Shown piece after piece: positions 1-64,000 of a stretch of DNA of 64,000 nt (its first letter is position 1; the number at the start of each line of letters is the position of its first letter). The stretch is from NCBI GenBank assembly GCA_963765895.1, contig CAVXZB010000048.1, positions 1 through 64,000 on the forward strand, read 5' to 3'. The position numbers and the translations under genes were made by a program. Below the pieces are notes generated by a model. That model was not told the origin of the DNA and searched no databases. It saw nothing but the letters and a program-made list of their open reading frames with translations. This DNA is from an uncultured Nitrososphaeraceae archaeon (lineage in GTDB: Archaea; Thermoproteota; Nitrososphaeria; Nitrososphaerales; Nitrososphaeraceae).

Positions 1-1651
<1,651 letters not shown>

Positions 1652-1773
1652 TGATTTGAACCCGGCTGAGAACCGCGAGCTGACACTCGCGATATCAATC
1701 AACCAAAGGAATCCCAGACCCGACCCACAAGACCCGGGCACGGGGTATTACTTGGCACTGACTTTCGGCACGC

Positions 1774-1792
1774 TGTTGAGTTCTCAAGGAGC
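1774..1792 (-). promoter_or_regulatory. rrn leader boxA-like antitermination/processing element
   Basis: GCTCCTTGAGAACTCAACA on - strand, the conserved actinobacterial rrn leader motif. Confidence 0.7.
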
Positions 1793-1921
1793 GGACGCGC
1801 AACGAACTCCGGCCTTCGCGGGCTTCGTCGATGGCGGCTTGTCCACTGTACGCCGCGCGGCGGGCGGCCCCCGCAGGGCCCTCCCGGCGGCCCCCAGGGG
1901 GTCTCGCGCGGCGCAGAGAGA

Positions 1922-1951
1922 AAGTTACGTGCGTCGCGGGGGCGGTGTCAA
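1922..1951 (-). promoter_or_regulatory. sigma70-type rrn promoter
   Basis: TTGACA-N18-TAACTT on - strand, between tyrS and the 16S leader. Confidence 0.75.
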
Positions 1952-2018
1952 ACCGGTCGCGCGGTGACGCCCGACACCCTGCCGTCAGCACCGGCACGCG
2001 ACACGCAGGCCGGCAGCG

Positions 2019-6630
<4,612 letters not shown>

Positions 6631-6656
6631 GATGGTTCTCTCTTCCAGGTCGGTCT

Positions 6657-8722
<2,066 letters not shown>

Positions 8723-9175
8723 GATAGAGCTAGGCTGGTTACCATCAATTTTTTTGTTGTCAATTGACTTCCCAAGACCGTTTTTATTGTCGTACTCTCT
8801 ACCTTCAGAATCAGAATTGCTGCTTAATAATGCCGCTTGTTCTTTGGTCTGTCTTGTAGTAATCACTACATTATTGTAGCTGCCATCAATGCGTACGATA
8901 GAGTCGCCTTGCGCTTGGCTCTTTGCTGCTGTGTCGTTATCACCATCTAATGAATTCCATTTGGTCTTATACCTCAGTAGATATCCATCACAGAATTCAT
9001 AAGCGTGCTTTTTATCATTTGGACAGCCCGTGTCATAACCGTGGTTACTACAATTCTAATTGTAGTAATCATAAGCTACGCAATCTTAATTGATACAATA
9101 TCAATCATTAACCGCTGTCGGTCTGACAAGTGTGCAAAGTACTTCATATCAGCGTGTTAGAGAGTAGGTAATAAT

Positions 9176-10124
9176 GGCTATGTAGAAAACATCATCAATA
9201 TTACAAGATTAGTCAGTCTATGCATATTGTAGGTGATACATCTAAATGATAACTCTCTGTTCTGCATTCTAGTCAATCTAGACATAAGATTCTCTCCAAA
9301 TAGTCGTTTTATAACTGATATTATGGTTTCATCTTTGTTTCGTTGATTGTACAGCAATTTGGAGTAACCACGCTTCATCTGCTTTCTGTACTTACCATGT
9401 GTTCTCCACATCGGTACATGTTCATATCGAGCAGGAATAATACTGAATGCATGTAAGTCCTCTCTTACGAGAAGGTGATTATCTTCACTATCGTAACCCT
9501 TATCAGCTGTAACTACGGATAATGGAAGAATATTTGATGTCCTTGTTATAATTGGCCTGAAATCTACATTATCATGCCTTGTTGGAGCTCGTCTTATCTT
9601 AATTGTACATATGATTTGTTGTAATACATCTACTCCAATAGATAATTTCGCATATTTTCTTCTCAATTCTGTTCGATCAGTATAATATTGTGATGCATGA
9701 GTTATCTTAAATCCTGTTGAATCTATTCCTGCAAAGATATGCTTGGTACCACTAATTACAATGAATGACGAAATTATCTTTTCAAGCAATGAATTATTGA
9801 TTCTATCTGTAAACTTTTGCAATGTTGTAAAATGAGGAATACGTGACAACCGTAGAAATGACCTTAGGTAATAGGCTTCAATTAACCACTCGACAAACAT
9901 TCTATAACTCTTACCTTCATACTGTCGTATAGCAACTAGAACTATGTGCTGCCATATTGTAAATATGTGATTACTTTTCCTGTTAGAAAATAGAGGAATC
10001 CTTGCATGCTTCAAAACACGGAACATAGTACCTGCAAGTCTGACTGTACATTGATTCTTTCAATAGACTATTGGTATTATACTCTTACAAAGCTTTGACT
10101 GTATGAGATGGTTTCTACACAGCC
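9176..10124 (-). mobile_element. IS5-family (ISH1 group) insertion sequence, 949 bp
   Basis: TIRs GGCTATGTAGAAAACATC / GGCTGTGTAGAAACCATC (16/18); 8-bp target duplication GTAATAAT at 9168-9175 and 10125-10132. Confidence 0.92.
9178..10026 (-). CDS. IS5-family DDE transposase
   Basis: PHFTTL, IDSTGF, ADKGYDS, YNQRNKDET..SVIKR motifs. Confidence 0.93.
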   Translation of the reverse strand: MFRVLKHARIPLFSNRKSNHIFTIWQHIVLVAIRQYEGKSYRMFVEWLIEAYYLRSFLRLSRIPHFTTLQKFTDRINNSLLEKIISSFIVISGTKHIFAGIDSTGFKITHASQYYTDRTELRRKYAKLSIGVDVLQQIICTIKIRRAPTRHDNVDFRPIITRTSNILPLSVVTADKGYDSEDNHLLVREDLHAFSIIPARYEHVPMWRTHGKYRKQMKRGYSKLLYNQRNKDETIISVIKRLFGENLMSRLTRMQNRELSFRCITYNMHRLTNLVILMMFST

Positions 10125-10213
10125 GTAATAATATATTCCTTAGTGAATAGATCTATTTTTTGGATAAGAACTATAACCATAGACTTAAATATTTGCATTA
10201 AACTATCAATTTG

Positions 10214-10627
10214 ATGTCCTTAACAGAAGAGAATGTAAGTCACGAAAGAATTCAAAGAAGTGCTAATGATTGGAGGACAAAGTACCCTAACGCTGCTGCT
10301 ATATTTGAAAGGATACCATCTATGGATCTTAAAGAAGTTGTTAGTACTATGTTCCTAACTGATGGTGTAAGATGGCTACTTAAAATTCGTGCAATGAGAT
10401 TAAGCTTGGTAGAAGATAAAGAGCCATTAGACTTGATCGAAGATAAAGTGAGTGATCAGAAGGTTGAAGACAAGATCAGAGAGTTGAGGACGAGACATCC
10501 TATGGCCGCTACTATCCTTGAAAAAGTACATAACATGGATCTCAAAGAAACTACAATGGCGATGTTTGCCATTGATTCCATGGAGAAATTACTAAAGTTT
10601 AGAGCAGCACTGATTCTAGTGTCGTAA
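10214..10627 (+). CDS. Hypothetical protein made of two ~50-aa internal repeats
   Basis: RTKYPNAAAIFE..MDLKE..LLKIRA / RTRHPMAATILE..MDLKE..LLKFRA. Confidence 0.7.
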   Translation: MSLTEENVSHERIQRSANDWRTKYPNAAAIFERIPSMDLKEVVSTMFLTDGVRWLLKIRAMRLSLVEDKEPLDLIEDKVSDQKVEDKIRELRTRHPMAATILEKVHNMDLKETTMAMFAIDSMEKLLKFRAALILVS

Positions 10628-11272
10628 TCGTTCCTTTCAGTCATTTTTAGAAATCTAAGGGTTATCTCACTATAAGAGATGTCCTAATACGAGAAACATG
10701 AAAATGTAATAGTCAAACATATCATATCACAATAACAAGAATGCACAATCAATACAAAACGCTTAGGTAGATATTAAGTCTCTATAAGAATAACAATAAT
10801 AATTCCAGCAACAGAATAATCATAACTCTAGTTCATTATATTTCAATGAGCCAAAATATTTATGGATCGGTCGGGAACCATTAACTAATTGGGATAATCC
10901 TGCATTCATATGACAAAAGCTTTGCAAAAATTTCGGTATACAGTAATAGACCCAAACAACGGTGGCCAGGAGAAGTATTTAGACGCAAGCAAACAGACTT
11001 CAAAGGGCGACGTTATCGTCATATAAAGCGTAATTACCGAGATCGCTATAGGAATTCATGCTCGCTAGAAAAGTACCCACTACTTTTAACTGTGACTTCA
11101 AGGACTCGGGGATTAAAACACCTTCAATATCAAATGTGCCTTATTACTCCCAAATCCGAAAAAGTAATAGGTTTAAGGCTGACTGATAGCCCTTGGAGAT
11201 TTAGCAGTGATCTTTGCTCCAATGAACGTGGGATGAAAATGCTTTTAATCTTATCTAATGTATATCTTTCTA

Positions 11273-11536
11273 ATGAAGGCATATATCGTATTGTTTACGG
11301 CAGCGTTTCTGATAGCAGCAACAGCAATATTTGTCAATACTATGACTACTTATGCACGGAGCCCAGAGAATATGATAGGAGGAGGAGCCAATATGACAGC
11401 GGATGCAAGCAAGCTAGCTCCTAGTGGAAGTACAAAAGGCGTAGTGGCACAAGGCGAGAAAATTTTCACAGTTGTTTGCCCTAGAGATTTTCAAAGTATT
11501 AGGCAATGCGAAGTCTTTACGGCCCAGCCTAGGTAG
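11273..11536 (+). CDS. Small secreted hypothetical protein
   Basis: Signal-peptide-like MKAYIVLFTAAFLIAATAIF; C-terminal Cys pair. Confidence 0.6.
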   Translation: MKAYIVLFTAAFLIAATAIFVNTMTTYARSPENMIGGGANMTADASKLAPSGSTKGVVAQGEKIFTVVCPRDFQSIRQCEVFTAQPR

Positions 11537-12186
11537 TAGCAGTCAAGGCACTTAAACCGCAGTAGTTAATGGCTACATAAAACAATCATATTTTTTAATT
11601 TCTGGGGGTTGGGGTGAATAATATTTTTAGTCCTAAAACTGAGTCTTATTGGTGAATGGTAATTTTCGCATGGATATATTTATCCATAGAATCCGTTATC
11701 GTTATCGTTGACTTTTCAAAATATACCGACAATTTTCCTAGAGCATAAAGGATATTTATACCAGAGGTTCTGTCAATGAATATGTCTGGTTTGGCTCTGT
11801 ACTACCAGGCTGCTGTTCTTCAGGGCTGTATTCATTCACTGGAGGCTGTGATTGAATATTACTAGACGTGTTACCATTATGCAGAGTTTGTGTTGGGAAA
11901 AAGGTTAGTGATATCTTTCCGCCGGTTTTTGACCTGAAAATTGTTAGCTTGGGAGATGCATTCCCTTACCGGCAAATCATAGGACTAATCGATTTATTTA
12001 CTTGCTCTAATGTTCGGTTATCTCAATGAACGTGTAGCATTCGTTATGTCTGATAGCAGCCATGGACGAAGTGTATAATGTGCTAGATTAGAAAATTCAA
12101 AAAATAGAAAAATGTCATCCCTGATTGGAAAGATCTAGATCGATGAGGTTACGTAAATCCTGTTAAGTCTTGACAACAGAAGGTGA

Positions 12187-12501
12187 TTACTCATTATTTA
12201 CACTCATAGTAGTTGGAAGGTCTTTTGTCAATTTCATTAGTGTTTGTATGTCAATATACAACAATATCATATCGGTTGGCTCGTCTAGAATCTTGCATTT
12301 CACCTGCATTTGTTCATTTTTCTCAGTCTCAAAAAGGACATAGCCTGTACCTGAATCTATCTGCAAGTCATCCGGAATTACCAACTTATTTTCCAATGAT
12401 TCTTGAATGTTTATTTTGAATGATTTCTGGCCGAAATATGCAGATCCAGAAATATAGCCATCTCCTAAATTTACGGTCAAATTGAGTTTCATGTATAACA
12501 T
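12187..12501 (-). CDS. Hypothetical protein
   Basis: 104-aa ORF with plausible composition; no family recognised. Confidence 0.45.
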   Translation of the reverse strand: MLYMKLNLTVNLGDGYISGSAYFGQKSFKINIQESLENKLVIPDDLQIDSGTGYVLFETEKNEQMQVKCKILDEPTDMILLYIDIQTLMKLTKDLPTTMSVNNE

Positions 12502-13234
12502 GCTAATGATGTCATCATTATTATTCTATTCCCATCCTTCCAAAATAATTTACCATTAAGCTATTTGGCGGACGTCAGTACTTTGACCATTATGCTTGCA
12601 AAATTGATTTTGTCTTATCATAAGATTTCCATTAGTTTTTGTTATAAATTCTTAGGTTCTCCTGGAGCAGTATAATGGCCTCTCAGACCATATTTCTTGA
12701 TCAACAAATGGAGATCAGTATTAGTAAATGGTAACATGATCAGGCGAAAGTGATATTGCAATATCATCATCTAAATCACTTACACGTGACTCAATGCCTC
12801 TTAGTCCGGTTGATATTGCTGAATACACCGGTTCTTTGGTGTTTCGTTCTAGGCTTCTAGAATGTTTATCATTCACTATAACTGCACCATTACTTCGGGT
12901 TAAATATACACGATCTGTTAGACAGTCTATATCTTATAGATTTAATTGCGTTAATAATGATGTATACTTTTCATGTGGGACTGAAAGTGGCCAAGCAATC
13001 TGCATATTAGGCGCTTTAGACGTTGGCGTGATCACCATTGAGTCAGTCGGCGAGACAGGGTTCCCTTTCTGAACGCCTCAAACGATATTGTTTCGTTTCA
13101 TTATATTGAACCTATGCCATGGTTGGGAGTTCATTTAGGATTGTAAATTACATCCAAAGACAACTGGCTGAGGAGGAATAGTGCATTGTAGAAGCTTGCT
13201 ATTATTGGTGGTACATTACCAACGTTGTCTCCTA

Positions 13235-13470
13235 GTATAGATAAATTGTATCACCGTCCTGGGACGTCAATTTATACCTAGAACGCAGCATTTTCAACAA
13301 AATTTATAACCTCGCGTCATTCAAATCTTATTATAACGCTTTTTCCGATATAATTATGTCGAATGTGTTAAAAAATCCGATATTGTCCGGTGTGTTAAAC
13401 CTATTGCATGTTAACGGAATAAGTATGTTCATTCACGTCGACTAATTGCTACTATCTATAGATATCAGTC
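13235..13470 (+). repeat. Dispersed non-coding repeat, copy A (subtype 1)
   Basis: GGACGTCAATTTATAC..AACGCAGCATTTTC..TTTATAAC..TTCCGATATAATTAT..AATCCGATATTGTCC..TGTGTTAA..GCTACTATCTATAGATATCA. Confidence 0.9.
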
Positions 13471-13535
13471 TATAGAATAGACAATTCTAAGTTCACAAGT
13501 CTTGATAGTTTTATTTATTGATAGGATCCCGCTAG

Positions 13536-13991
13536 TTATGGGTAAGTTTGGACAATTTTAATAACTCCTGATTTATGCATCGCCGGATCTTCGTACTTGA
13601 TGTGATGCTCTATGGATTCCAGATGTGTATTCTTTATCTCAGGATGCAGACTACAGTAATAATATCCATCCTTTATAGCTATAATAGGACAACATGGGCT
13701 CCGGTTTAATTTATGGTCTGGTAGCGCTAAGTAAGGCATAGTTGGATCATCATAAAAGAAGTCGGTTACAGAGATGACTTTGGTTGCCTCGCTGTTATTA
13801 TTTGATAACGAAGCGTGGTGTAACAGGGAATATGAACTTGCGCGCCCGTACTTCCCCGTCAGGTTTCTCGTTTGTATCGCTAGTGATTTGCGCATAGATT
13901 TTGCCAGAACGGGGAATAGAGAAAGTCGAAGAACTTGTATATCGAAAGGAGTGGGGATAAGGAAGGATTTGCTGGTTTCTATTGTGAACAA
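13536..13991 (-). pseudogene. C-terminal fragment of a mobile-element-associated protein (YYCxLHP...HHIKYxDPxxHKS)
   Basis: Motif recurs, degenerate, at ~18120-18260 behind repeat copy C; N-terminal part of the ORF looks spurious. Confidence 0.5.
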
Positions 13992-14206
13992 GCGTCCCTA
14001 GTGTCTCTAACTATAAGTCATTATCTATCCCTGAAATGACTAACTTACATTGTGTACTATGGAGATATAATAATAGGTGAAAGCTGGATAGATAGTACTG
14101 GCGAACTAGGGACACTAGGACAGAAAATGCTTTGATCGCAATGAATATACCTCCATTTTTTATGTGTTTGTAGATGAACTTTTGATACCTGTTCGTAGGA
14201 TATAAA

Positions 14207-15046
14207 TTAGAATCTTATCGCAGTTCCTCGGACATCAAAAGGCCTGTCAAGAATAGTTATAGGTTCTTGTAACTTTCTAGCATTTTCTGAAGTTATTGTC
14301 ACTTTGGTGCTCTCTTTGATTCTTTTAATAGGAATGATACCATTAGCCATTATTGACTGCCATGTATCAGCTTCGTTTATTGGAAATGAATATTGCTCAC
14401 CAGGAATCCTCCAGCCTTCGTTTGCATCTTGTATAATTATCCTAGGGATTTCTTCTGCAGATTTATATCTGTTCGAGAGCGCCTCTATTCTCGCGTTGAG
14501 ATCTTGACGAACTGGTGTGTCAGTGAATGTTTCATTATTTATATAACTTTTTAATTTCGAAATATTTTCAGACAAATTTTTAAAAATTTCTGAATGTTCC
14601 CCATCAATTATTGCAAACAAATCTAGGTATTCCGTAGAGTGCGGATTAATTGTCATACATTCTTTTTCGTCAAATGCAGACCAATACACTTTTACTCTCT
14701 CATTGCCAATGTTTAGAGTACCTTTACAATTTTTTGCTGTCTTCCATCCTTTATTTCGAACGAGCACCGTATTGATCTTGTAACTTACCTTGAATGTACG
14801 CAGGTTAAAAGGAATACGAGTGTCATCGATATCGTAAGCTGCCAATTCAACCTTCTTACCTAGCTGGGAATGCATCTTATCTACACCTAGCCAAGGTCGT
14901 CTAATCAAAGAAATTACAACAATAGCCGCGACAATAACAGATGCTATCTCTGCCAGCTTAATTCCAAGATCCAGTAATGCATTTCGTGTGTCACTGATAG
15001 TCTTCTTAATTGAATTACGAACATCATTAGCTGTTGTATTGATCAT
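14207..15046 (-). CDS. Hypothetical protein with one TM helix (15066-15296 may be its frameshifted signal-peptide end)
   Basis: 279-aa ORF; hydrophobic LAEIASVIVAAIVVISLI. Confidence 0.65.
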   Translation of the reverse strand: MINTTANDVRNSIKKTISDTRNALLDLGIKLAEIASVIVAAIVVISLIRRPWLGVDKMHSQLGKKVELAAYDIDDTRIPFNLRTFKVSYKINTVLVRNKGWKTAKNCKGTLNIGNERVKVYWSAFDEKECMTINPHSTEYLDLFAIIDGEHSEIFKNLSENISKLKSYINNETFTDTPVRQDLNARIEALSNRYKSAEEIPRIIIQDANEGWRIPGEQYSFPINEADTWQSIMANGIIPIKRIKESTKVTITSENARKLQEPITILDRPFDVRGTAIRF

Positions 15047-15821
15047 ACTCTTGATTTTTTCTACATTAGCTGCTTATACTATTGGGGATTTGTTGTAAAC
15101 GCGTGGCATTAATGGATGGCCTTGTGGCATCAATTGCAGATGAAACTTTTTTTGCGGGCCTAATTAATGATGATAACAAATTCGAAGTAGAATTCGCTGC
15201 GAAACTACTCTCTGTTGACGAGATAAAATAGGACAGAACTATAGAAGATGTCGATAAAATTAGTATTGTTGTGAAACTATATAGGCCCTTACGCAATCTC
15301 TTCTATACCCCTTCCCAATATTTGAAAGGCAATCTGTATATACGTATCGAAGGATATTTGATAAAGCCCAGCAACGTTCATTCATTCTTTCCTAGCTTGG
15401 CAAAATAATTGCATCTCTCTTCGAGAGTACACTTCTTTCTTTAGCTGAAGGTAGTCAGAATCATGAGACGGCACAAATAATACTCCCTTGTTACTGGAGA
15501 CTTTATAGCATAAACGAAGAGAATTATCACTAGTTATCTCTGGATGAATATGTATTTGTTCTTTAGATTGAGTTATTTGGTTTCACCTTCTTCTCCTCTA
15601 CGACATATCTTATAAGAGAACTACATCATACTGGCTCGCTGGAATGCAAGACAGATTTGACTTAGAACCTATCCGAAAACTCGTCCTTCTGTAAGTGATA
15701 AGCACAAGCATAATGCAACATTGCAATATGATTCTCTACCTTTTTCGTCTATCTAGTTAACAACCGTCTAAACCTGTTCATCCAAGTTTGATTTTTAACT
15801 CAATTGATGGGGGTATTTCCT

Positions 15822-16300
15822 TCAGTACACCACCACAGCAAGTCCTGGAGTAATGCCCTGCACTTTATCTATGATATTAGTCCTAATATCCTGTTGATTT
15901 GATGCAGTGACTACTATGGCATCATTATCATCAGTGTCACTGGCACTATCTCTAGAGCCGTCACAACCATCACTGCCATCACTATCTTTCGCTGGAGCTA
16001 CATTATTACCATAATTCATAGACATTTCAGACGCACCGCTTTCGTTATTATTCTGGCTTTTCATGACGGTTTTGAGAGTAGTCTTTATCTTGATCTCTAC
16101 ATTATACGATCTGGCTATCCTTTCTAGTTTATCAGAATCAAATATCAATACGCTTCCTTTATTAGTATGAACTTTGGAAGCACCAAATTTGCCGCACATT
16201 AGTTTTGTAATAGTGTTCTTATATAACTTCCAATCTGAAGCATGAAATGCGCCAGAATCATCTACCAGACCTTCTAATATGTTTGTTATCTTACCACTAT
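15822..16300 (-). pseudogene. C-terminal fragment of a primase/helicase-like protein of integrated elements
   Basis: wHTH-like LYKNTITKLMCGKFGA..GSVLIFD..KLERI followed by DSDGSDGCDGS low-complexity repeats; family call is inference. Confidence 0.4.
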
Positions 16301-16464
16301 CGCTGACATAGATATTGATACAGACTGATATGTAGATATGAGTTCTAATATTATGGAAGTAGTATCGATTCTTGACTTTAGATTTCCATGTTAGTGCATG
16401 ACTTGGGTATGTCTTAAAAAGTAACAACACTTTTATCTAATTCTGTTATCTCTTTGTTTTGGTC

Positions 16465-17250
16465 ATGCCGCAGGTTAGCAAGACATATTACACAGCCAAA
16501 GACGTTGATGTAAAAATCTCTGAAATTACTGATGGTATATACAGAATAGCAGGGTTTGTAGATACATATGGGATTACCTTCAACCAGTTTTTAATTGATG
16601 ATGAACGGCCGGTTCTTATCCACACCGGTCCCATCGGGATGTACCGGAAAATAGAAGAGAAAGTAAGAGAAGTCATTCCTTTGCAAAAATTAGCCTACGT
16701 GGCATTTTTGCATTTTGAGAGCGATGAATGGGGCGGTATGGCATTCCTTGATTCTGCCGATGCAAAATTAGTATGTAGTGACTTGACTTCAAAACTAAAT
16801 CTGACTGGCTGGCATGATGTTCCGGTGGACCATATTTCATTTTGGGATAATGAAATCTTAAAGACTGGAAAAAGGATATTCAAGTTTATTATGACTCCAC
16901 ATGTCCATCACTGGGATAGCATGATGGTTTTCGAGGAAACTACAAAGTCACTTTTCCCATCGGACTTGTTTATACAGCCAGGAGACAACAAGCCTGTGAC
17001 ATATGATGATCTCTCAAATGATATGGTTAACCTTTACAGAGGAGCAGGAATATTTGCAAGCGAAGAACCAGTGAGACAAACAAAGAGACTTATTAATCTC
17101 TCTCCTAAGATGGTATTTCCAATGCATGGTTCTTGTTTTGATAGTTCTGTCTTTCCAAAATATACTGATGCGATAATGAATAGTAATTTTGCATACACTG
17201 GAATGCTATTGGGTCAAAAATTAGAAACAGCATCAGAAATGGTTAGCTAG
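16465..17250 (+). CDS. Metallo-beta-lactamase-fold di-iron protein (stand-alone FprA/ODP-like domain)
   Basis: HFESDE, PHVHHWD, SDLF and PMHG motifs; no flavodoxin domain. Confidence 0.85.
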   Translation: MPQVSKTYYTAKDVDVKISEITDGIYRIAGFVDTYGITFNQFLIDDERPVLIHTGPIGMYRKIEEKVREVIPLQKLAYVAFLHFESDEWGGMAFLDSADAKLVCSDLTSKLNLTGWHDVPVDHISFWDNEILKTGKRIFKFIMTPHVHHWDSMMVFEETTKSLFPSDLFIQPGDNKPVTYDDLSNDMVNLYRGAGIFASEEPVRQTKRLINLSPKMVFPMHGSCFDSSVFPKYTDAIMNSNFAYTGMLLGQKLETASEMVS

Positions 17251-17299
17251 AAAACTAATAGTATTATATCTATTGTGTGGACATACTACAGGGATCAAG

Positions 17300-17412
17300 C
17301 ACGCAGCATTTTTGATAATATTTATAATCGAGCGCGCCGCATATCTGTATTATAACGTTTTTTCCGATATAATTATTCCGGCTTAGATGAAAAATCCGGA
17401 ATTGTCCTATGT
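17300..17412 (+). repeat. Dispersed repeat, copy B (core only)
   Basis: ACGCAGCATTTTTGATAATATTTATAATCGAGCGCGCCGCATATCTGTATTATAACG..TTCCGATATAATTAT..AAAATCCGGAATTGTCC. Confidence 0.9.
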
Positions 17413-17788
17413 ACTGCTTGATGTAGTAATCCCGTAATCAACACAGAGTGATTGTCACAGTTAACAGGTGACGACATTAAGGCAATGATTCAACGTCGAA
17501 TAGATAAGAAGCAGAGGGAATCAAGCCGCACAAGCAGTGTCTAAGAGATGTCGAAGATCATCTAACCGTTTTAGAAAGCATTACAGTGCGCTCTAAGTTT
17601 GTTTACAGATGAGGAAGAACTGAGAGAAATAACTGCTGGCACTCATTCAGGTCCATAGCTAGGTGAATGCTAGGAACCTCTGCAAGAAGACAGGTACTGA
17701 AGTACTCGCTTGGCACAAGTACTTCACGAACTCGGCAATAATGTTGGCTAGACATATTCTAAAATAATTAATTATAGAATTATTATTT

Positions 17789-18045
17789 GACGCGCGCCTA
17801 ATGATAGACAGCATACATAAATTTTATCCCCTCCTAGGACGTCAGTCTACACATAGGACGCAGCATCTTTAATAATATTTATAGCCTGGCATCACTCATA
17901 TCTTATCATAACGTTATGTCCGGGATGATCAAACCGGATGTGTTAAAAAGTCCGATGTTGTCCAATGTGTTAAACGTATTGCATGTTAACTGAATTAGAC
18001 ACGTTAATTCCCCATTGATTAATGTGCTACTATCTATAGGTATCA
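17789..18045 (+). repeat. Dispersed repeat, copy C (full length)
   Basis: GACGCGCGCCTAATGATAGAC..GGACGTCAGTCTACACATAGGACGCAGCAT..AATATTTATAG..TCCGATGTTGTCCAATGTGTTAAACGTATTGCATGTTAAC..GCTACTATCTATAGGTATCA. Confidence 0.9.
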
Positions 18046-18523
18046 TCATTTGTATGGTTGGACGTGTTTTGTTTATAATCTTATCTAGTCTGATAGTTTT
18101 ACCTATAAATAGAATCAGTAATCATGAGTAACTTTTGGCAATCTTAGCTCTGATTTATGTTCTTCAGGATCTTTTGTTTTTGATATGATGTTGTATTTAC
18201 TCCAGATATATGATACACTTATTCAGAAACACAGAAAATCCCCTAGTTCAAATATATCATACACTATTGAATATTGTATTAAGCTCTTAGACTTAGTAGT
18301 CTTCTGTAGGCTAGCCTTTAATGCTACTACAAGATCCTAAGTGTCCTCCTCTTACTCAATTCATACTCAGCATGATAATTGACAAAGAGCGATTGAAGAG
18401 ACGTGTGTCGCATAGTTGTAAGATCGCTAATGCAAAGGCAGGTTTGGGTTTGGTTCAGTTCGCTCATGATCGCCATTTATTATGACCTTTTTCTAAAAAT
18501 GGCAAAACTGAACTATTCTACGC

Positions 18524-18841
18524 ATGGAAGTTATAAATAATATAGTTAGTAGCAGCACCGTCGTGACACGTAAGGAGTATCCTTATAGAAATCGAGTTGA
18601 TATAATCGAATCTATTTTAGATATTGCTAATGGTAACGAGGTAAGGCAGATTGAAATCTTAAGCAAAGCGAAAATTACCCATGCCATATTCAAAGAATAT
18701 ATGTCATTCCGGATTCAATATGGCTTGATAGAATATGTACGACACCAACAAACTTATAAAACTACGGCAAAGGGTTTGGATTTATTAAGTATATGTAATA
18801 AAATGAAGGCAGTCTCTTATCTCCTCCAGACATGTCCTTAG
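18524..18841 (+). CDS. Winged helix-turn-helix protein (archaeal predicted transcriptional regulator)
   Basis: YRNRVDIIESILD...ILSKAKI...YKTTAKG pattern typical of the thaumarchaeal wHTH expansion. Confidence 0.8.
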   Translation: MEVINNIVSSSTVVTRKEYPYRNRVDIIESILDIANGNEVRQIEILSKAKITHAIFKEYMSFRIQYGLIEYVRHQQTYKTTAKGLDLLSICNKMKAVSYLLQTCP

Positions 18842-19129
18842 AGTCATTTATTCCTATGATAAGAAAAAATAAGTTGACCAGCTAAACACAATATGCAAAT
18901 ATTGGAAGACAATCTCGCGGAGATAGAAATATTGTAGTCTGTACTCTATACAACTACACACGAAGAGCGACTAAGAAAAAACAAACAGATCAACAAATGA
19001 AATTAGGATATGGTAAGATAACAGACTATAGACTTTCTACAAAAAAGTGGAAATGGTCTTCCATCACTATCTCATCTTTTGGTACTGTTATTCGTCTACT
19101 ATCTGGATGTTTTAGTAGGATATGGCTAC

Positions 19130-19720
19130 AATGCACTGTTTGTAATAGTACATGTCAGATGCTCGCTCTGGGCTTATAGTACCAGTCGCTACTACCTGAA
19201 TGTTGCTAGAGGATACTTCCGTACAGTCTCCTGAAACAGTGTCGCTAAAATCACCATCGTGAAATAGTGTTATTTTGAAAGGACCTGAGCGGTTTTATTG
19301 ATTGATCGTTTGTTGATATGTCGCTTGGGTTTTAGCCGTGAGAATCTTGCTTATCTAACCGAGGTTATTTGCAGGAGTAAAAGAATATGGGAGTCTATTG
19401 GTGATAGTACAGGTCAGAGTTGTGTCTTTATACATGATTTTAGAATTACAGGTGAGGTGTTGTCCAGCGCTAATGGTGCCAGTTGCCTGAGCCTGAAAAC
19501 GAGAAGTCTGGGGGTATCCCCACGCAGTCACCTGAGAAGCGCGAATCAATTGGAAATAGTGGCGATGACGGTGACGACTCTGTCTCCGTTATTTCAAAAC
19601 TACCAGGATCTAATGTAACTAACTGGCTACCACTCGAACCTGTATAGAGAAAGGCGACGGCTGAGGGTTATTGCCAGTAACAGTTATGCCGGATGCTACA
19701 AGTGACCATTTTGCTCCTAG
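19130..19720 (-). pseudogene. Two degenerate extra copies of the C-terminal domain of the 19731-20273 protein
   Basis: GNNPQPSPFS..SQLVTLDPG..SGDC..ATGTISAGQHLTC (copy 2) and GPFKIT..VSGDC..ATGTISP (copy 3), broken by stops/frameshifts. Confidence 0.65.
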
Positions 19721-19730
19721 ACAGATTTCG

Positions 19731-20273
19731 TTAATCAGTAATCGTACATGCCAGTTGTTGTCCTGCATTAATCGTACCAGTTGTAACAAATGGGCCTGTT
19801 TGTATACAATCACCTGACAAGGAAGGTTGAAAGCCAAAAGAAAACGGAGTCGGAAGTGCCAGTATTCTGAAATTACCAGGATCCATTATAACTAACTGGC
19901 TACTCCCATCTGTAAGAGAGAAAGAAGGTGGATGAGGGTTATTACCATTAATAGTTATAGTGAATGTTATCGGTGGACATGCACAGACCAGGTTAACCAA
20001 TAGAGTTCCTGTAGTTCCTGGGTTTGCAGTGGATACACCGTTATTTTCATTATTTGCTGCTCTCTGATTACACGAATTTGATACGGGACTATTAGCATCA
20101 ACTGTATCACAATTTGCATTCTGTTTGGTATCTTGCTTGAAGATTCTAGAGTCAGCAAATACTGCTGTTGGTATACTGGTTGTGTATATTCCTGTTACTA
20201 ATACAGTAGTTAATAGAATTAATACTATCCATGTTTGGTTATGACGAATCGTATAATTCGCTCGATTTATCAA
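19731..20273 (-). CDS. Secreted/surface protein with a C-terminal beta-sandwich-like domain
   Basis: Signal peptide; QNANCDT..NSCNQ; GNNPHPPSF..SQLVIMDPG..SGDC..GTINAGQQLAC. Confidence 0.7.
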   Translation of the reverse strand: MINRANYTIRHNQTWIVLILLTTVLVTGIYTTSIPTAVFADSRIFKQDTKQNANCDTVDANSPVSNSCNQRAANNENNGVSTANPGTTGTLLVNLVCACPPITFTITINGNNPHPPSFSLTDGSSQLVIMDPGNFRILALPTPFSFGFQPSLSGDCIQTGPFVTTGTINAGQQLACTITD

Positions 20274-20523
20274 TATATCTTGCTTGGGTAGCCTGATACT
20301 GATTTCTGTAGTAGGATTTAGTGTGATCGTATTTGTATATTAGATAGCATTGAAACCGATTGTCTCACACGCTGTAATAATACTATACTAGGACATTCAA
20401 ACATAAATGGATAACCAAATCTATCAAATGCAGCAGGTCTACAACCTCGATTTATCATTTCTTGTGCGTGGTTCTCTCCAGTCAAATGACCACATATAAC
20501 TTACTCCAATATTTGCCTGCTTG

Positions 20524-20811
20524 CTACTTATTAAGAAAACATATCCTGATCTTTTTATCGATATTTTTGAATTTATTATATATGTTAGAAGACTCATTTT
20601 TGGTTAGTTTCATCAAGATAACAATCATACAATAAATATCATCATGGAATGATTGTAGTGCCAGAAATGGATCAGTGTACAGATCAACCTTAAAGCCATT
20701 ATCTTCCAGTGATAATTTTAATGATGAATTCTGATTACTATTTATATCGCATTCAGTATCAAAGGATTTGTTCTCCAGAATTAGAATTCTTTTACTAAAC
20801 TCTTGATACAA
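20524..20811 (-). pseudogene. Degenerate response-regulator receiver domain
   Basis: LEDNGFKVDLYTDPFLAL...DKKIRICFL like thaumarchaeal REC proteins; phospho-Asp position altered and C-terminus short. Confidence 0.6.
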
Positions 20812-21066
20812 AGTTACTTAGACGTATAGATACCTGGAGCGCTTATTACTGTTTTTGTATATGCGCAAAAATAGAATAATATAGGAAAGTATTGCCTATT
20901 TTGTCTATATCTCCATCTTTATATTTTGAAAGAATAATTGCAAAACACATTCTTATTAAATAGCAATATTAAGGTGTGTATAGATGATGGTAATGATTGC
21001 ATATAACCAGATTTTTTGCACATTTCAAAGCAATAATACTTAATTCACTATTTTATCAGCTCTCTA

Positions 21067-21288
21067 ATGTCAAATATTAAATCAGAAATTGGAATGGTAC
21101 TTGTGATTGCTGTTACCGCAATAGTTTTCACAGCGTTAGTCGCATCCTCAGTATCTTCTGTACAAGCAGCAGATGGAAACACATCTAGTTCTGCAAACAA
21201 TACATCAGCATCTCCAAGTGGTAGTAGTACTAATAATGCTACCGGTTCCACAGGTTCGGCTGCAAACAGTACTGGATCTACGAAGTGA
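21067..21288 (+). CDS. Small secreted Ser/Thr/Asn-rich protein
   Basis: Signal peptide ending VQA followed by a low-complexity tail. Confidence 0.65.
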   Translation: MSNIKSEIGMVLVIAVTAIVFTALVASSVSSVQAADGNTSSSANNTSASPSGSSTNNATGSTGSAANSTGSTK

Positions 21289-21336
21289 TATACGCAATAA
21301 TGGAATAAGCCTACAACACAATATAGATGTCTAAGT

Positions 21337-21885
21337 ATGACCGAATTAGACAAGATAGTCGATGCAAACGAGCAATACTCCCATAATTTTAAGTATGGCA
21401 ATCTTTCTATTCCACCTGCAAGAAAACTCGCAGTACTTGCATGTATGGATGCTAGGTTAAATGTGAATGAATCTTTAGGACTGGAAACAGGAGACGCACA
21501 TATAATAAGAAATGCTGGAGGCATAGCCACTGACGACGCAATACGGTCACTTATTATTTCACACGAGCTTCTCGGAACACAAGAGTTTGTTGTCATAAAT
21601 CACACAGACTGTGGAATGCTCACATTCATAGATAAGGATCTCCAAAACGACTTGACACAAAAATACAAATTGGATGCAAGCGAAATCATGTTCTACTCTT
21701 TTCCAAATCTTGAAGAAAATGTAAAGAATCAAGTTAACAAGATAAAGTCAACCCCATTTTTGCCCCCAGACATTCCAGTCCATGGCTTCATATACGATGT
21801 GAAAACTGGTAAGATAGAAAGAGTAGATGGTGATCAAAAACATCCGATGAAATATCAATTCCTTCCTCTTCTCCATAATTTTTAA
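21337..21885 (+). CDS. Beta-class carbonic anhydrase (clade D-like)
   Basis: CMDAR, RNAGG and HTDCG zinc ligands; GFIYDVKTG. Confidence 0.93.
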   Translation: MTELDKIVDANEQYSHNFKYGNLSIPPARKLAVLACMDARLNVNESLGLETGDAHIIRNAGGIATDDAIRSLIISHELLGTQEFVVINHTDCGMLTFIDKDLQNDLTQKYKLDASEIMFYSFPNLEENVKNQVNKIKSTPFLPPDIPVHGFIYDVKTGKIERVDGDQKHPMKYQFLPLLHNF

Positions 21886-22408
21886 CCATTAACCTAGATA
21901 GACGACTATGATAAATAACTATGAACCATAATAGGGACTGATCATACTGAGAACAAATAATAAATGAATAAAAATCCACAATTTTTAATATACATAATAA
22001 TTATGAATCTGCAATTAATCAATTAATCAAATAATTCTTATAGTAATTTACCATTCTTTCAAACTCATTTTAGGTTCAATGATATTTGATCAAATTTTCG
22101 AACTTTGAAATACGAACGAACTTTAATGAAATACAAAGATAATTGGATTATTAAATTATTTGATGATTGGATTATGATTATACGGCTACTAACTGAAACT
22201 ACATAAATGACAGTATAAAATTATAGTTGGATTGTATTGGATTGGTTGGGAAGATGCATTAATCCAACCGATCCTTCTGGTTTCTATTAACCTGATGTAT
22301 GTTTGATTTGGCTTTTTATTTTTATGCACATGCCTACCACATTTTTTTGCGAGAGTAGAGTTCACTGATGAACAGAAATCTAAAGTCGCATTGGTATCGT
22401 ACTATAAC

Positions 22409-22678
22409 TTATGAAATCATCACTGATGACTTAATTCTACCATCTTTGCAAACAGGGCAGGTCACGGCTGCATGTTCGTGCATCATATCAATACTGTCAG
22501 AATAATCTGTGTATGAGACTGACCAAGAACATGAATTACATGATAATAAACTCCTATGCATTGATCCATCATTGCAAGACTTTGGAACCTTGGTTCTTAT
22601 AGCACCACTTATAGGCTTTTGAAACTTTTCAGTTGACAGACTATTTGGTGTTGGGACAGATACAGATATCGACTTCAT
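22409..22678 (-). CDS. Small zinc-ribbon protein
   Basis: CNSCSW...CPVCK. Confidence 0.6.
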   Translation of the reverse strand: MKSISVSVPTPNSLSTEKFQKPISGAIRTKVPKSCNDGSMHRSLLSCNSCSWSVSYTDYSDSIDMMHEHAAVTCPVCKDGRIKSSVMIS

Positions 22679-23286
22679 TTGTCTAATTCTAACTAATAAT
22701 AATATTCAATTGGTAATATAACCAAATCTAAATATGCAATTACAACATAAATATGCATGTTTGGTATGTATATGTATCCCAGCCAGCGTTGTCATGACAT
22801 ATTACAAGTTGTTATTCTAAGTACATAGATTTAACAATTCAAACCCAATCACATTTTCCAAAAATCATAGCAGATATTTTATGCACCTATTTGTTGGAAT
22901 AATCTATTTTTGAATATGATAAAAATTGTAACAGGATGAAACAATTTGTGATTGCTGGTTTAATTATCTTGCAGTAACAAATGTGTTTGTCAATCTAAGC
23001 GTGTATGATATCAGTTAACTCATTTGCTTTACGAAAGGCCATAATAAAAGGTAGTAACTTATGATATATAAAATACATAAACATCATCTTAGAAAAGACC
23101 CAGTAAAATAAGTTAGTTAGATCAGCGCTCTATATATGCAATCATCAATCACTTAATATGCAAAATTAGTATTATATATGCCAATGTATATCCTAGATTG
23201 TAACTAGTTTGCACATTTAGTAATGACAATATATACTATTCTTTAATATCAATCGATGCAGATTTTGCAATGTATCCAAAGATTCT

Positions 23287-24342
23287 ATGCTTAAGGATCT
23301 TGTTAAAGAGAGAGTAGACTCCATCAAACCACGGAAAGAAGGTTTAAGTTATATTACTGATAGGCTACATGCAATAGATGCTGACAATTTTGAAATTCTC
23401 TCACCTATGATAGATGTTGTAAAGATTTACGGCGTGATTCCATTATTAGTACCTGAAGAAATAATACAAAAGAGAATAAAGTTCTATCATGATCATGATA
23501 TCTTTGTTTCAACAGGAAGTACTATTACAGAATATGCAATAATGGAGAATTCATTTGAGAGATTTGTTGTAGAAGCTGAGAAAGTGGGCTTTGATATAAT
23601 AGAAGTAGGTGAAAATAGTATCGATATAAAATTAGAGCAAAAACAGAAGATAATAAATACCATTTTATCGCGAAATCTGAAGTATAATTGGAAAGTGGGT
23701 AGAAAAGATCCAAGACATCAACTAGGAATTGGCAAGACGCTAGAAAAAATAGAAGATTTGATGAAGATTAGAGACACTAATGGAAGAACAAGTATGGGAG
23801 AAGATAACAACAATAAAAACATTAATAATAAAATTAGTCTTGATAACAAGATAATACTTGAAGCAAATGAGGGTTTCAATGTCGGTATTTATGACGAAAA
23901 AGGTCTTGTTAAATGGAGCTTTATAGAAGCATTAACTGCAAACTATCCCCCTGGTGATTTTATTTTCGAAGTACCACTTGAATTACAACAATCTGCCATG
24001 ATAGCTGAATTTGGGCAGAGAGTAAATCTTGCCGCTATTACTCTGAAGGCAGTTATTCAGGTTGAATCTCAAAGAAGGGGATTTTTATCAAAATCATCAT
24101 ATGATGTCTCATACAATCGTAAGGAACCCGAAGGAGGACCATCATCAAAATTCCTCTACTACATAATAAAGACAAAGCACCCTATTGAACAAGGCGAACT
24201 GATTACATTAACACATTTACCCAGAAGAACAATCCAGAATGCCATAGACGAATTAAAACAACAAGGATTGGTAACAGAGAAAAATGGTCTTGGAGATACC
24301 AGGAAGAAGGTCTACTATCCTATACACTCAGATTGGCTTTAA
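23287..24342 (+). CDS. Phosphosulfolactate synthase (ComA)-like TIM barrel fused to a C-terminal wHTH
   Basis: KPRKEGL, GFDIIEV, VGRK, GIYDEKG, IFEVP..QQ..FGQRVNL, RRG; tail IEQGELITLTHLPRRTIQNAIDELKQQGLV..DTRKKVY is MarR/wHTH-like. Confidence 0.85.
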   Translation: MLKDLVKERVDSIKPRKEGLSYITDRLHAIDADNFEILSPMIDVVKIYGVIPLLVPEEIIQKRIKFYHDHDIFVSTGSTITEYAIMENSFERFVVEAEKVGFDIIEVGENSIDIKLEQKQKIINTILSRNLKYNWKVGRKDPRHQLGIGKTLEKIEDLMKIRDTNGRTSMGEDNNNKNINNKISLDNKIILEANEGFNVGIYDEKGLVKWSFIEALTANYPPGDFIFEVPLELQQSAMIAEFGQRVNLAAITLKAVIQVESQRRGFLSKSSYDVSYNRKEPEGGPSSKFLYYIIKTKHPIEQGELITLTHLPRRTIQNAIDELKQQGLVTEKNGLGDTRKKVYYPIHSDWL

Positions 24343-24922
24343 TTCTTTAACTGATTAGTGAACAAACGAATAAATGAATAAAAGTCGATATTAACAATTA
24401 CTTTTCAAATATCTTTATCCTGGGCTATTCACTTTAAGTTACTATAGTAATTACCAGCTTTTGCACAAAGTCAACATAATCAATATAAAAATAGACACAT
24501 ATTCAACAGAATAGAGTTTTTCCAGTATGCATATTTGCTTATTTTTCTTGTCTCATATGATTGATTGATTTATTCCATATTTTATAACCTGTGCAATTCA
24601 GTCTAGCATGTGCAAGTTATTCCTTTCGTTATTTGTCATATATTAATTATGTAGACCAGATTCATGTGACAATGACTTTCTAAAGTAAATGATCTTATTT
24701 ATATCTGCTAAATTAAGATTATTGATGGGTGTTCCATGTGTACTTGTATGATGCCTTACTGAAAACAAACTCTAATATATGTAATGTATGCATGAGAATT
24801 GACCTTTTTTGCATAATTTAAAGTATAGTTGATCCTCTTATAAGATATATTTAATTTAAGTAGTAGTAATAGCCGTCCTAATCTAATTAAATTAGAATAC
24901 CAAAGATGTAAATAAGAAATAT

Positions 24923-25201
24923 ATGAACATCAATAACAACAATAGAAACAAAATGGCAGTACTGACAGTAGTAACGATATTGGTAATTACAGCTATGACA
25001 GTGACAGCACTAAATCAGACAGTATTTGCTCACGAACACAACAGTAAGTATAATAGTGATAAGCTTAAAGAAACCCAAACTCTGGCCCAGGCAAATAACT
25101 CAGGAAATGGCGTATTACCAGTGAAAGTCTCCAGTCAGAACTCTGCTTCTCAAGTACTGGATAAAGATAACATAGTAAATGTGTCAGGACACCAATCATA
25201 A
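24923..25201 (+). CDS. Small secreted hypothetical protein
   Basis: Signal peptide ending VFA; QANNSGNG..SSQNSASQ motif common in Nitrososphaeraceae. Confidence 0.6.
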   Translation: MNINNNNRNKMAVLTVVTILVITAMTVTALNQTVFAHEHNSKYNSDKLKETQTLAQANNSGNGVLPVKVSSQNSASQVLDKDNIVNVSGHQS

Positions 25202-25338
25202 TTCTCAACCCTATTTTGTATTTTCACTTATTCGTTTTGGCTTTATTTTATACCAACATATACGAAAGTATTGCATATATCAACATTTTCTACGTATTGA
25301 AAAGCAATCATATATCTATCATCACAATATACCGACAG

Positions 25339-26514
25339 ATGAAATTATCAAAGTTATCATCATCAATAACGCGAACAATGAATGCAGAATACACTCGAGT
25401 AAGAAAGGGATCAATAATTGCAATAATTGCAATAACAGTCCTTATCATTTCATCAACACCTGTATTCTCTTCTCTGACATATCACCAAAATAACTATGCC
25501 TATGCACAAGGAACAACTTCACAAAAGAAAGTATTAAGACTAGGGTATTTTCCTAATGTTAACCATGCTCAAGCAGTTATAGGAATTCAAACAGACGACT
25601 TTAAAAAACAGTTAGGAAGCAATATTGATCTTCAACCAACTACTTTTAATGCAGGACCCTCAGCTATAGAAGCTCTCTTAGCAAAGAGAATAGATGCCAC
25701 TTATGTTGGCTCCAATCCTGCAATTAATGGTTACGTAGCCTCTGGAGGAAAAGATTTAAGGATAATTTCCGGTGCTGCAAGTGGAGGAGCAGTCTTTGTA
25801 GTTCGAAATGACTCAGGGATTAACTCTCCTAAAGATTTTGCAGGTAAGAAATTTGCCACGCCTCAGCTTGGAAATACACAAGATGTAGCATTGAGAAAGT
25901 ATCTTTTAGACCATGGCTATAAAACTACAGAAAATGGTGGAAATGTAACCGTAGTTCCAGTATCAAATGCAGATACCTTGACTTTATTTCTAAAGAAACA
26001 GCTAGATGGAGCATGGGTGCCAGAACCATGGGGAGCTAGATTGGTAAAGGAAGGTGGTGGCAAGATATTGCTAGATGAAAGGGACTTGTGGCCACAAGGT
26101 AAATTTGTAACTAACAATTTAGTTGTTAGAACAGATTATCTACAAAATAACCCTGATGTCATAAAGAAATTGCTAGCTGCAAATGTAAATGAAACGTTAT
26201 GGATCAATAGCCATAAAGAACAAACTGCCAAACTACTAAATGATGGCATCAAGAAACTTACTGGAAAGGCAATACCTGCAGATGTGTTAAATGCAAGTCT
26301 ATCTAGGATAGATTTTACCTACGATCCTCTAAAGTTGCAATTATTGCAGTCTGCAAATAACGCATTTGATGTGGGTTATCTAGGTAAACAACGTCCTGAC
26401 TTGTCAGGAATATTTGATACTACTTTGATAGATCAAGTTCTGAAAGAAAAGAAATTGCCACCTTTAGAACAGAATGCAAATGCTACAGCGGCAAGCTTGG
26501 GAGCAGTGCAATAA
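25339..26514 (+). CDS. ssuA: Aliphatic sulfonate ABC transporter substrate-binding protein (SsuA/NMT1-like), orphan
   Basis: LRLGYFPNVNHAQA, FNAGPSAIEAL, ATPQLGNTQDVALR, WVPEPW; real start probably 25339 or 25378. Confidence 0.88.
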   Translation: MKLSKLSSSITRTMNAEYTRVRKGSIIAIIAITVLIISSTPVFSSLTYHQNNYAYAQGTTSQKKVLRLGYFPNVNHAQAVIGIQTDDFKKQLGSNIDLQPTTFNAGPSAIEALLAKRIDATYVGSNPAINGYVASGGKDLRIISGAASGGAVFVVRNDSGINSPKDFAGKKFATPQLGNTQDVALRKYLLDHGYKTTENGGNVTVVPVSNADTLTLFLKKQLDGAWVPEPWGARLVKEGGGKILLDERDLWPQGKFVTNNLVVRTDYLQNNPDVIKKLLAANVNETLWINSHKEQTAKLLNDGIKKLTGKAIPADVLNASLSRIDFTYDPLKLQLLQSANNAFDVGYLGKQRPDLSGIFDTTLIDQVLKEKKLPPLEQNANATAASLGAVQ

Positions 26515-26864
26515 TAATAGAAAAGGGTCTACTCATTTCTTTTTTTCTTTTATTCACATTTTGTATTTTTATTATCACACTTAACATTTCTCTGTTGTTC
26601 CTATGAATATCATGCTTATCATCATGTGTTTAAGACATTTAGGTTAATAGTACTATGCTAAAGCAGTGAATGAATCTTTTTCTAAAGATTATCTAAGATA
26701 GATTTCTCCCATTTTCTCAATTATACAAGACATTTTATTGTATGTGATATTTGCGTATAAAGTTATCATAGAAGCAAAAAAACATGCAATATTTGCATAT
26801 AATATGTAATTTATGCATAAAAAAGGCCAATCTTTAAATAGTATTAATTTAATAAGTTCTAGTA

Positions 26865-27227
26865 ATGAGCGCTAAAATTAATATGAAACTACAAAATCCT
26901 ACCTATCAAACATGCATCGATGCATGTAACACTTGCTGCGAATGCTGCGAGGCCTGTTGTACAGCATGTATGTCTAATGCCGAAATGGCTGGAATGATGA
27001 CACGATGCATGATGATGTGCCGTGACTGTGCGGATATGTGTATGATGGCTTCATGCGTGATGTCAAGAGGTAGCGAATATGCAAAGCAGATGTGTGAGAT
27101 GTGTGCTGATGTATGCGACGCATGTGCAATGGAATGTGATAAACATACATCAAAAATGGAAGAATGTAAAATGTGTGCTGATGCTTGTCGTGCATGTGCA
27201 AAAGAATGTAGGAATATGATGAGATAA
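26865..27227 (+). CDS. Four-helix-bundle copper-binding/storage protein (DUF326, Csp3-like)
   Basis: 24 Cys and 20 Met in 120 aa, in CxxxCxxC repeats (CRDCADMC, CADVCDACAMEC, CADACRAC). Confidence 0.9.
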   Translation: MSAKINMKLQNPTYQTCIDACNTCCECCEACCTACMSNAEMAGMMTRCMMMCRDCADMCMMASCVMSRGSEYAKQMCEMCADVCDACAMECDKHTSKMEECKMCADACRACAKECRNMMR

Positions 27228-27660
27228 GGTAGGTAAAAGAGCAGACAAAACTACCGGAATATCTTTTTAAATTTCTCCTCATTTTATTTATCTATTTATA
27301 TTTCATTGAGAGGTTTTATTGTGTTATTGTTATCAATATGATTCTGGATATATCTAAGTAGAAAAGAATACATTCTAAACATAGGGAATAATTCTAGATT
27401 GTACTCTACCAAATTATGATATAGAAGGTATTACTGTAGCTATATGATAAACAGGTTATCTGGCATATTTTACGCCTATCATTATTTTTTGCATATTTAA
27501 AATAGATAATATACTCAATTAGATAAACTATAGTCAGAGAAATGATACTCCTCTCATACAATCTATATTTTGTTAAACGATTTGATAATAATATATGCAA
27601 TCAGGGCACGGAAACAAAACAGGACATATTCAGGCTACAAATAAGAGAAGTTGTTAGATT

Positions 27661-28419
27661 ATGGCATTTGGAATTTTTGAAGAAATACTAAGACTCGTTG
27701 AATATATACCCATAAGAAGTGATGTCCCAATTAACAGTAAGCTAGAAGACACTGTGACAATAGATTCACAGTTTCATTTTCATGATATCGATGGTGTAGC
27801 GACTAGACTAGGAATAATAGAACCAGCCATCGACTCTCTTGTTGGTCTTCGGGACATAGTCAGACTCTTAAATAAATTCCTAAAGGATGCTAAAATAGAA
27901 GAGATAGTAAGTAAAAAGCGATACAACATATTACAAGATACTATCAGAAGCAATAATTATTTCAGATACTCTTCGAAATTATACCAGTCTTCAGGTCTAC
28001 CATTAAAGGGCCTATTATTTGATTTTTGTCTTTCTGTATTGGATTATTCAGAAAGAACTGGGCCTACTAGTGAGACCATAAAATACAATTATAATGAAAG
28101 GATAGATACCAAGCTCTATCTCACACACTGCTCTTATCTACTTGGCCTCCACAAGAGACTCACTATTGTTTTGGCAGTAATTGCAAATGAGCCTTCACTG
28201 CATCAGGATAAGGATGTAAGACTACTTCTCACATTACTTGCACGACTATCTGAACCTGACAATATTGACATCTATTTTGATGGTGATAATAGTGGATTTA
28301 ATAGAAGATATGCCACGTATTTACGAGAATTAAAGCATCTTGCGATTCAGTTGCCACTATCTAATAAGAAGGGAGAACAGAATATAATCAAAGAAGAAAT
28401 AAAAACGACCAAAGTGTAA
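27661..28419 (+). CDS. Hypothetical protein
   Basis: 252-aa ORF; no family recognised. Confidence 0.65.
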   Translation: MAFGIFEEILRLVEYIPIRSDVPINSKLEDTVTIDSQFHFHDIDGVATRLGIIEPAIDSLVGLRDIVRLLNKFLKDAKIEEIVSKKRYNILQDTIRSNNYFRYSSKLYQSSGLPLKGLLFDFCLSVLDYSERTGPTSETIKYNYNERIDTKLYLTHCSYLLGLHKRLTIVLAVIANEPSLHQDKDVRLLLTLLARLSEPDNIDIYFDGDNSGFNRRYATYLRELKHLAIQLPLSNKKGEQNIIKEEIKTTKV

Positions 28420-28424
28420 CTGGA

Positions 28425-28620
28425 CTAAAAAATAGCTGGTAAGATAGTCCAGATGTTATCAACACTGAATCTAAAACGTATATCATGTAATGCATGTTTG
28501 TATGCCGGTAGACTTTGGATAAATGACACTGATGACATTGATGACAGTGAGGGAACCACAGCAAACTCGCCCAGATACTTATTCCAAATGTCAGATACAA
28601 AGCGCCCAAAGACCTGATCA
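28425..28620 (-). pseudogene. Partial paralog of the middle of the 28618-29514 protein
   Basis: SSVSFIQSLPAYKHALHDIRFRFSVDNIWT vs SSVSFIDNLPSQRHSVHDIRLRFKAEEIWST. Confidence 0.75.
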
Positions 28621-29514
28621 TGTATGCAACTTTTCATGTATGGCTGCATCTAACCTTATGCCAGGATACTCTTGACGCTCTTTTCTAATTCTAATTCCAT
28701 CTTTCATATCCTTTGAGTAAATGCGAAGTAAAGCATGTTCTCCGTCCTCCCATGTCATCTCAAATTTCTCACCTGTATACTCGCTTAAGGAATCTGTACC
28801 AAAGTGCCACATAGTTACGATCCATGTGTTATGGTTTGATATGTGAATTTGCGGCACTGTGGACGTAGCGTGCGCGCAGCCTGTTACTAATGCTAATAGC
28901 CTTTCCTCTACTGATGTCAGCAGATTTGACAAGCAAATAAGACCTTCATGATCAACTACTACTGGTTTCATGGAACAGGATATGATGACACTGACAGTGT
29001 CAGAGTGGTGTACGACTGTCTTTGCCTCCATATCGTAGGCCTGAATAGGCATTAGAGAAATGTCTTTACTCACTTCATTAGGGACCAGCTCTGGATGGGT
29101 ATGACGTATTGTCGACCAAATCTCTTCAGCTTTGAATCTAAGGCGGATATCGTGTACAGAGTGTCTTTGAGAAGGTAAGTTATCGATAAATGACACTGAT
29201 GACAGATGGAAGACCACCGTACGGTTATCTGTCATCTCATGTTTAGACTTAGCAAAGTGAACTCCTTTTAAACTGTAAAATGCAGGACAAGAAATGTATT
29301 CTAGTTGTGCGTAACCACTTCTTACATGTTGCGAAATCTTATTCCTAAATGTTCCATGGGTCATGCTATATTTCTTGCCATCCACTTCAAAGTCTAAAAA
29401 ATCGCGAAAGCAAAACGGTCTTTTCTCGACTCGTACTATCCTTTGTATATGAACCTTCATTGCATAATCTAACTTTGTCTTGCCCATTCCTATGTCACCC
29501 AGAATACTAAACAC
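28618..29514 (-). CDS. Conserved hypothetical protein of Nitrososphaeraceae integrated elements
   Basis: EKRPFCFRDF, HGTFRNKIS, HDIRLRF, WIVTMWHFGTD, RKERQEYP. Confidence 0.75.
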   Translation of the reverse strand: MFSILGDIGMGKTKLDYAMKVHIQRIVRVEKRPFCFRDFLDFEVDGKKYSMTHGTFRNKISQHVRSGYAQLEYISCPAFYSLKGVHFAKSKHEMTDNRTVVFHLSSVSFIDNLPSQRHSVHDIRLRFKAEEIWSTIRHTHPELVPNEVSKDISLMPIQAYDMEAKTVVHHSDTVSVIISCSMKPVVVDHEGLICLSNLLTSVEERLLALVTGCAHATSTVPQIHISNHNTWIVTMWHFGTDSLSEYTGEKFEMTWEDGEHALLRIYSKDMKDGIRIRKERQEYPGIRLDAAIHEKLHT

Positions 29515-29535
29515 TAGTACGTGTCATTGTCATCG

Positions 29536-30397
29536 TTAGATTATCTGCTCCGAATCGCGATTTTCTTCTTGAATTTGAACATTAAAGATCCTTTTAGTGG
29601 CAGGATCAACTTTTGCAATGAATGAAACATATCGGATACGTTTCTTGAAAGATGACGCCATATGTTGTTGCAAAGGATCGTATGGATATTGAAATTGAAC
29701 ATCAAAGGATTTATCTTCTTGATTTTGAGGTATGCCCGCTTCTAACTTAGACCTAAGATCTTTGATTTGTATGTGTAAGGCGGAATTCTCGTCCGATTTA
29801 GACTGTAAATCGGACTGAAGTCTTTCGATTTTGGTCTTGAGCTCAACGACAGTAGCTTGGTCCGATAATTGTTGGTCTGCAGTAGTAAATGAAGTAGATT
29901 TTTTGATTTCTTCTTCTAGATCCTTACCAACAGGAGATGCATCTGTGTTCAGATTTTCTACATCTGGAGGCCGGCCCTCATAATTTACAATAATATTGTT
30001 AGGATCGGCGTCTAATATTGCAGCTGATTCAATTTCCGAGTTTCCGGATGCATCAACCAGTACTAGTGGGGCAGTCTGTTGCTCTTTTTGAGAGATCGAC
30101 AAATTTTCGTTCTTTTCCTTTTTAGGCCTGGTCTTTTTCTTCCATTCATCCTGACAATGTAGTTCTATAGCTCTAGTCGTAACGAGTCCTTCGAGCTATC
30201 TCCTCTCGTAATGTGCCTTTAATTTCTCTACAGATACTTTCGGGCTTTGAAACTATACGCTCGAATGCTTTACCTAATGTAATGATCAGTTGCTCACGCT
30301 GGATGAAAAAATTTTTGAATTCTTGTTTGACTTTTGCGATTATAGAATCTATATCTAAATCGTCGTGGTCAATGATGCTTTGTTCATTTGAACTCAA
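29536..30397 (-). pseudogene. Frameshifted coiled-coil hypothetical protein
   Basis: ORFs 30173-30397 and 29536-30102 are joined by in-between sequence IELHCQDEWKKKTRPKKEKNENLS. Confidence 0.6.
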
Positions 30398-30786
30398 TCT
30401 TCATTACCTCTTGTCAAATTTGATTCCGCAGTTGCATTCATCGATAGATTAAATTGCGCCGTTTCGAATTCTAAGGCATCATCCTCACGTAACCAGTCCC
30501 AATACAAATATTAACCGTTGAACTCTGCTAAGGCTTGTTTTAGTTCCGCAATCCCTTTCTGGCTTCGACTGAAATAGATGCAGTTTGATCGCGCAGCTTC
30601 GAGCGACTTGTAATTATCTGCGACTATCATGTTCACTCGACCTCCTGAAATTTAGGTATACAATTGCTACAAAGCAATAGAGTAATTACTCCCAGGCTGC
30701 CAACTTTTATCGCAATTTTATCGGTAGCTTTTTCAAAGCAGCCAGTTGCTTCACACATAAAGTTATTAGCATCCGCGTCGGTGTTA

Positions 30787-31010
30787 TTATTGTCCATATG
30801 TTAATCCACCTATGGTCGTGGGTTTGCTTGTTTGGAGGGTCACAATTCTACGATCAAGCGAACCATTATCCTTTTTTCCTTCAAACGTGTACTGCTTTTC
30901 AAGTATCCTTAACACATATCTGCTGCGTGGAATATCACCACGGTCAATGTCTATTTTCTTCATCATCTCAGTCGGCAAGGATATGCCGAATGCAATCGAT
31001 CTGATCATCA
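30787..31010 (-). CDS. Ribbon-helix-helix (CopG-like) DNA-binding protein
   Basis: GISLPTEMMKKIDIDRGDIPRSRYVLRILEK; start uncertain. Confidence 0.7.
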
Positions 31011-31115
31011 ATGCAACATTGGCAAGATTCATAAAGCACTTTTGTAAAAGTACTTCTGGTAAAGCATAAATAATAATGCCATTGCCATCCAAAAATTTAG
31101 CTATGGCGGATCAGA

Positions 31116-32250
31116 ATGAGAGCGAACAGCTATGATATAAGAATAGATGAAGCAATTTACATGTTTTAAGTATCGACAATCGATTGAATTACAGAGTTCT
31201 CAAAGAAAGAATAGAAGGTATTATTGGTAGTTATCTCTGATGGCACATTAAGCAGGCATCTCCAGAAGATGGAAAACGATCGTTTATTAAATAAAGTCGA
31301 TGCAGGGAGAGGTGGAAAGGTATTTTATTTGCTAACGATAGAATCCAAAAAAAAGGAACAGTTACATCTTCTTAAGTTTAATCCACAATATGAGTTATTT
31401 AGGGGAATTTATGCATATATGTTCCTATATGGCATGCCTGACGAAAATTCATACGCAAGTGACAATCTACAACATGTCCTTTCAGAAATTCATGCAAGTA
31501 AGAATGACCTCTTCATTGATAGAATAGAGAAATGCCACTCAGATTACCAGGTTGAATCACAGCTTCTAAACGCTAGAGAGAAGCAATTACAGGTTTTTGT
31601 TAGGACATATTACAAGCCGATAGCAGGTACATTCATTACTGAGTTAATCTCTATCGCAAAAATATTTTTTACCAACATTGCATCGAATATATCACTTACT
31701 TCTACCACATCCCTGGAGTATCTATCAAAGACTTCACAGGATTTTATCTATTTAGGCCTAAAGTCTAGGATGTACAGACTGCTTTTGAATGTTTACTAAA
31801 AACAATATAATAAGACCAATCATGGAATTCCGTGGTGAAACGAGATATATAATAGTAGATGAAACACTGATTGAATTCATAGAAGATCTACGCAAATTTC
31901 GCAGAATAGAACGCGAGTTTGAATATGAAAGCTGGACCCATTTTCATAAACCTACTGACAATGACAAGGAGAGAAAGAAAGCATTCTACTCAGACAAGAC
32001 AATGTCCGAGAAATTTTTTAATAAGTTAGAATTGAACAGGCATCAATATAAGACATCATTAAAAGAAGAGGGAAAGAACAGATTCGTCAATGTAGAAAAA
32101 GGATCAGAAAATCTTCTAATCAATATAAGAATACTTTAAGAGAGTATAATACATACTTAAAAAATAAACATGAAAAAACCCTCAAGGAATACTCATTTTT
32201 TTCTGATGTCTTTGAACTAATTTGTCCAATGCTTTTTGTAGAACATTAAG
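31116..32250 (+). pseudogene. Frameshifted protein with an N-terminal wHTH
   Basis: ISDGTLSRHLQKMENDRLLNK..GGKVFYLLT; continues over three frames. Confidence 0.55.
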
Positions 32251-32275
32251 TGGATTTAATCGCTTATGCTAAAAA

Positions 32276-32624
32276 TTACAATACTTTCTTTCTTAATGCC
32301 TCTGGCTTAACCTATGCCAGCTTGTGATTAAGCTGCATCATTGAGATAATCTGATTAAATCGCTGATTGGTCTCCTCACGAATAGTCTGTAGATTCTGTT
32401 CGTATTTCTGCTTCATTGTTTGCATTTCTATATCCTTTTCAGATAATTTTGCTTCAATGCTCTTACCCCCGGCTTCTAGTGCAGTATAATCTAGAAATGA
32501 AAAATATTTCATACACTTTGTGAGATAAATCTCTCTTCTCTCAGACTACTTCTTGGTATAATAGACGCTACCATTATGACCCAAGAACCATTCATTATAA
32601 TCTCTATTAACCTCGTCAGAAATC
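32276..32624 (-). pseudogene. Tyrosine integrase remnant 2 (C-terminal part)
   Basis: ISDEVNRDYNEWFLGHNGSVYYTKK*SERREIYLTKCMKYFSFLDY...KLA*VKPEALRKK: catalytic H...Y box plus coiled-coil tail, with internal stops. Confidence 0.75.
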
Positions 32625-32625
32625 A

Positions 32626-33833
32626 CTATTTGGTATTCTTTTTCATCAATGCTTCCGGCTTAACTCTTGCTAATTTTGGGTTATGTTGTATCATTGTTAA
32701 AATCTGACTCATTTGATCGCGCATAGCCTGGATCTCCTCATTATGTTTGCTTTCCATAATTTCAATTTCATTCTTCTTTTTGGTTAGCTCATCAACTTTC
32801 TTATGCAAGCGGCACTCTTCATTTATAGTTAGATCGTTAATTGCAGCGACATAGCCCTGTGTTTTATCATTACCCTCAAGCAATTCCATATCTGTAAGTT
32901 TGAAGTATGATTTGGTTAGGCCGCTTCTATGTCCCATTAGGTATTCGCTGTACAGTGGATTCATGCCGCTGTTGATACAGGTTGTTTTGAAGAATTTTCG
33001 TAGGCCATGAGTCTGCATTAGTTCGGTACGTTGTGTGTGGTTATTTGGTTGTAATCTTATTCCAGTCTTATATAGCAGTTTATGAACCACGAAAGCTACA
33101 ACATGAGTACTGACGGCTTTCGGTCTGTTGTATTCCGTTGCAGTATCAAATTCTATTCTGAATAGTGGGGAGTTAGGTTTTAGCTGCTCTCCTATCCTTT
33201 TACGCCAGTCTAGGTATTGGTCTATGTGTTTGGCGCACTCTGGAGGTACAGAACGTTGTATAGCTTTCCTGTTCTTTTTTGTATACGTTGATTTTATACA
33301 GGTTGTATTTGTCAATCTTTTGCAAGTCTCTTGTTCGTAGGTATGATAGAGCTCCACGACGTAGACCAGCACTAGACATTAACAGTATCATACACTTGTC
33401 TCTGAGTGGAGGCAGCGTCTACCAGTATCTTTATTTGGTCACGTGTATAGGGTTTATCCTCTACAACACTGTAATGCTTTGCTTTGAATTTCTTTAGTCG
33501 TTTCCAGTGTAGTGTGAAGCCGTTCATTTCGTAGAAGTGAGCGATAGGAGTTATGTAACTGGATACAGTTGTTGGAGCTAATCTTTTATCATGTCTTAGG
33601 TAAATAATGTAATCGCGTATTCTGCTTTCAAGGTCGCTTTCAGAAATTAGCACCATATCCTGATGGTTAGCTAAATTACAAAATTGTATGAAGTAATTAA
33701 ACTTTAGATTGTATTCCTTTTTTGTAAACTTGCTATTTATTGAATTGATAAAGTTGCTGTATGTTTCTGCTTCTGTTTGTTGTTGCTTCTGGTTTGGTAT
33801 CATTTCTCCCGTGCTTATACCAACGTAGCTCAA
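32626..33833 (-). CDS. Tyrosine recombinase/integrase with two frameshifts (~33400, ~33240)
   Basis: SAM-like N-terminus (LAPTTVSSY), EDKPYTRDQI, SSAGLRRGA (R), HGLRKFFKT (HxxR), LMGH and TKSYF (Y). Confidence 0.9.
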
Positions 33834-33853
33834 GCTATTAAGTATAGTATAAG

Positions 33854-34153
33854 CTATTCAATTATCCTAATTTGTCTAGCGCCAATCTGATCTACCATAT
33901 AAAAATCATTGGCCAATTGAATAATATCACCAATTGATATTTTATAATGACTTCTCCTTTTTCTCAGTGGTATTCCAAACGGTTTTTCTTCTTGTCTAAA
34001 CTTTATCCATATTCTGCCTACATTAAGTATATTTTTAAACTCGCATTCCCATATTAAATCATAAATCGTATCTAAGGCTTGTCTACTAAGATTGTCATGA
34101 CTTAGGATAATTTCTGGATCAGGCTCTTTACAGAAAAAAACTCTAACTTTCAT
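33854..34153 (-). CDS. Hypothetical protein with a YodL-like C-terminal motif
   Basis: ISIGDIIQL...FYMVDQIG resembles YodL SxSDVV...YxVDxxG; sits directly upstream of the integrase. Confidence 0.5.
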   Translation of the reverse strand: MKVRVFFCKEPDPEIILSHDNLSRQALDTIYDLIWECEFKNILNVGRIWIKFRQEEKPFGIPLRKRRSHYKISIGDIIQLANDFYMVDQIGARQIRIIE

Positions 34154-34320
34154 ATTCTTACAACATTTAGATATTGTATTTCACATAGAATAATTACCAA
34201 ATTGATACGCATTTCAATCAGTCCAAATGAAAATTCCTGCTGATTAATCCGTATCTTCGATATTGAATCAAGCGAATCATAAGCAATGTCATCATATTAG
34301 TATATTATGTAAAATCATCC

Positions 34321-34569
34321 TTGAAAAAGATTCAGAAAAAGCTGGAAATATTCCGTAAGATAGAGCCTTATCTAGCATTTCTTAATGTCCATCAACTACA
34401 AAGACAGGGCGCAGACATACAAACCAAGATAGAAGAATTGAAAGAATTGGATCAATCACTAAGACAGCGTGAAAAGGTAAAGGATGATGCTATAGTACAA
34501 TTATCAGATCAACTTGTGTCTTTATCGGCTAGTTGCAGAAAATTATATTGGATCATCACTTTGCAGTAG
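34321..34569 (+). pseudogene. Tyrosine integrase remnant 3 (C-terminal coiled-coil tail)
   Basis: EIFRKIEPYLAFLNVHQLQRQGADIQTKIEEL...KDDAIVQLSDQL matches tails of Nitrososphaera-type integrases (from memory) and parallels remnant 2. Confidence 0.6.
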
Positions 34570-34759
34570 CTTAAACTATTAGCTAATCATCTACAATCAA
34601 TGGCTTTGATTTGATTGAAGATTCATAAAATATTATCCATCTAAAGGTAAGGCCCAGTTCTATCGTTATTCTATGTTCATTAAATCTCTGTTTTAGCTAA
34701 ACTCAGACTATGGCTAGATGAGATGACAATAAGGAAAAAGAAACGTATGTTTATTAATT

Positions 34760-35788
34760 ATGTATAATAATGTTTCCATGTTGGTTGTAAATAATAAAGG
34801 GCTTTCACAGAAATCATTGGTTTTGAACTGTTTGCTCATATTAGCAATATCGGGGATGACATTATTCAGTGGAATCAGCATTAATTTGAATAATAATCAA
34901 GCACAAGCACAAGAGGATCAGCAACAACAAGTAGGGCATACAAAGGCCAACAGACTGTGGGAAACACCTACCAACTTAAAGAACCCAGAATCAGTAGCTT
35001 ATGCATCTAAACAAAATGTCTTGTTCGTTTCAAATGTAAATGGAAAACCAGATCAAAAAGATCAAAATGGATTCATTTCTAAAGTATCACCTTCTAATGG
35101 AAGCATAATTGAATTAAATTGGGTAAAAGGGCTAAATGCACCAAAGGGTATAGCTATTTCTAATGATGGCAGTAAATTATATGTTTCAGATATCACTGAC
35201 CTAGTAGAGATAGATATTGCTAGTGGAAAAATAATCAAGCGCTTCAATGGACCAGGAAGCTCTTTCCTTAATGATGTTGTAGCATATAATCTAGGAAATA
35301 TCTATGTATCTGATACAGGTACAAATACTATCTACAAGCTAGATACTAATCTTGGCAACAGTACATTATCTTCCTTACAAGTTTGGCTGCAAAACCCACA
35401 ATTAAATGGTCCTAATGGTTTGCATATAGACAATAACAAAAATAAATTAATCGTTGTTTCTTTAGGACCTTTAAGTAAACCTGGAGGAGGCATGGAGGTT
35501 ATCGATATAAAAAATAAGAAAATAAGCAGTTTAGGAAAAGCAGGAACCACGTCTCCTTTTGGCGGTCTTGACGGAATAGTATCAGATGTTACCGAAACAC
35601 ATTATTATGTTACTGACAATCCTGCAGGAAAGGTATATACCGTTAATGCTGATGGGACAGGGTATGTTACTTTGATAGATTTGCATACACAAGGGGCTGC
35701 TGACCTAGGATTTAGACCAGACCAAAGTACAATTATAATACCTCTTATGCAAGACAACAAACTTGTAGCTTACAAGTTAGTACAATAA
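34760..35788 (+). CDS. Secreted beta-propeller protein (SMP-30/gluconolactonase-like, 'ATP/GTP-binding' family)
   Basis: LKNPESV, GLNAPKG, FLNDV, GPNGL, GLDGI, GAADL blades; signal peptide. Confidence 0.85.
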   Translation: MYNNVSMLVVNNKGLSQKSLVLNCLLILAISGMTLFSGISINLNNNQAQAQEDQQQQVGHTKANRLWETPTNLKNPESVAYASKQNVLFVSNVNGKPDQKDQNGFISKVSPSNGSIIELNWVKGLNAPKGIAISNDGSKLYVSDITDLVEIDIASGKIIKRFNGPGSSFLNDVVAYNLGNIYVSDTGTNTIYKLDTNLGNSTLSSLQVWLQNPQLNGPNGLHIDNNKNKLIVVSLGPLSKPGGGMEVIDIKNKKISSLGKAGTTSPFGGLDGIVSDVTETHYYVTDNPAGKVYTVNADGTGYVTLIDLHTQGAADLGFRPDQSTIIIPLMQDNKLVAYKLVQ

Positions 35789-35834
35789 ATATTTGAGTAG
35801 TCGAAATGTACCTGTACATCAGATGACAATATTC

Positions 35835-36523
35835 TTACCATTCAAATTATTTATTGTAATCCTTTCCAAACATTTTCTGAAAAGCTGCCATACGTTCCTT
35901 CATACCTAAATTTGAGGCGATTGTTATTTACTAATAGTCTTTTTGTTGATGCTTGATCCATTCTAGTCGCTTCAATACCCTCAGGTAATTCTATTACTGC
36001 TCTATGGATCTTTCTTGTTACTGGATTTCTTATGGGTTCAAGTCATGCATCTACAATTTTATTACTTTTATTACTTTTATTGCCAATGGTCATGTGACTC
36101 CCTGATACCCTTCATTTCAAATCTAATATCTGCTCTTTTCACCTCGTCATGTTCTTCTATAATACTAGCATAAAGTGCAAAAGGACCACCATTACCTGCT
36201 TTTCCAATTATAATTCTTGATAGTACATCAAATTGTGCATCGTCAGCACGGTAATCTACATAGTATGATGCTCTTCCATGCCCTTCATGTATTGGTCCAG
36301 GCCAAGAACCAATAAATGCCATATTAAGTCCATCTAGTCTAATAGAATTGTTATGGTGACGATAACTACCATCTATTATATGAATTCCACTTAGCCCATC
36401 ACAGTTTCCGTAGGTCGGTTTTGCATTAAATTGACATGGACATCCCCAGCCGCAATTACAAGCATCCAAGTAGTATACATGCATCTTCCATTCTGATTTT
36501 GTGTTTATTTGTGGTCGTTTCAT
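35835..36523 (-). pseudogene. DUF1326-family protein, frameshifted 3' third
   Basis: DACNCGWGCPCQFNAKPTYGNCDG, WPGPIHEGHG; downstream EPIRNPVT, LPEGIEA in other frames. Confidence 0.8.
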
Positions 36524-36679
36524 AATATTTTATCTTTGGCGTATCGTTATTGTACATATCTATCCTTTGCCTTGTTGTCTTAAATGGATGGATTAGATTT
36601 AATGACAGATTGTGTCCCCAGTCGGTCTAAAGATGTCATCGGTTTACACGATATGCCCTATAGGTACAACACATCATTT

Positions 36680-36921
36680 GGCGCTTGCCACTCGTGATCG
36701 AAATACAAAATAAATTATTTATCATCATAGAGATGCAAGTCTATATTGGACGCAGCATTCCCATAATATTTATAATCTCTCCCGCTGCATAGAAGACGCT
36801 ATTTCAAATATGATTATACTGGGATCTACAAGATTCCAATATTGTCGTTATTGAAACTTTGAGAATTAACAGAATTAAATAGAAGGACTCATCCACTAAC
36901 TGCTACTATCTATAGATATCA
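36680..36921 (+). repeat. Dispersed repeat, copy D (full length)
   Basis: AGTCTATATTGGACGCAGCATTCCCATAATATTTATAATCTC..TAGAAGACGCTATTTC..TCCAATATTGTC..GCTACTATCTATAGATATCA. Confidence 0.88.
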
Positions 36922-37524
36922 ATTTAAGAGTAACATTAATGCGCTTTTATATTGCACTGTACCAACTAACGTAGGCCAATTAGCCAAAAGTCTTTATTTT
37001 TAGTGCCCAAAAAACAGATTCTAGTAGATCAAGGCAATGTTGACATCTTTTCTTATCGGCATGTTTCTGGACTAGATCTAGAAGTTTAAGCAAGTCATTC
37101 ATCACCTCATTTCTGGTCATTAACTTTAATGGTGGTATGATTTTCTCGTTTTCTATATCAGTCACTATATTCACTCTTGAAAGGGACCAATAGATGGTAT
37201 GCTCGCATATGATCCTTGCTTAGCCTCTGCATTTAAGCCAGAGGCCGCAAGGTTTTGCGCCTACTCGTAAATGAAACGTAAAGCTCTTTTAACGAGTTCT
37301 CCACATTGATAAAGTCATATGAAATGTTCTTTTGTTCTACTAAATTATTTTATAAGAACAAAAAATTTTATCCATAGCTAAGTATAGTCCTATCTGTGTA
37401 AAAGAACACATTATTGAGTGCGTGTTCATTGCTAATCTGGTAAATAGAGTTAATAATTGTCATAGTTATGACTATTACTCAAATTTATGCGCATCAAAAA
37501 AGTGGAATATTTTTTTTTTATTTC

Positions 37525-37812
37525 TTATATTTTTGAAATCGCTTTCTTCAAATCGTCCAAATTCATTGCAGGATGTATTTCCACGTTGGCATCGAATCCC
37601 TGAAATAAAGGTTCTACAATAGTCGGGATCATATCTGGACTTGGCAAATCCAAGACAAAAACCATAGTTCTGTTTCCATTTACTTCAGTAAAGTATGCAG
37701 CCTCACAGTTGAACTTCTTGATATAGTCTTCGATAGTCTTCAAGAAATTAGGATCTTTGATCGCCTTGTTGCCGGCAGTTGTTGGAATCATTGCTCTAAC
37801 TAATACTCTCAT
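37525..37812 (-). CDS. Conserved small ferredoxin-fold protein (DUF3303/GYD-like)
   Basis: EAAYFTEVNGNRT..DLPSPDMIP..EPLF..ANVEIHPAMNLDDL. Confidence 0.75.
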   Translation of the reverse strand: MRVLVRAMIPTTAGNKAIKDPNFLKTIEDYIKKFNCEAAYFTEVNGNRTMVFVLDLPSPDMIPTIVEPLFQGFDANVEIHPAMNLDDLKKAISKI

Positions 37813-38006
37813 ATCAATTCGTCATCGTAAGCCGGTCGTGCCATGATAATTAATCTTTCTATATGAATCCAGAATGATTATGGAATGAGCATAATTCCTA
37901 GACATTATCTTTTAGGTGCGTCTTCTCAACATTAGTCAAGTTTCCTATCAGTATAAGCAGAAGTTGAGCAGGTTTTTACCAGGTAATAAAAAGATAGAAA
38001 ATATTG

Positions 38007-38135
38007 AGACGTCAGTCTATACATAGGAAGCGGCATTTTCAATAGTATTTATAATCTCCCGTGCTGCATATTGTTAATAGAATCGGCTATTTCAGAAATA
38101 ATTATATGTATTTGAATCCGAGATTGTTACTGTCT
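38007..38135 (+). repeat. Dispersed repeat, copy E
   Basis: GACGTCAGTCTATACATAGGAAGCGGCATTTTCAATAGTATTTATAATCTC..GCTGCATAT..GCTATTTCAGAAATAATTAT. Confidence 0.88.
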
Positions 38136-38259
38136 CGATAATCACTTTGTACTCATGTCCCACCTAAAACTGATTATGTATACTGTATTTAAGGTCTGAA
38201 TTGACCCTAGAATAATCAGATAGAACAAAAATTCTTCTATCTGACTGCTATACTGTTAC

Positions 38260-38470
38260 TTCATTTTCCTGTTGCATTGAGGGCTAATTGGGCAATCTCT
38301 TGTGGATGTGATTCAAGTGACGCATGGCTAGCCGGAAGTGAGATAGTAGTAGCATTCATCTGTTTTGTGAACATGTGTTCGACAGCAGGAGGGATCATGG
38401 GGTCACTCTCAGAGACCTGGTACCAAGTAGGAACTTGCTTCCAAGCCGGAGGGACAGATTTTTCAGCAAA
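38260..38470 (-). pseudogene. Alpha/beta hydrolase C-terminal fragment
   Basis: WKQVPTWYQVSESDPMIPPAVEHMFTKQMNATTISLPASHASLESHPQEIAQL. Confidence 0.75.
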
Positions 38471-38559
38471 ATTGAAGAAATTCCCTTTTTATCTTAATAT
38501 AGATGTTAAAAGGTAGACTATGAATGGAATCGTTATCGACAATCGCTTTATCTAAAGAA

Positions 38560-38667
38560 GTGCTTTGTTGCGTGATTCTGAACCTACATTGCGATCATGT
38601 AAATGGCGCCACTTGTTTGGGCTATCAGTTTGCCTTGTTCCTCACAGTTAACGGGTTGTCTAGACAT
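38560..38667 (-). pseudogene. 5' remnant of a SWIM-finger gene, paralog of 58876-59124
   Basis: MSRQPVNCEEQGKLIAQTSGAI vs MPRRLVNREEQGRLIAQTSGAI; near-identical DNA GCGCCACTTGTTTGGGCTATCA. Confidence 0.8.
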
Positions 38668-38680
38668 CTATGTATTCAGC

Positions 38681-38820
38681 TGCGCGCCTCATGATTGACA
38701 TGCATCTAATTTTTATGAACATACCAAGTCTGTACATTTGATCTCTCAATTCAGAAAACCTCTTTAATGTGATATATTTCATAACGTAAATTAGACGACA
38801 TTGTTTCCGACATTATTGAT
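38681..38820 (+). repeat. Dispersed repeat, copy F (subtype 2)
   Basis: GCGCGCCTCATGATTGACATGCA..TACATTTGATCTCTCAATTCAGAAAA..TTTCATAACGTAAAT..GACATTGTTTCCGAC. Confidence 0.85.
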
Positions 38821-39175
38821 AGCACCAGTTAAATAAGAAATTTTTGAATTGTTTTCACAGACAAGTAATGCGGAAAACCTTTGTTAAGCTCGACTATTAG
38901 ACTACAAATTGTAAGCAGGTTACCACTTGGTGACTAATAACCGTAATATGCCGCACCGATTCTGTCTTACCATGTCTTGGTATGTTTATGTATAGTATTA
39001 AATGAACCAGCCATAAACACTCTAAATATAGTATACACATAGTTTAATTTTTAAAAGAGAACAATTATCGAAGCATTCCAGAGAATTTCTAACCTATAGT
39101 AATAGTCTTTTAGGCATTTTGGAAGGCAATGCAAGCATAGAAAAACTTATTAAAATACCTTTACATATCCCTCTG

Positions 39176-39595
39176 ATGTCATCAGTAGAGTCTTTAAGAG
39201 GAGTTGTCCGACGATTGGAAGACACGTTTAACGATCCACAGCGTAGAGAATTATCTTATTTTGATTTTTATGATGATTCCTTGACTTTTCATGATTTTCC
39301 TCCAAATCAACCAGCCAACAAGGAAGGTTTTAAACAGTTTATTTATCTCCTATGGAAAGCATTCCCTGATATAATAATCACTTTTGATGATATCGTAATC
39401 GAAGGAAATAAGGTGGCATGCAGATACAACTTATCTGGAACCCACAAAGATCAATTTGAGGATCTTCGGCCAACCGATAAACAATTCAGGGTCAATGGTA
39501 TGACCGTATTTTCTTTCCGTAATGCAAAAGTCATAGAACGTTGGAATGTGGTAGATATGAAGTCATTGATGGAACAGTTGAGGACCCAATCCTGA
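39176..39595 (+). CDS. SnoaL-like ester cyclase
   Basis: AFPDIIITFDDIVIEGNKVACRY..GTH..PTDKQFRVNGMTVFSF..KVIERW. Confidence 0.88.
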   Translation: MSSVESLRGVVRRLEDTFNDPQRRELSYFDFYDDSLTFHDFPPNQPANKEGFKQFIYLLWKAFPDIIITFDDIVIEGNKVACRYNLSGTHKDQFEDLRPTDKQFRVNGMTVFSFRNAKVIERWNVVDMKSLMEQLRTQS

Positions 39596-39686
39596 GCCAT
39601 GTTTGTCATTCGCATAGATCAACACCGGCGGTAAGTTGGACAAACCTAATGTTCTAAACAGATACTGTCCTTAACATATTGAATGA

Positions 39687-39944
39687 GGGTGCCTCATGAT
39701 AGATATGCACCTAATTTTTGTCATCACAACAAGGCGTCAGTCTATGCATTTTATGTCTCGATTCAGAAAAGGTTTATAATCTGGCGCGCCGCACATCTGT
39801 AATAGAAGACGCTATTTTCGAGATAAATAAATTAGATCTGCTGCAAAATCTGAAATACTCAGACGTATTAAAATTACTGGACATTAACATAATTAATTAG
39901 TCAGTTTACATGGATTAATTGTTACTACTATCTATAGATATCAG
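39687..39944 (+). repeat. Dispersed repeat, copy G (full length, mosaic of subtypes 2 and 1)
   Basis: GTGCCTCATGATAGATATGCA..GGCGTCAGTCTATGC..TCTCGATTCAGAAAAGG|TTTATAATCTGGCGCGCCGCACATCTGTA..CTACTATCTATAGATATCAG. Confidence 0.9.
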
Positions 39945-40211
39945 ATTCTCGCAAATCAGAGCTAAAATTTAACTGGTCAGTCGGCTCTTAGGTTCTATTG
40001 TAGAGGGGCAAAGCCATTAGCAGGTTGGTTAGTATCATGGGGGATCTGGTACCAGGTGCAGTTTCTGGGGCTGATATGTAACCCAGGCGCTATAGTTTTG
40101 GCACAGCTGTCACTATTACATCCACAATTTTATCATTTCGAAGATACAGCGCAAGCGCAAGACAAGATCAATATTAAGAAGCTTGTTGTAATAATAGTGG
40201 TGATCATAATA

Positions 40212-40529
40212 ATGAGCGAATTTGCATTCTTCCGATTTAGAAGTCATAATATGCTAACTATAGAAGAAGAACAGCATAAGGATGAGATCGTTGAACTAAC
40301 AGAAGAAGTTCTAGATACAAAAGGTATGGAATGTGATTCCAAAATATCAAAGATCTCTGAGGAACAATTAAGAGAAATTCTTGAAGAAGTAAGGAAATTA
40401 CGAAGGAAAAGAAAAAGACTACTCTCAACAGCAGGTGATAGTACAGAAAAAGAAGAAGAAGTAGAACATCCGAATGAGAAGAAAGCCCATATATCAGATA
40501 GTGGCTATATATCCTATAGAGGCGCTTGA
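40212..40529 (+). CDS. Charged coiled-coil hypothetical protein
   Basis: Glu/Lys-rich ORF; start uncertain. Confidence 0.5.
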   Translation: MSEFAFFRFRSHNMLTIEEEQHKDEIVELTEEVLDTKGMECDSKISKISEEQLREILEEVRKLRRKRKRLLSTAGDSTEKEEEVEHPNEKKAHISDSGYISYRGA

Positions 40530-40538
40530 ATTCCATAG

Positions 40539-40907
40539 ATGGTAGAAAGCCTTACAACCCGCTGGCTTTTAGCTCTTGGCTTAGCTACGTTATGTTTTGG
40601 AATATTTCTATTTGTGTTGCGAATTCCAGTACGAACAATAGGCATATTTTTTGCGTTAGGAATACCTTTGATTTTATTATGGCTATATGTTGGTGATAAA
40701 TCAAGACAACAGCAGCCAAATGATGGGAAGACAATTAGTGATCTTGGTAGTAGTAATAATCCTGACCAACACCAACTACAACAGCAATGTATATGTCCTA
40801 TCTGCAAACATGAACAAGCAGGAGTATGTCTGAATCAAAAATGTGCATGTTGTACTATAATGAAAGGAAATAAGGTAGTCGGACATAGCATTAATCCATT
40901 GCAATAG
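40539..40907 (+). CDS. Two-TM membrane protein with a C-terminal Cys/His cluster
   Basis: CICPICKH...CLNQKCACC...GHSINPLQ. Confidence 0.7.
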   Translation: MVESLTTRWLLALGLATLCFGIFLFVLRIPVRTIGIFFALGIPLILLWLYVGDKSRQQQPNDGKTISDLGSSNNPDQHQLQQQCICPICKHEQAGVCLNQKCACCTIMKGNKVVGHSINPLQ

Positions 40908-41362
40908 ATAGCACTGTAGATAGTGATGTTGTATTACACGATTGTCACAAATATACTATACTATTAATGAAGGGGCGCGCCTTTCCCTAACTAGCCTTTG
41001 ATTATGACATTGCTGCTATCACAACATAAGCTTATTGAATGGTTAAGTGATAAAATATCGAGGAGTGTTAGCTTAACCAAATGGGCAGCTCCTGAATAGA
41101 CTCGAGCAGTCATCATCAAATAGTGGATCTCAAACATCATATATTATTATTTTATTTAAAATCATCCGAATAACCCTTACATCTATAATTATTCATAGTT
41201 TAGGTTGGCCTACATTCATCAAAAGTAAGTAAAAAATGGTAGCCTATCTGTATTAATAGTAAGATAAAGAAAAGGCTGTAGTTTGAAATACTATTCAATT
41301 GACTATTATTTAGATTTTGAATTTTGATTTTAGCCAGATAATATTTATATAAAATATTGAGA

Positions 41363-41704
41363 ATGGCTTTCCTAATGAGAAAGAACACTGTATTGTGTGT
41401 AAGTCTCCTGCTTTCAGTAGCACTCGGATTCTCTATACTAGCCAATGCTGGTTTCAGTGGCGCGCCGTCAGTATTTGCACAGACAATAACACCGAAAATG
41501 CACTTGGAGGAAGGGCTTAAGGCATTAAAAAGTGGCGATAATCAAGGAGCAATGATGCACTTGAATGCAGCAGATCAGGGTCTTACTAGTGCTTCCGATC
41601 AATCTGCAAAGATGCACTTGGATCAAGGAATTCAAGCGTTAAAGAATGGAGACAATCAAGGAGCAATGATGCACTTGAATGCAGCAGATCAGGCTCTTAA
41701 ATAG
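41363..41704 (+). CDS. Secreted His/Met-rich protein with two 38-aa tandem repeats
   Basis: KMHLEEGLKALKSGDNQGAMMHLNAADQ x2; exact 40-bp DNA repeat at 41540-41579 and 41654-41693. Confidence 0.8.
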   Translation: MAFLMRKNTVLCVSLLLSVALGFSILANAGFSGAPSVFAQTITPKMHLEEGLKALKSGDNQGAMMHLNAADQGLTSASDQSAKMHLDQGIQALKNGDNQGAMMHLNAADQALK

Positions 41705-41815
41705 TATAAATTAGTCCAAGAAATAGAGCTTATTTCAGGATAAATTTTTTTCATTTTGGACGTACGCCGACAACTGACATACAAATGAAGTTTAACCTCA
41801 TTAGTGTCTATGTAT

Positions 41816-41945
41816 GAGGTCTATACAGAGAACGGCTTATCTTAGATAATGCTTATAATCTCGTATGCTGCAATCTGTATTAGAAGACACTTTTCCGATA
41901 TAATTATGCAGGATCTGATATGTTATCCGATTTAGTCTGATTCGG
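41816..41945 (+). repeat. Dispersed repeat, copy H
   Basis: GGTCTATACA..TTATAATCTC..GCTGCAATCTGTATTAGAAGACACTTTTCCGATATAATTATGCAGGAT..ATCCGATTTAGTC. Confidence 0.88.
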
Positions 41946-41973
41946 ATTACTAATATGAGAGTCGGTTATCTAC

Positions 41974-42230
41974 CTACGGTTTAGCCAACACATTGTACAA
42001 ATATCTATTTTCTATCTTTAATTTCCCAAACCTTATAGGTAGATAACCATTCATCTTTGCTGTACTAACATTATATTTGATCATATAATTGGGATTAAAG
42101 TCTAGTCTCATCAGAGAACTACATCTGTCAAGCCAATTCGGTATTGCACCAAAAGCCTCATCAGGAAAAGATTTTCTAATATTAATATGATATGAAACGA
42201 AAATATGCACATTGCAAATTTTTCCCATGA
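41974..42230 (-). pseudogene. PriX-like C-terminal domain fragment of an element primase-polymerase
   Basis: YHINIRK..DEAFGAIPNWLDRCSSLMRLDFNPNYMIKYNVSTAKMNGYLPIRFGKLKIENRYLY. Confidence 0.65.
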
Positions 42231-43409
42231 TTCCAATATGGTGTTGCACGTACACCATTAACATCGAGCGATGTATCTGGAAATGCACCTGCCGTTTAGT
42301 CTAGACTATGTCCGGCTTATTCTCGGACGAATTCAATAAGGTAATCTAGGGAAGATGCATTCTGAGTATATCTTACGTACGCACGCATGTGCATTGCAGC
42401 ATACTGAATTTTTATAAAACGCAATAAATACAGTCAGAAGTACCAAGTAACTGATAAGCTAGAATGATTATTTTATTTATTAATACAAAATAAACAGTGA
42501 ATATGATTAGAACACATTATAAAATTGTGTGCATTCACTATAGCTAGGAATCCCCAGCGATTTCTCTTCGGTATTGACATTATAGGGCGATCCGGGTGGA
42601 CAACTGGCCCGGTCGCTCTATCTTTTCTAGTTATAGATGTTATTACACTATAGAAAAAATCGAGGTGATATCGATAATAGGAATTTTGAATACCAATTGA
42701 GAACTCAGACTATAGTGCCCAGATATTACACTGGAAGATTCATGCTCCAATAATTGGAGGTATGATATCAATTGGGTAACAGCGAGATCAAATTAATAAT
42801 TAGAAGATCTAGTATCATCAACACCCGAGATACCCGGCTATTTTGACTCTTGAAAGATTTTAGTGATATATAGAAGACACAGAATAAAGTTTAATTTATA
42901 ATAGAATTCAAATCTATCCAGGACATCTCGGGCGCAATTATATCATATCAGTATAGTTTAAAGCAGGTGAGGCTATCTATAATAGGTATAATAAGGATAA
43001 AAGTGGTAACAAACGCTAGTTATTAATCAATTCTGTTTATGATGAATACAAATATTCTACACAAAATCTTATTGTGATATGAGCGAATCTCATCGCCTAT
43101 CTAACATTCTCATCTTCAAGAAAGGACTAGAGCGCATGAATAAAGTGGCGCAGCAGGTGGGGTTAGAAATAGGGAAGGAAGTTATAACATCGCTCTGTCG
43201 AATATAAAGAATGTTTTACCAGAATTTGTGAAGTGGCAATTGCCAATCTATCTGGATCGTCCTGATAGACAGGCATCTAATTTGTATCAACATTCCAAGG
43301 CATCAGACTATACATTTGATATCTCAATTTGGTATAGAGCAAGTTCTTACCATGTCCACTTGATATATTGAATCCTCCTGTTCTATAGGTTAAAGGCTAT
43401 TTTGTTTTT

Positions 43410-44027
43410 TCATCGACATATATAGTACCTACTTATCTTAAGAGGTTCTTCTATAGATTCATCCGTGATTAAATTGACAAAATGATATCTTTTATCCTCA
43501 GTATTGTAAATTATTATACTTGGCGTATTCTCAATCTTATTTTCTATATTTGGAAAGTTCCTATGTGCTGTACCAGGATTGAGTACTTGTATTCTCTTGA
43601 TAGCTGCCTCATTTTTCAGAGCTATCTCAACTGTTTCATTACGCCGCTTGTGTGTATGACCGTGAATAAAGACATCATAAATTCCACTCCGAATAGCGGC
43701 CTCCCTGAGATTTTCGCTTGTTCCATGATAGATTCCAAACCTAGAGCTTGAGATCTCTCTATCATCAAATTCAGCCTTCAATTCGCCACCTATTTCTATA
43801 AATTTTTTGGATAGCATTAACTTTTCCCCATCATTGTTACCCAACACTCCGATGACTCTAACCTCCGGTAACACGTCCTTCAAATTCTTTAATTCATCTA
43901 CCACTCCAGGGAATACAAAATCACCTGCATGAATGACTAGGCTTATGCGTTCTCTTTTGAATATTCTGATGGCTGATCTAAGACTGTCAAGATCATCGTG
44001 GGTATCCGAAATAATACCTATCTTCAT
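43410..44027 (-). CDS. YfcE-family metallophosphoesterase
   Basis: ISDTHD, HAGD, GNND, YHG, GHTH, NPG. Confidence 0.92.
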   Translation of the reverse strand: MKIGIISDTHDDLDSLRSAIRIFKRERISLVIHAGDFVFPGVVDELKNLKDVLPEVRVIGVLGNNDGEKLMLSKKFIEIGGELKAEFDDREISSSRFGIYHGTSENLREAAIRSGIYDVFIHGHTHKRRNETVEIALKNEAAIKRIQVLNPGTAHRNFPNIENKIENTPSIIIYNTEDKRYHFVNLITDESIEEPLKISRYYICR

Positions 44028-44284
44028 AAGGACGTTAACTAGCCGTAGTCATTATTTCAACTTTAAGTACAATAAATTAGTTAATTTACAAACTCAAATA
44101 GATGATGTCTCCAGCAAAAGTCCCTCGCAATAAGGACATTTTTCAATCAAGTCCAAATTCAATCTGTCGTTATCTATAAGTGCATGGCAGTGTCGGCATT
44201 GTATTGTCAATTTTATATACCACTCTTCTATAGAAGACTATGCCATATAATCCTTTAATTGTATATTTTCTTTATATACTAACA

Positions 44285-44580
44285 CTAAGACTTATAGAAA
44301 ACCGCGCTCGAAAAGAGGATATTGATGTGACACTTCTCCTTTTTGACCGTCTCAAACAACCGATCGAGATCAGCTAGGTTGCCGGCATCACCCTGCACGC
44401 CGGTGATGTTCATATCAATTTCTTCGACTGCATTATCAAGCCTTTTGGCTGCTGGCCGGTGATGAAGACATACGCACATTTCTCGATGAATAATTTCGCG
44501 GTAGCAAGCGCCATACCGCTGGTCGCTCCTGTAATGACAGCTACTCTATTCTCTAATTTTTTTGACATGGATAGAGGCAT
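44285..44580 (-). pseudogene. Short-chain dehydrogenase, truncated and frameshifted
   Basis: VAVITGATSGMALATAKLF..VFITG; VQGDAGNLADLDRLFETVK. Confidence 0.85.
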
Positions 44581-45076
44581 TCCGTTTCCTCTTTTATGGA
44601 GATCATCCATTATCCCTTATCCATTATTCACAACCCACTCCTTATCACTACATTAAGAATTGTAATTATATAAGTTGATAATTCGAGGTCTAACCATTAG
44701 GTCTGGATGATAAGGTGATGGAAGATATAAAATCGTCTACTTTCTATCTGTTCCAGTATAGAAAGTACCTTTTGATCCCAAGCATCTCCTATTACCTGAA
44801 CCACACAAATTGTCGAGTCGGCAACTGGTTTTGGAAAATAAAGAGCCATTTTACCTAATAGTTTATTGCCTATAGAATCTCCCTTGCAGCTTTAGCAAAT
44901 TGACAAAGTTACAGATTATTTCTGACTGGCAACGTATCAGGGAAATTATTTTAATTGGTATAGTATTGAGGCTTTAATAAGCAAACTAAACATGTTACAG
45001 AATATAGACTTGGTCTTCTTCAAGATCCTGTCAATATTTATGCAACTTTTTTATTCCGTGTTGTATAATGGAAAGA

Positions 45077-45557
45077 TTACATAGCGTTACGTATCTTTGT
45101 AATTATCTCTTGATTTGACGAGGTAGACTCTAAATATATACAAAGATATCTATCATTTCTAGCTGTTAGCGAAGCTATAGCTATTTTTAGTAACCCATGG
45201 ATTTGTACAAGTTCGACTCGATGAGCCGAATCCTTGCTCTTTCCTATCTGAACGTAGCGTATCATCTTTTATTCTCTTCAATGTACTAGCTAAGTAATTT
45301 GTATAGAAAAGATAATTCGTATTGTAATGGCAAAATGTAGCTGAAGCCTTTAGACTATGTTGCCGATACTCTTTTGTTTCTGCAGAAGATAATTGGAAAA
45401 GTCTAGTTTTGATTAGACTGTTATTGATATTACCATCCTTACACTGTTTTCCAGCGATTAGTTTCCCGTTAGTATCTGTAACAGCCGCAAACCTTACTTC
45501 TTTGCTTATGTCAAGAGCAACCAGACACATTTCATCAAAGAAGTCATATTCTTCCAA
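45077..45557 (-). pseudogene. Roadblock/LC7-like (DUF6659-type) protein, frameshifted
   Basis: DISKEVRFAAVTDTNGKLIAG ... KIAIASL..DRYLCIYLE. Confidence 0.55.
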
Positions 45558-45778
45558 TTTTATCGTAGATAGGGTACATTACGATATATTAACTATTTGG
45601 AAGAAATATTACATACAATATTCTTATGTGTTTATCTTATATTAAAAGAAGAAAAACTAATAATATTTTGATAAATATAGAAATAAATTATGAGATATGT
45701 CTCCATCAACTAGCCTTTTCCTGCCCAGTACAATATGTAAATAGTAAGACGTCAATTAATCGTCAGTAGGTTTGCAAA

Positions 45779-46072
45779 ATGACTTGTAAAGGCATATGTA
45801 TACGTCACAAGGCACAAAAACCAGTTGGCTCTGGCCACTACGCTTTAGGACAGAGGCGATGCCAAATTTGTGAAATATTCATCAACTGGGTTGGATTGTG
45901 GTGTCCTTGCTGTGGCTATAGACTGAGAACAAGGCCACGAAATTTGAAGTATAAGGATAAGCTTAGAGCAAGAAAGAAAAGAGAGGAGGCAGATATGCTC
46001 ATTCAACAACAGCCAGCGTCTCAGATACAAAAACCAGGTAAGAGTATTATGCATAAATCAGTTGACCGCTAA
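45779..46072 (+). CDS. Conserved thaumarchaeal zinc-binding protein
   Basis: MTCKGICIRHKA..GQRRCQICEIF..WCPCCGYRLRTRPRN. Confidence 0.85.
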   Translation: MTCKGICIRHKAQKPVGSGHYALGQRRCQICEIFINWVGLWCPCCGYRLRTRPRNLKYKDKLRARKKREEADMLIQQQPASQIQKPGKSIMHKSVDR

Positions 46073-46337
46073 TAAGTTAAAGTAATACTCAGCGATGTAT
46101 GTATGATTGCTACTAATTCAGAATATGTGTTACTCTAACTATAGAACTACTAAATAGGTTAGCTAGCAGATTTGCAGCCATTATATTTATCACTCCATCT
46201 ATGTGAAATTCATTGACTATTGTCGAGTAACCATAAAAATATTAGCCATTACTGTAATCTCATTCTTATAGAGAGTAATAAACTTAGTTACTGAACATGA
46301 TGTGAAGATAATCAAGGTTTTAGTAAACGTGTTATAT

Positions 46338-46365
46338 GGCGCGCGCCTAATCATGGACATGCAGC
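46338..46365 (+). repeat. Isolated 5' end of the dispersed repeat
   Basis: GGCGCGCGCCTAATCATGGACATGCA vs copies C and F. Confidence 0.55.
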
Positions 46366-46461
46366 TTTTCATCTTGAGCACATGCTTATACGACTGGCCA
46401 TAATATAGTTAAGATATTACAGAATGTATCAACGCCACTCAATATTCCCATAAGCTCATCT

Positions 46462-47657
46462 TCATAGCCTGGTACTAACTCGTTTTAAAACGCGTTCATC
46501 ATACCGATTTTGTTTTACTAGTCTTGACATCTCAACCGCAGCACTTAAAGTCTTTATGATATCTTGTCGCATATGTTCATTATCTTTCATCTTATCAAAG
46601 TTGTTCTCTGTATCTTCAGCATACCAACCTCTTGTCCACCCTACAAATGGAAATTTGCCGAACACAAAACCAAGCTGGGACCAAAATGTGAGAAGCTCTT
46701 CTGCAACATGTTGTACATTGTCCTGACCTCCTGTAATTATAAATGCGGCAACTTTATCTCGAATAAGGTATCTCTCATTAGTAATATTCTGATTTTGTAC
46801 ACAATTCATCCTCTGAACCATCTGATAATAAAGTGAACTGGCACTACCACATCGAATAGGAGTAGCGATGATTACGACCTCAGCCCACAGGATAACTTTT
46901 TGATAAATCTCTATCATCCGATCTTCCTTATCCATCTCCGATATTGAACATGGAAATATGCATGCACTAGCATTTTTCGAGTAGTACCCCTCACAATGTT
47001 TGAAGTGCAAGTCCCTAAGCTTTATCACCTTAGTTTCGGCACCAAATTCATGTTTCGCGTAATCTAACGCATAATTTAAGGCATCTTCTGATGTACTTTT
47101 CCGCAGGGCAATCTTATCATTTGAGTTAGTAGTCGATATTCCTAGTATTCGTGTGGTCTTTTTAGTTTCCTTAATAATTTGCAGCTTACTATTCTTATCC
47201 ATATGGTTCAAATATTCTCTTACCGAATTTTGTAAGTCAGAATATTCTTTGTGTGGCTGTGTAACCCTTTTGCCAATATTAGTAGGAATGGAGTTCACAT
47301 AGAGCTTATCTTCAATTACCTTAGTCTCATAAGAGTCAACACTATCTCCTCCCTCGTGCGGAGCCTTGCCATCAATGATAGAATATTTCCAACCATGCCA
47401 CGGACAGGTTACAACTTTCTTTTTCTCATCTAATATGCCCTTACTTAGCGGCCCCCCTTGATGTTGGCATTTGTTTAATATACAGTAGTATTTGCATCTA
47501 CATTGAATACAGCGATTTGGATTTTAGCTCCTTCGTCATTGCTTACTACAAATTGTCTTGATTTACCAGCTGGTAATTCCTCAATTGTACAGAGATAACG
47601 AAAAATAGAGGATTTGTTATCATCATCTTTATAGTTGTCTATTCTCTTCATGCCCAT
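46462..47657 (-). CDS. Rieske [2Fe-2S]-flavodoxin-like (NAD(P)H FMN reductase/Isf) fusion; one frameshift near 47495
   Basis: NKCQHQGGPL...TCPWHGW reads in frame into HCEGYYS..CIFPC, IATPIR, AAFIITGGQD. Confidence 0.85.
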
Positions 47658-48513
47658 TCTTACTTATCTTCTCCTATTCCATAATAGTTTTTATCGTAAA
47701 AATCCGTCGGAATATACTAAGTATCGCAATGAATAACTTCAAAGACATGAAAGAAACTCACTTCTAGTTGAGAATTTTTCTTTAAACCTTCAATACATAG
47801 CATTTATGGTAAATTCTGCATTGTTAGACCGTACTCAGTTTAGTATATATTTTATAACTTCACTATAGGAAAAGCGAGCAGATTGTGTTCGCAATAGAGA
47901 ATGAAACAAGACAATTGCATATTATCATTATCTCATCACAATCAGTAGTAGGCATAGTAAATTTTTCATAATTTCTCTTGCGTTCTAACTTCATTCCAAA
48001 TGATCGTATTCGATTTGTAGTCTCTGAAAAATCATGTACTTTGTCTCCTAACAAAATAGTCTTTTACATCTATATCGAAATCTACTTCAAACTTTATTCT
48101 TAGTCTTAAATTGCTAGTTTAACCATCGCCACTCAACTCCTTATATCTCCACTCTATACAAATTAGGATTATAGTTCCTATTCATTAAATGACACTCTAA
48201 TCTATATTATAATTATAAACTCGAAAACAATTAGCAATTATAAATAAATTTGATGAGGTAGTAGCGTCTACAATAGAATAGTCTTTAAACCTAAAAACAG
48301 TATCATCCAGTTTTTCTTGCGCCAATATTCATAACCTTCTTCGTGGTTAAGACCTATTTTCTAATTATGTTCTGGTGCAATATATTCTAGTTGTACATAT
48401 CAACGGCATGGTTTTTAAAATGAATACTGTCTTTTTATATAGCATATTCAATTGGTAATGTGGAACATGTGCTTGCGCGCGTCCATGTCTTAGGTGCAGT
48501 CGACAAGTAGGTG

Positions 48514-49075
48514 CTACCAACCCAACACCTTCGCAGATTTTGCAGCTGCACCTCGTGACGCTTGATTAGGATCCTTATTTTCAAATTGAACTTCGTAGAT
48601 CGCCTGTCGAATATTATCAGCTATTTGAGGGTATTCAGGAATTGATGGCCGTGTTCCTGCAAACGGAATCATGGAGACTAGTTGTCTATAATATGGATAA
48701 GATAAAGCAGTAGAATTTAATAAATCACTTTTACCCATGGATATTTGAGTTGGCAGTACCCCAGTTTGACGAAGATAAGGACCAAGTATCTTGGGCTCGA
48801 GGGTTAGTTCAATTAGCTTCCATGCAAGATCCTTATGAGTGGATGCCTTGGGTATGCCTAATGCATAGCCTCCCATCAATGTTGAAGTTTGATTATTTTT
48901 ATATGGAACTGGTAGCGCTGGGATAAAACCAATCTTGTCTTCAAATTCCTTTCCAGACTTGCTTTGAAGAAATGTTACAGGTAGCCATGATCCTTCAATC
49001 ATGACTGCAAACTCACTGTCTAAAAATTCCGCTCCCCCGAAATGATTCTTCTGTGGTTTAATTCCAGCATCGACA
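48514..49075 (-). pseudogene. Sugar ABC transporter substrate-binding protein, C-terminal fragment
   Basis: FAVMIEGSW, TLMGGYALGIP..HKDLAWKLI, RPSIPEYPQI; N-terminal two-thirds absent. Confidence 0.8.
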
Positions 49076-50748
49076 AATATCTACTATGCCAAGCCAAGAT
49101 ATGAAGAATTGAGAAGTTGGGTAAATAGTGGTCAAGTTGACGTATTGAGATTTAGGCATAATATGTAGAAGCAAACTCAGGTAGGTAACTAATTTCTTAA
49201 CAGCCTATACATTTCATATATTCCAAGGTGCATGGAATTTGAAGCATTAACTATCCATGAGTAGGAATATAAAAGAAACCTTAAAAACAATAAGGACGAG
49301 ACGAGATGGATGATGTTAATTATTTCTTCAATGCCTCATTCAATAGTTTCACGTATTGTTCTAAAGCATTGTGCCTAGAAAAAAAGTCTACTATCACATT
49401 TCCATCTTCATAGTCATTTATCGCCTGCCTGCCAGGAAAGAAATCATCTACATCTTTGTCTATATTATAGAGTATTGTTTTCTTCATGGACTTAGCCATA
49501 ATTTAATATCATATGATCGGAATACTATATAGCATCTACATAATCAAGAATAAATAAATCAAGAGATAGATTCCAATCAAATGAATGAAGTGATGGTCTG
49601 CAGATGCAACCATTCCAAACTCTATCATATGTTTTCAACAATTACGAATGTAAGAACTGGAAAAATCATGCCAATTGAATTTTGTCTAGAATGTGAGTGT
49701 CATAAATTTATAGATAAAGAACAGGAACGATTGAATGAATAAGTAATAGTATTACCAAATTATGGTAATTCGCTATCAAAAGTGTCCATATATAATATGT
49801 ATATGTTTATCATATATTTTTATAGTGAGTACTATCTCCAATCTGTCGGTAATACTGTTGTCATCTTGATTATGGTCATCATAGCTGCCAATGTATTTAG
49901 CCATTTCAGGTACTGTTACTGGTAAGAAGGGCTTGGCTACTGAAAATAAGACTGGTAGTACTAATCACATAGGAGAGGCCGTTTGGCAGTTAACGATCCT
50001 GGTGCCGATGGACCAAAAAAGCCAGTTAAAAAATAAAGACTATTTCTTTAGACACCTTATTCAGTGCTTCAATATACGCTCTACTTTTTCAAGTACTAAT
50101 TTCATCTCTTGATGCAAAGAACCACGCTCAAGGCTAACCATCATGAATCTTATTGAATCCTTTATAATCTGTAATTCTTTCTTGTTGAACTGACAGGGCT
50201 CAGACATTCTTTTTTCTCTTTTAAGCGATTCGTTAGTGCAATTACTGTTCACTGATTTTAGGTCATCTTACTTCAAGATGCGTCATTTGATATTTGTTAG
50301 CAATATCATCTAAACATATATTGGTAAGTGTAGAATGGAAATAGCCTCTTAGACTAGATTGATGCTGTCTGGGGAGCAAAGTGGAGAACAACCAAGACCC
50401 TCCGCCATCAAAACCAGCAGATGACAACGTGAATGAGTAACGTCTAAAAGTCCGCTCGAAAATGTCGAGGTCTGGAATCATACTTTATTTTTCTCTCATG
50501 TTAACTGATATTCGGAATCTTCGTTATCGAAGTAGTTGTGGATTAAATTGTAGACAGAACCAAAGATTTAACTTTTTATCCATGTAGCAAACCGCTCCAA
50601 GGCGTTCTTAGAGTGGCGTACATAATAAATTTACTTTTAGAATTTCAAATTAGATTATCGCTTACATTTTTTTCCGTTAATCAACTGTCTAGTACGGTAG
50701 GACTGCCCTTATACAAATTCACGAGAAAAGAGAGAATTTAGTTCTCAA

Positions 50749-51174
50749 TCATGCAGATATCTGACGATTTGCACCCATATAAAGCGGATTTTTGTCAGGA
50801 TCAACAAGAAAAATGAATACGCTTAATCCCTCATTAATAAAATCAGATGTAAAGACAACACCTTTCTCTTTGAGTTCTTTTACAGCAATCTCCAGATCTT
50901 CTTGACTCTCAAGAAGAATTCCTAGTGAAATACTCTCACATTTCCCGAGAGTCTGTCCAGGATATACTTGAGTTGTCAGGCTTATCCTTATTGGGAATCT
51001 AGAACCGACAGGTGTTTCTACAACTCCAAATTCAGAAGTAGGTTTCTGAGCTAAAATGAATCCAAGTGTTTCGGTATAGAATTTAAGTGATTGTTCTACA
51101 TTGGAAACAAGGATTCTCACAAAAGCGCCTTTATTCTCCATACTTTTGGATATAAGGATTTGCTTTATATGCAT
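50749..51174 (-). CDS. VOC/glyoxalase family protein
   Basis: VSNVEQSLKFYTETLGF, ELKEKGVVF, DPDKNPL. Confidence 0.85.
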   Translation of the reverse strand: MHIKQILISKSMENKGAFVRILVSNVEQSLKFYTETLGFILAQKPTSEFGVVETPVGSRFPIRISLTTQVYPGQTLGKCESISLGILLESQEDLEIAVKELKEKGVVFTSDFINEGLSVFIFLVDPDKNPLYMGANRQISA

Positions 51175-51447
51175 TTATAATGGAAATAACAAATTATTAT
51201 TAAAGTTTAACTATATGTTCTTATTTTGAGACAAAATATTCGGTCGGAACCAATCGTAGTAACAGCTTTAGACGAATAGCTGAAGTATATTCTAACGTAC
51301 CGTCAAGTATATTGGAATTAAGAAAGCAAGAATGAGATTTAAAGTAATTATTATCGTTTCGAACTGCGTGCACTTAGGACTTCGGGGCCGCTTCTGTCTC
51401 TCGTCATCATATAATTATATAATTATACTTCATTAATAAGCTCAGGA

Positions 51448-51476
51448 TATTATTTGGCGTGCCTCATGATAGAAAT
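51448..51476 (+). repeat. Isolated 5' end of the dispersed repeat
   Basis: TATTATTTGGCGTGCCTCATGATAGAAA vs copy C TATTATTTGACGCGCGCCTAATGATAGACA. Confidence 0.65.
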
Positions 51477-51549
51477 TAGGTTTATGATATGCCGAGGTAT
51501 AGGCCATATTTCTCGTTAGTATTGTTGGTAACGATGATCAAAAATGCAC

Positions 51550-52245
51550 CTATGGCTTCTTTGCCATAGTTGTAACAGGATGTATTTCTGTCCATTCACC
51601 ATGTTCCTTATCCAATACATATGATCCTGTAACTTGAACGTGGCTACTTACTGGCTGAATATCTATGTCTTGATGGAAATTCTGACAAGCCGAAATTGCA
51701 GTTGCCTGGGTTACTTTTCCTATACAAATAGGCTCTAGGACTAGATCCCCGAATTGGTTCTCTTGATTAGCCGGATTTACTAAATGTGCATGGGGGGGAT
51801 CAGGCTTTAATCGTATATGCAGGTCACCATCTCGTTCGGTTCTGATGCTATCAATAATACCTGTTACGGTTATGCATGATTCGGAAGCTATTACAATTGA
51901 TGGCGACGATGGCGCAGAGGTTGTGGTACCGGCTAATGAGGAGGAGAAACTATTGCTTCTTGTATCCTTGCTATTTTTAGAAGGAATACCGCTTAGTTCA
52001 TCGTCATTATTATTATTATTGTTATCACCATTACTGTTATTATTATCCGCGATCCTTTCACAATCTCCATCAGGGCTACGGTGAAAGCCGTTTGGGCATC
52101 TAGGTAGCATTCCTTCATGAGGAACTACTTGTTCACAATCTCCACTTGGATTTTTATGATAACCATTTGGACACCTTCCGTCAGCTTGTTGGGGAAGGAA
52201 AACATAGGGAACAGTAGTAAGAATAATGGTTAAAGATGTAAACAA
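51550..52245 (-). CDS. Secreted protein with two CPNG-x7-DC repeats and an OB-fold-like C-terminal domain
   Basis: RCPNGYHKNPSGDCE / RCPNGFHRSPDGDCE; DGDLHIRL..LVLEPIC..HGEWTEIHPV. Confidence 0.7.
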   Translation of the reverse strand: MFTSLTIILTTVPYVFLPQQADGRCPNGYHKNPSGDCEQVVPHEGMLPRCPNGFHRSPDGDCERIADNNNSNGDNNNNNNDDELSGIPSKNSKDTRSNSFSSSLAGTTTSAPSSPSIVIASESCITVTGIIDSIRTERDGDLHIRLKPDPPHAHLVNPANQENQFGDLVLEPICIGKVTQATAISACQNFHQDIDIQPVSSHVQVTGSYVLDKEHGEWTEIHPVTTMAKKP

Positions 52246-52275
52246 AAAGGATGATTACGCACATTGTCATGGTTG

Positions 52276-52494
52276 TCATGTATTTACTCTATCTATTCTC
52301 GTTTTGGTTACATTTTGCCAAGCATTCTTAATTTCATCTGGCACGAATTCTAATAATATCTTGTCTGCCCTTTCATGAGCATCTGATAATTCCTTATTAT
52401 TTGCTAGTTCTTGTAAATTTTTAATCAGACGAGTGACAAAATCATCAGATAACTGAATTATCGTTTCATTGTCCTTATGTAATGAGTATGTCAT
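52276..52494 (-). CDS. Hypothetical protein
   Basis: 72-aa ATG ORF with plausible helical composition. Confidence 0.45.
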   Translation of the reverse strand: MTYSLHKDNETIIQLSDDFVTRLIKNLQELANNKELSDAHERADKILLEFVPDEIKNAWQNVTKTRIDRVNT

Positions 52495-52589
52495 TTGGGA
52501 TTGCTGTTTACTATCAAGTAGTTATATTAAAGCGATTGAGTCAGAAAATAATTGCTGAATGGGACTATTTAACAGCCAACTTCACTAAT

Positions 52590-52790
52590 CACTACTAGCC
52601 TGAGCCTTGTTATACAATAACTGTTTTCTGTCTTTAATTTTCCCCAGACTTATCAGTAAATAACCATCCTTTTTGCAGAATTAATATTATATTTGATCAT
52701 ATAATTGGGATTAAAGTCTAATCTCCTTAAGGAATCACATCTGTCAAGCCAATTCTTTATTATATTAAAAGCCTAATACTAGTCTTTAGT
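52590..52790 (-). pseudogene. Second PriX-like primase C-terminal fragment
   Basis: AFNIIKNWLDRCDSLRRLDFNPNYMIKYNINSAKR; ~85 bp nearly identical to 42073-42157. Confidence 0.7.
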
Positions 52791-53400
52791 GATAGTATAA
52801 GTTCAATAAGAAATTTCTGAATGCAATTCATAGAGAAGTAATGCAGAAAATCTCTCAAATTAAGCACGAATATTAGGTTACATAAGGTAGCAAATTACCA
52901 TCTGGTGACTAGCACCCGTGATCCTCTGCTTTTTATATGAAATTTATTTATTATATCTGAATGCAAGGTGTTCTCCATTGTGACACAGTGGACAATCTTT
53001 GTCTCTCCTTCGTTCCAAGTCAAAAACGACTCCGCAATTCCTGCAAATGCGTATATTTTTTGCCATGCTAATAGAATGTCATTGCTTACTTAAGGGCTAT
53101 GTAGACAATCCTGTAAGTCCACATTGTAAATTATCTCTGGTTAGTTTCTGATGAGTTTTGCTATTCATCATACGATTTATTAGCATTCGATATCACCAAC
53201 ATAAATTCGCTAATTTGCTTACCTAAACTTATGCATAAATGCGTCTGATTTTAATCACAATATTTGACGGTACTTTTATGATTTATTTGATAATCGTCAT
53301 AAATCTCGCATTTTGACCAGCTAATATCTCTTCTATACCTCCATCATCGTTCTTCAACAGTATAAGAAATAACAAAAGCAATCTCATTTTATTAATTCAT

Positions 53401-54363
53401 TCATTTTGATTGATTTTGTTGTTGCTGTAAGAGAGATGAAGACGACCTTGACTGTGGCAATTGGAAAAATGGGACTGCTCCTCCTTCCTGTCCTCCACCT
53501 AGAGAATATGGCAATTGTCCATTCCACCTATTGATTGCCTGCCACTGAAGATATTGAGGATCTTGTCTTAACTGCGATGTAATAATTCTAATTGCTTGTG
53601 ATTCTCCACCAGCCTTTGCTATATTAGCTTTAGCCTGTGCTTGAGCTTGTACAACTGTCTGGTTAGCTACTACCTGAATTCCTCTCAAATTATTCAATTC
53701 TGTCAAGTACTTTTGAAAAGCTACCACTTTATCTTCAACCTGGCTAGAGAATGATGGCGAGAACCTAAAATCAGTAATAAATATAGTCTCTACCACAATA
53801 TCTTTTGCTGACAAGGAGGTTCTTATCGTATTTGCTATAACATCCTTAACAATGGCTCTTTTTGTAATTAACTCCTCAGCGTTGTATTTTGCCACACTTG
53901 CTTTAACTGATTCTTGTATTGTAGGGGCTATTACTTTATCTGCATAGTCTGGGCCCAACTGTTGGTAAACCTTATTTACATCAACAGGATTCAGATGGTA
54001 ATTTAACGCTATCACAGTTTGTACTTGTTGTAAATCATTAGATGCAGCCGAAGCATTAGCCACGAATTTGAGTGTACGTACTTCTAATGGTATGACCTGC
54101 TCTGCAAATGGTATTATGAAGTGTACACCTTCACTTAATACTCTGTTCTCGACAGCACCAGCATATAGTACAACTCCTCTGTGTCCTGCCTGTACTATGA
54201 CTACTGATTCAGACATTATCAAAATAATAATGATAAATGTAACTATTGCTGCTATAATTAACAATTTGTTAGACCCTCTAACCAGACCTGATCCTACAGG
54301 TTCAAGAGGTTCCCCTTCAGGTGTCCTCTTATTATTAGCTGATTTCTTGAACGGATTTTTCAA
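53401..54363 (-). CDS. Prohibitin/SPFH-domain membrane protein
   Basis: AGHRGVV, SNDLQQV, IQESVKASVAKYNAEELITKR, DFRFS, WNGQLP. Confidence 0.92.
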   Translation of the reverse strand: MKNPFKKSANNKRTPEGEPLEPVGSGLVRGSNKLLIIAAIVTFIIIILIMSESVVIVQAGHRGVVLYAGAVENRVLSEGVHFIIPFAEQVIPLEVRTLKFVANASAASNDLQQVQTVIALNYHLNPVDVNKVYQQLGPDYADKVIAPTIQESVKASVAKYNAEELITKRAIVKDVIANTIRTSLSAKDIVVETIFITDFRFSPSFSSQVEDKVVAFQKYLTELNNLRGIQVVANQTVVQAQAQAKANIAKAGGESQAIRIITSQLRQDPQYLQWQAINRWNGQLPYSLGGGQEGGAVPFFQLPQSRSSSSLLQQQQNQSK

Positions 54364-54570
54364 TGAATACCTCTACTCATTTGATCATATTAATCAATAA
54401 GATATAGTACACTCTCATACCTATAAGCACCTTTTGAATCTGGTAGTAATATAAAAAATATTATCAAGGATATCATTTTAGATGAATATAATCATCTATT
54501 TTTCTTTTTTATACTATTAACATGCGGTATGCCAACTATATCTATAAAGGATACAAAATTTTCATTTCCT

Positions 54571-54957
54571 TTACTTACTTCTCTTTTTTGTCCAACTTAA
54601 TCTCTTATTATTCAATAACTCAAAATTTTCATAGATATGAGGTCTCTTGGTTCTCATTCCTTCTACTGTTGGTTTGGCTTTATTCCAAAAAGGAGTAGGA
54701 TTGAATGTATCAAAATAGAGGTTTTGATCCATCAAACCATGACTTACAAGAACACCCGATAATTCAAAAAAACCACATACAGCTATGAAGTAGGACCGTT
54801 CACTAGAAGCACCAGGATATTATTCCAAATATTCATAGTCCTTTGCATCCAGTCCTTCCAGAAATCATAAGATAGCATTTCTATGGTTATCATATATTTG
54901 ATATAGATTTAGTAAGGTGTCTGTGTTGCTGGCTCTGGGATCACCTTTACTTTTCAT
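54571..54957 (-). pseudogene. DUF4760-like protein with internal stops
   Basis: TLLNLYQIYD...FIAVCGFFELSGVLVSHGLMDQNLYFD..PFWNKAKP..R..RPHIYENFELL. Confidence 0.6.
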
Positions 54958-55004
54958 TCTGTACTTCTAATCCATATCTACATTTACTCTGGCAGTTAAA
55001 ACTT

Positions 55005-55080
55005 GTGATATGCTTCCATATTGTTATTAGAAGACACTTTCTGACATCATTTATGTTGGACTTAAGTGTCGCTGCGATTT
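55005..55080 (+). repeat. Dispersed repeat, copy I (degenerate)
   Basis: GTGATATGCTTCCATATTGTTATTAGAAGACACTTTCTGACATCATTTATGTTGGA. Confidence 0.6.
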
Positions 55081-55179
55081 CGATTTAAACCCCTAATAAT
55101 TAGATTAGAACTTTTGTGTTCCTTAGGTACCAGATAGGAATATATCAGGCAGTATTATTTCCACCAACGCATCTATAAT

Positions 55180-55637
55180 AACTGGGAGATTTACTGGTAA
55201 AGTCTGTACTCATATAGCTGAGCGAGCATGCATACCTACTTTTGGGCCATACAATGTAAGGATTAATCAGAAAAGCCATCAGCTACATCAGCTGTCTTGG
55301 TAAATCCCTCTACTGTATTTATCATAACTCTAACCTGGAGCCATGCTGCCACTTTGTCTAGTCTACCTAGTTCATGTTTAAGGCTGCCTAATATCGATAA
55401 ACAAGCTAATTTTGCAGATTCATATCCTTGCTCAACAGACACATCGTTTGTTCCTACCTTGCCATAAGGTCCAGCAGCAACAGAACCATCATGATTTTGC
55501 GGTCAATGACCTAAGATATATGCTTTATCTCCTCGAAGCCGAACCCATACAGAAGGGGTTTTAACGTCTGATGGTACTTCTAGTGATTGTGGAATTTTGA
55601 GAGCAAGAGAATTAAGTTTAGATTCTATTTGATCCAT
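55180..55637 (-). pseudogene. RidA/YjgF-family protein with stops/frameshift
   Basis: MDQIESKL..GKVG..VSVEQGYESAKLACLSILGSLKHELG.LDKVAAW..VADGFSD. Confidence 0.75.
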
Positions 55638-55685
55638 GTAGCTACTATTATATTTCAATAATAGGGTTATTATTAAGTTCTGGAA

Positions 55686-56272
55686 CTATGTTAAAAATAT
55701 AATTTTATTATTTGATTCCCCTTTATTCATTTCAGATAGTAATGTTTGTAAATTGAGTGGCAACGCATCCATAACCAGCCGCCCTTCAGTATCTCGTGGC
55801 CATTCTTCGGAGGGCCTATCGCGATAGATTTCTATGCCATTATTTTTAGGATCTCGTAGATATAACGACTCAGTTACTAAATGGTCTGCAAACCCATCGA
55901 ACCGCATTCCAGACCCTTTGAGGGCAAGGTAGGTTGGCAGCGAGATCGCCCCTATCTGGAAGGAGTATTGCAAAGTAAAAGAGTCCTGCAGATCTAGGAG
56001 AAGGAATTTTTGCATCTGAACTGTGTTGGAGTGAAATTAGTGGTAAACTCAGATGAACCAGAGAGATGTCTGAAACCCAGGTCATAGATGAAACCTCCAT
56101 GATGGTCCTGGTATTTTCTGATTGGCTGTAAATCAAAATATCCCCCATAAAGCCTTAATTCTCTGTTAATATCCTTGACGAGTAATAATGGAGGTCCAAT
56201 TCTAATTCTACTACTGTACACGTGTCTATCCATAGCATTCACTGTTGAGTTTCCTATTCTACTAGAGGTCAT
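55686..56272 (-). pseudogene. VOC catechol-2,3-dioxygenase (CatE)-like gene, frameshifted over three ORFs
   Basis: RIGPPLLLVKD, SAGLFYFAILLPDR.DLA, GFADHLVTESLYLRDPKNNGIEIYRDRP. Confidence 0.8.
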
Positions 56273-56688
56273 GTATTAACATAAAGATAAGATTGTTTTT
56301 GGGTATTATGCAAGCTAAGATTAGTTTTGGTGTAAATTTTCTAATATTTGTCTGATTTTATTGTCCAGTTATAAAACAGTCAAACTGAGCAAACAAGTGT
56401 AAAAGTAGCTTCACATGCTAAGTTTGTTGGTTCAAGCCTTGACTGCTACATTGCTAGAGAGAATGGTTCTACAGAATGACTGTATACTGACAACGATTAT
56501 GGCTATACTCAATTCTATAAATCAGTGGATACCACTATGATGGGTAGGTTAACCTATGACAAGTTCTTACATTCTGGTTTGACGATCATCATGAAACTAA
56601 ATAGCGTCCATAGAATATCATGGAAAGAGGGGAGATCTTTATCAACGTGTTGGGTCGATCATAAGCATAAGAGAGTGAATCAATAGCC

Positions 56689-58429
56689 TTGGCAAAAAGA
56701 GTCGCAGATATAATAGTCGACTCGCTAATAGCGTCTGGAGTCAGGAGAATATACGGAGTATCTGGAGATTCTTTAAATGGGATTACAGATGCTGTCAGAG
56801 ATCGAGGCAAAGAAAAAATCTCTTGGATTCATGTTCGCCATGAGGAAACAGCTCGCTTTCGGAGCCGGAGCCGAGGCTCACCTTACTCGAGAGCTGGCGG
56901 TATGTGCTGGCAGCTGCGGGCCAGGGAATACGCATTTGATAAATGGACTATACGATTGTTACAGGAGCAGAGTTCCGGTCTTGGCAATTGCTGCACATAT
57001 ACCAAGCAGAGAAATTGGAAGCTCATACTTTCAAGAAACACATCCAGAGCTTTTGTTCAAAGAGTGTAGTCACTATTGCGAGCTTGCCTCACATGCAGAC
57101 CAAATTCCGCGCATTCTTGATATCGCAATAAGGACGGCCCTTTCACTCTCTGGAGTTTCTATCATTGTCCTTCCGGGCGATGTCGCACTACAAGAGGCTG
57201 TATCTGCTAGACCTATTACACGTGTTAAACAATCCAAGGTAGTAATTTGTCCCAGTCCGCAAGGAATTGCGGAGCTTGCAGAAGTTCTCAATTCGGCAGA
57301 AAAGGTGACTATCCTAGGTGGTGCGGGTTGTGCTGGGGCACATTTGGAACTGATCAAGGTTGCAGGCATTTTGCAGGCTCCAATAGTTCATGCTATGAGA
57401 GGAAAGGAGTTCATAGAATATGAAAACCCATACGATGTGGGAATGACTGGATTACTCGGTTTTTCTTCAGGATACTATGCCATTATGAATTCTGACTTGC
57501 TGCTCATGCTTGGCACTGATTTTCCGTATCAGCAATTCTATCCTTCTCATGCATACATAGTTCAGATAGACATTCGAGGCGAACAGATAGGTAGGCGTAC
57601 AAAAGTGGATTTGGGATTAGTCGGAAATGTCTGTGAGACGCTGATAGCATTGATACCATTGCTTAAACAGAAAGAGCCAGACAAAGGTAATCGTCATCTG
57701 AAGAAATCCCTTGACCACTACAGAGAGGCACGGAAGGACTTGGACGCGCATGCAATCGGCAAGATAGGGCAGAAGCCAATACATCCTCAGTACGTGGCAA
57801 AGCTAATTGACGAGCTGGCATCACCTGAGGCGATATTTACCTGTGATGTAGGTACCCCTACCATCTGGGCTGCGCGTTATTTACGCATGAATGGTAAGCG
57901 GAGGCTGCTAGGATCTTTTTCACATGGCTCGATGGCAAATGCTCTGCCACAAGCAATTGGAGCACAAGAAACTTTTCCAGGTCGTCAGGTTATTTGCCTC
58001 TCTGGAGACGGTGGGTTCTCTATGCTCATGGGGGACTTTATCTCATTAAAGCAATTAAAGATGCCTATCAAAGTAGTTATCTTTAATAATAGCTCTCTGA
58101 GTTTTGTAGAACTTGAAATGAAGGCAGCCGGATTCCTCTCCCATGCAACTGATTTGATAGAAACCGATTTCTCAAGGCTGGCTGAAGCGGTTGGAATTTT
58201 GGGGCTACGAGCTGAAAGACCAGAGCAGGTAAAGACGGTACTAAGTCAGGCCTTAGAGCATGAAGGTCCAGCCTTGGTTGATGTAATCGTGAATAGGCAA
58301 GAGTTGGCGATGCCGCCAACGATTACTCGGGAACAAATCAAGGGCTTCACGCTCTATATGATAAAGGCGGTACTGAATGGCAAAGGAGATGAAGTTGTAG
58401 ACCTAGCGAAGACAAACCTGTTCACATAA
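56689..58429 (+). CDS. poxB: Quinone-dependent pyruvate dehydrogenase/oxidase (ThDP); one frameshift near 56853
   Basis: GVSGDSLNG, HVRHEE, GSCGPGN, YFQETHP, GSFSHGSMANA, GDGG(x)nNN, C-terminal DLAKTN. Confidence 0.92.
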
Positions 58430-58659
58430 CATTAACTCTATTCTTTCCTGCTCAATCATTATGCTTGCGACTATATTGATAAACTATTTGACTCTCTATA
58501 TTCAAGAGAGCTGTGGCTTACCTTCATTCAAGCCACACTGCTAGTGTTGATTATCCTCTGATTCAAAAATTTTTTTGTAATTTGTAATTGCGATATTATT
58601 TTCTGAGGGGAAATTACACTACAGAAGTCGGGGATTTTTTTCTTTTTGTAATTGCTATA

Positions 58660-58815
58660 TGCACCTCCTGATAGATATGTAAATGAATTCTTGTTGTCCT
58701 AACCAGACTCGGTTCTATACATTTGATCTCTCAATTCAGAAAAAACCATTTTTAATGCGATATGTTTCATAACGTAAATAGAAGACACTATTCCTAGATG
58801 ACTGGACCCGGGATT
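58660..58815 (+). repeat. Dispersed repeat, copy J (subtype 2)
   Basis: GCACCTCCTGATAGATATG..CTATACATTTGATCTCTCAATTCAGAAAAA..TTTCATAACGTAAATAGAAGACACTATTCC. Confidence 0.85.
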
Positions 58816-58875
58816 TAGAGGTATAACAGACTGTTTATTGGTGTAGGAGAGATGGTAGTTCATCTACTGCTTGAT

Positions 58876-59124
58876 TCAATGATTAAATGTCGTGCTTTGA
58901 CGATGATAAAATTCAACTGCATATACATGCTTGCATTTGGTATTGTGACGAGCGTAATCTGGACATGAACAAACCCATCCAGATTCAGTTGCAATGACAG
59001 TATAAGTGTTATAGCCGGATTTTGATCTTACCCTATAACTTGATTCATTGATCATCGAAATAGCGCCACTTGTTTGGGCTATCAATCTGCCTTGCTCTTC
59101 ACGGTTGACGAGTCGTCTAGGCAT
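58876..59124 (-). CDS. SWIM zinc-finger protein
   Basis: YRVRSKSG..Y.V...WVCSCPDY....CKHVYAV. Confidence 0.85.
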   Translation of the reverse strand: MPRRLVNREEQGRLIAQTSGAISMINESSYRVRSKSGYNTYTVIATESGWVCSCPDYARHNTKCKHVYAVEFYHRQSTTFNH

Positions 59125-59598
59125 GTTTAGCCAACCGTGCGCATCCTAACCGCAGGAATTAGTTTCTCGTCTATTGCCTCATCAAATCTTTTATTAGGAT
59201 ATTCTTGGCATTCTCTTCTGATTCTAGTCACTCCATTCAGGTCTTTCGTGTATATGCGCATCAAAGCGTTTTGCCCATCTTCCCATGTACTCTCGAATCT
59301 CTCTCGAATCTCTCACCAGCATATTCCTTATAAGAATCAGAACCAAAATGCCAGATAGTGACAATCCAAGAATCATGATCTGGAATGGATGATAATGACA
59401 ATGACAGTGATGAGGGCGCGTTCTATATATCGTAGCGTCGCCTATACACAAGTTAATACATTAGAAAGTCGAACCAGAAGTATAGCAAGGTAGGAAACGA
59501 TAGAGCTCGAGATCCTAATTTGGTAATTCACTGAAAATATTATTTGATAACGTTACTTGATCTAGCCTATTTGTGCGGCGAAATGTCAGTGTAGTAGA

Positions 59599-60177
59599 TT
59601 ACTTGTATCTATTTTCTAGATCGTTTCCATATTTCTGAATTAATTTGCGTACTTTGGGATTAATGACAACACTGCAATATGGAGCATCCTGATGTTCCTC
59701 ATAGTAATTTTTGTGGTAATCCTCTGCAACATAAAAGTTTTTAAAAGCAGTAATTTCAGTCACAATTGGATTTTTGTAAACATCCGCTTTTTCAAGATCC
59801 CTTTTTGACTTCTCGGCAATTTCTTTTTGTTTTTGATCATGATAAAAAATTGCAGATCTATACTGTGTGCCAACATCGTTGCCTTGTCTATTAAGAGTAG
59901 TTGGATCATGAGTATGCCAGAAAACATCAAGGATTTTTTCATAAGGTATCACTGTTGGATCAAATTCTATTTGAATTGACTCTGTATGCCCTGTTTTTCC
60001 TGTACATACTTGCTCATAAGAAGGATTTTCTACTATTCCTCCTGAATATCCAGGTAGAACCGATTTGACGCCTTTGAGCCTTTTGAAGATTGCTTCGCTA
60101 CACCAAAAACACCCATTAGCAAGCGTTGCTATTTGCACTGTCATGTTATTGTCATTGTCACTGTCATTATTATTCAT
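59599..60177 (-). CDS. msrA: Peptide methionine sulfoxide reductase A
   Basis: GCFWC, GYSGG, NPSYEQVC, HDPTTLNRQGNDVGTQYRS, AEDYH..Y, PYC. Confidence 0.96.
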   Translation of the reverse strand: MNNNDSDNDNNMTVQIATLANGCFWCSEAIFKRLKGVKSVLPGYSGGIVENPSYEQVCTGKTGHTESIQIEFDPTVIPYEKILDVFWHTHDPTTLNRQGNDVGTQYRSAIFYHDQKQKEIAEKSKRDLEKADVYKNPIVTEITAFKNFYVAEDYHKNYYEEHQDAPYCSVVINPKVRKLIQKYGNDLENRYK

Positions 60178-60298
60178 GTATTATTCTCTTAGGTAGCCGT
60201 CTAGCCCGCCTTAAATGGCGATTTTCAAATTGAAATATGAATAGTGCCATTGAGGAAAAGCGTATTCTCGGCATCCGAGGACTTAACATAGTCACCCA

Positions 60299-60425
60299 GA
60301 ATATTTATAATCTGGCGCGCCGCACATCTGTATTATAAGACAGTGTTTCCGATATAATTACACGGGACATGTCAAAATCCGATACTGTCCGATGTGTTAA
60401 GACTTGGCTATAGATTGAATTAGAG
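60299..60425 (+). repeat. Dispersed repeat, copy K (subtype 1)
   Basis: AATATTTATAATCTGGCGCGCCGCACATCTGTATTATAAGAC..TTCCGATATAATTA..AAAATCCGATACTGTCCGATGTGTTAA; 29 bp identical to copy G. Confidence 0.92.
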
Positions 60426-60451
60426 GACAGATTATTAGGTTATAATATAAT

Positions 60452-60855
60452 TTAACTCAATGTTCTTCTAAAAACTTCTTCAAATTGTTAACTTCTATAT
60501 CAAATCCTTTAAGTTGTTCCTGAAACTAATCATCTAAAAGTCCATCTGGTCTCATAAACATCCATGTGGTCGTAGAACCTTCCTCATTAGGGACTACTCT
60601 CATGTATACATTCCATTCTAATCCTCCACCTACAAATGTATGGTCAAGTATCCCCAGATTTTGAAATGGTTTGACTTTTACCTTTGATTTACCTGAAACA
60701 ATATGATCAAACTGCCACCAATCATCATCACCTCTCGTAACTGATTTTATTGCACCTCCTTTCTCCATATTCTTCACATAAGAAAAGAATTCAAATACAT
60801 GATTTGCAGGTTTGTTAACGGTTAGGACTTTTACAATAACTTGCTTGGGAGCCAT
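60452..60855 (-). pseudogene. SRPBCC-like protein with a premature stop at 60526
   Basis: GILDHTF..W.V.MRVVPNEEGST...RPDGLLDD*FQEQLKGFDIEVNNLKK. Confidence 0.7.
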
Positions 60856-61444
60856 GGTCTACTATGACATCCGTTTAGTAGGATATTTATTCCTTAATTC
60901 CATCCAGGAATGGTTAGTACATTTGATTATACCCATTGGCGGCAACCTATGAATTAATCGATAATTAGATACTCGCCAGTCACCACCATTATAACGTTCG
61001 GGCAGACCGGCGCAATCTGACCAGCGGTTTAAAATGGCTCAAGCCTACCTAGGTACGCATGCCAACCAGGGACAAAACGTAAAGCAGGTTCCTCCGCGAA
61101 AATTTGTCTTGCAGAGTTTAAGAGTTCACTGACCAGTCTGTTATTATCGGTCCATATATTGTTTCAATAATTTGTGGTGATAATCAAATTAGAATGTGAA
61201 ACTTGCTTAACCAAAGTGACATTTATTGTGCTTGACTCAGCAAGTGAAAAATTTTAAGGAGTTTAATATGCCTCATTTGCTTATTATGGCCTTCGTATCT
61301 AGAAGCTCGAGATCTTAGTCTCTTCTCTTACCTCATAATGATTAATAATTAGAAACGCTTGGGGTTACTAAAGCGATAACGACAATCAGTATACTTTTGA
61401 TCCTTTGTATATTTATAAACTGCACTCTATATATTATTGCGAGT

Positions 61445-61937
61445 ATGCAGAAAATAACTCCATGCTTGTGGCTCGATTATAAAGCAGAGGAGGCGAGCAA
61501 AGTTTTATGCCTCCATTTTCAAAAATTCAAAGATTGGTGACGTTACCTACTATGGGAAAGAGGGATACGAGATTCATGGAAGAGAAGAAGGTTCAGTTTT
61601 GACTATGGAATTCGAAATTGAAGGACAAAAATTTGTAGCACTCAATGGTGGCCCAGTATTTAAGTTCAACGAAGCCATTTCATTTCAGATTCATTGTGAG
61701 ACTCAAGAAGAAGTGGACTATTATTGGAAGAAACTTTCTGAGGGTGGCGATGAAAAAGCGCAGCAGTGTGGTTGGCTCAAGGATAAATATGGAGTCTCGT
61801 GGCAAATTGTTCCAATAGCTTTGATCCAGATGCTAAAGGACAAAGACACTGAGAAATCAGAGAGAGTCATGAAGGTAATGCTTCAGATGCATAAGCTCGA
61901 CATAAAAACTCTAAAGCAAGCATATGAAGGAAATTAG
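61445..61937 (+). pseudogene. VOC/PhnB (3-demethylubiquinone-9 3-methyltransferase-like) gene, one frameshift near 61560
   Basis: MQKITPCLW..AEEA.KFY; ALNGGP.FKFNEAISF, CGWLKDKYGVSWQI. Confidence 0.85.
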
Positions 61938-62011
61938 TAAACAGTAAGATAGCAGCAGATCTACAAGAGATATAGGATGCTACTATTAGACCATAGATGG
62001 GTAGCATAGAG

Positions 62012-62100
62012 GGTGATTGATTTCACAACATAAATAGAAGATACTATTCCGATACCTATCTTGGATCTGATAGTATCCGATATTGGTCTAAATTAGATTG
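62012..62100 (+). repeat. Dispersed repeat, copy L (subtype 2, partial)
   Basis: TTTCACAACATAAATAGAAGATACTATTCCGATAC..GGATCTGATAGTATCCGATATTGGTC. Confidence 0.75.
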
Positions 62101-62248
62101 ATAGTGCAAGAATAAGTTATGAGTGCCTAAAATTACCTTTACATTCTATAATGATAATTAATCGCCCGTGCAACAAGGGCTTATTTTTTAATAATATCAG
62201 AGAAAATATGTTTAATTATTTTTATATTTGATCGTCCAATCAATAATT

Positions 62249-62602
62249 ATGGATTACCGTAAGTTATGTGAAGACATTCTTAACTTGGATCCAAGGGTGC
62301 GTTTTGCGGGGGTCTGTGATGATACTGGCGAAATAAAATATGGTGGACAACGCGAAGGTGTTAAGAACTTGCTTATGCCAGAAGAAACAAAAAAATCAAA
62401 CATTCAAGCAATAGCTATGTGGGGATTGCGTAAATCTCTTGCGTCACGAGTTGGAAAAGGTCTATACGCTATGGCTGAATATGAGAAAATAAAGCTTATA
62501 ACGTTTCCACTAGAAAACGATCATTTCCTTCCTGTCACAACAGAGGTAGAGTCAGATCATAACAATATCATAAGCAATGTTCTCAAATTACTGAAAAGCT
62601 GA
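62249..62602 (+). CDS. Roadblock/LC7-like (DUF6659-type) thaumarchaeal protein
   Basis: LCEDILNLDPRVRFAGV..GEIKYGGQREG..GKGLYAMAEYEKIKLITFP. Confidence 0.8.
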   Translation: MDYRKLCEDILNLDPRVRFAGVCDDTGEIKYGGQREGVKNLLMPEETKKSNIQAIAMWGLRKSLASRVGKGLYAMAEYEKIKLITFPLENDHFLPVTTEVESDHNNIISNVLKLLKS

Positions 62603-62689
62603 ATCCAAGTATTGAGAATTTCAAAATTCATTCTGACCTTTTATTAGTAACGATTCATTTAAATGTCTTTTTCTAAAGGACCAACTTAT

Positions 62690-63000
62690 GCCATTGCTAC
62701 AAGTGACAATGCACCACACAACAAATTTCCTATAATCAACCAATGGAGTTTGCAACAGTTTTTCTATCCACCCAGATTTTAGTTGAATTTGTGGTCTGGG
62801 CGCGCTCTCTATTAGTATACCTAGATTGTACGAGTTTTGCATCTATGAGCCATCTTTTAAAATAGCGCAGTAGATAGTTTATCGCAGGCCTTTGACCATC
62901 CCACCTTTGCATGATTGTGACTACCTGCCCGCATTTTGAATTTATCATTCCAGGAATGCTACGATAAGAGGTTTTAATCTTGCTGAAGGAGTATTTGAAG
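62690..63000 (-). pseudogene. Third primase-polymerase (PriX-like) remnant, middle region
   Basis: IPGMINSKC..IMQRWDGQRPAINYLL..F.RWL.D; WIEKLLQTPLVDYRKFVVW. Confidence 0.65.
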
Positions 63001-63035
63001 TATCTATTGCACGCTGAGTACGATATTTTATGGAA

Positions 63036-63977
63036 TCATACTTTTTTAGCCTTCAATAATATATAGTCGATAAGTCCCTGACTAGAATCAACCTTCATTT
63101 CTAAAAGTGATTTGTAAAGAATAGCTTCAAGAAATATTGGGTATTCTCTAACTATCATACTCTTTAATTTATCTCTGTTCTGAATATAATAGTTCGCTAA
63201 TGGCCCATATACATTTTGGCCTATATACTGGATATCTTTGATTTCGAAACCATGTGTTTTAACTATCGATTTGACGTATTCTAACTTGTAATGTTCTGAG
63301 ACCCAGGTTACAGATAGTATTCCAAGTTTTATAAAAAGTGGTAATGATAACAGATTAGAGGCATTTGCTATAACTGGCATTGCCAATACCATAAGTCCGG
63401 AGGGTTCTAAGACCCTATTTGATTCTTGTATAAATTGTATCAATGGTTTAAAATGCTGCGCAGATTCTAAAGCAATTACTCTATCTACAGAAGTATTTCT
63501 AATTGGTAACATTGTGGAGGTCGCATTTATATGAAATATATTATTATTTCTTAAACTCTTTAGTGGGACTAACCCCACGCCATAATCTATTGTTTGACTA
63601 TTTGACTTGAAAGCGACAGCAATCTTTAATTGTTCTAAATTTATATTTATACATAGGATTTTCAGGAAACTATATTGTGATTTCCATTGAAGTGCAGGAG
63701 CAGAATATCCGCTCCCAACATCTACTAATCTTGTTGCTGTCTGCAAGGAAGCAAATTCTCCAATCATTTTAGAAAGTCTATATTGTGCCTGCAAAGGATA
63801 TTGAGTCTTGTCATCCCAATATCCAAAATTGAGCATATTTCCTCCAGTTGTAATTTGCATTAAGCCTGAAAGGGAATTGTAAAGATTGATAACATCATGT
63901 TCATTGCGTCTAAGAGTAGATAGAAATAGTTTAAGTAGATTAGTCAAAGGCAATATCAAAGCGATAGACAATTTCAC
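63036..63977 (-). CDS. Class I SAM-dependent methyltransferase (sterol/tocopherol C-MT-like)
   Basis: MLNFGYW, LQAQ, VDVGSG, DRVIALESAQHF, RVLEPSG. Confidence 0.88.
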   Translation of the reverse strand: MKLSIALILPLTNLLKLFLSTLRRNEHDVINLYNSLSGLMQITTGGNMLNFGYWDDKTQYPLQAQYRLSKMIGEFASLQTATRLVDVGSGYSAPALQWKSQYSFLKILCININLEQLKIAVAFKSNSQTIDYGVGLVPLKSLRNNNIFHINATSTMLPIRNTSVDRVIALESAQHFKPLIQFIQESNRVLEPSGLMVLAMPVIANASNLLSLPLFIKLGILSVTWVSEHYKLEYVKSIVKTHGFEIKDIQYIGQNVYGPLANYYIQNRDKLKSMIVREYPIFLEAILYKSLLEMKVDSSQGLIDYILLKAKKV

Positions 63978-64000
63978 CTATTTAATTGAAATAGATGAAA

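What the first reader, a model, noticed from the sequence alone, without database searches (positions are those of the whole stretch)
13235..62100. Co-oriented family of ~250-bp non-coding repeats punctuating a 50-kb cargo array: candidate archaeal cassette/accretion system
Seen: 12 copies (A 13235, B 17300, C 17789, D 36680, E 38007, F 38681, G 39687, H 41816, I 55005, J 58660, K 60299, L 62012) plus isolated 5' ends at 46338 and 51448. All lie on the + strand, and I found no reverse copy by eye. The shared order of blocks is GCGCGCCTCATGATAGAC - GACGTCAGTCTATAC - ACGCAGCATT - AATATTTATAATC - GCGCGCCGCA - TAGAAGAC - TTCCGATATAATTAT - ATCCGATATTGTCC - TGTGTTAA - CTACTATCTATAGATATCA. Indels between copies are not multiples of three, so the repeat is non-coding. 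It has no terminal inverted repeats or TSDs, so it is not a MITE. Between copies are 1-10 unrelated stress, redox and secreted genes and pseudogenes, and a tyrosine integrase cluster sits in the middle (32.3-34.6 kb). Inference: random transposition would give mixed orientation. Uniform polarity fits repeated site-specific insertion at one locus, either an integron-like cassette array with a non-attC site or tandem accretion of small integrative elements that each bring this sequence as att/ori. I do not recognise it as a described element.
Basis: partly seen in the sequence, partly recalled or inferred. Interest (0 to 1): 0.85.

Follow-up and report, generated by a model that had tools for sequence, protein, structure and literature searches.

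The report
Leftover backbone of stacked archaeal plasmids
The repeat is real: it is the conserved non-coding stretch beside the replication gene of a plasmid-like integrating element, and dozens of decayed copies, all pointing the same way, have piled up into islands in this soil ammonia-oxidising archaeon.

Summary
An iterated nhmmer profile finds 122 copies in the 4.9-Mb genome (about 102 loci after collapsing duplicates). Thirteen lie in the window, all on +. The repeat is non-coding and has no consensus fold, no TIRs and no Rfam match. It occurs in 6 of 6 congeners and 0 of 24 other genera searched.

Polarity is local. Pairs under 50 kb apart are 182 same: 31 opposite; beyond 50 kb they are 22: 36. 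A DDE insertion sequence used as control gives 18: 23.

The repeat has fixed neighbours. About 70 bp downstream, on the opposite strand, lies the 3' end of a primase-polymerase/P-loop replication gene; in a shorter variant it is a PriX-domain gene end at about 35 bp. A tyrosine-integrase 3' end lies just upstream in a few copies. Replication-gene remnants share the island polarity out to 50 kb.

Copies are old (median identity 63%), and neighbours are no more alike than distant copies. I found no empty sites and no repeat-to-repeat unit in two contexts.

Best reading: decayed, co-oriented integrative elements stacked in tandem, the repeat being their cis-acting backbone site (ori and/or att). 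The integron-like reading is not supported.

The parts
13230..13468 (+). Repeat A, full length (M1+M2, HMM 2-229).
   Evidence: nhmmer. The exact 3' 19-mer is at 13449-13467.
13536..13991 (-). Remnant of the replication-gene 3' end (Zn-finger-like tail, residues about 377-511 of the 511-aa C75 frame). It ends 69 bp from repeat A.
   Evidence: The P-loop part of the C75 frame has Prim-Pol-bearing full-length homologues.
17264..17473 (+). Repeat B, M1-only variant (HMM 41-157) with a third type of 3' partner sequence.
17793..18045 (+). Repeat C, full length, with the 5' GCGCGCC motif.
32396..33833 (-). Broken tyrosine-recombinase gene (two frames, 32626-33372 and 33372-33833) plus a further integrase C-terminal fragment at 32396-32623.
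   Evidence: Sub-threshold PF00589 (18.7 bits) and PF13495 (15.2 bits); 18.9 bits; paralogues by tblastn.
34321..34569 (+). Integrase C-terminal tail fragment. It is itself a dispersed repeat of about 30 copies.
   Evidence: Coverage 29 and 32 copies. The G004 orthologue matches INT residues 348-393. Likeness to the C68 integrase tail was seen by eye.
36687..36921 (+). Repeat D, full length. The G004 orthologue lacks 136 columns of it through a microhomology deletion.
36922..37395 (+). Alternative 3' partner module of the repeat, about 13 copies genome-wide, always attached to the repeat's 3' end.
37995..38183 (+). Repeat E, M1 variant (HMM 17-164).
   Evidence: Conserved in G004.
38683..38921 (+). 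Repeat F (HMM 3-119 by the iterated profile).
39689..39944 (+). Repeat G, full length.
   Evidence: An RNA-library contig covering the SnoaL gene runs about 125 nt into it.
41793..42006 (+). Repeat H, M1-only (HMM 30-158), PriX-type variant.
41974..42288 (-). PriX-domain gene 3' remnant. It ends 35 bp from repeat H.
   Evidence: tblastn to the C41 PriX protein, which scores 47.1 bits on PF18689.
43278..43332 (+).
   Evidence: (D9).
46341..46358 (+). Isolated 5' motif, about 30 nt of likeness only.
51456..51474 (+). Isolated 5' motif.
52610..52922 (-). Second PriX-like remnant with stops (NWLDRC...LDFNPNYMIKYN).
   Evidence: Translation read by eye; direct repeat D6 with 42051-42161.
54982..55202 (+).
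   Evidence: Found only by the first profile, which contained it; not found by the iterated profile.
58661..58908 (+). Repeat J (HMM 4-125), followed on the opposite strand by a SWIM zinc-finger ORF at 58876-59124.
60292..60426 (+). Repeat K (HMM 58-188). A duplication breakpoint lies at 60422/60424.
62012..62087 (+). Repeat L (HMM 81-150).
62702..62978 (-). Third PriX-like remnant (residues 16-127).

Best explanation
The repeat is the conserved non-coding backbone segment of one lineage of plasmid-like integrative elements, of the 'cryptic integrated element' kind: a primase-polymerase/P-loop replication protein plus a tyrosine integrase. The lineage is confined to one uncultured Nitrososphaeraceae genus.

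In the element the repeat lies between the 3' ends of convergent genes. The replication gene ends about 70 bp beyond module M2, or about 35 bp beyond M1 in a PriX-type variant. In some copies the integrase gene ends 100-180 bp before M1.

The 50-kb 'array' is a stack of many independently acquired elements, inserted one beside another in the same orientation (tandem site-specific accretion) and then worn down by deletion. Mostly cargo genes, short gene ends and this segment remain.

Inferred, not shown: the segment is the element's cis-acting site. M2 has an almost invariant TGCTAC-TATCTATAGATA-TCA palindrome next to the Rep C-terminal Zn-finger tail, and I read it as origin-like or Rep-binding. 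M1 has two roughly 30-bp iterons (TCCGATAT...GATGTGTTAA), a TATA-like AATATTTATAATC box and a 5' GGCGCGCC motif. It is shared between Rep types and lies on the integrase side, so I read it as att- or regulator-like.
For: Shown:
1. Fixed synteny. Within 1.5 kb of a repeat, ORFs of the ZnF-tail family are downstream and antisense in 15 of 15 cases, the PriX family in 14 of 16 (all 16 antisense) and the Prim-Pol family in 6 of 6. Distances cluster at 66-116 bp after HMM 229 and 24-49 bp after HMM 157/158. The same layout recurs in loci of congeners and soil metagenome contigs.
2. Identity of the neighbours. PriX PF18689 scores 47.1 bits, Prim-Pol PF09250 24.3 bits (cut-off 22.8) and integrase PF00589 37.9 bits. 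The P-loop part of the ZnF-tail frame has 581 longer homologues, and many of the 120 listed are 840-970 aa with PF09250 or are named bifunctional primase/polymerase of Nitrososphaeraceae.
3. The polarity belongs to whole elements. For 45 Rep-type remnant loci against repeats, the counts are 62 antisense: 18 same at 3-20 kb (p 8e-7), 32: 11 at 20-50 kb and 8: 10 beyond 50 kb. For repeat against repeat they are 63: 21 for adjacent copies (60: 20 after collapsing duplicates) and 182: 31 under 50 kb against 22: 36 beyond. In 19 clusters of 3 or more copies, 74 of 84 copies have the majority orientation. The IS control gives 18: 23. Loci from congeners give 25: 3 (my count) and soil contigs 26: 3; several of these are orthologous, so they are not independent.
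4. Independent acquisitions. Median pairwise identity is 63%. Only 20 of 4491 pairs reach 90%, in line with the segmental duplicates listed. Pairs 20 kb or less apart are no more alike than others (0.640 against 0.631, p 0.14).
5. Not mobile on its own. Duplicated loci show no empty site, and E, F, G and H sit at the same places in G004.
6. Precedent. The pRN1 origin lies within 166 bp downstream of its primpol-helicase gene (abstract of PMC4234260). Thaumarchaeal CIEs with integrase and primpol-S3H, and tandem integrations, are described in passages of PMC6563490.
Against: 1. Repeats outnumber recognisable gene remnants: about 102 repeat loci against 45 Rep-type loci and 24 integrase loci. 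E, F and G are only 0.7-1 kb apart. Random deletion of whole elements should not leave the 230-bp segment more often than pieces of a 2.7-kb gene, so something beyond passive decay preserves or multiplies the segment.
2. No intact element carrying the repeat was found. The intact integrase and Prim-Pol genes (C68), the PriX/helicase set (C41) and the 1396-1401-aa Rep genes of congeners have neither the ZnF tail nor the repeat.
3. No att core was defined. Half-copies start and end over broad ranges. Informative homology breaks fall at HMM 9-231, with only a loose cluster of 5 of 15 at 133-152. No flanking direct repeats and no tRNA targets were found.
4. Integrase geometry is inconsistent: 11 upstream on the same strand against 7 downstream antisense, and no polarity at island scale.
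5. There is no stem-loop like the pRN1 origin.
6. The genome is a MAG, 88% complete, with 23% of its bases in duplicates and a chimeric contig start. Some 'copies' may therefore be strain variants. Gene calls are my own crude ORFs.
Confidence: 0.55

Rival explanations
1. Cassette platform working in trans. The repeat is a double-stranded recombination site. Integrases of autonomous elements excise and insert att-plus-cargo circles at resident copies, so the arrays are an archaeal analogue of an integron or of ICE/CIME accretion-mobilisation, still active.
For: - Co-oriented copies with 1-10 unrelated genes between them.
- 'Solo' copies far outnumber int and rep remnants.
- A closely related genome (G004 contig C191) carries the same modules in a different order, next to repeats.
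- Tyrosine recombinases are enriched within 10 kb: 13 of 24 against 5.7 expected.
- Five of 15 homology breaks fall at HMM 133-152, inside the second iteron.
- The repeat diverges as slowly as ORFs between G000 and G004: 3.1% against 4.6% for other non-coding DNA, p 0.057.
Against: - None of 61 inter-repeat segments was found bounded by repeats in a second context.
- Only 40 of 1593 duplication endpoints lie within 50 bp of a repeat, and they fall at no single position.
- No recombinase sits in a fixed position or orientation.
- The only indel seen inside a copy is an ordinary microhomology deletion.
- Joints in soil contigs that link two copies have only 22-24 nt on one side.
Confidence: 0.15
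2. Host-retained module. The repeat, often with the small Zn-finger ORF cut from the Rep C-terminus, is kept by selection. Possible roles are a decoy or handcuffing site that excludes incoming plasmids of the family, or a regulatory or architectural site.
For: - The ZnF tail shows a median omega of about 0.2 among 9 gap-free copies.
- Stop-free 69-191-aa frames covering only the tail occur in 5 of the 7 genomes (G000, G001, G002, G004, G005), while no full-length ZnF-tail Rep was found in any of the 7.
- The R-ZnF / R-PriX arrangement is identical in two records (L006, L021).
- The 3' 20-mer is nearly invariant among copies that are otherwise about 63% identical.
- Orthologous divergence equals that of ORFs.
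Against: - The omega estimate rests on copies pre-selected for being gap-free; all 9 also proved stop-free.
- Many tails carry stops.
- L006 and L021 are 100% identical over 1 kb, so they are one lineage.
- Conserved ends are equally expected if only elements with intact sites could spread.
- The p of 0.057 is marginal.
Confidence: 0.12
3. Non-autonomous transposable element, either MITE-like or an IS200/IS605-type PATE. It would insert without TIRs or TSDs, with strand bias from single-strand transposition or local hopping.
For: - More than 100 dispersed copies.
- No TIR or TSD, as in PATEs.
- Conserved ends.
- Preference for the 3' sides of genes: upstream gene on the same strand 50: 23, downstream gene antisense 41: 23.
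Against: - No Y1 transposase in the genome (0 matches, genome 88% complete), and only one broken TnpB-like remnant, not on a repeat-bearing stretch.
- No consensus hairpins.
- No empty sites.
- No young copies.
- Polarity is at island scale, not replichore scale.
- Fixed synteny with Rep gene ends.
Confidence: 0.06
4. Structured non-coding RNA or a promoter/UTR element serving the neighbouring genes.
For: - A TATA-like box (AATATTTATAATC) is among the best conserved blocks.
- One RNA-library contig runs from the SnoaL gene about 125 nt into copy G and continues in repeat-like sequence.
Against: - RNAalifold gives no consensus structure on 41 distinct copies, on either strand.
- Single-copy fold z-scores are +0.57 and -1.86.
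- No Rfam family matches.
- There is no constant relation to the flanking cargo genes.
Confidence: 0.05

Closest known systems
Cryptic integrated elements (CIE) of Thaumarchaeota and their tandem integrations (PMC6563490; passages read)
   Same: Both have a tyrosine integrase plus a primpol/S3H-type replication protein. Integration occurs outside as well as inside tRNA genes. Arrays form by re-use of one site. Cargo is mostly accessory genes.
   Different: Here no element is intact. The recognisable unit is a 230-300-bp non-coding segment present about 100 times per genome in all 7 genomes of one genus, and islands hold up to 13 co-oriented copies. The paper has no occurrence of 'MITE' or 'non-coding', and the passages shown for 'tandem', 'direct repeat', 'array' and 'intergenic' describe no conserved non-coding repeat. 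Its supplementary tables could not be seen.
Origin of plasmid pRN1 downstream of orf904 (PMC4234260; abstract read)
   Same: Both are a cis-acting non-coding region directly downstream of a primpol-helicase replication gene, about 170-240 bp long.
   Different: The pRN1 origin is a 100-nt stem-loop whose integrity is required. This repeat has no consensus fold. It has iterons, a 12-bp palindrome and a TATA-like box instead. Origin function is not shown here.
Integron attC arrays, including the archaeal integrons of 10.1101/2022.02.06.479319 (seen in the search listing only)
   Same: Both are co-oriented repeats punctuating an array of unrelated accessory genes.
   Different: This repeat has no folded attC, no IntI next to an attI, genes on both strands, several genes per interval, a repeat two to four times longer, and no unit seen moving.
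Accretion of ICEs with CIMEs in streptococci. The concept is recalled; papers that use the terms were seen in a listing only (PMC7563491, PMC5704250).
   Same: Both show tandem site-specific integration next to decayed relatives that keep att sites but have lost their own recombination genes, giving co-oriented att repeats between cargo blocks.
   Different: The streptococcal elements are bacterial and conjugative, with short defined att sites at a tRNA or gene end. Here neither the att core nor the target is defined, and there are far more remnants.

Membership tests
Integron | attC sites that fold as imperfect hairpins on one strand (R''-L'' / L'-R'). | tested here: not met
   RNAalifold on 41 distinct near-full copies gives no pairs on either strand. 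Fold z-scores for copy A are +0.57 and -1.86.
Integron | An IntI-type integrase adjacent to attI at one end of the array. | tested here: not met
   The 24 PF00589 matches have no fixed distance or orientation. The window's recombinase is broken and lies mid-array. The IntI-specific extra domain was not tested.
Integron | Cassettes (a gene plus one site) that occur as units in different arrays. | tested here: not met
   None of 61 inter-repeat segments was found bounded by repeats in another context, apart from large syntenic duplicates.
MITE | Terminal inverted repeats and target-site duplications. | tested here: not met
   No inverted repeat joins the ends. Flanks in the alignment of 30 full copies share no duplication.
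MITE | Filled/empty polymorphism and bursts of near-identical copies. | tested here: not met
   No empty site among duplicated loci. Only 20 of 4491 pairs reach 90% identity, in line with the segmental duplicates.
IS200/IS605 PATE | A Y1 (TnpA) transposase, or TnpB, in the genome, and subterminal hairpins. | tested here: not met
   PF01797 has 0 matches in a genome that is 88% complete. PF07282 has one broken remnant and one sub-threshold match, both on C84 far from its repeat copies. No consensus hairpins.
IS200/IS605 PATE | Orientation tied to replication direction (replichore scale). | tested here: not met
   Co-orientation vanishes beyond 50 kb: 22 same against 36 opposite.
Integrative plasmid-like element (thaumarchaeal CIE type) | Encodes an integrase and a replication protein. 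| tested here: met
   Remnants of Prim-Pol/P-loop Rep and PriX-domain genes lie at fixed distances from the repeat, and integrase ends lie upstream in about 5 copies. All are fragments; none is intact.
Integrative plasmid-like element (thaumarchaeal CIE type) | Flanked by direct repeats (attL/attR) at a defined target. | tested here: inconclusive
   No boundary or core could be defined. There are no tRNA genes in the window or in six other loci.
pRN1-type replication origin | Lies just downstream of the primpol-helicase gene. | tested here: met
   About 70 bp, or about 35 bp, from the stop codon in more than 20 copies.
pRN1-type replication origin | A long conserved stem-loop required for replication. 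| tested here: not met
   No consensus structure. Replication activity cannot be tested with these tools.

The most novel reading that the evidence does not exclude
The repeat is a live, roughly 230-bp double-stranded recombination and replication site. Integrases supplied in trans by autonomous elements keep inserting site-bearing circles of cargo at resident copies. These islands would then be a thaumarchaeal gene-capture platform, functionally parallel to integrons but mechanistically unrelated. It would account for the large genomes of this genus (3.4-4.9 Mb, against 1.2-3.5 Mb in the other genera of the family listed). The retained Zn-finger tail of Rep would be the site-binding accessory protein.
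Probability: 0.15. Interest if true: 0.85.

Novelty: new variant of a known kind. Interest (0 to 1): 0.45.

Why it matters
Soil ammonia-oxidising archaea of this uncultured genus have unusually large genomes. In this genome 23% of the bases lie in duplicates of 300 bp or more.

The repeat gives a simple marker, one nhmmer profile, for the remnants of one integrative-element lineage. The marker shows that the accessory islands, which carry stress, redox and secreted-protein genes, were built by serial, same-orientation integration. Transposition did not build them.

It also points to a candidate cis site (origin and/or att) and a candidate DNA-binding tail of an archaeal primpol Rep. Both could be tested in vitro and might serve as parts for a thaumarchaeal vector, of which I know none (from recall, not checked).

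The excess of 'solo' copies over gene remnants is unexplained. It is the one feature that could still hide an active cassette mechanism.

Tried and rejected
- Rfam at gathering threshold: the only hit in the window is a bacterial 16S rRNA.
- Folding of copy A and RNAalifold on 41 copies: no structure.
- Coding test on the consensus: negative.
- IS200/IS605 idea: no Y1 transposase and one dead TnpB.
- Search for empty sites among G000 duplicates: none.
- Search for a crossover point: breakpoints are spread out, and the G004 deletion in copy D is a microhomology deletion.
- Search for cassettes in two contexts: none.
- tRNA targets: none.
- Viral contigs (IMG/VR): the 19-mer has 0 matches and the Rep has no relative.
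- Circular contigs among the 80 metagenome loci: none.
- Pfam, PHROGs and PDB for the ZnF-tail frame itself: no family. It was identified only through longer homologues.
- Laid contigs: the listed RNA contigs do not cover D, E, F or H. Joints between copies (36921>42070, 39810>41887) have only 22-24 nt on one side. Neither counts as evidence.
- The adjacency of SWIM-finger ORFs to repeats was not quantified genome-wide.
I therefore could not scan the congener loci fetched for the repeat.

Full report
OBSERVATION

The window is the first 64 kb of contig C48 of a 4.9-Mb, 88-contig MAG. All 12 listed copies align.

A profile built from them and iterated twice on the genome finds 122 hits, 61 on each strand. 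Fourteen lie on C48. Thirteen of these, all on +, lie between 13.2 and 66.3 kb, and one on - lies at 141.7 kb. Copy I is hit only by the profile that contained it. A fragment at 43278 is new.

The two 'isolated 5' ends' are 25-40-nt pieces. The 18-nt 5' motif occurs 40 times in the genome at <=3 mismatches, against 0 for the reversed control. Two further + copies lie at 69,979 and 71,170 on C48.

The array is not an assembly artefact. Sister genome G004 (93-97% identity) keeps E, F, G and H in place. JGI soil contigs L133 and L072 reproduce the D-H spacing. Logan contigs of two soil studies cover the region at 99% or more.

WHAT THE REPEAT IS NOT

- It is not coding. There are stops in all six frames, no 3-nt periodicity, and 234 of 281 internal gaps are 1-2 nt long.
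- It is not a structured RNA or an attC-like folded site. RNAalifold gives no pairs on 41 distinct copies on either strand, single-copy z-scores are +0.57 and -1.86, and no Rfam family matches.
- It is not a classical MITE. There are no TIRs, no empty site among duplicated loci, and only 20 of 4491 copy pairs reach 90% identity, in line with the segmental duplicates listed.
- It is not an IS200/IS605 derivative. The genome, 88% complete, has no Y1 transposase and only one dead TnpB remnant elsewhere.

DISTRIBUTION AND POLARITY

The family is confined to one genus: 6 of 6 congeners and 0 of 24 other genera searched. The exact 21-mer of its 3' end occurs in 14 stretches from 5 Nitrososphaeraceae MAGs and nowhere else in the species collection.

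Copies cluster in 46 clusters, 19 of them with 3 or more copies. Adjacent copies are co-oriented 63: 21 (p 5e-6), or 60: 20 after collapsing duplicated loci.

Taking all same-contig pairs, co-orientation is 182: 31 below 50 kb and 22: 36 above. The polarity therefore belongs to islands, not to replichores. An 83-copy DDE insertion sequence in the same genome shows 18: 23. The same polarity appears in congener loci (25: 3, my count) and in soil contigs (26: 3). Several of those loci are orthologous to one another.

ANATOMY

The repeat has these conserved blocks:
- a 5' GGCGCGCC-TCATGATAGAC motif;
- GACGTCAGTCTATAC;
- a TATA-like AATATTTATAATC;
- two direct units of about 30 bp (TCCGATAT...GATGTGTTAA);
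- a nearly invariant 3' end, TGCTAC-TATCTATAGATA-TCA, with a perfect 12-bp palindrome.

It is modular. M1 covers about HMM 1-157 and M2 about 130-229. Twelve copies end exactly at 157/158, and a smaller set starts at 129-158.

THE DECISIVE RESULT: FIXED NEIGHBOURS

I clustered all stop-to-stop ORFs within 1.5 kb of a copy.

1. The small 'Zn-finger ORF' beside copy A is the C-terminal end of a long frame. In C75 it is 511 aa open, with a Walker-A-like GEQGSAKS seen by eye. Members of this family lie downstream and antisense in 15 of 15 cases, 66-116 bp after HMM 229. The P-loop part has 581 longer homologues. Many of the 120 listed are 840-970 aa, carry Pfam Prim-Pol, or are named bifunctional primase/polymerase of Nitrososphaeraceae.
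2. M1-only copies are followed 24-49 bp later by the antisense end of a PriX-domain gene (PF18689, 47.1 bits). Fourteen of 16 lie downstream and all 16 are antisense.
3. A 917-aa Prim-Pol protein family lies downstream and antisense in 6 of 6 cases.
4. A tyrosine integrase family (PF00589, 37.9 bits) ends 100-180 bp upstream on the same strand in about 5 copies, but it also occurs in other positions.

The same layouts recur in the other genomes and in soil contigs. The repeat is therefore the non-coding segment at the 3' end of the replication gene of an integrative, plasmid-like element.

WHY THE ISLANDS ARE POLAR

Replication-gene remnants (45 loci) are antisense to repeats well beyond the adjacent copy: 62: 18 at 3-20 kb and 32: 11 at 20-50 kb. 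Beyond 50 kb the counts are random, 8: 10. In the window all four Rep-type remnants (13.5, 42.0, 52.7 and 62.8 kb) are on the - strand.

Copies are mutually old (median identity 63%), and neighbours are no more alike than distant copies. This argues against local duplication and against a burst of transposition.

Tandem re-use of one site by integrase-bearing elements is described for archaea, Thaumarchaeota included (passages of PMC6563490).

WHAT REMAINS OPEN

- No intact element with the repeat was found. The intact integrase and Prim-Pol genes of C68, the C41 set and the 1396-1401-aa Rep genes of congeners lack both the ZnF tail and the repeat.
- I could not define an att core. Half-copy ends are spread out. 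Homology breaks fall between HMM 9 and 231, with only 5 of 15 at 133-152. The one indel inside a copy is a microhomology deletion. No tRNA genes are nearby.
- Repeats outnumber gene remnants, about 102 against 45 Rep-type and 24 integrase loci. This is more than passive decay predicts.
- The ZnF tail looks constrained: median omega about 0.2 on 9 gap-free copies, a pre-selected set. Stop-free 69-191-aa frames of the tail alone occur in five of the seven genomes.
- Orthologous copies diverge as slowly as ORFs: 3.1% and 3.1%, against 4.6% for other DNA (Fisher p 0.057).
- These points keep two bolder readings alive. One is a trans-mobilised cassette system. The other is a host-retained site-plus-binding-protein module.
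- Against the cassette reading, none of 61 inter-repeat segments recurs bounded by repeats elsewhere. Only 40 of 1593 duplication endpoints lie near repeats, against 15.6 expected.

FUNCTION OF THE SEGMENT (INFERENCE)

In pRN1, whose Rep is also a primpol-helicase, the origin lies within 166 bp downstream of the gene (abstract of PMC4234260). That origin is a stem-loop, which this repeat lacks.

M2 is specific to the ZnF-tail Rep and abuts it, so I read it as Rep-binding or origin-like. M1 is shared between Rep types and lies on the integrase side, so I read it as att- or regulator-like. Neither reading is shown.

Among the listed RNA-library contigs from soil, one runs from the SnoaL gene about 125 nt into copy G. 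That does not show a discrete RNA.

VERDICT

This is a new variant of a known kind, namely integrated plasmid-like elements of Thaumarchaeota. It is notable for the scale (about 100 remnants per genome, genus-wide), for the island polarity, and for a conserved non-coding marker that I did not find described. My literature check was limited. Two searches listed no paper whose title or abstract start describes such a repeat. Term searches inside PMC6563490 found no occurrence of 'MITE' or 'non-coding'.

Noticed in passing
window 1-8400: The first 8.4 kb are 60-78% G+C and carry a complete bacterial 16S rRNA gene (132-1651, '-', 1603.7 bits). They are joined to 31-46% G+C archaeal DNA. This is a chimeric contig or contamination in the MAG.
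   Followed up: no
window 9158-10142: A DDE_Tnp_1 insertion sequence (ORF 9178-10026 '-') has about 83 copies genome-wide, mostly 99% or more identical. Its orientation is random between neighbours (18 : 23). I used it as the control.
   Followed up: partly
G000, whole genome: 23% of bases lie in duplicates of 300 bp or more at 88% identity or more. Whole contigs duplicate others at 94-99.8% (C26 with C59, C7 with C52, C13 with C44, C42 with C60). This is either a strain mixture in the bin or large segmental duplication.
   Followed up: partly
window 34324-34544: The coiled-coil C-terminal tail of the integrase family is itself a dispersed repeat of about 30 copies, mostly without the rest of the gene.
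   Followed up: partly
window 41357-41704: A small-metal-binding-protein-like gene has an internal 114-bp tandem duplication (D7, 86%). It has the highest contig depth in the soil RNA libraries (about 320 in X15).
   Followed up: no
window 58876-59124 and 38560-38670: A small SWIM zinc-finger ORF lies antisense just after repeat J, and a fragment of the same gene lies just before repeat F. This is another small Zn-binding gene tied to the repeat.
   Followed up: partly
G000:C78:78923-80026 and relatives: One cargo family comprises 33 ORF pieces. By my reading of the sequence, not by any tool, it looks like a luciferase-like/F420-type oxidoreductase. Sixteen pieces lie near a repeat, all downstream on the same strand.
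   Followed up: no
G004:C191 (L025): A 6.6-kb contig of the sister genome strings together, in another order, modules that lie at 16.4, 36.9, 51.6, 59.6 and 60.3 kb of the window. Four repeat copies, all on '-', lie between them. Several of these modules are also multi-copy within G000.
   Followed up: partly
window 38566-38691: One soil DNA contig (run X1, 657 nt, more than 250 nt on each side) lacks these 126 bp: the SWIM fragment plus the first 10 nt of repeat F.
   Followed up: no
G006:C589, G006:C208, G001:C49: Open frames of 1396-1401 aa share the P-loop domain (44-45% identity) but lack the Zn-finger tail. They may be intact replication genes of related, possibly active, elements.
   Followed up: no
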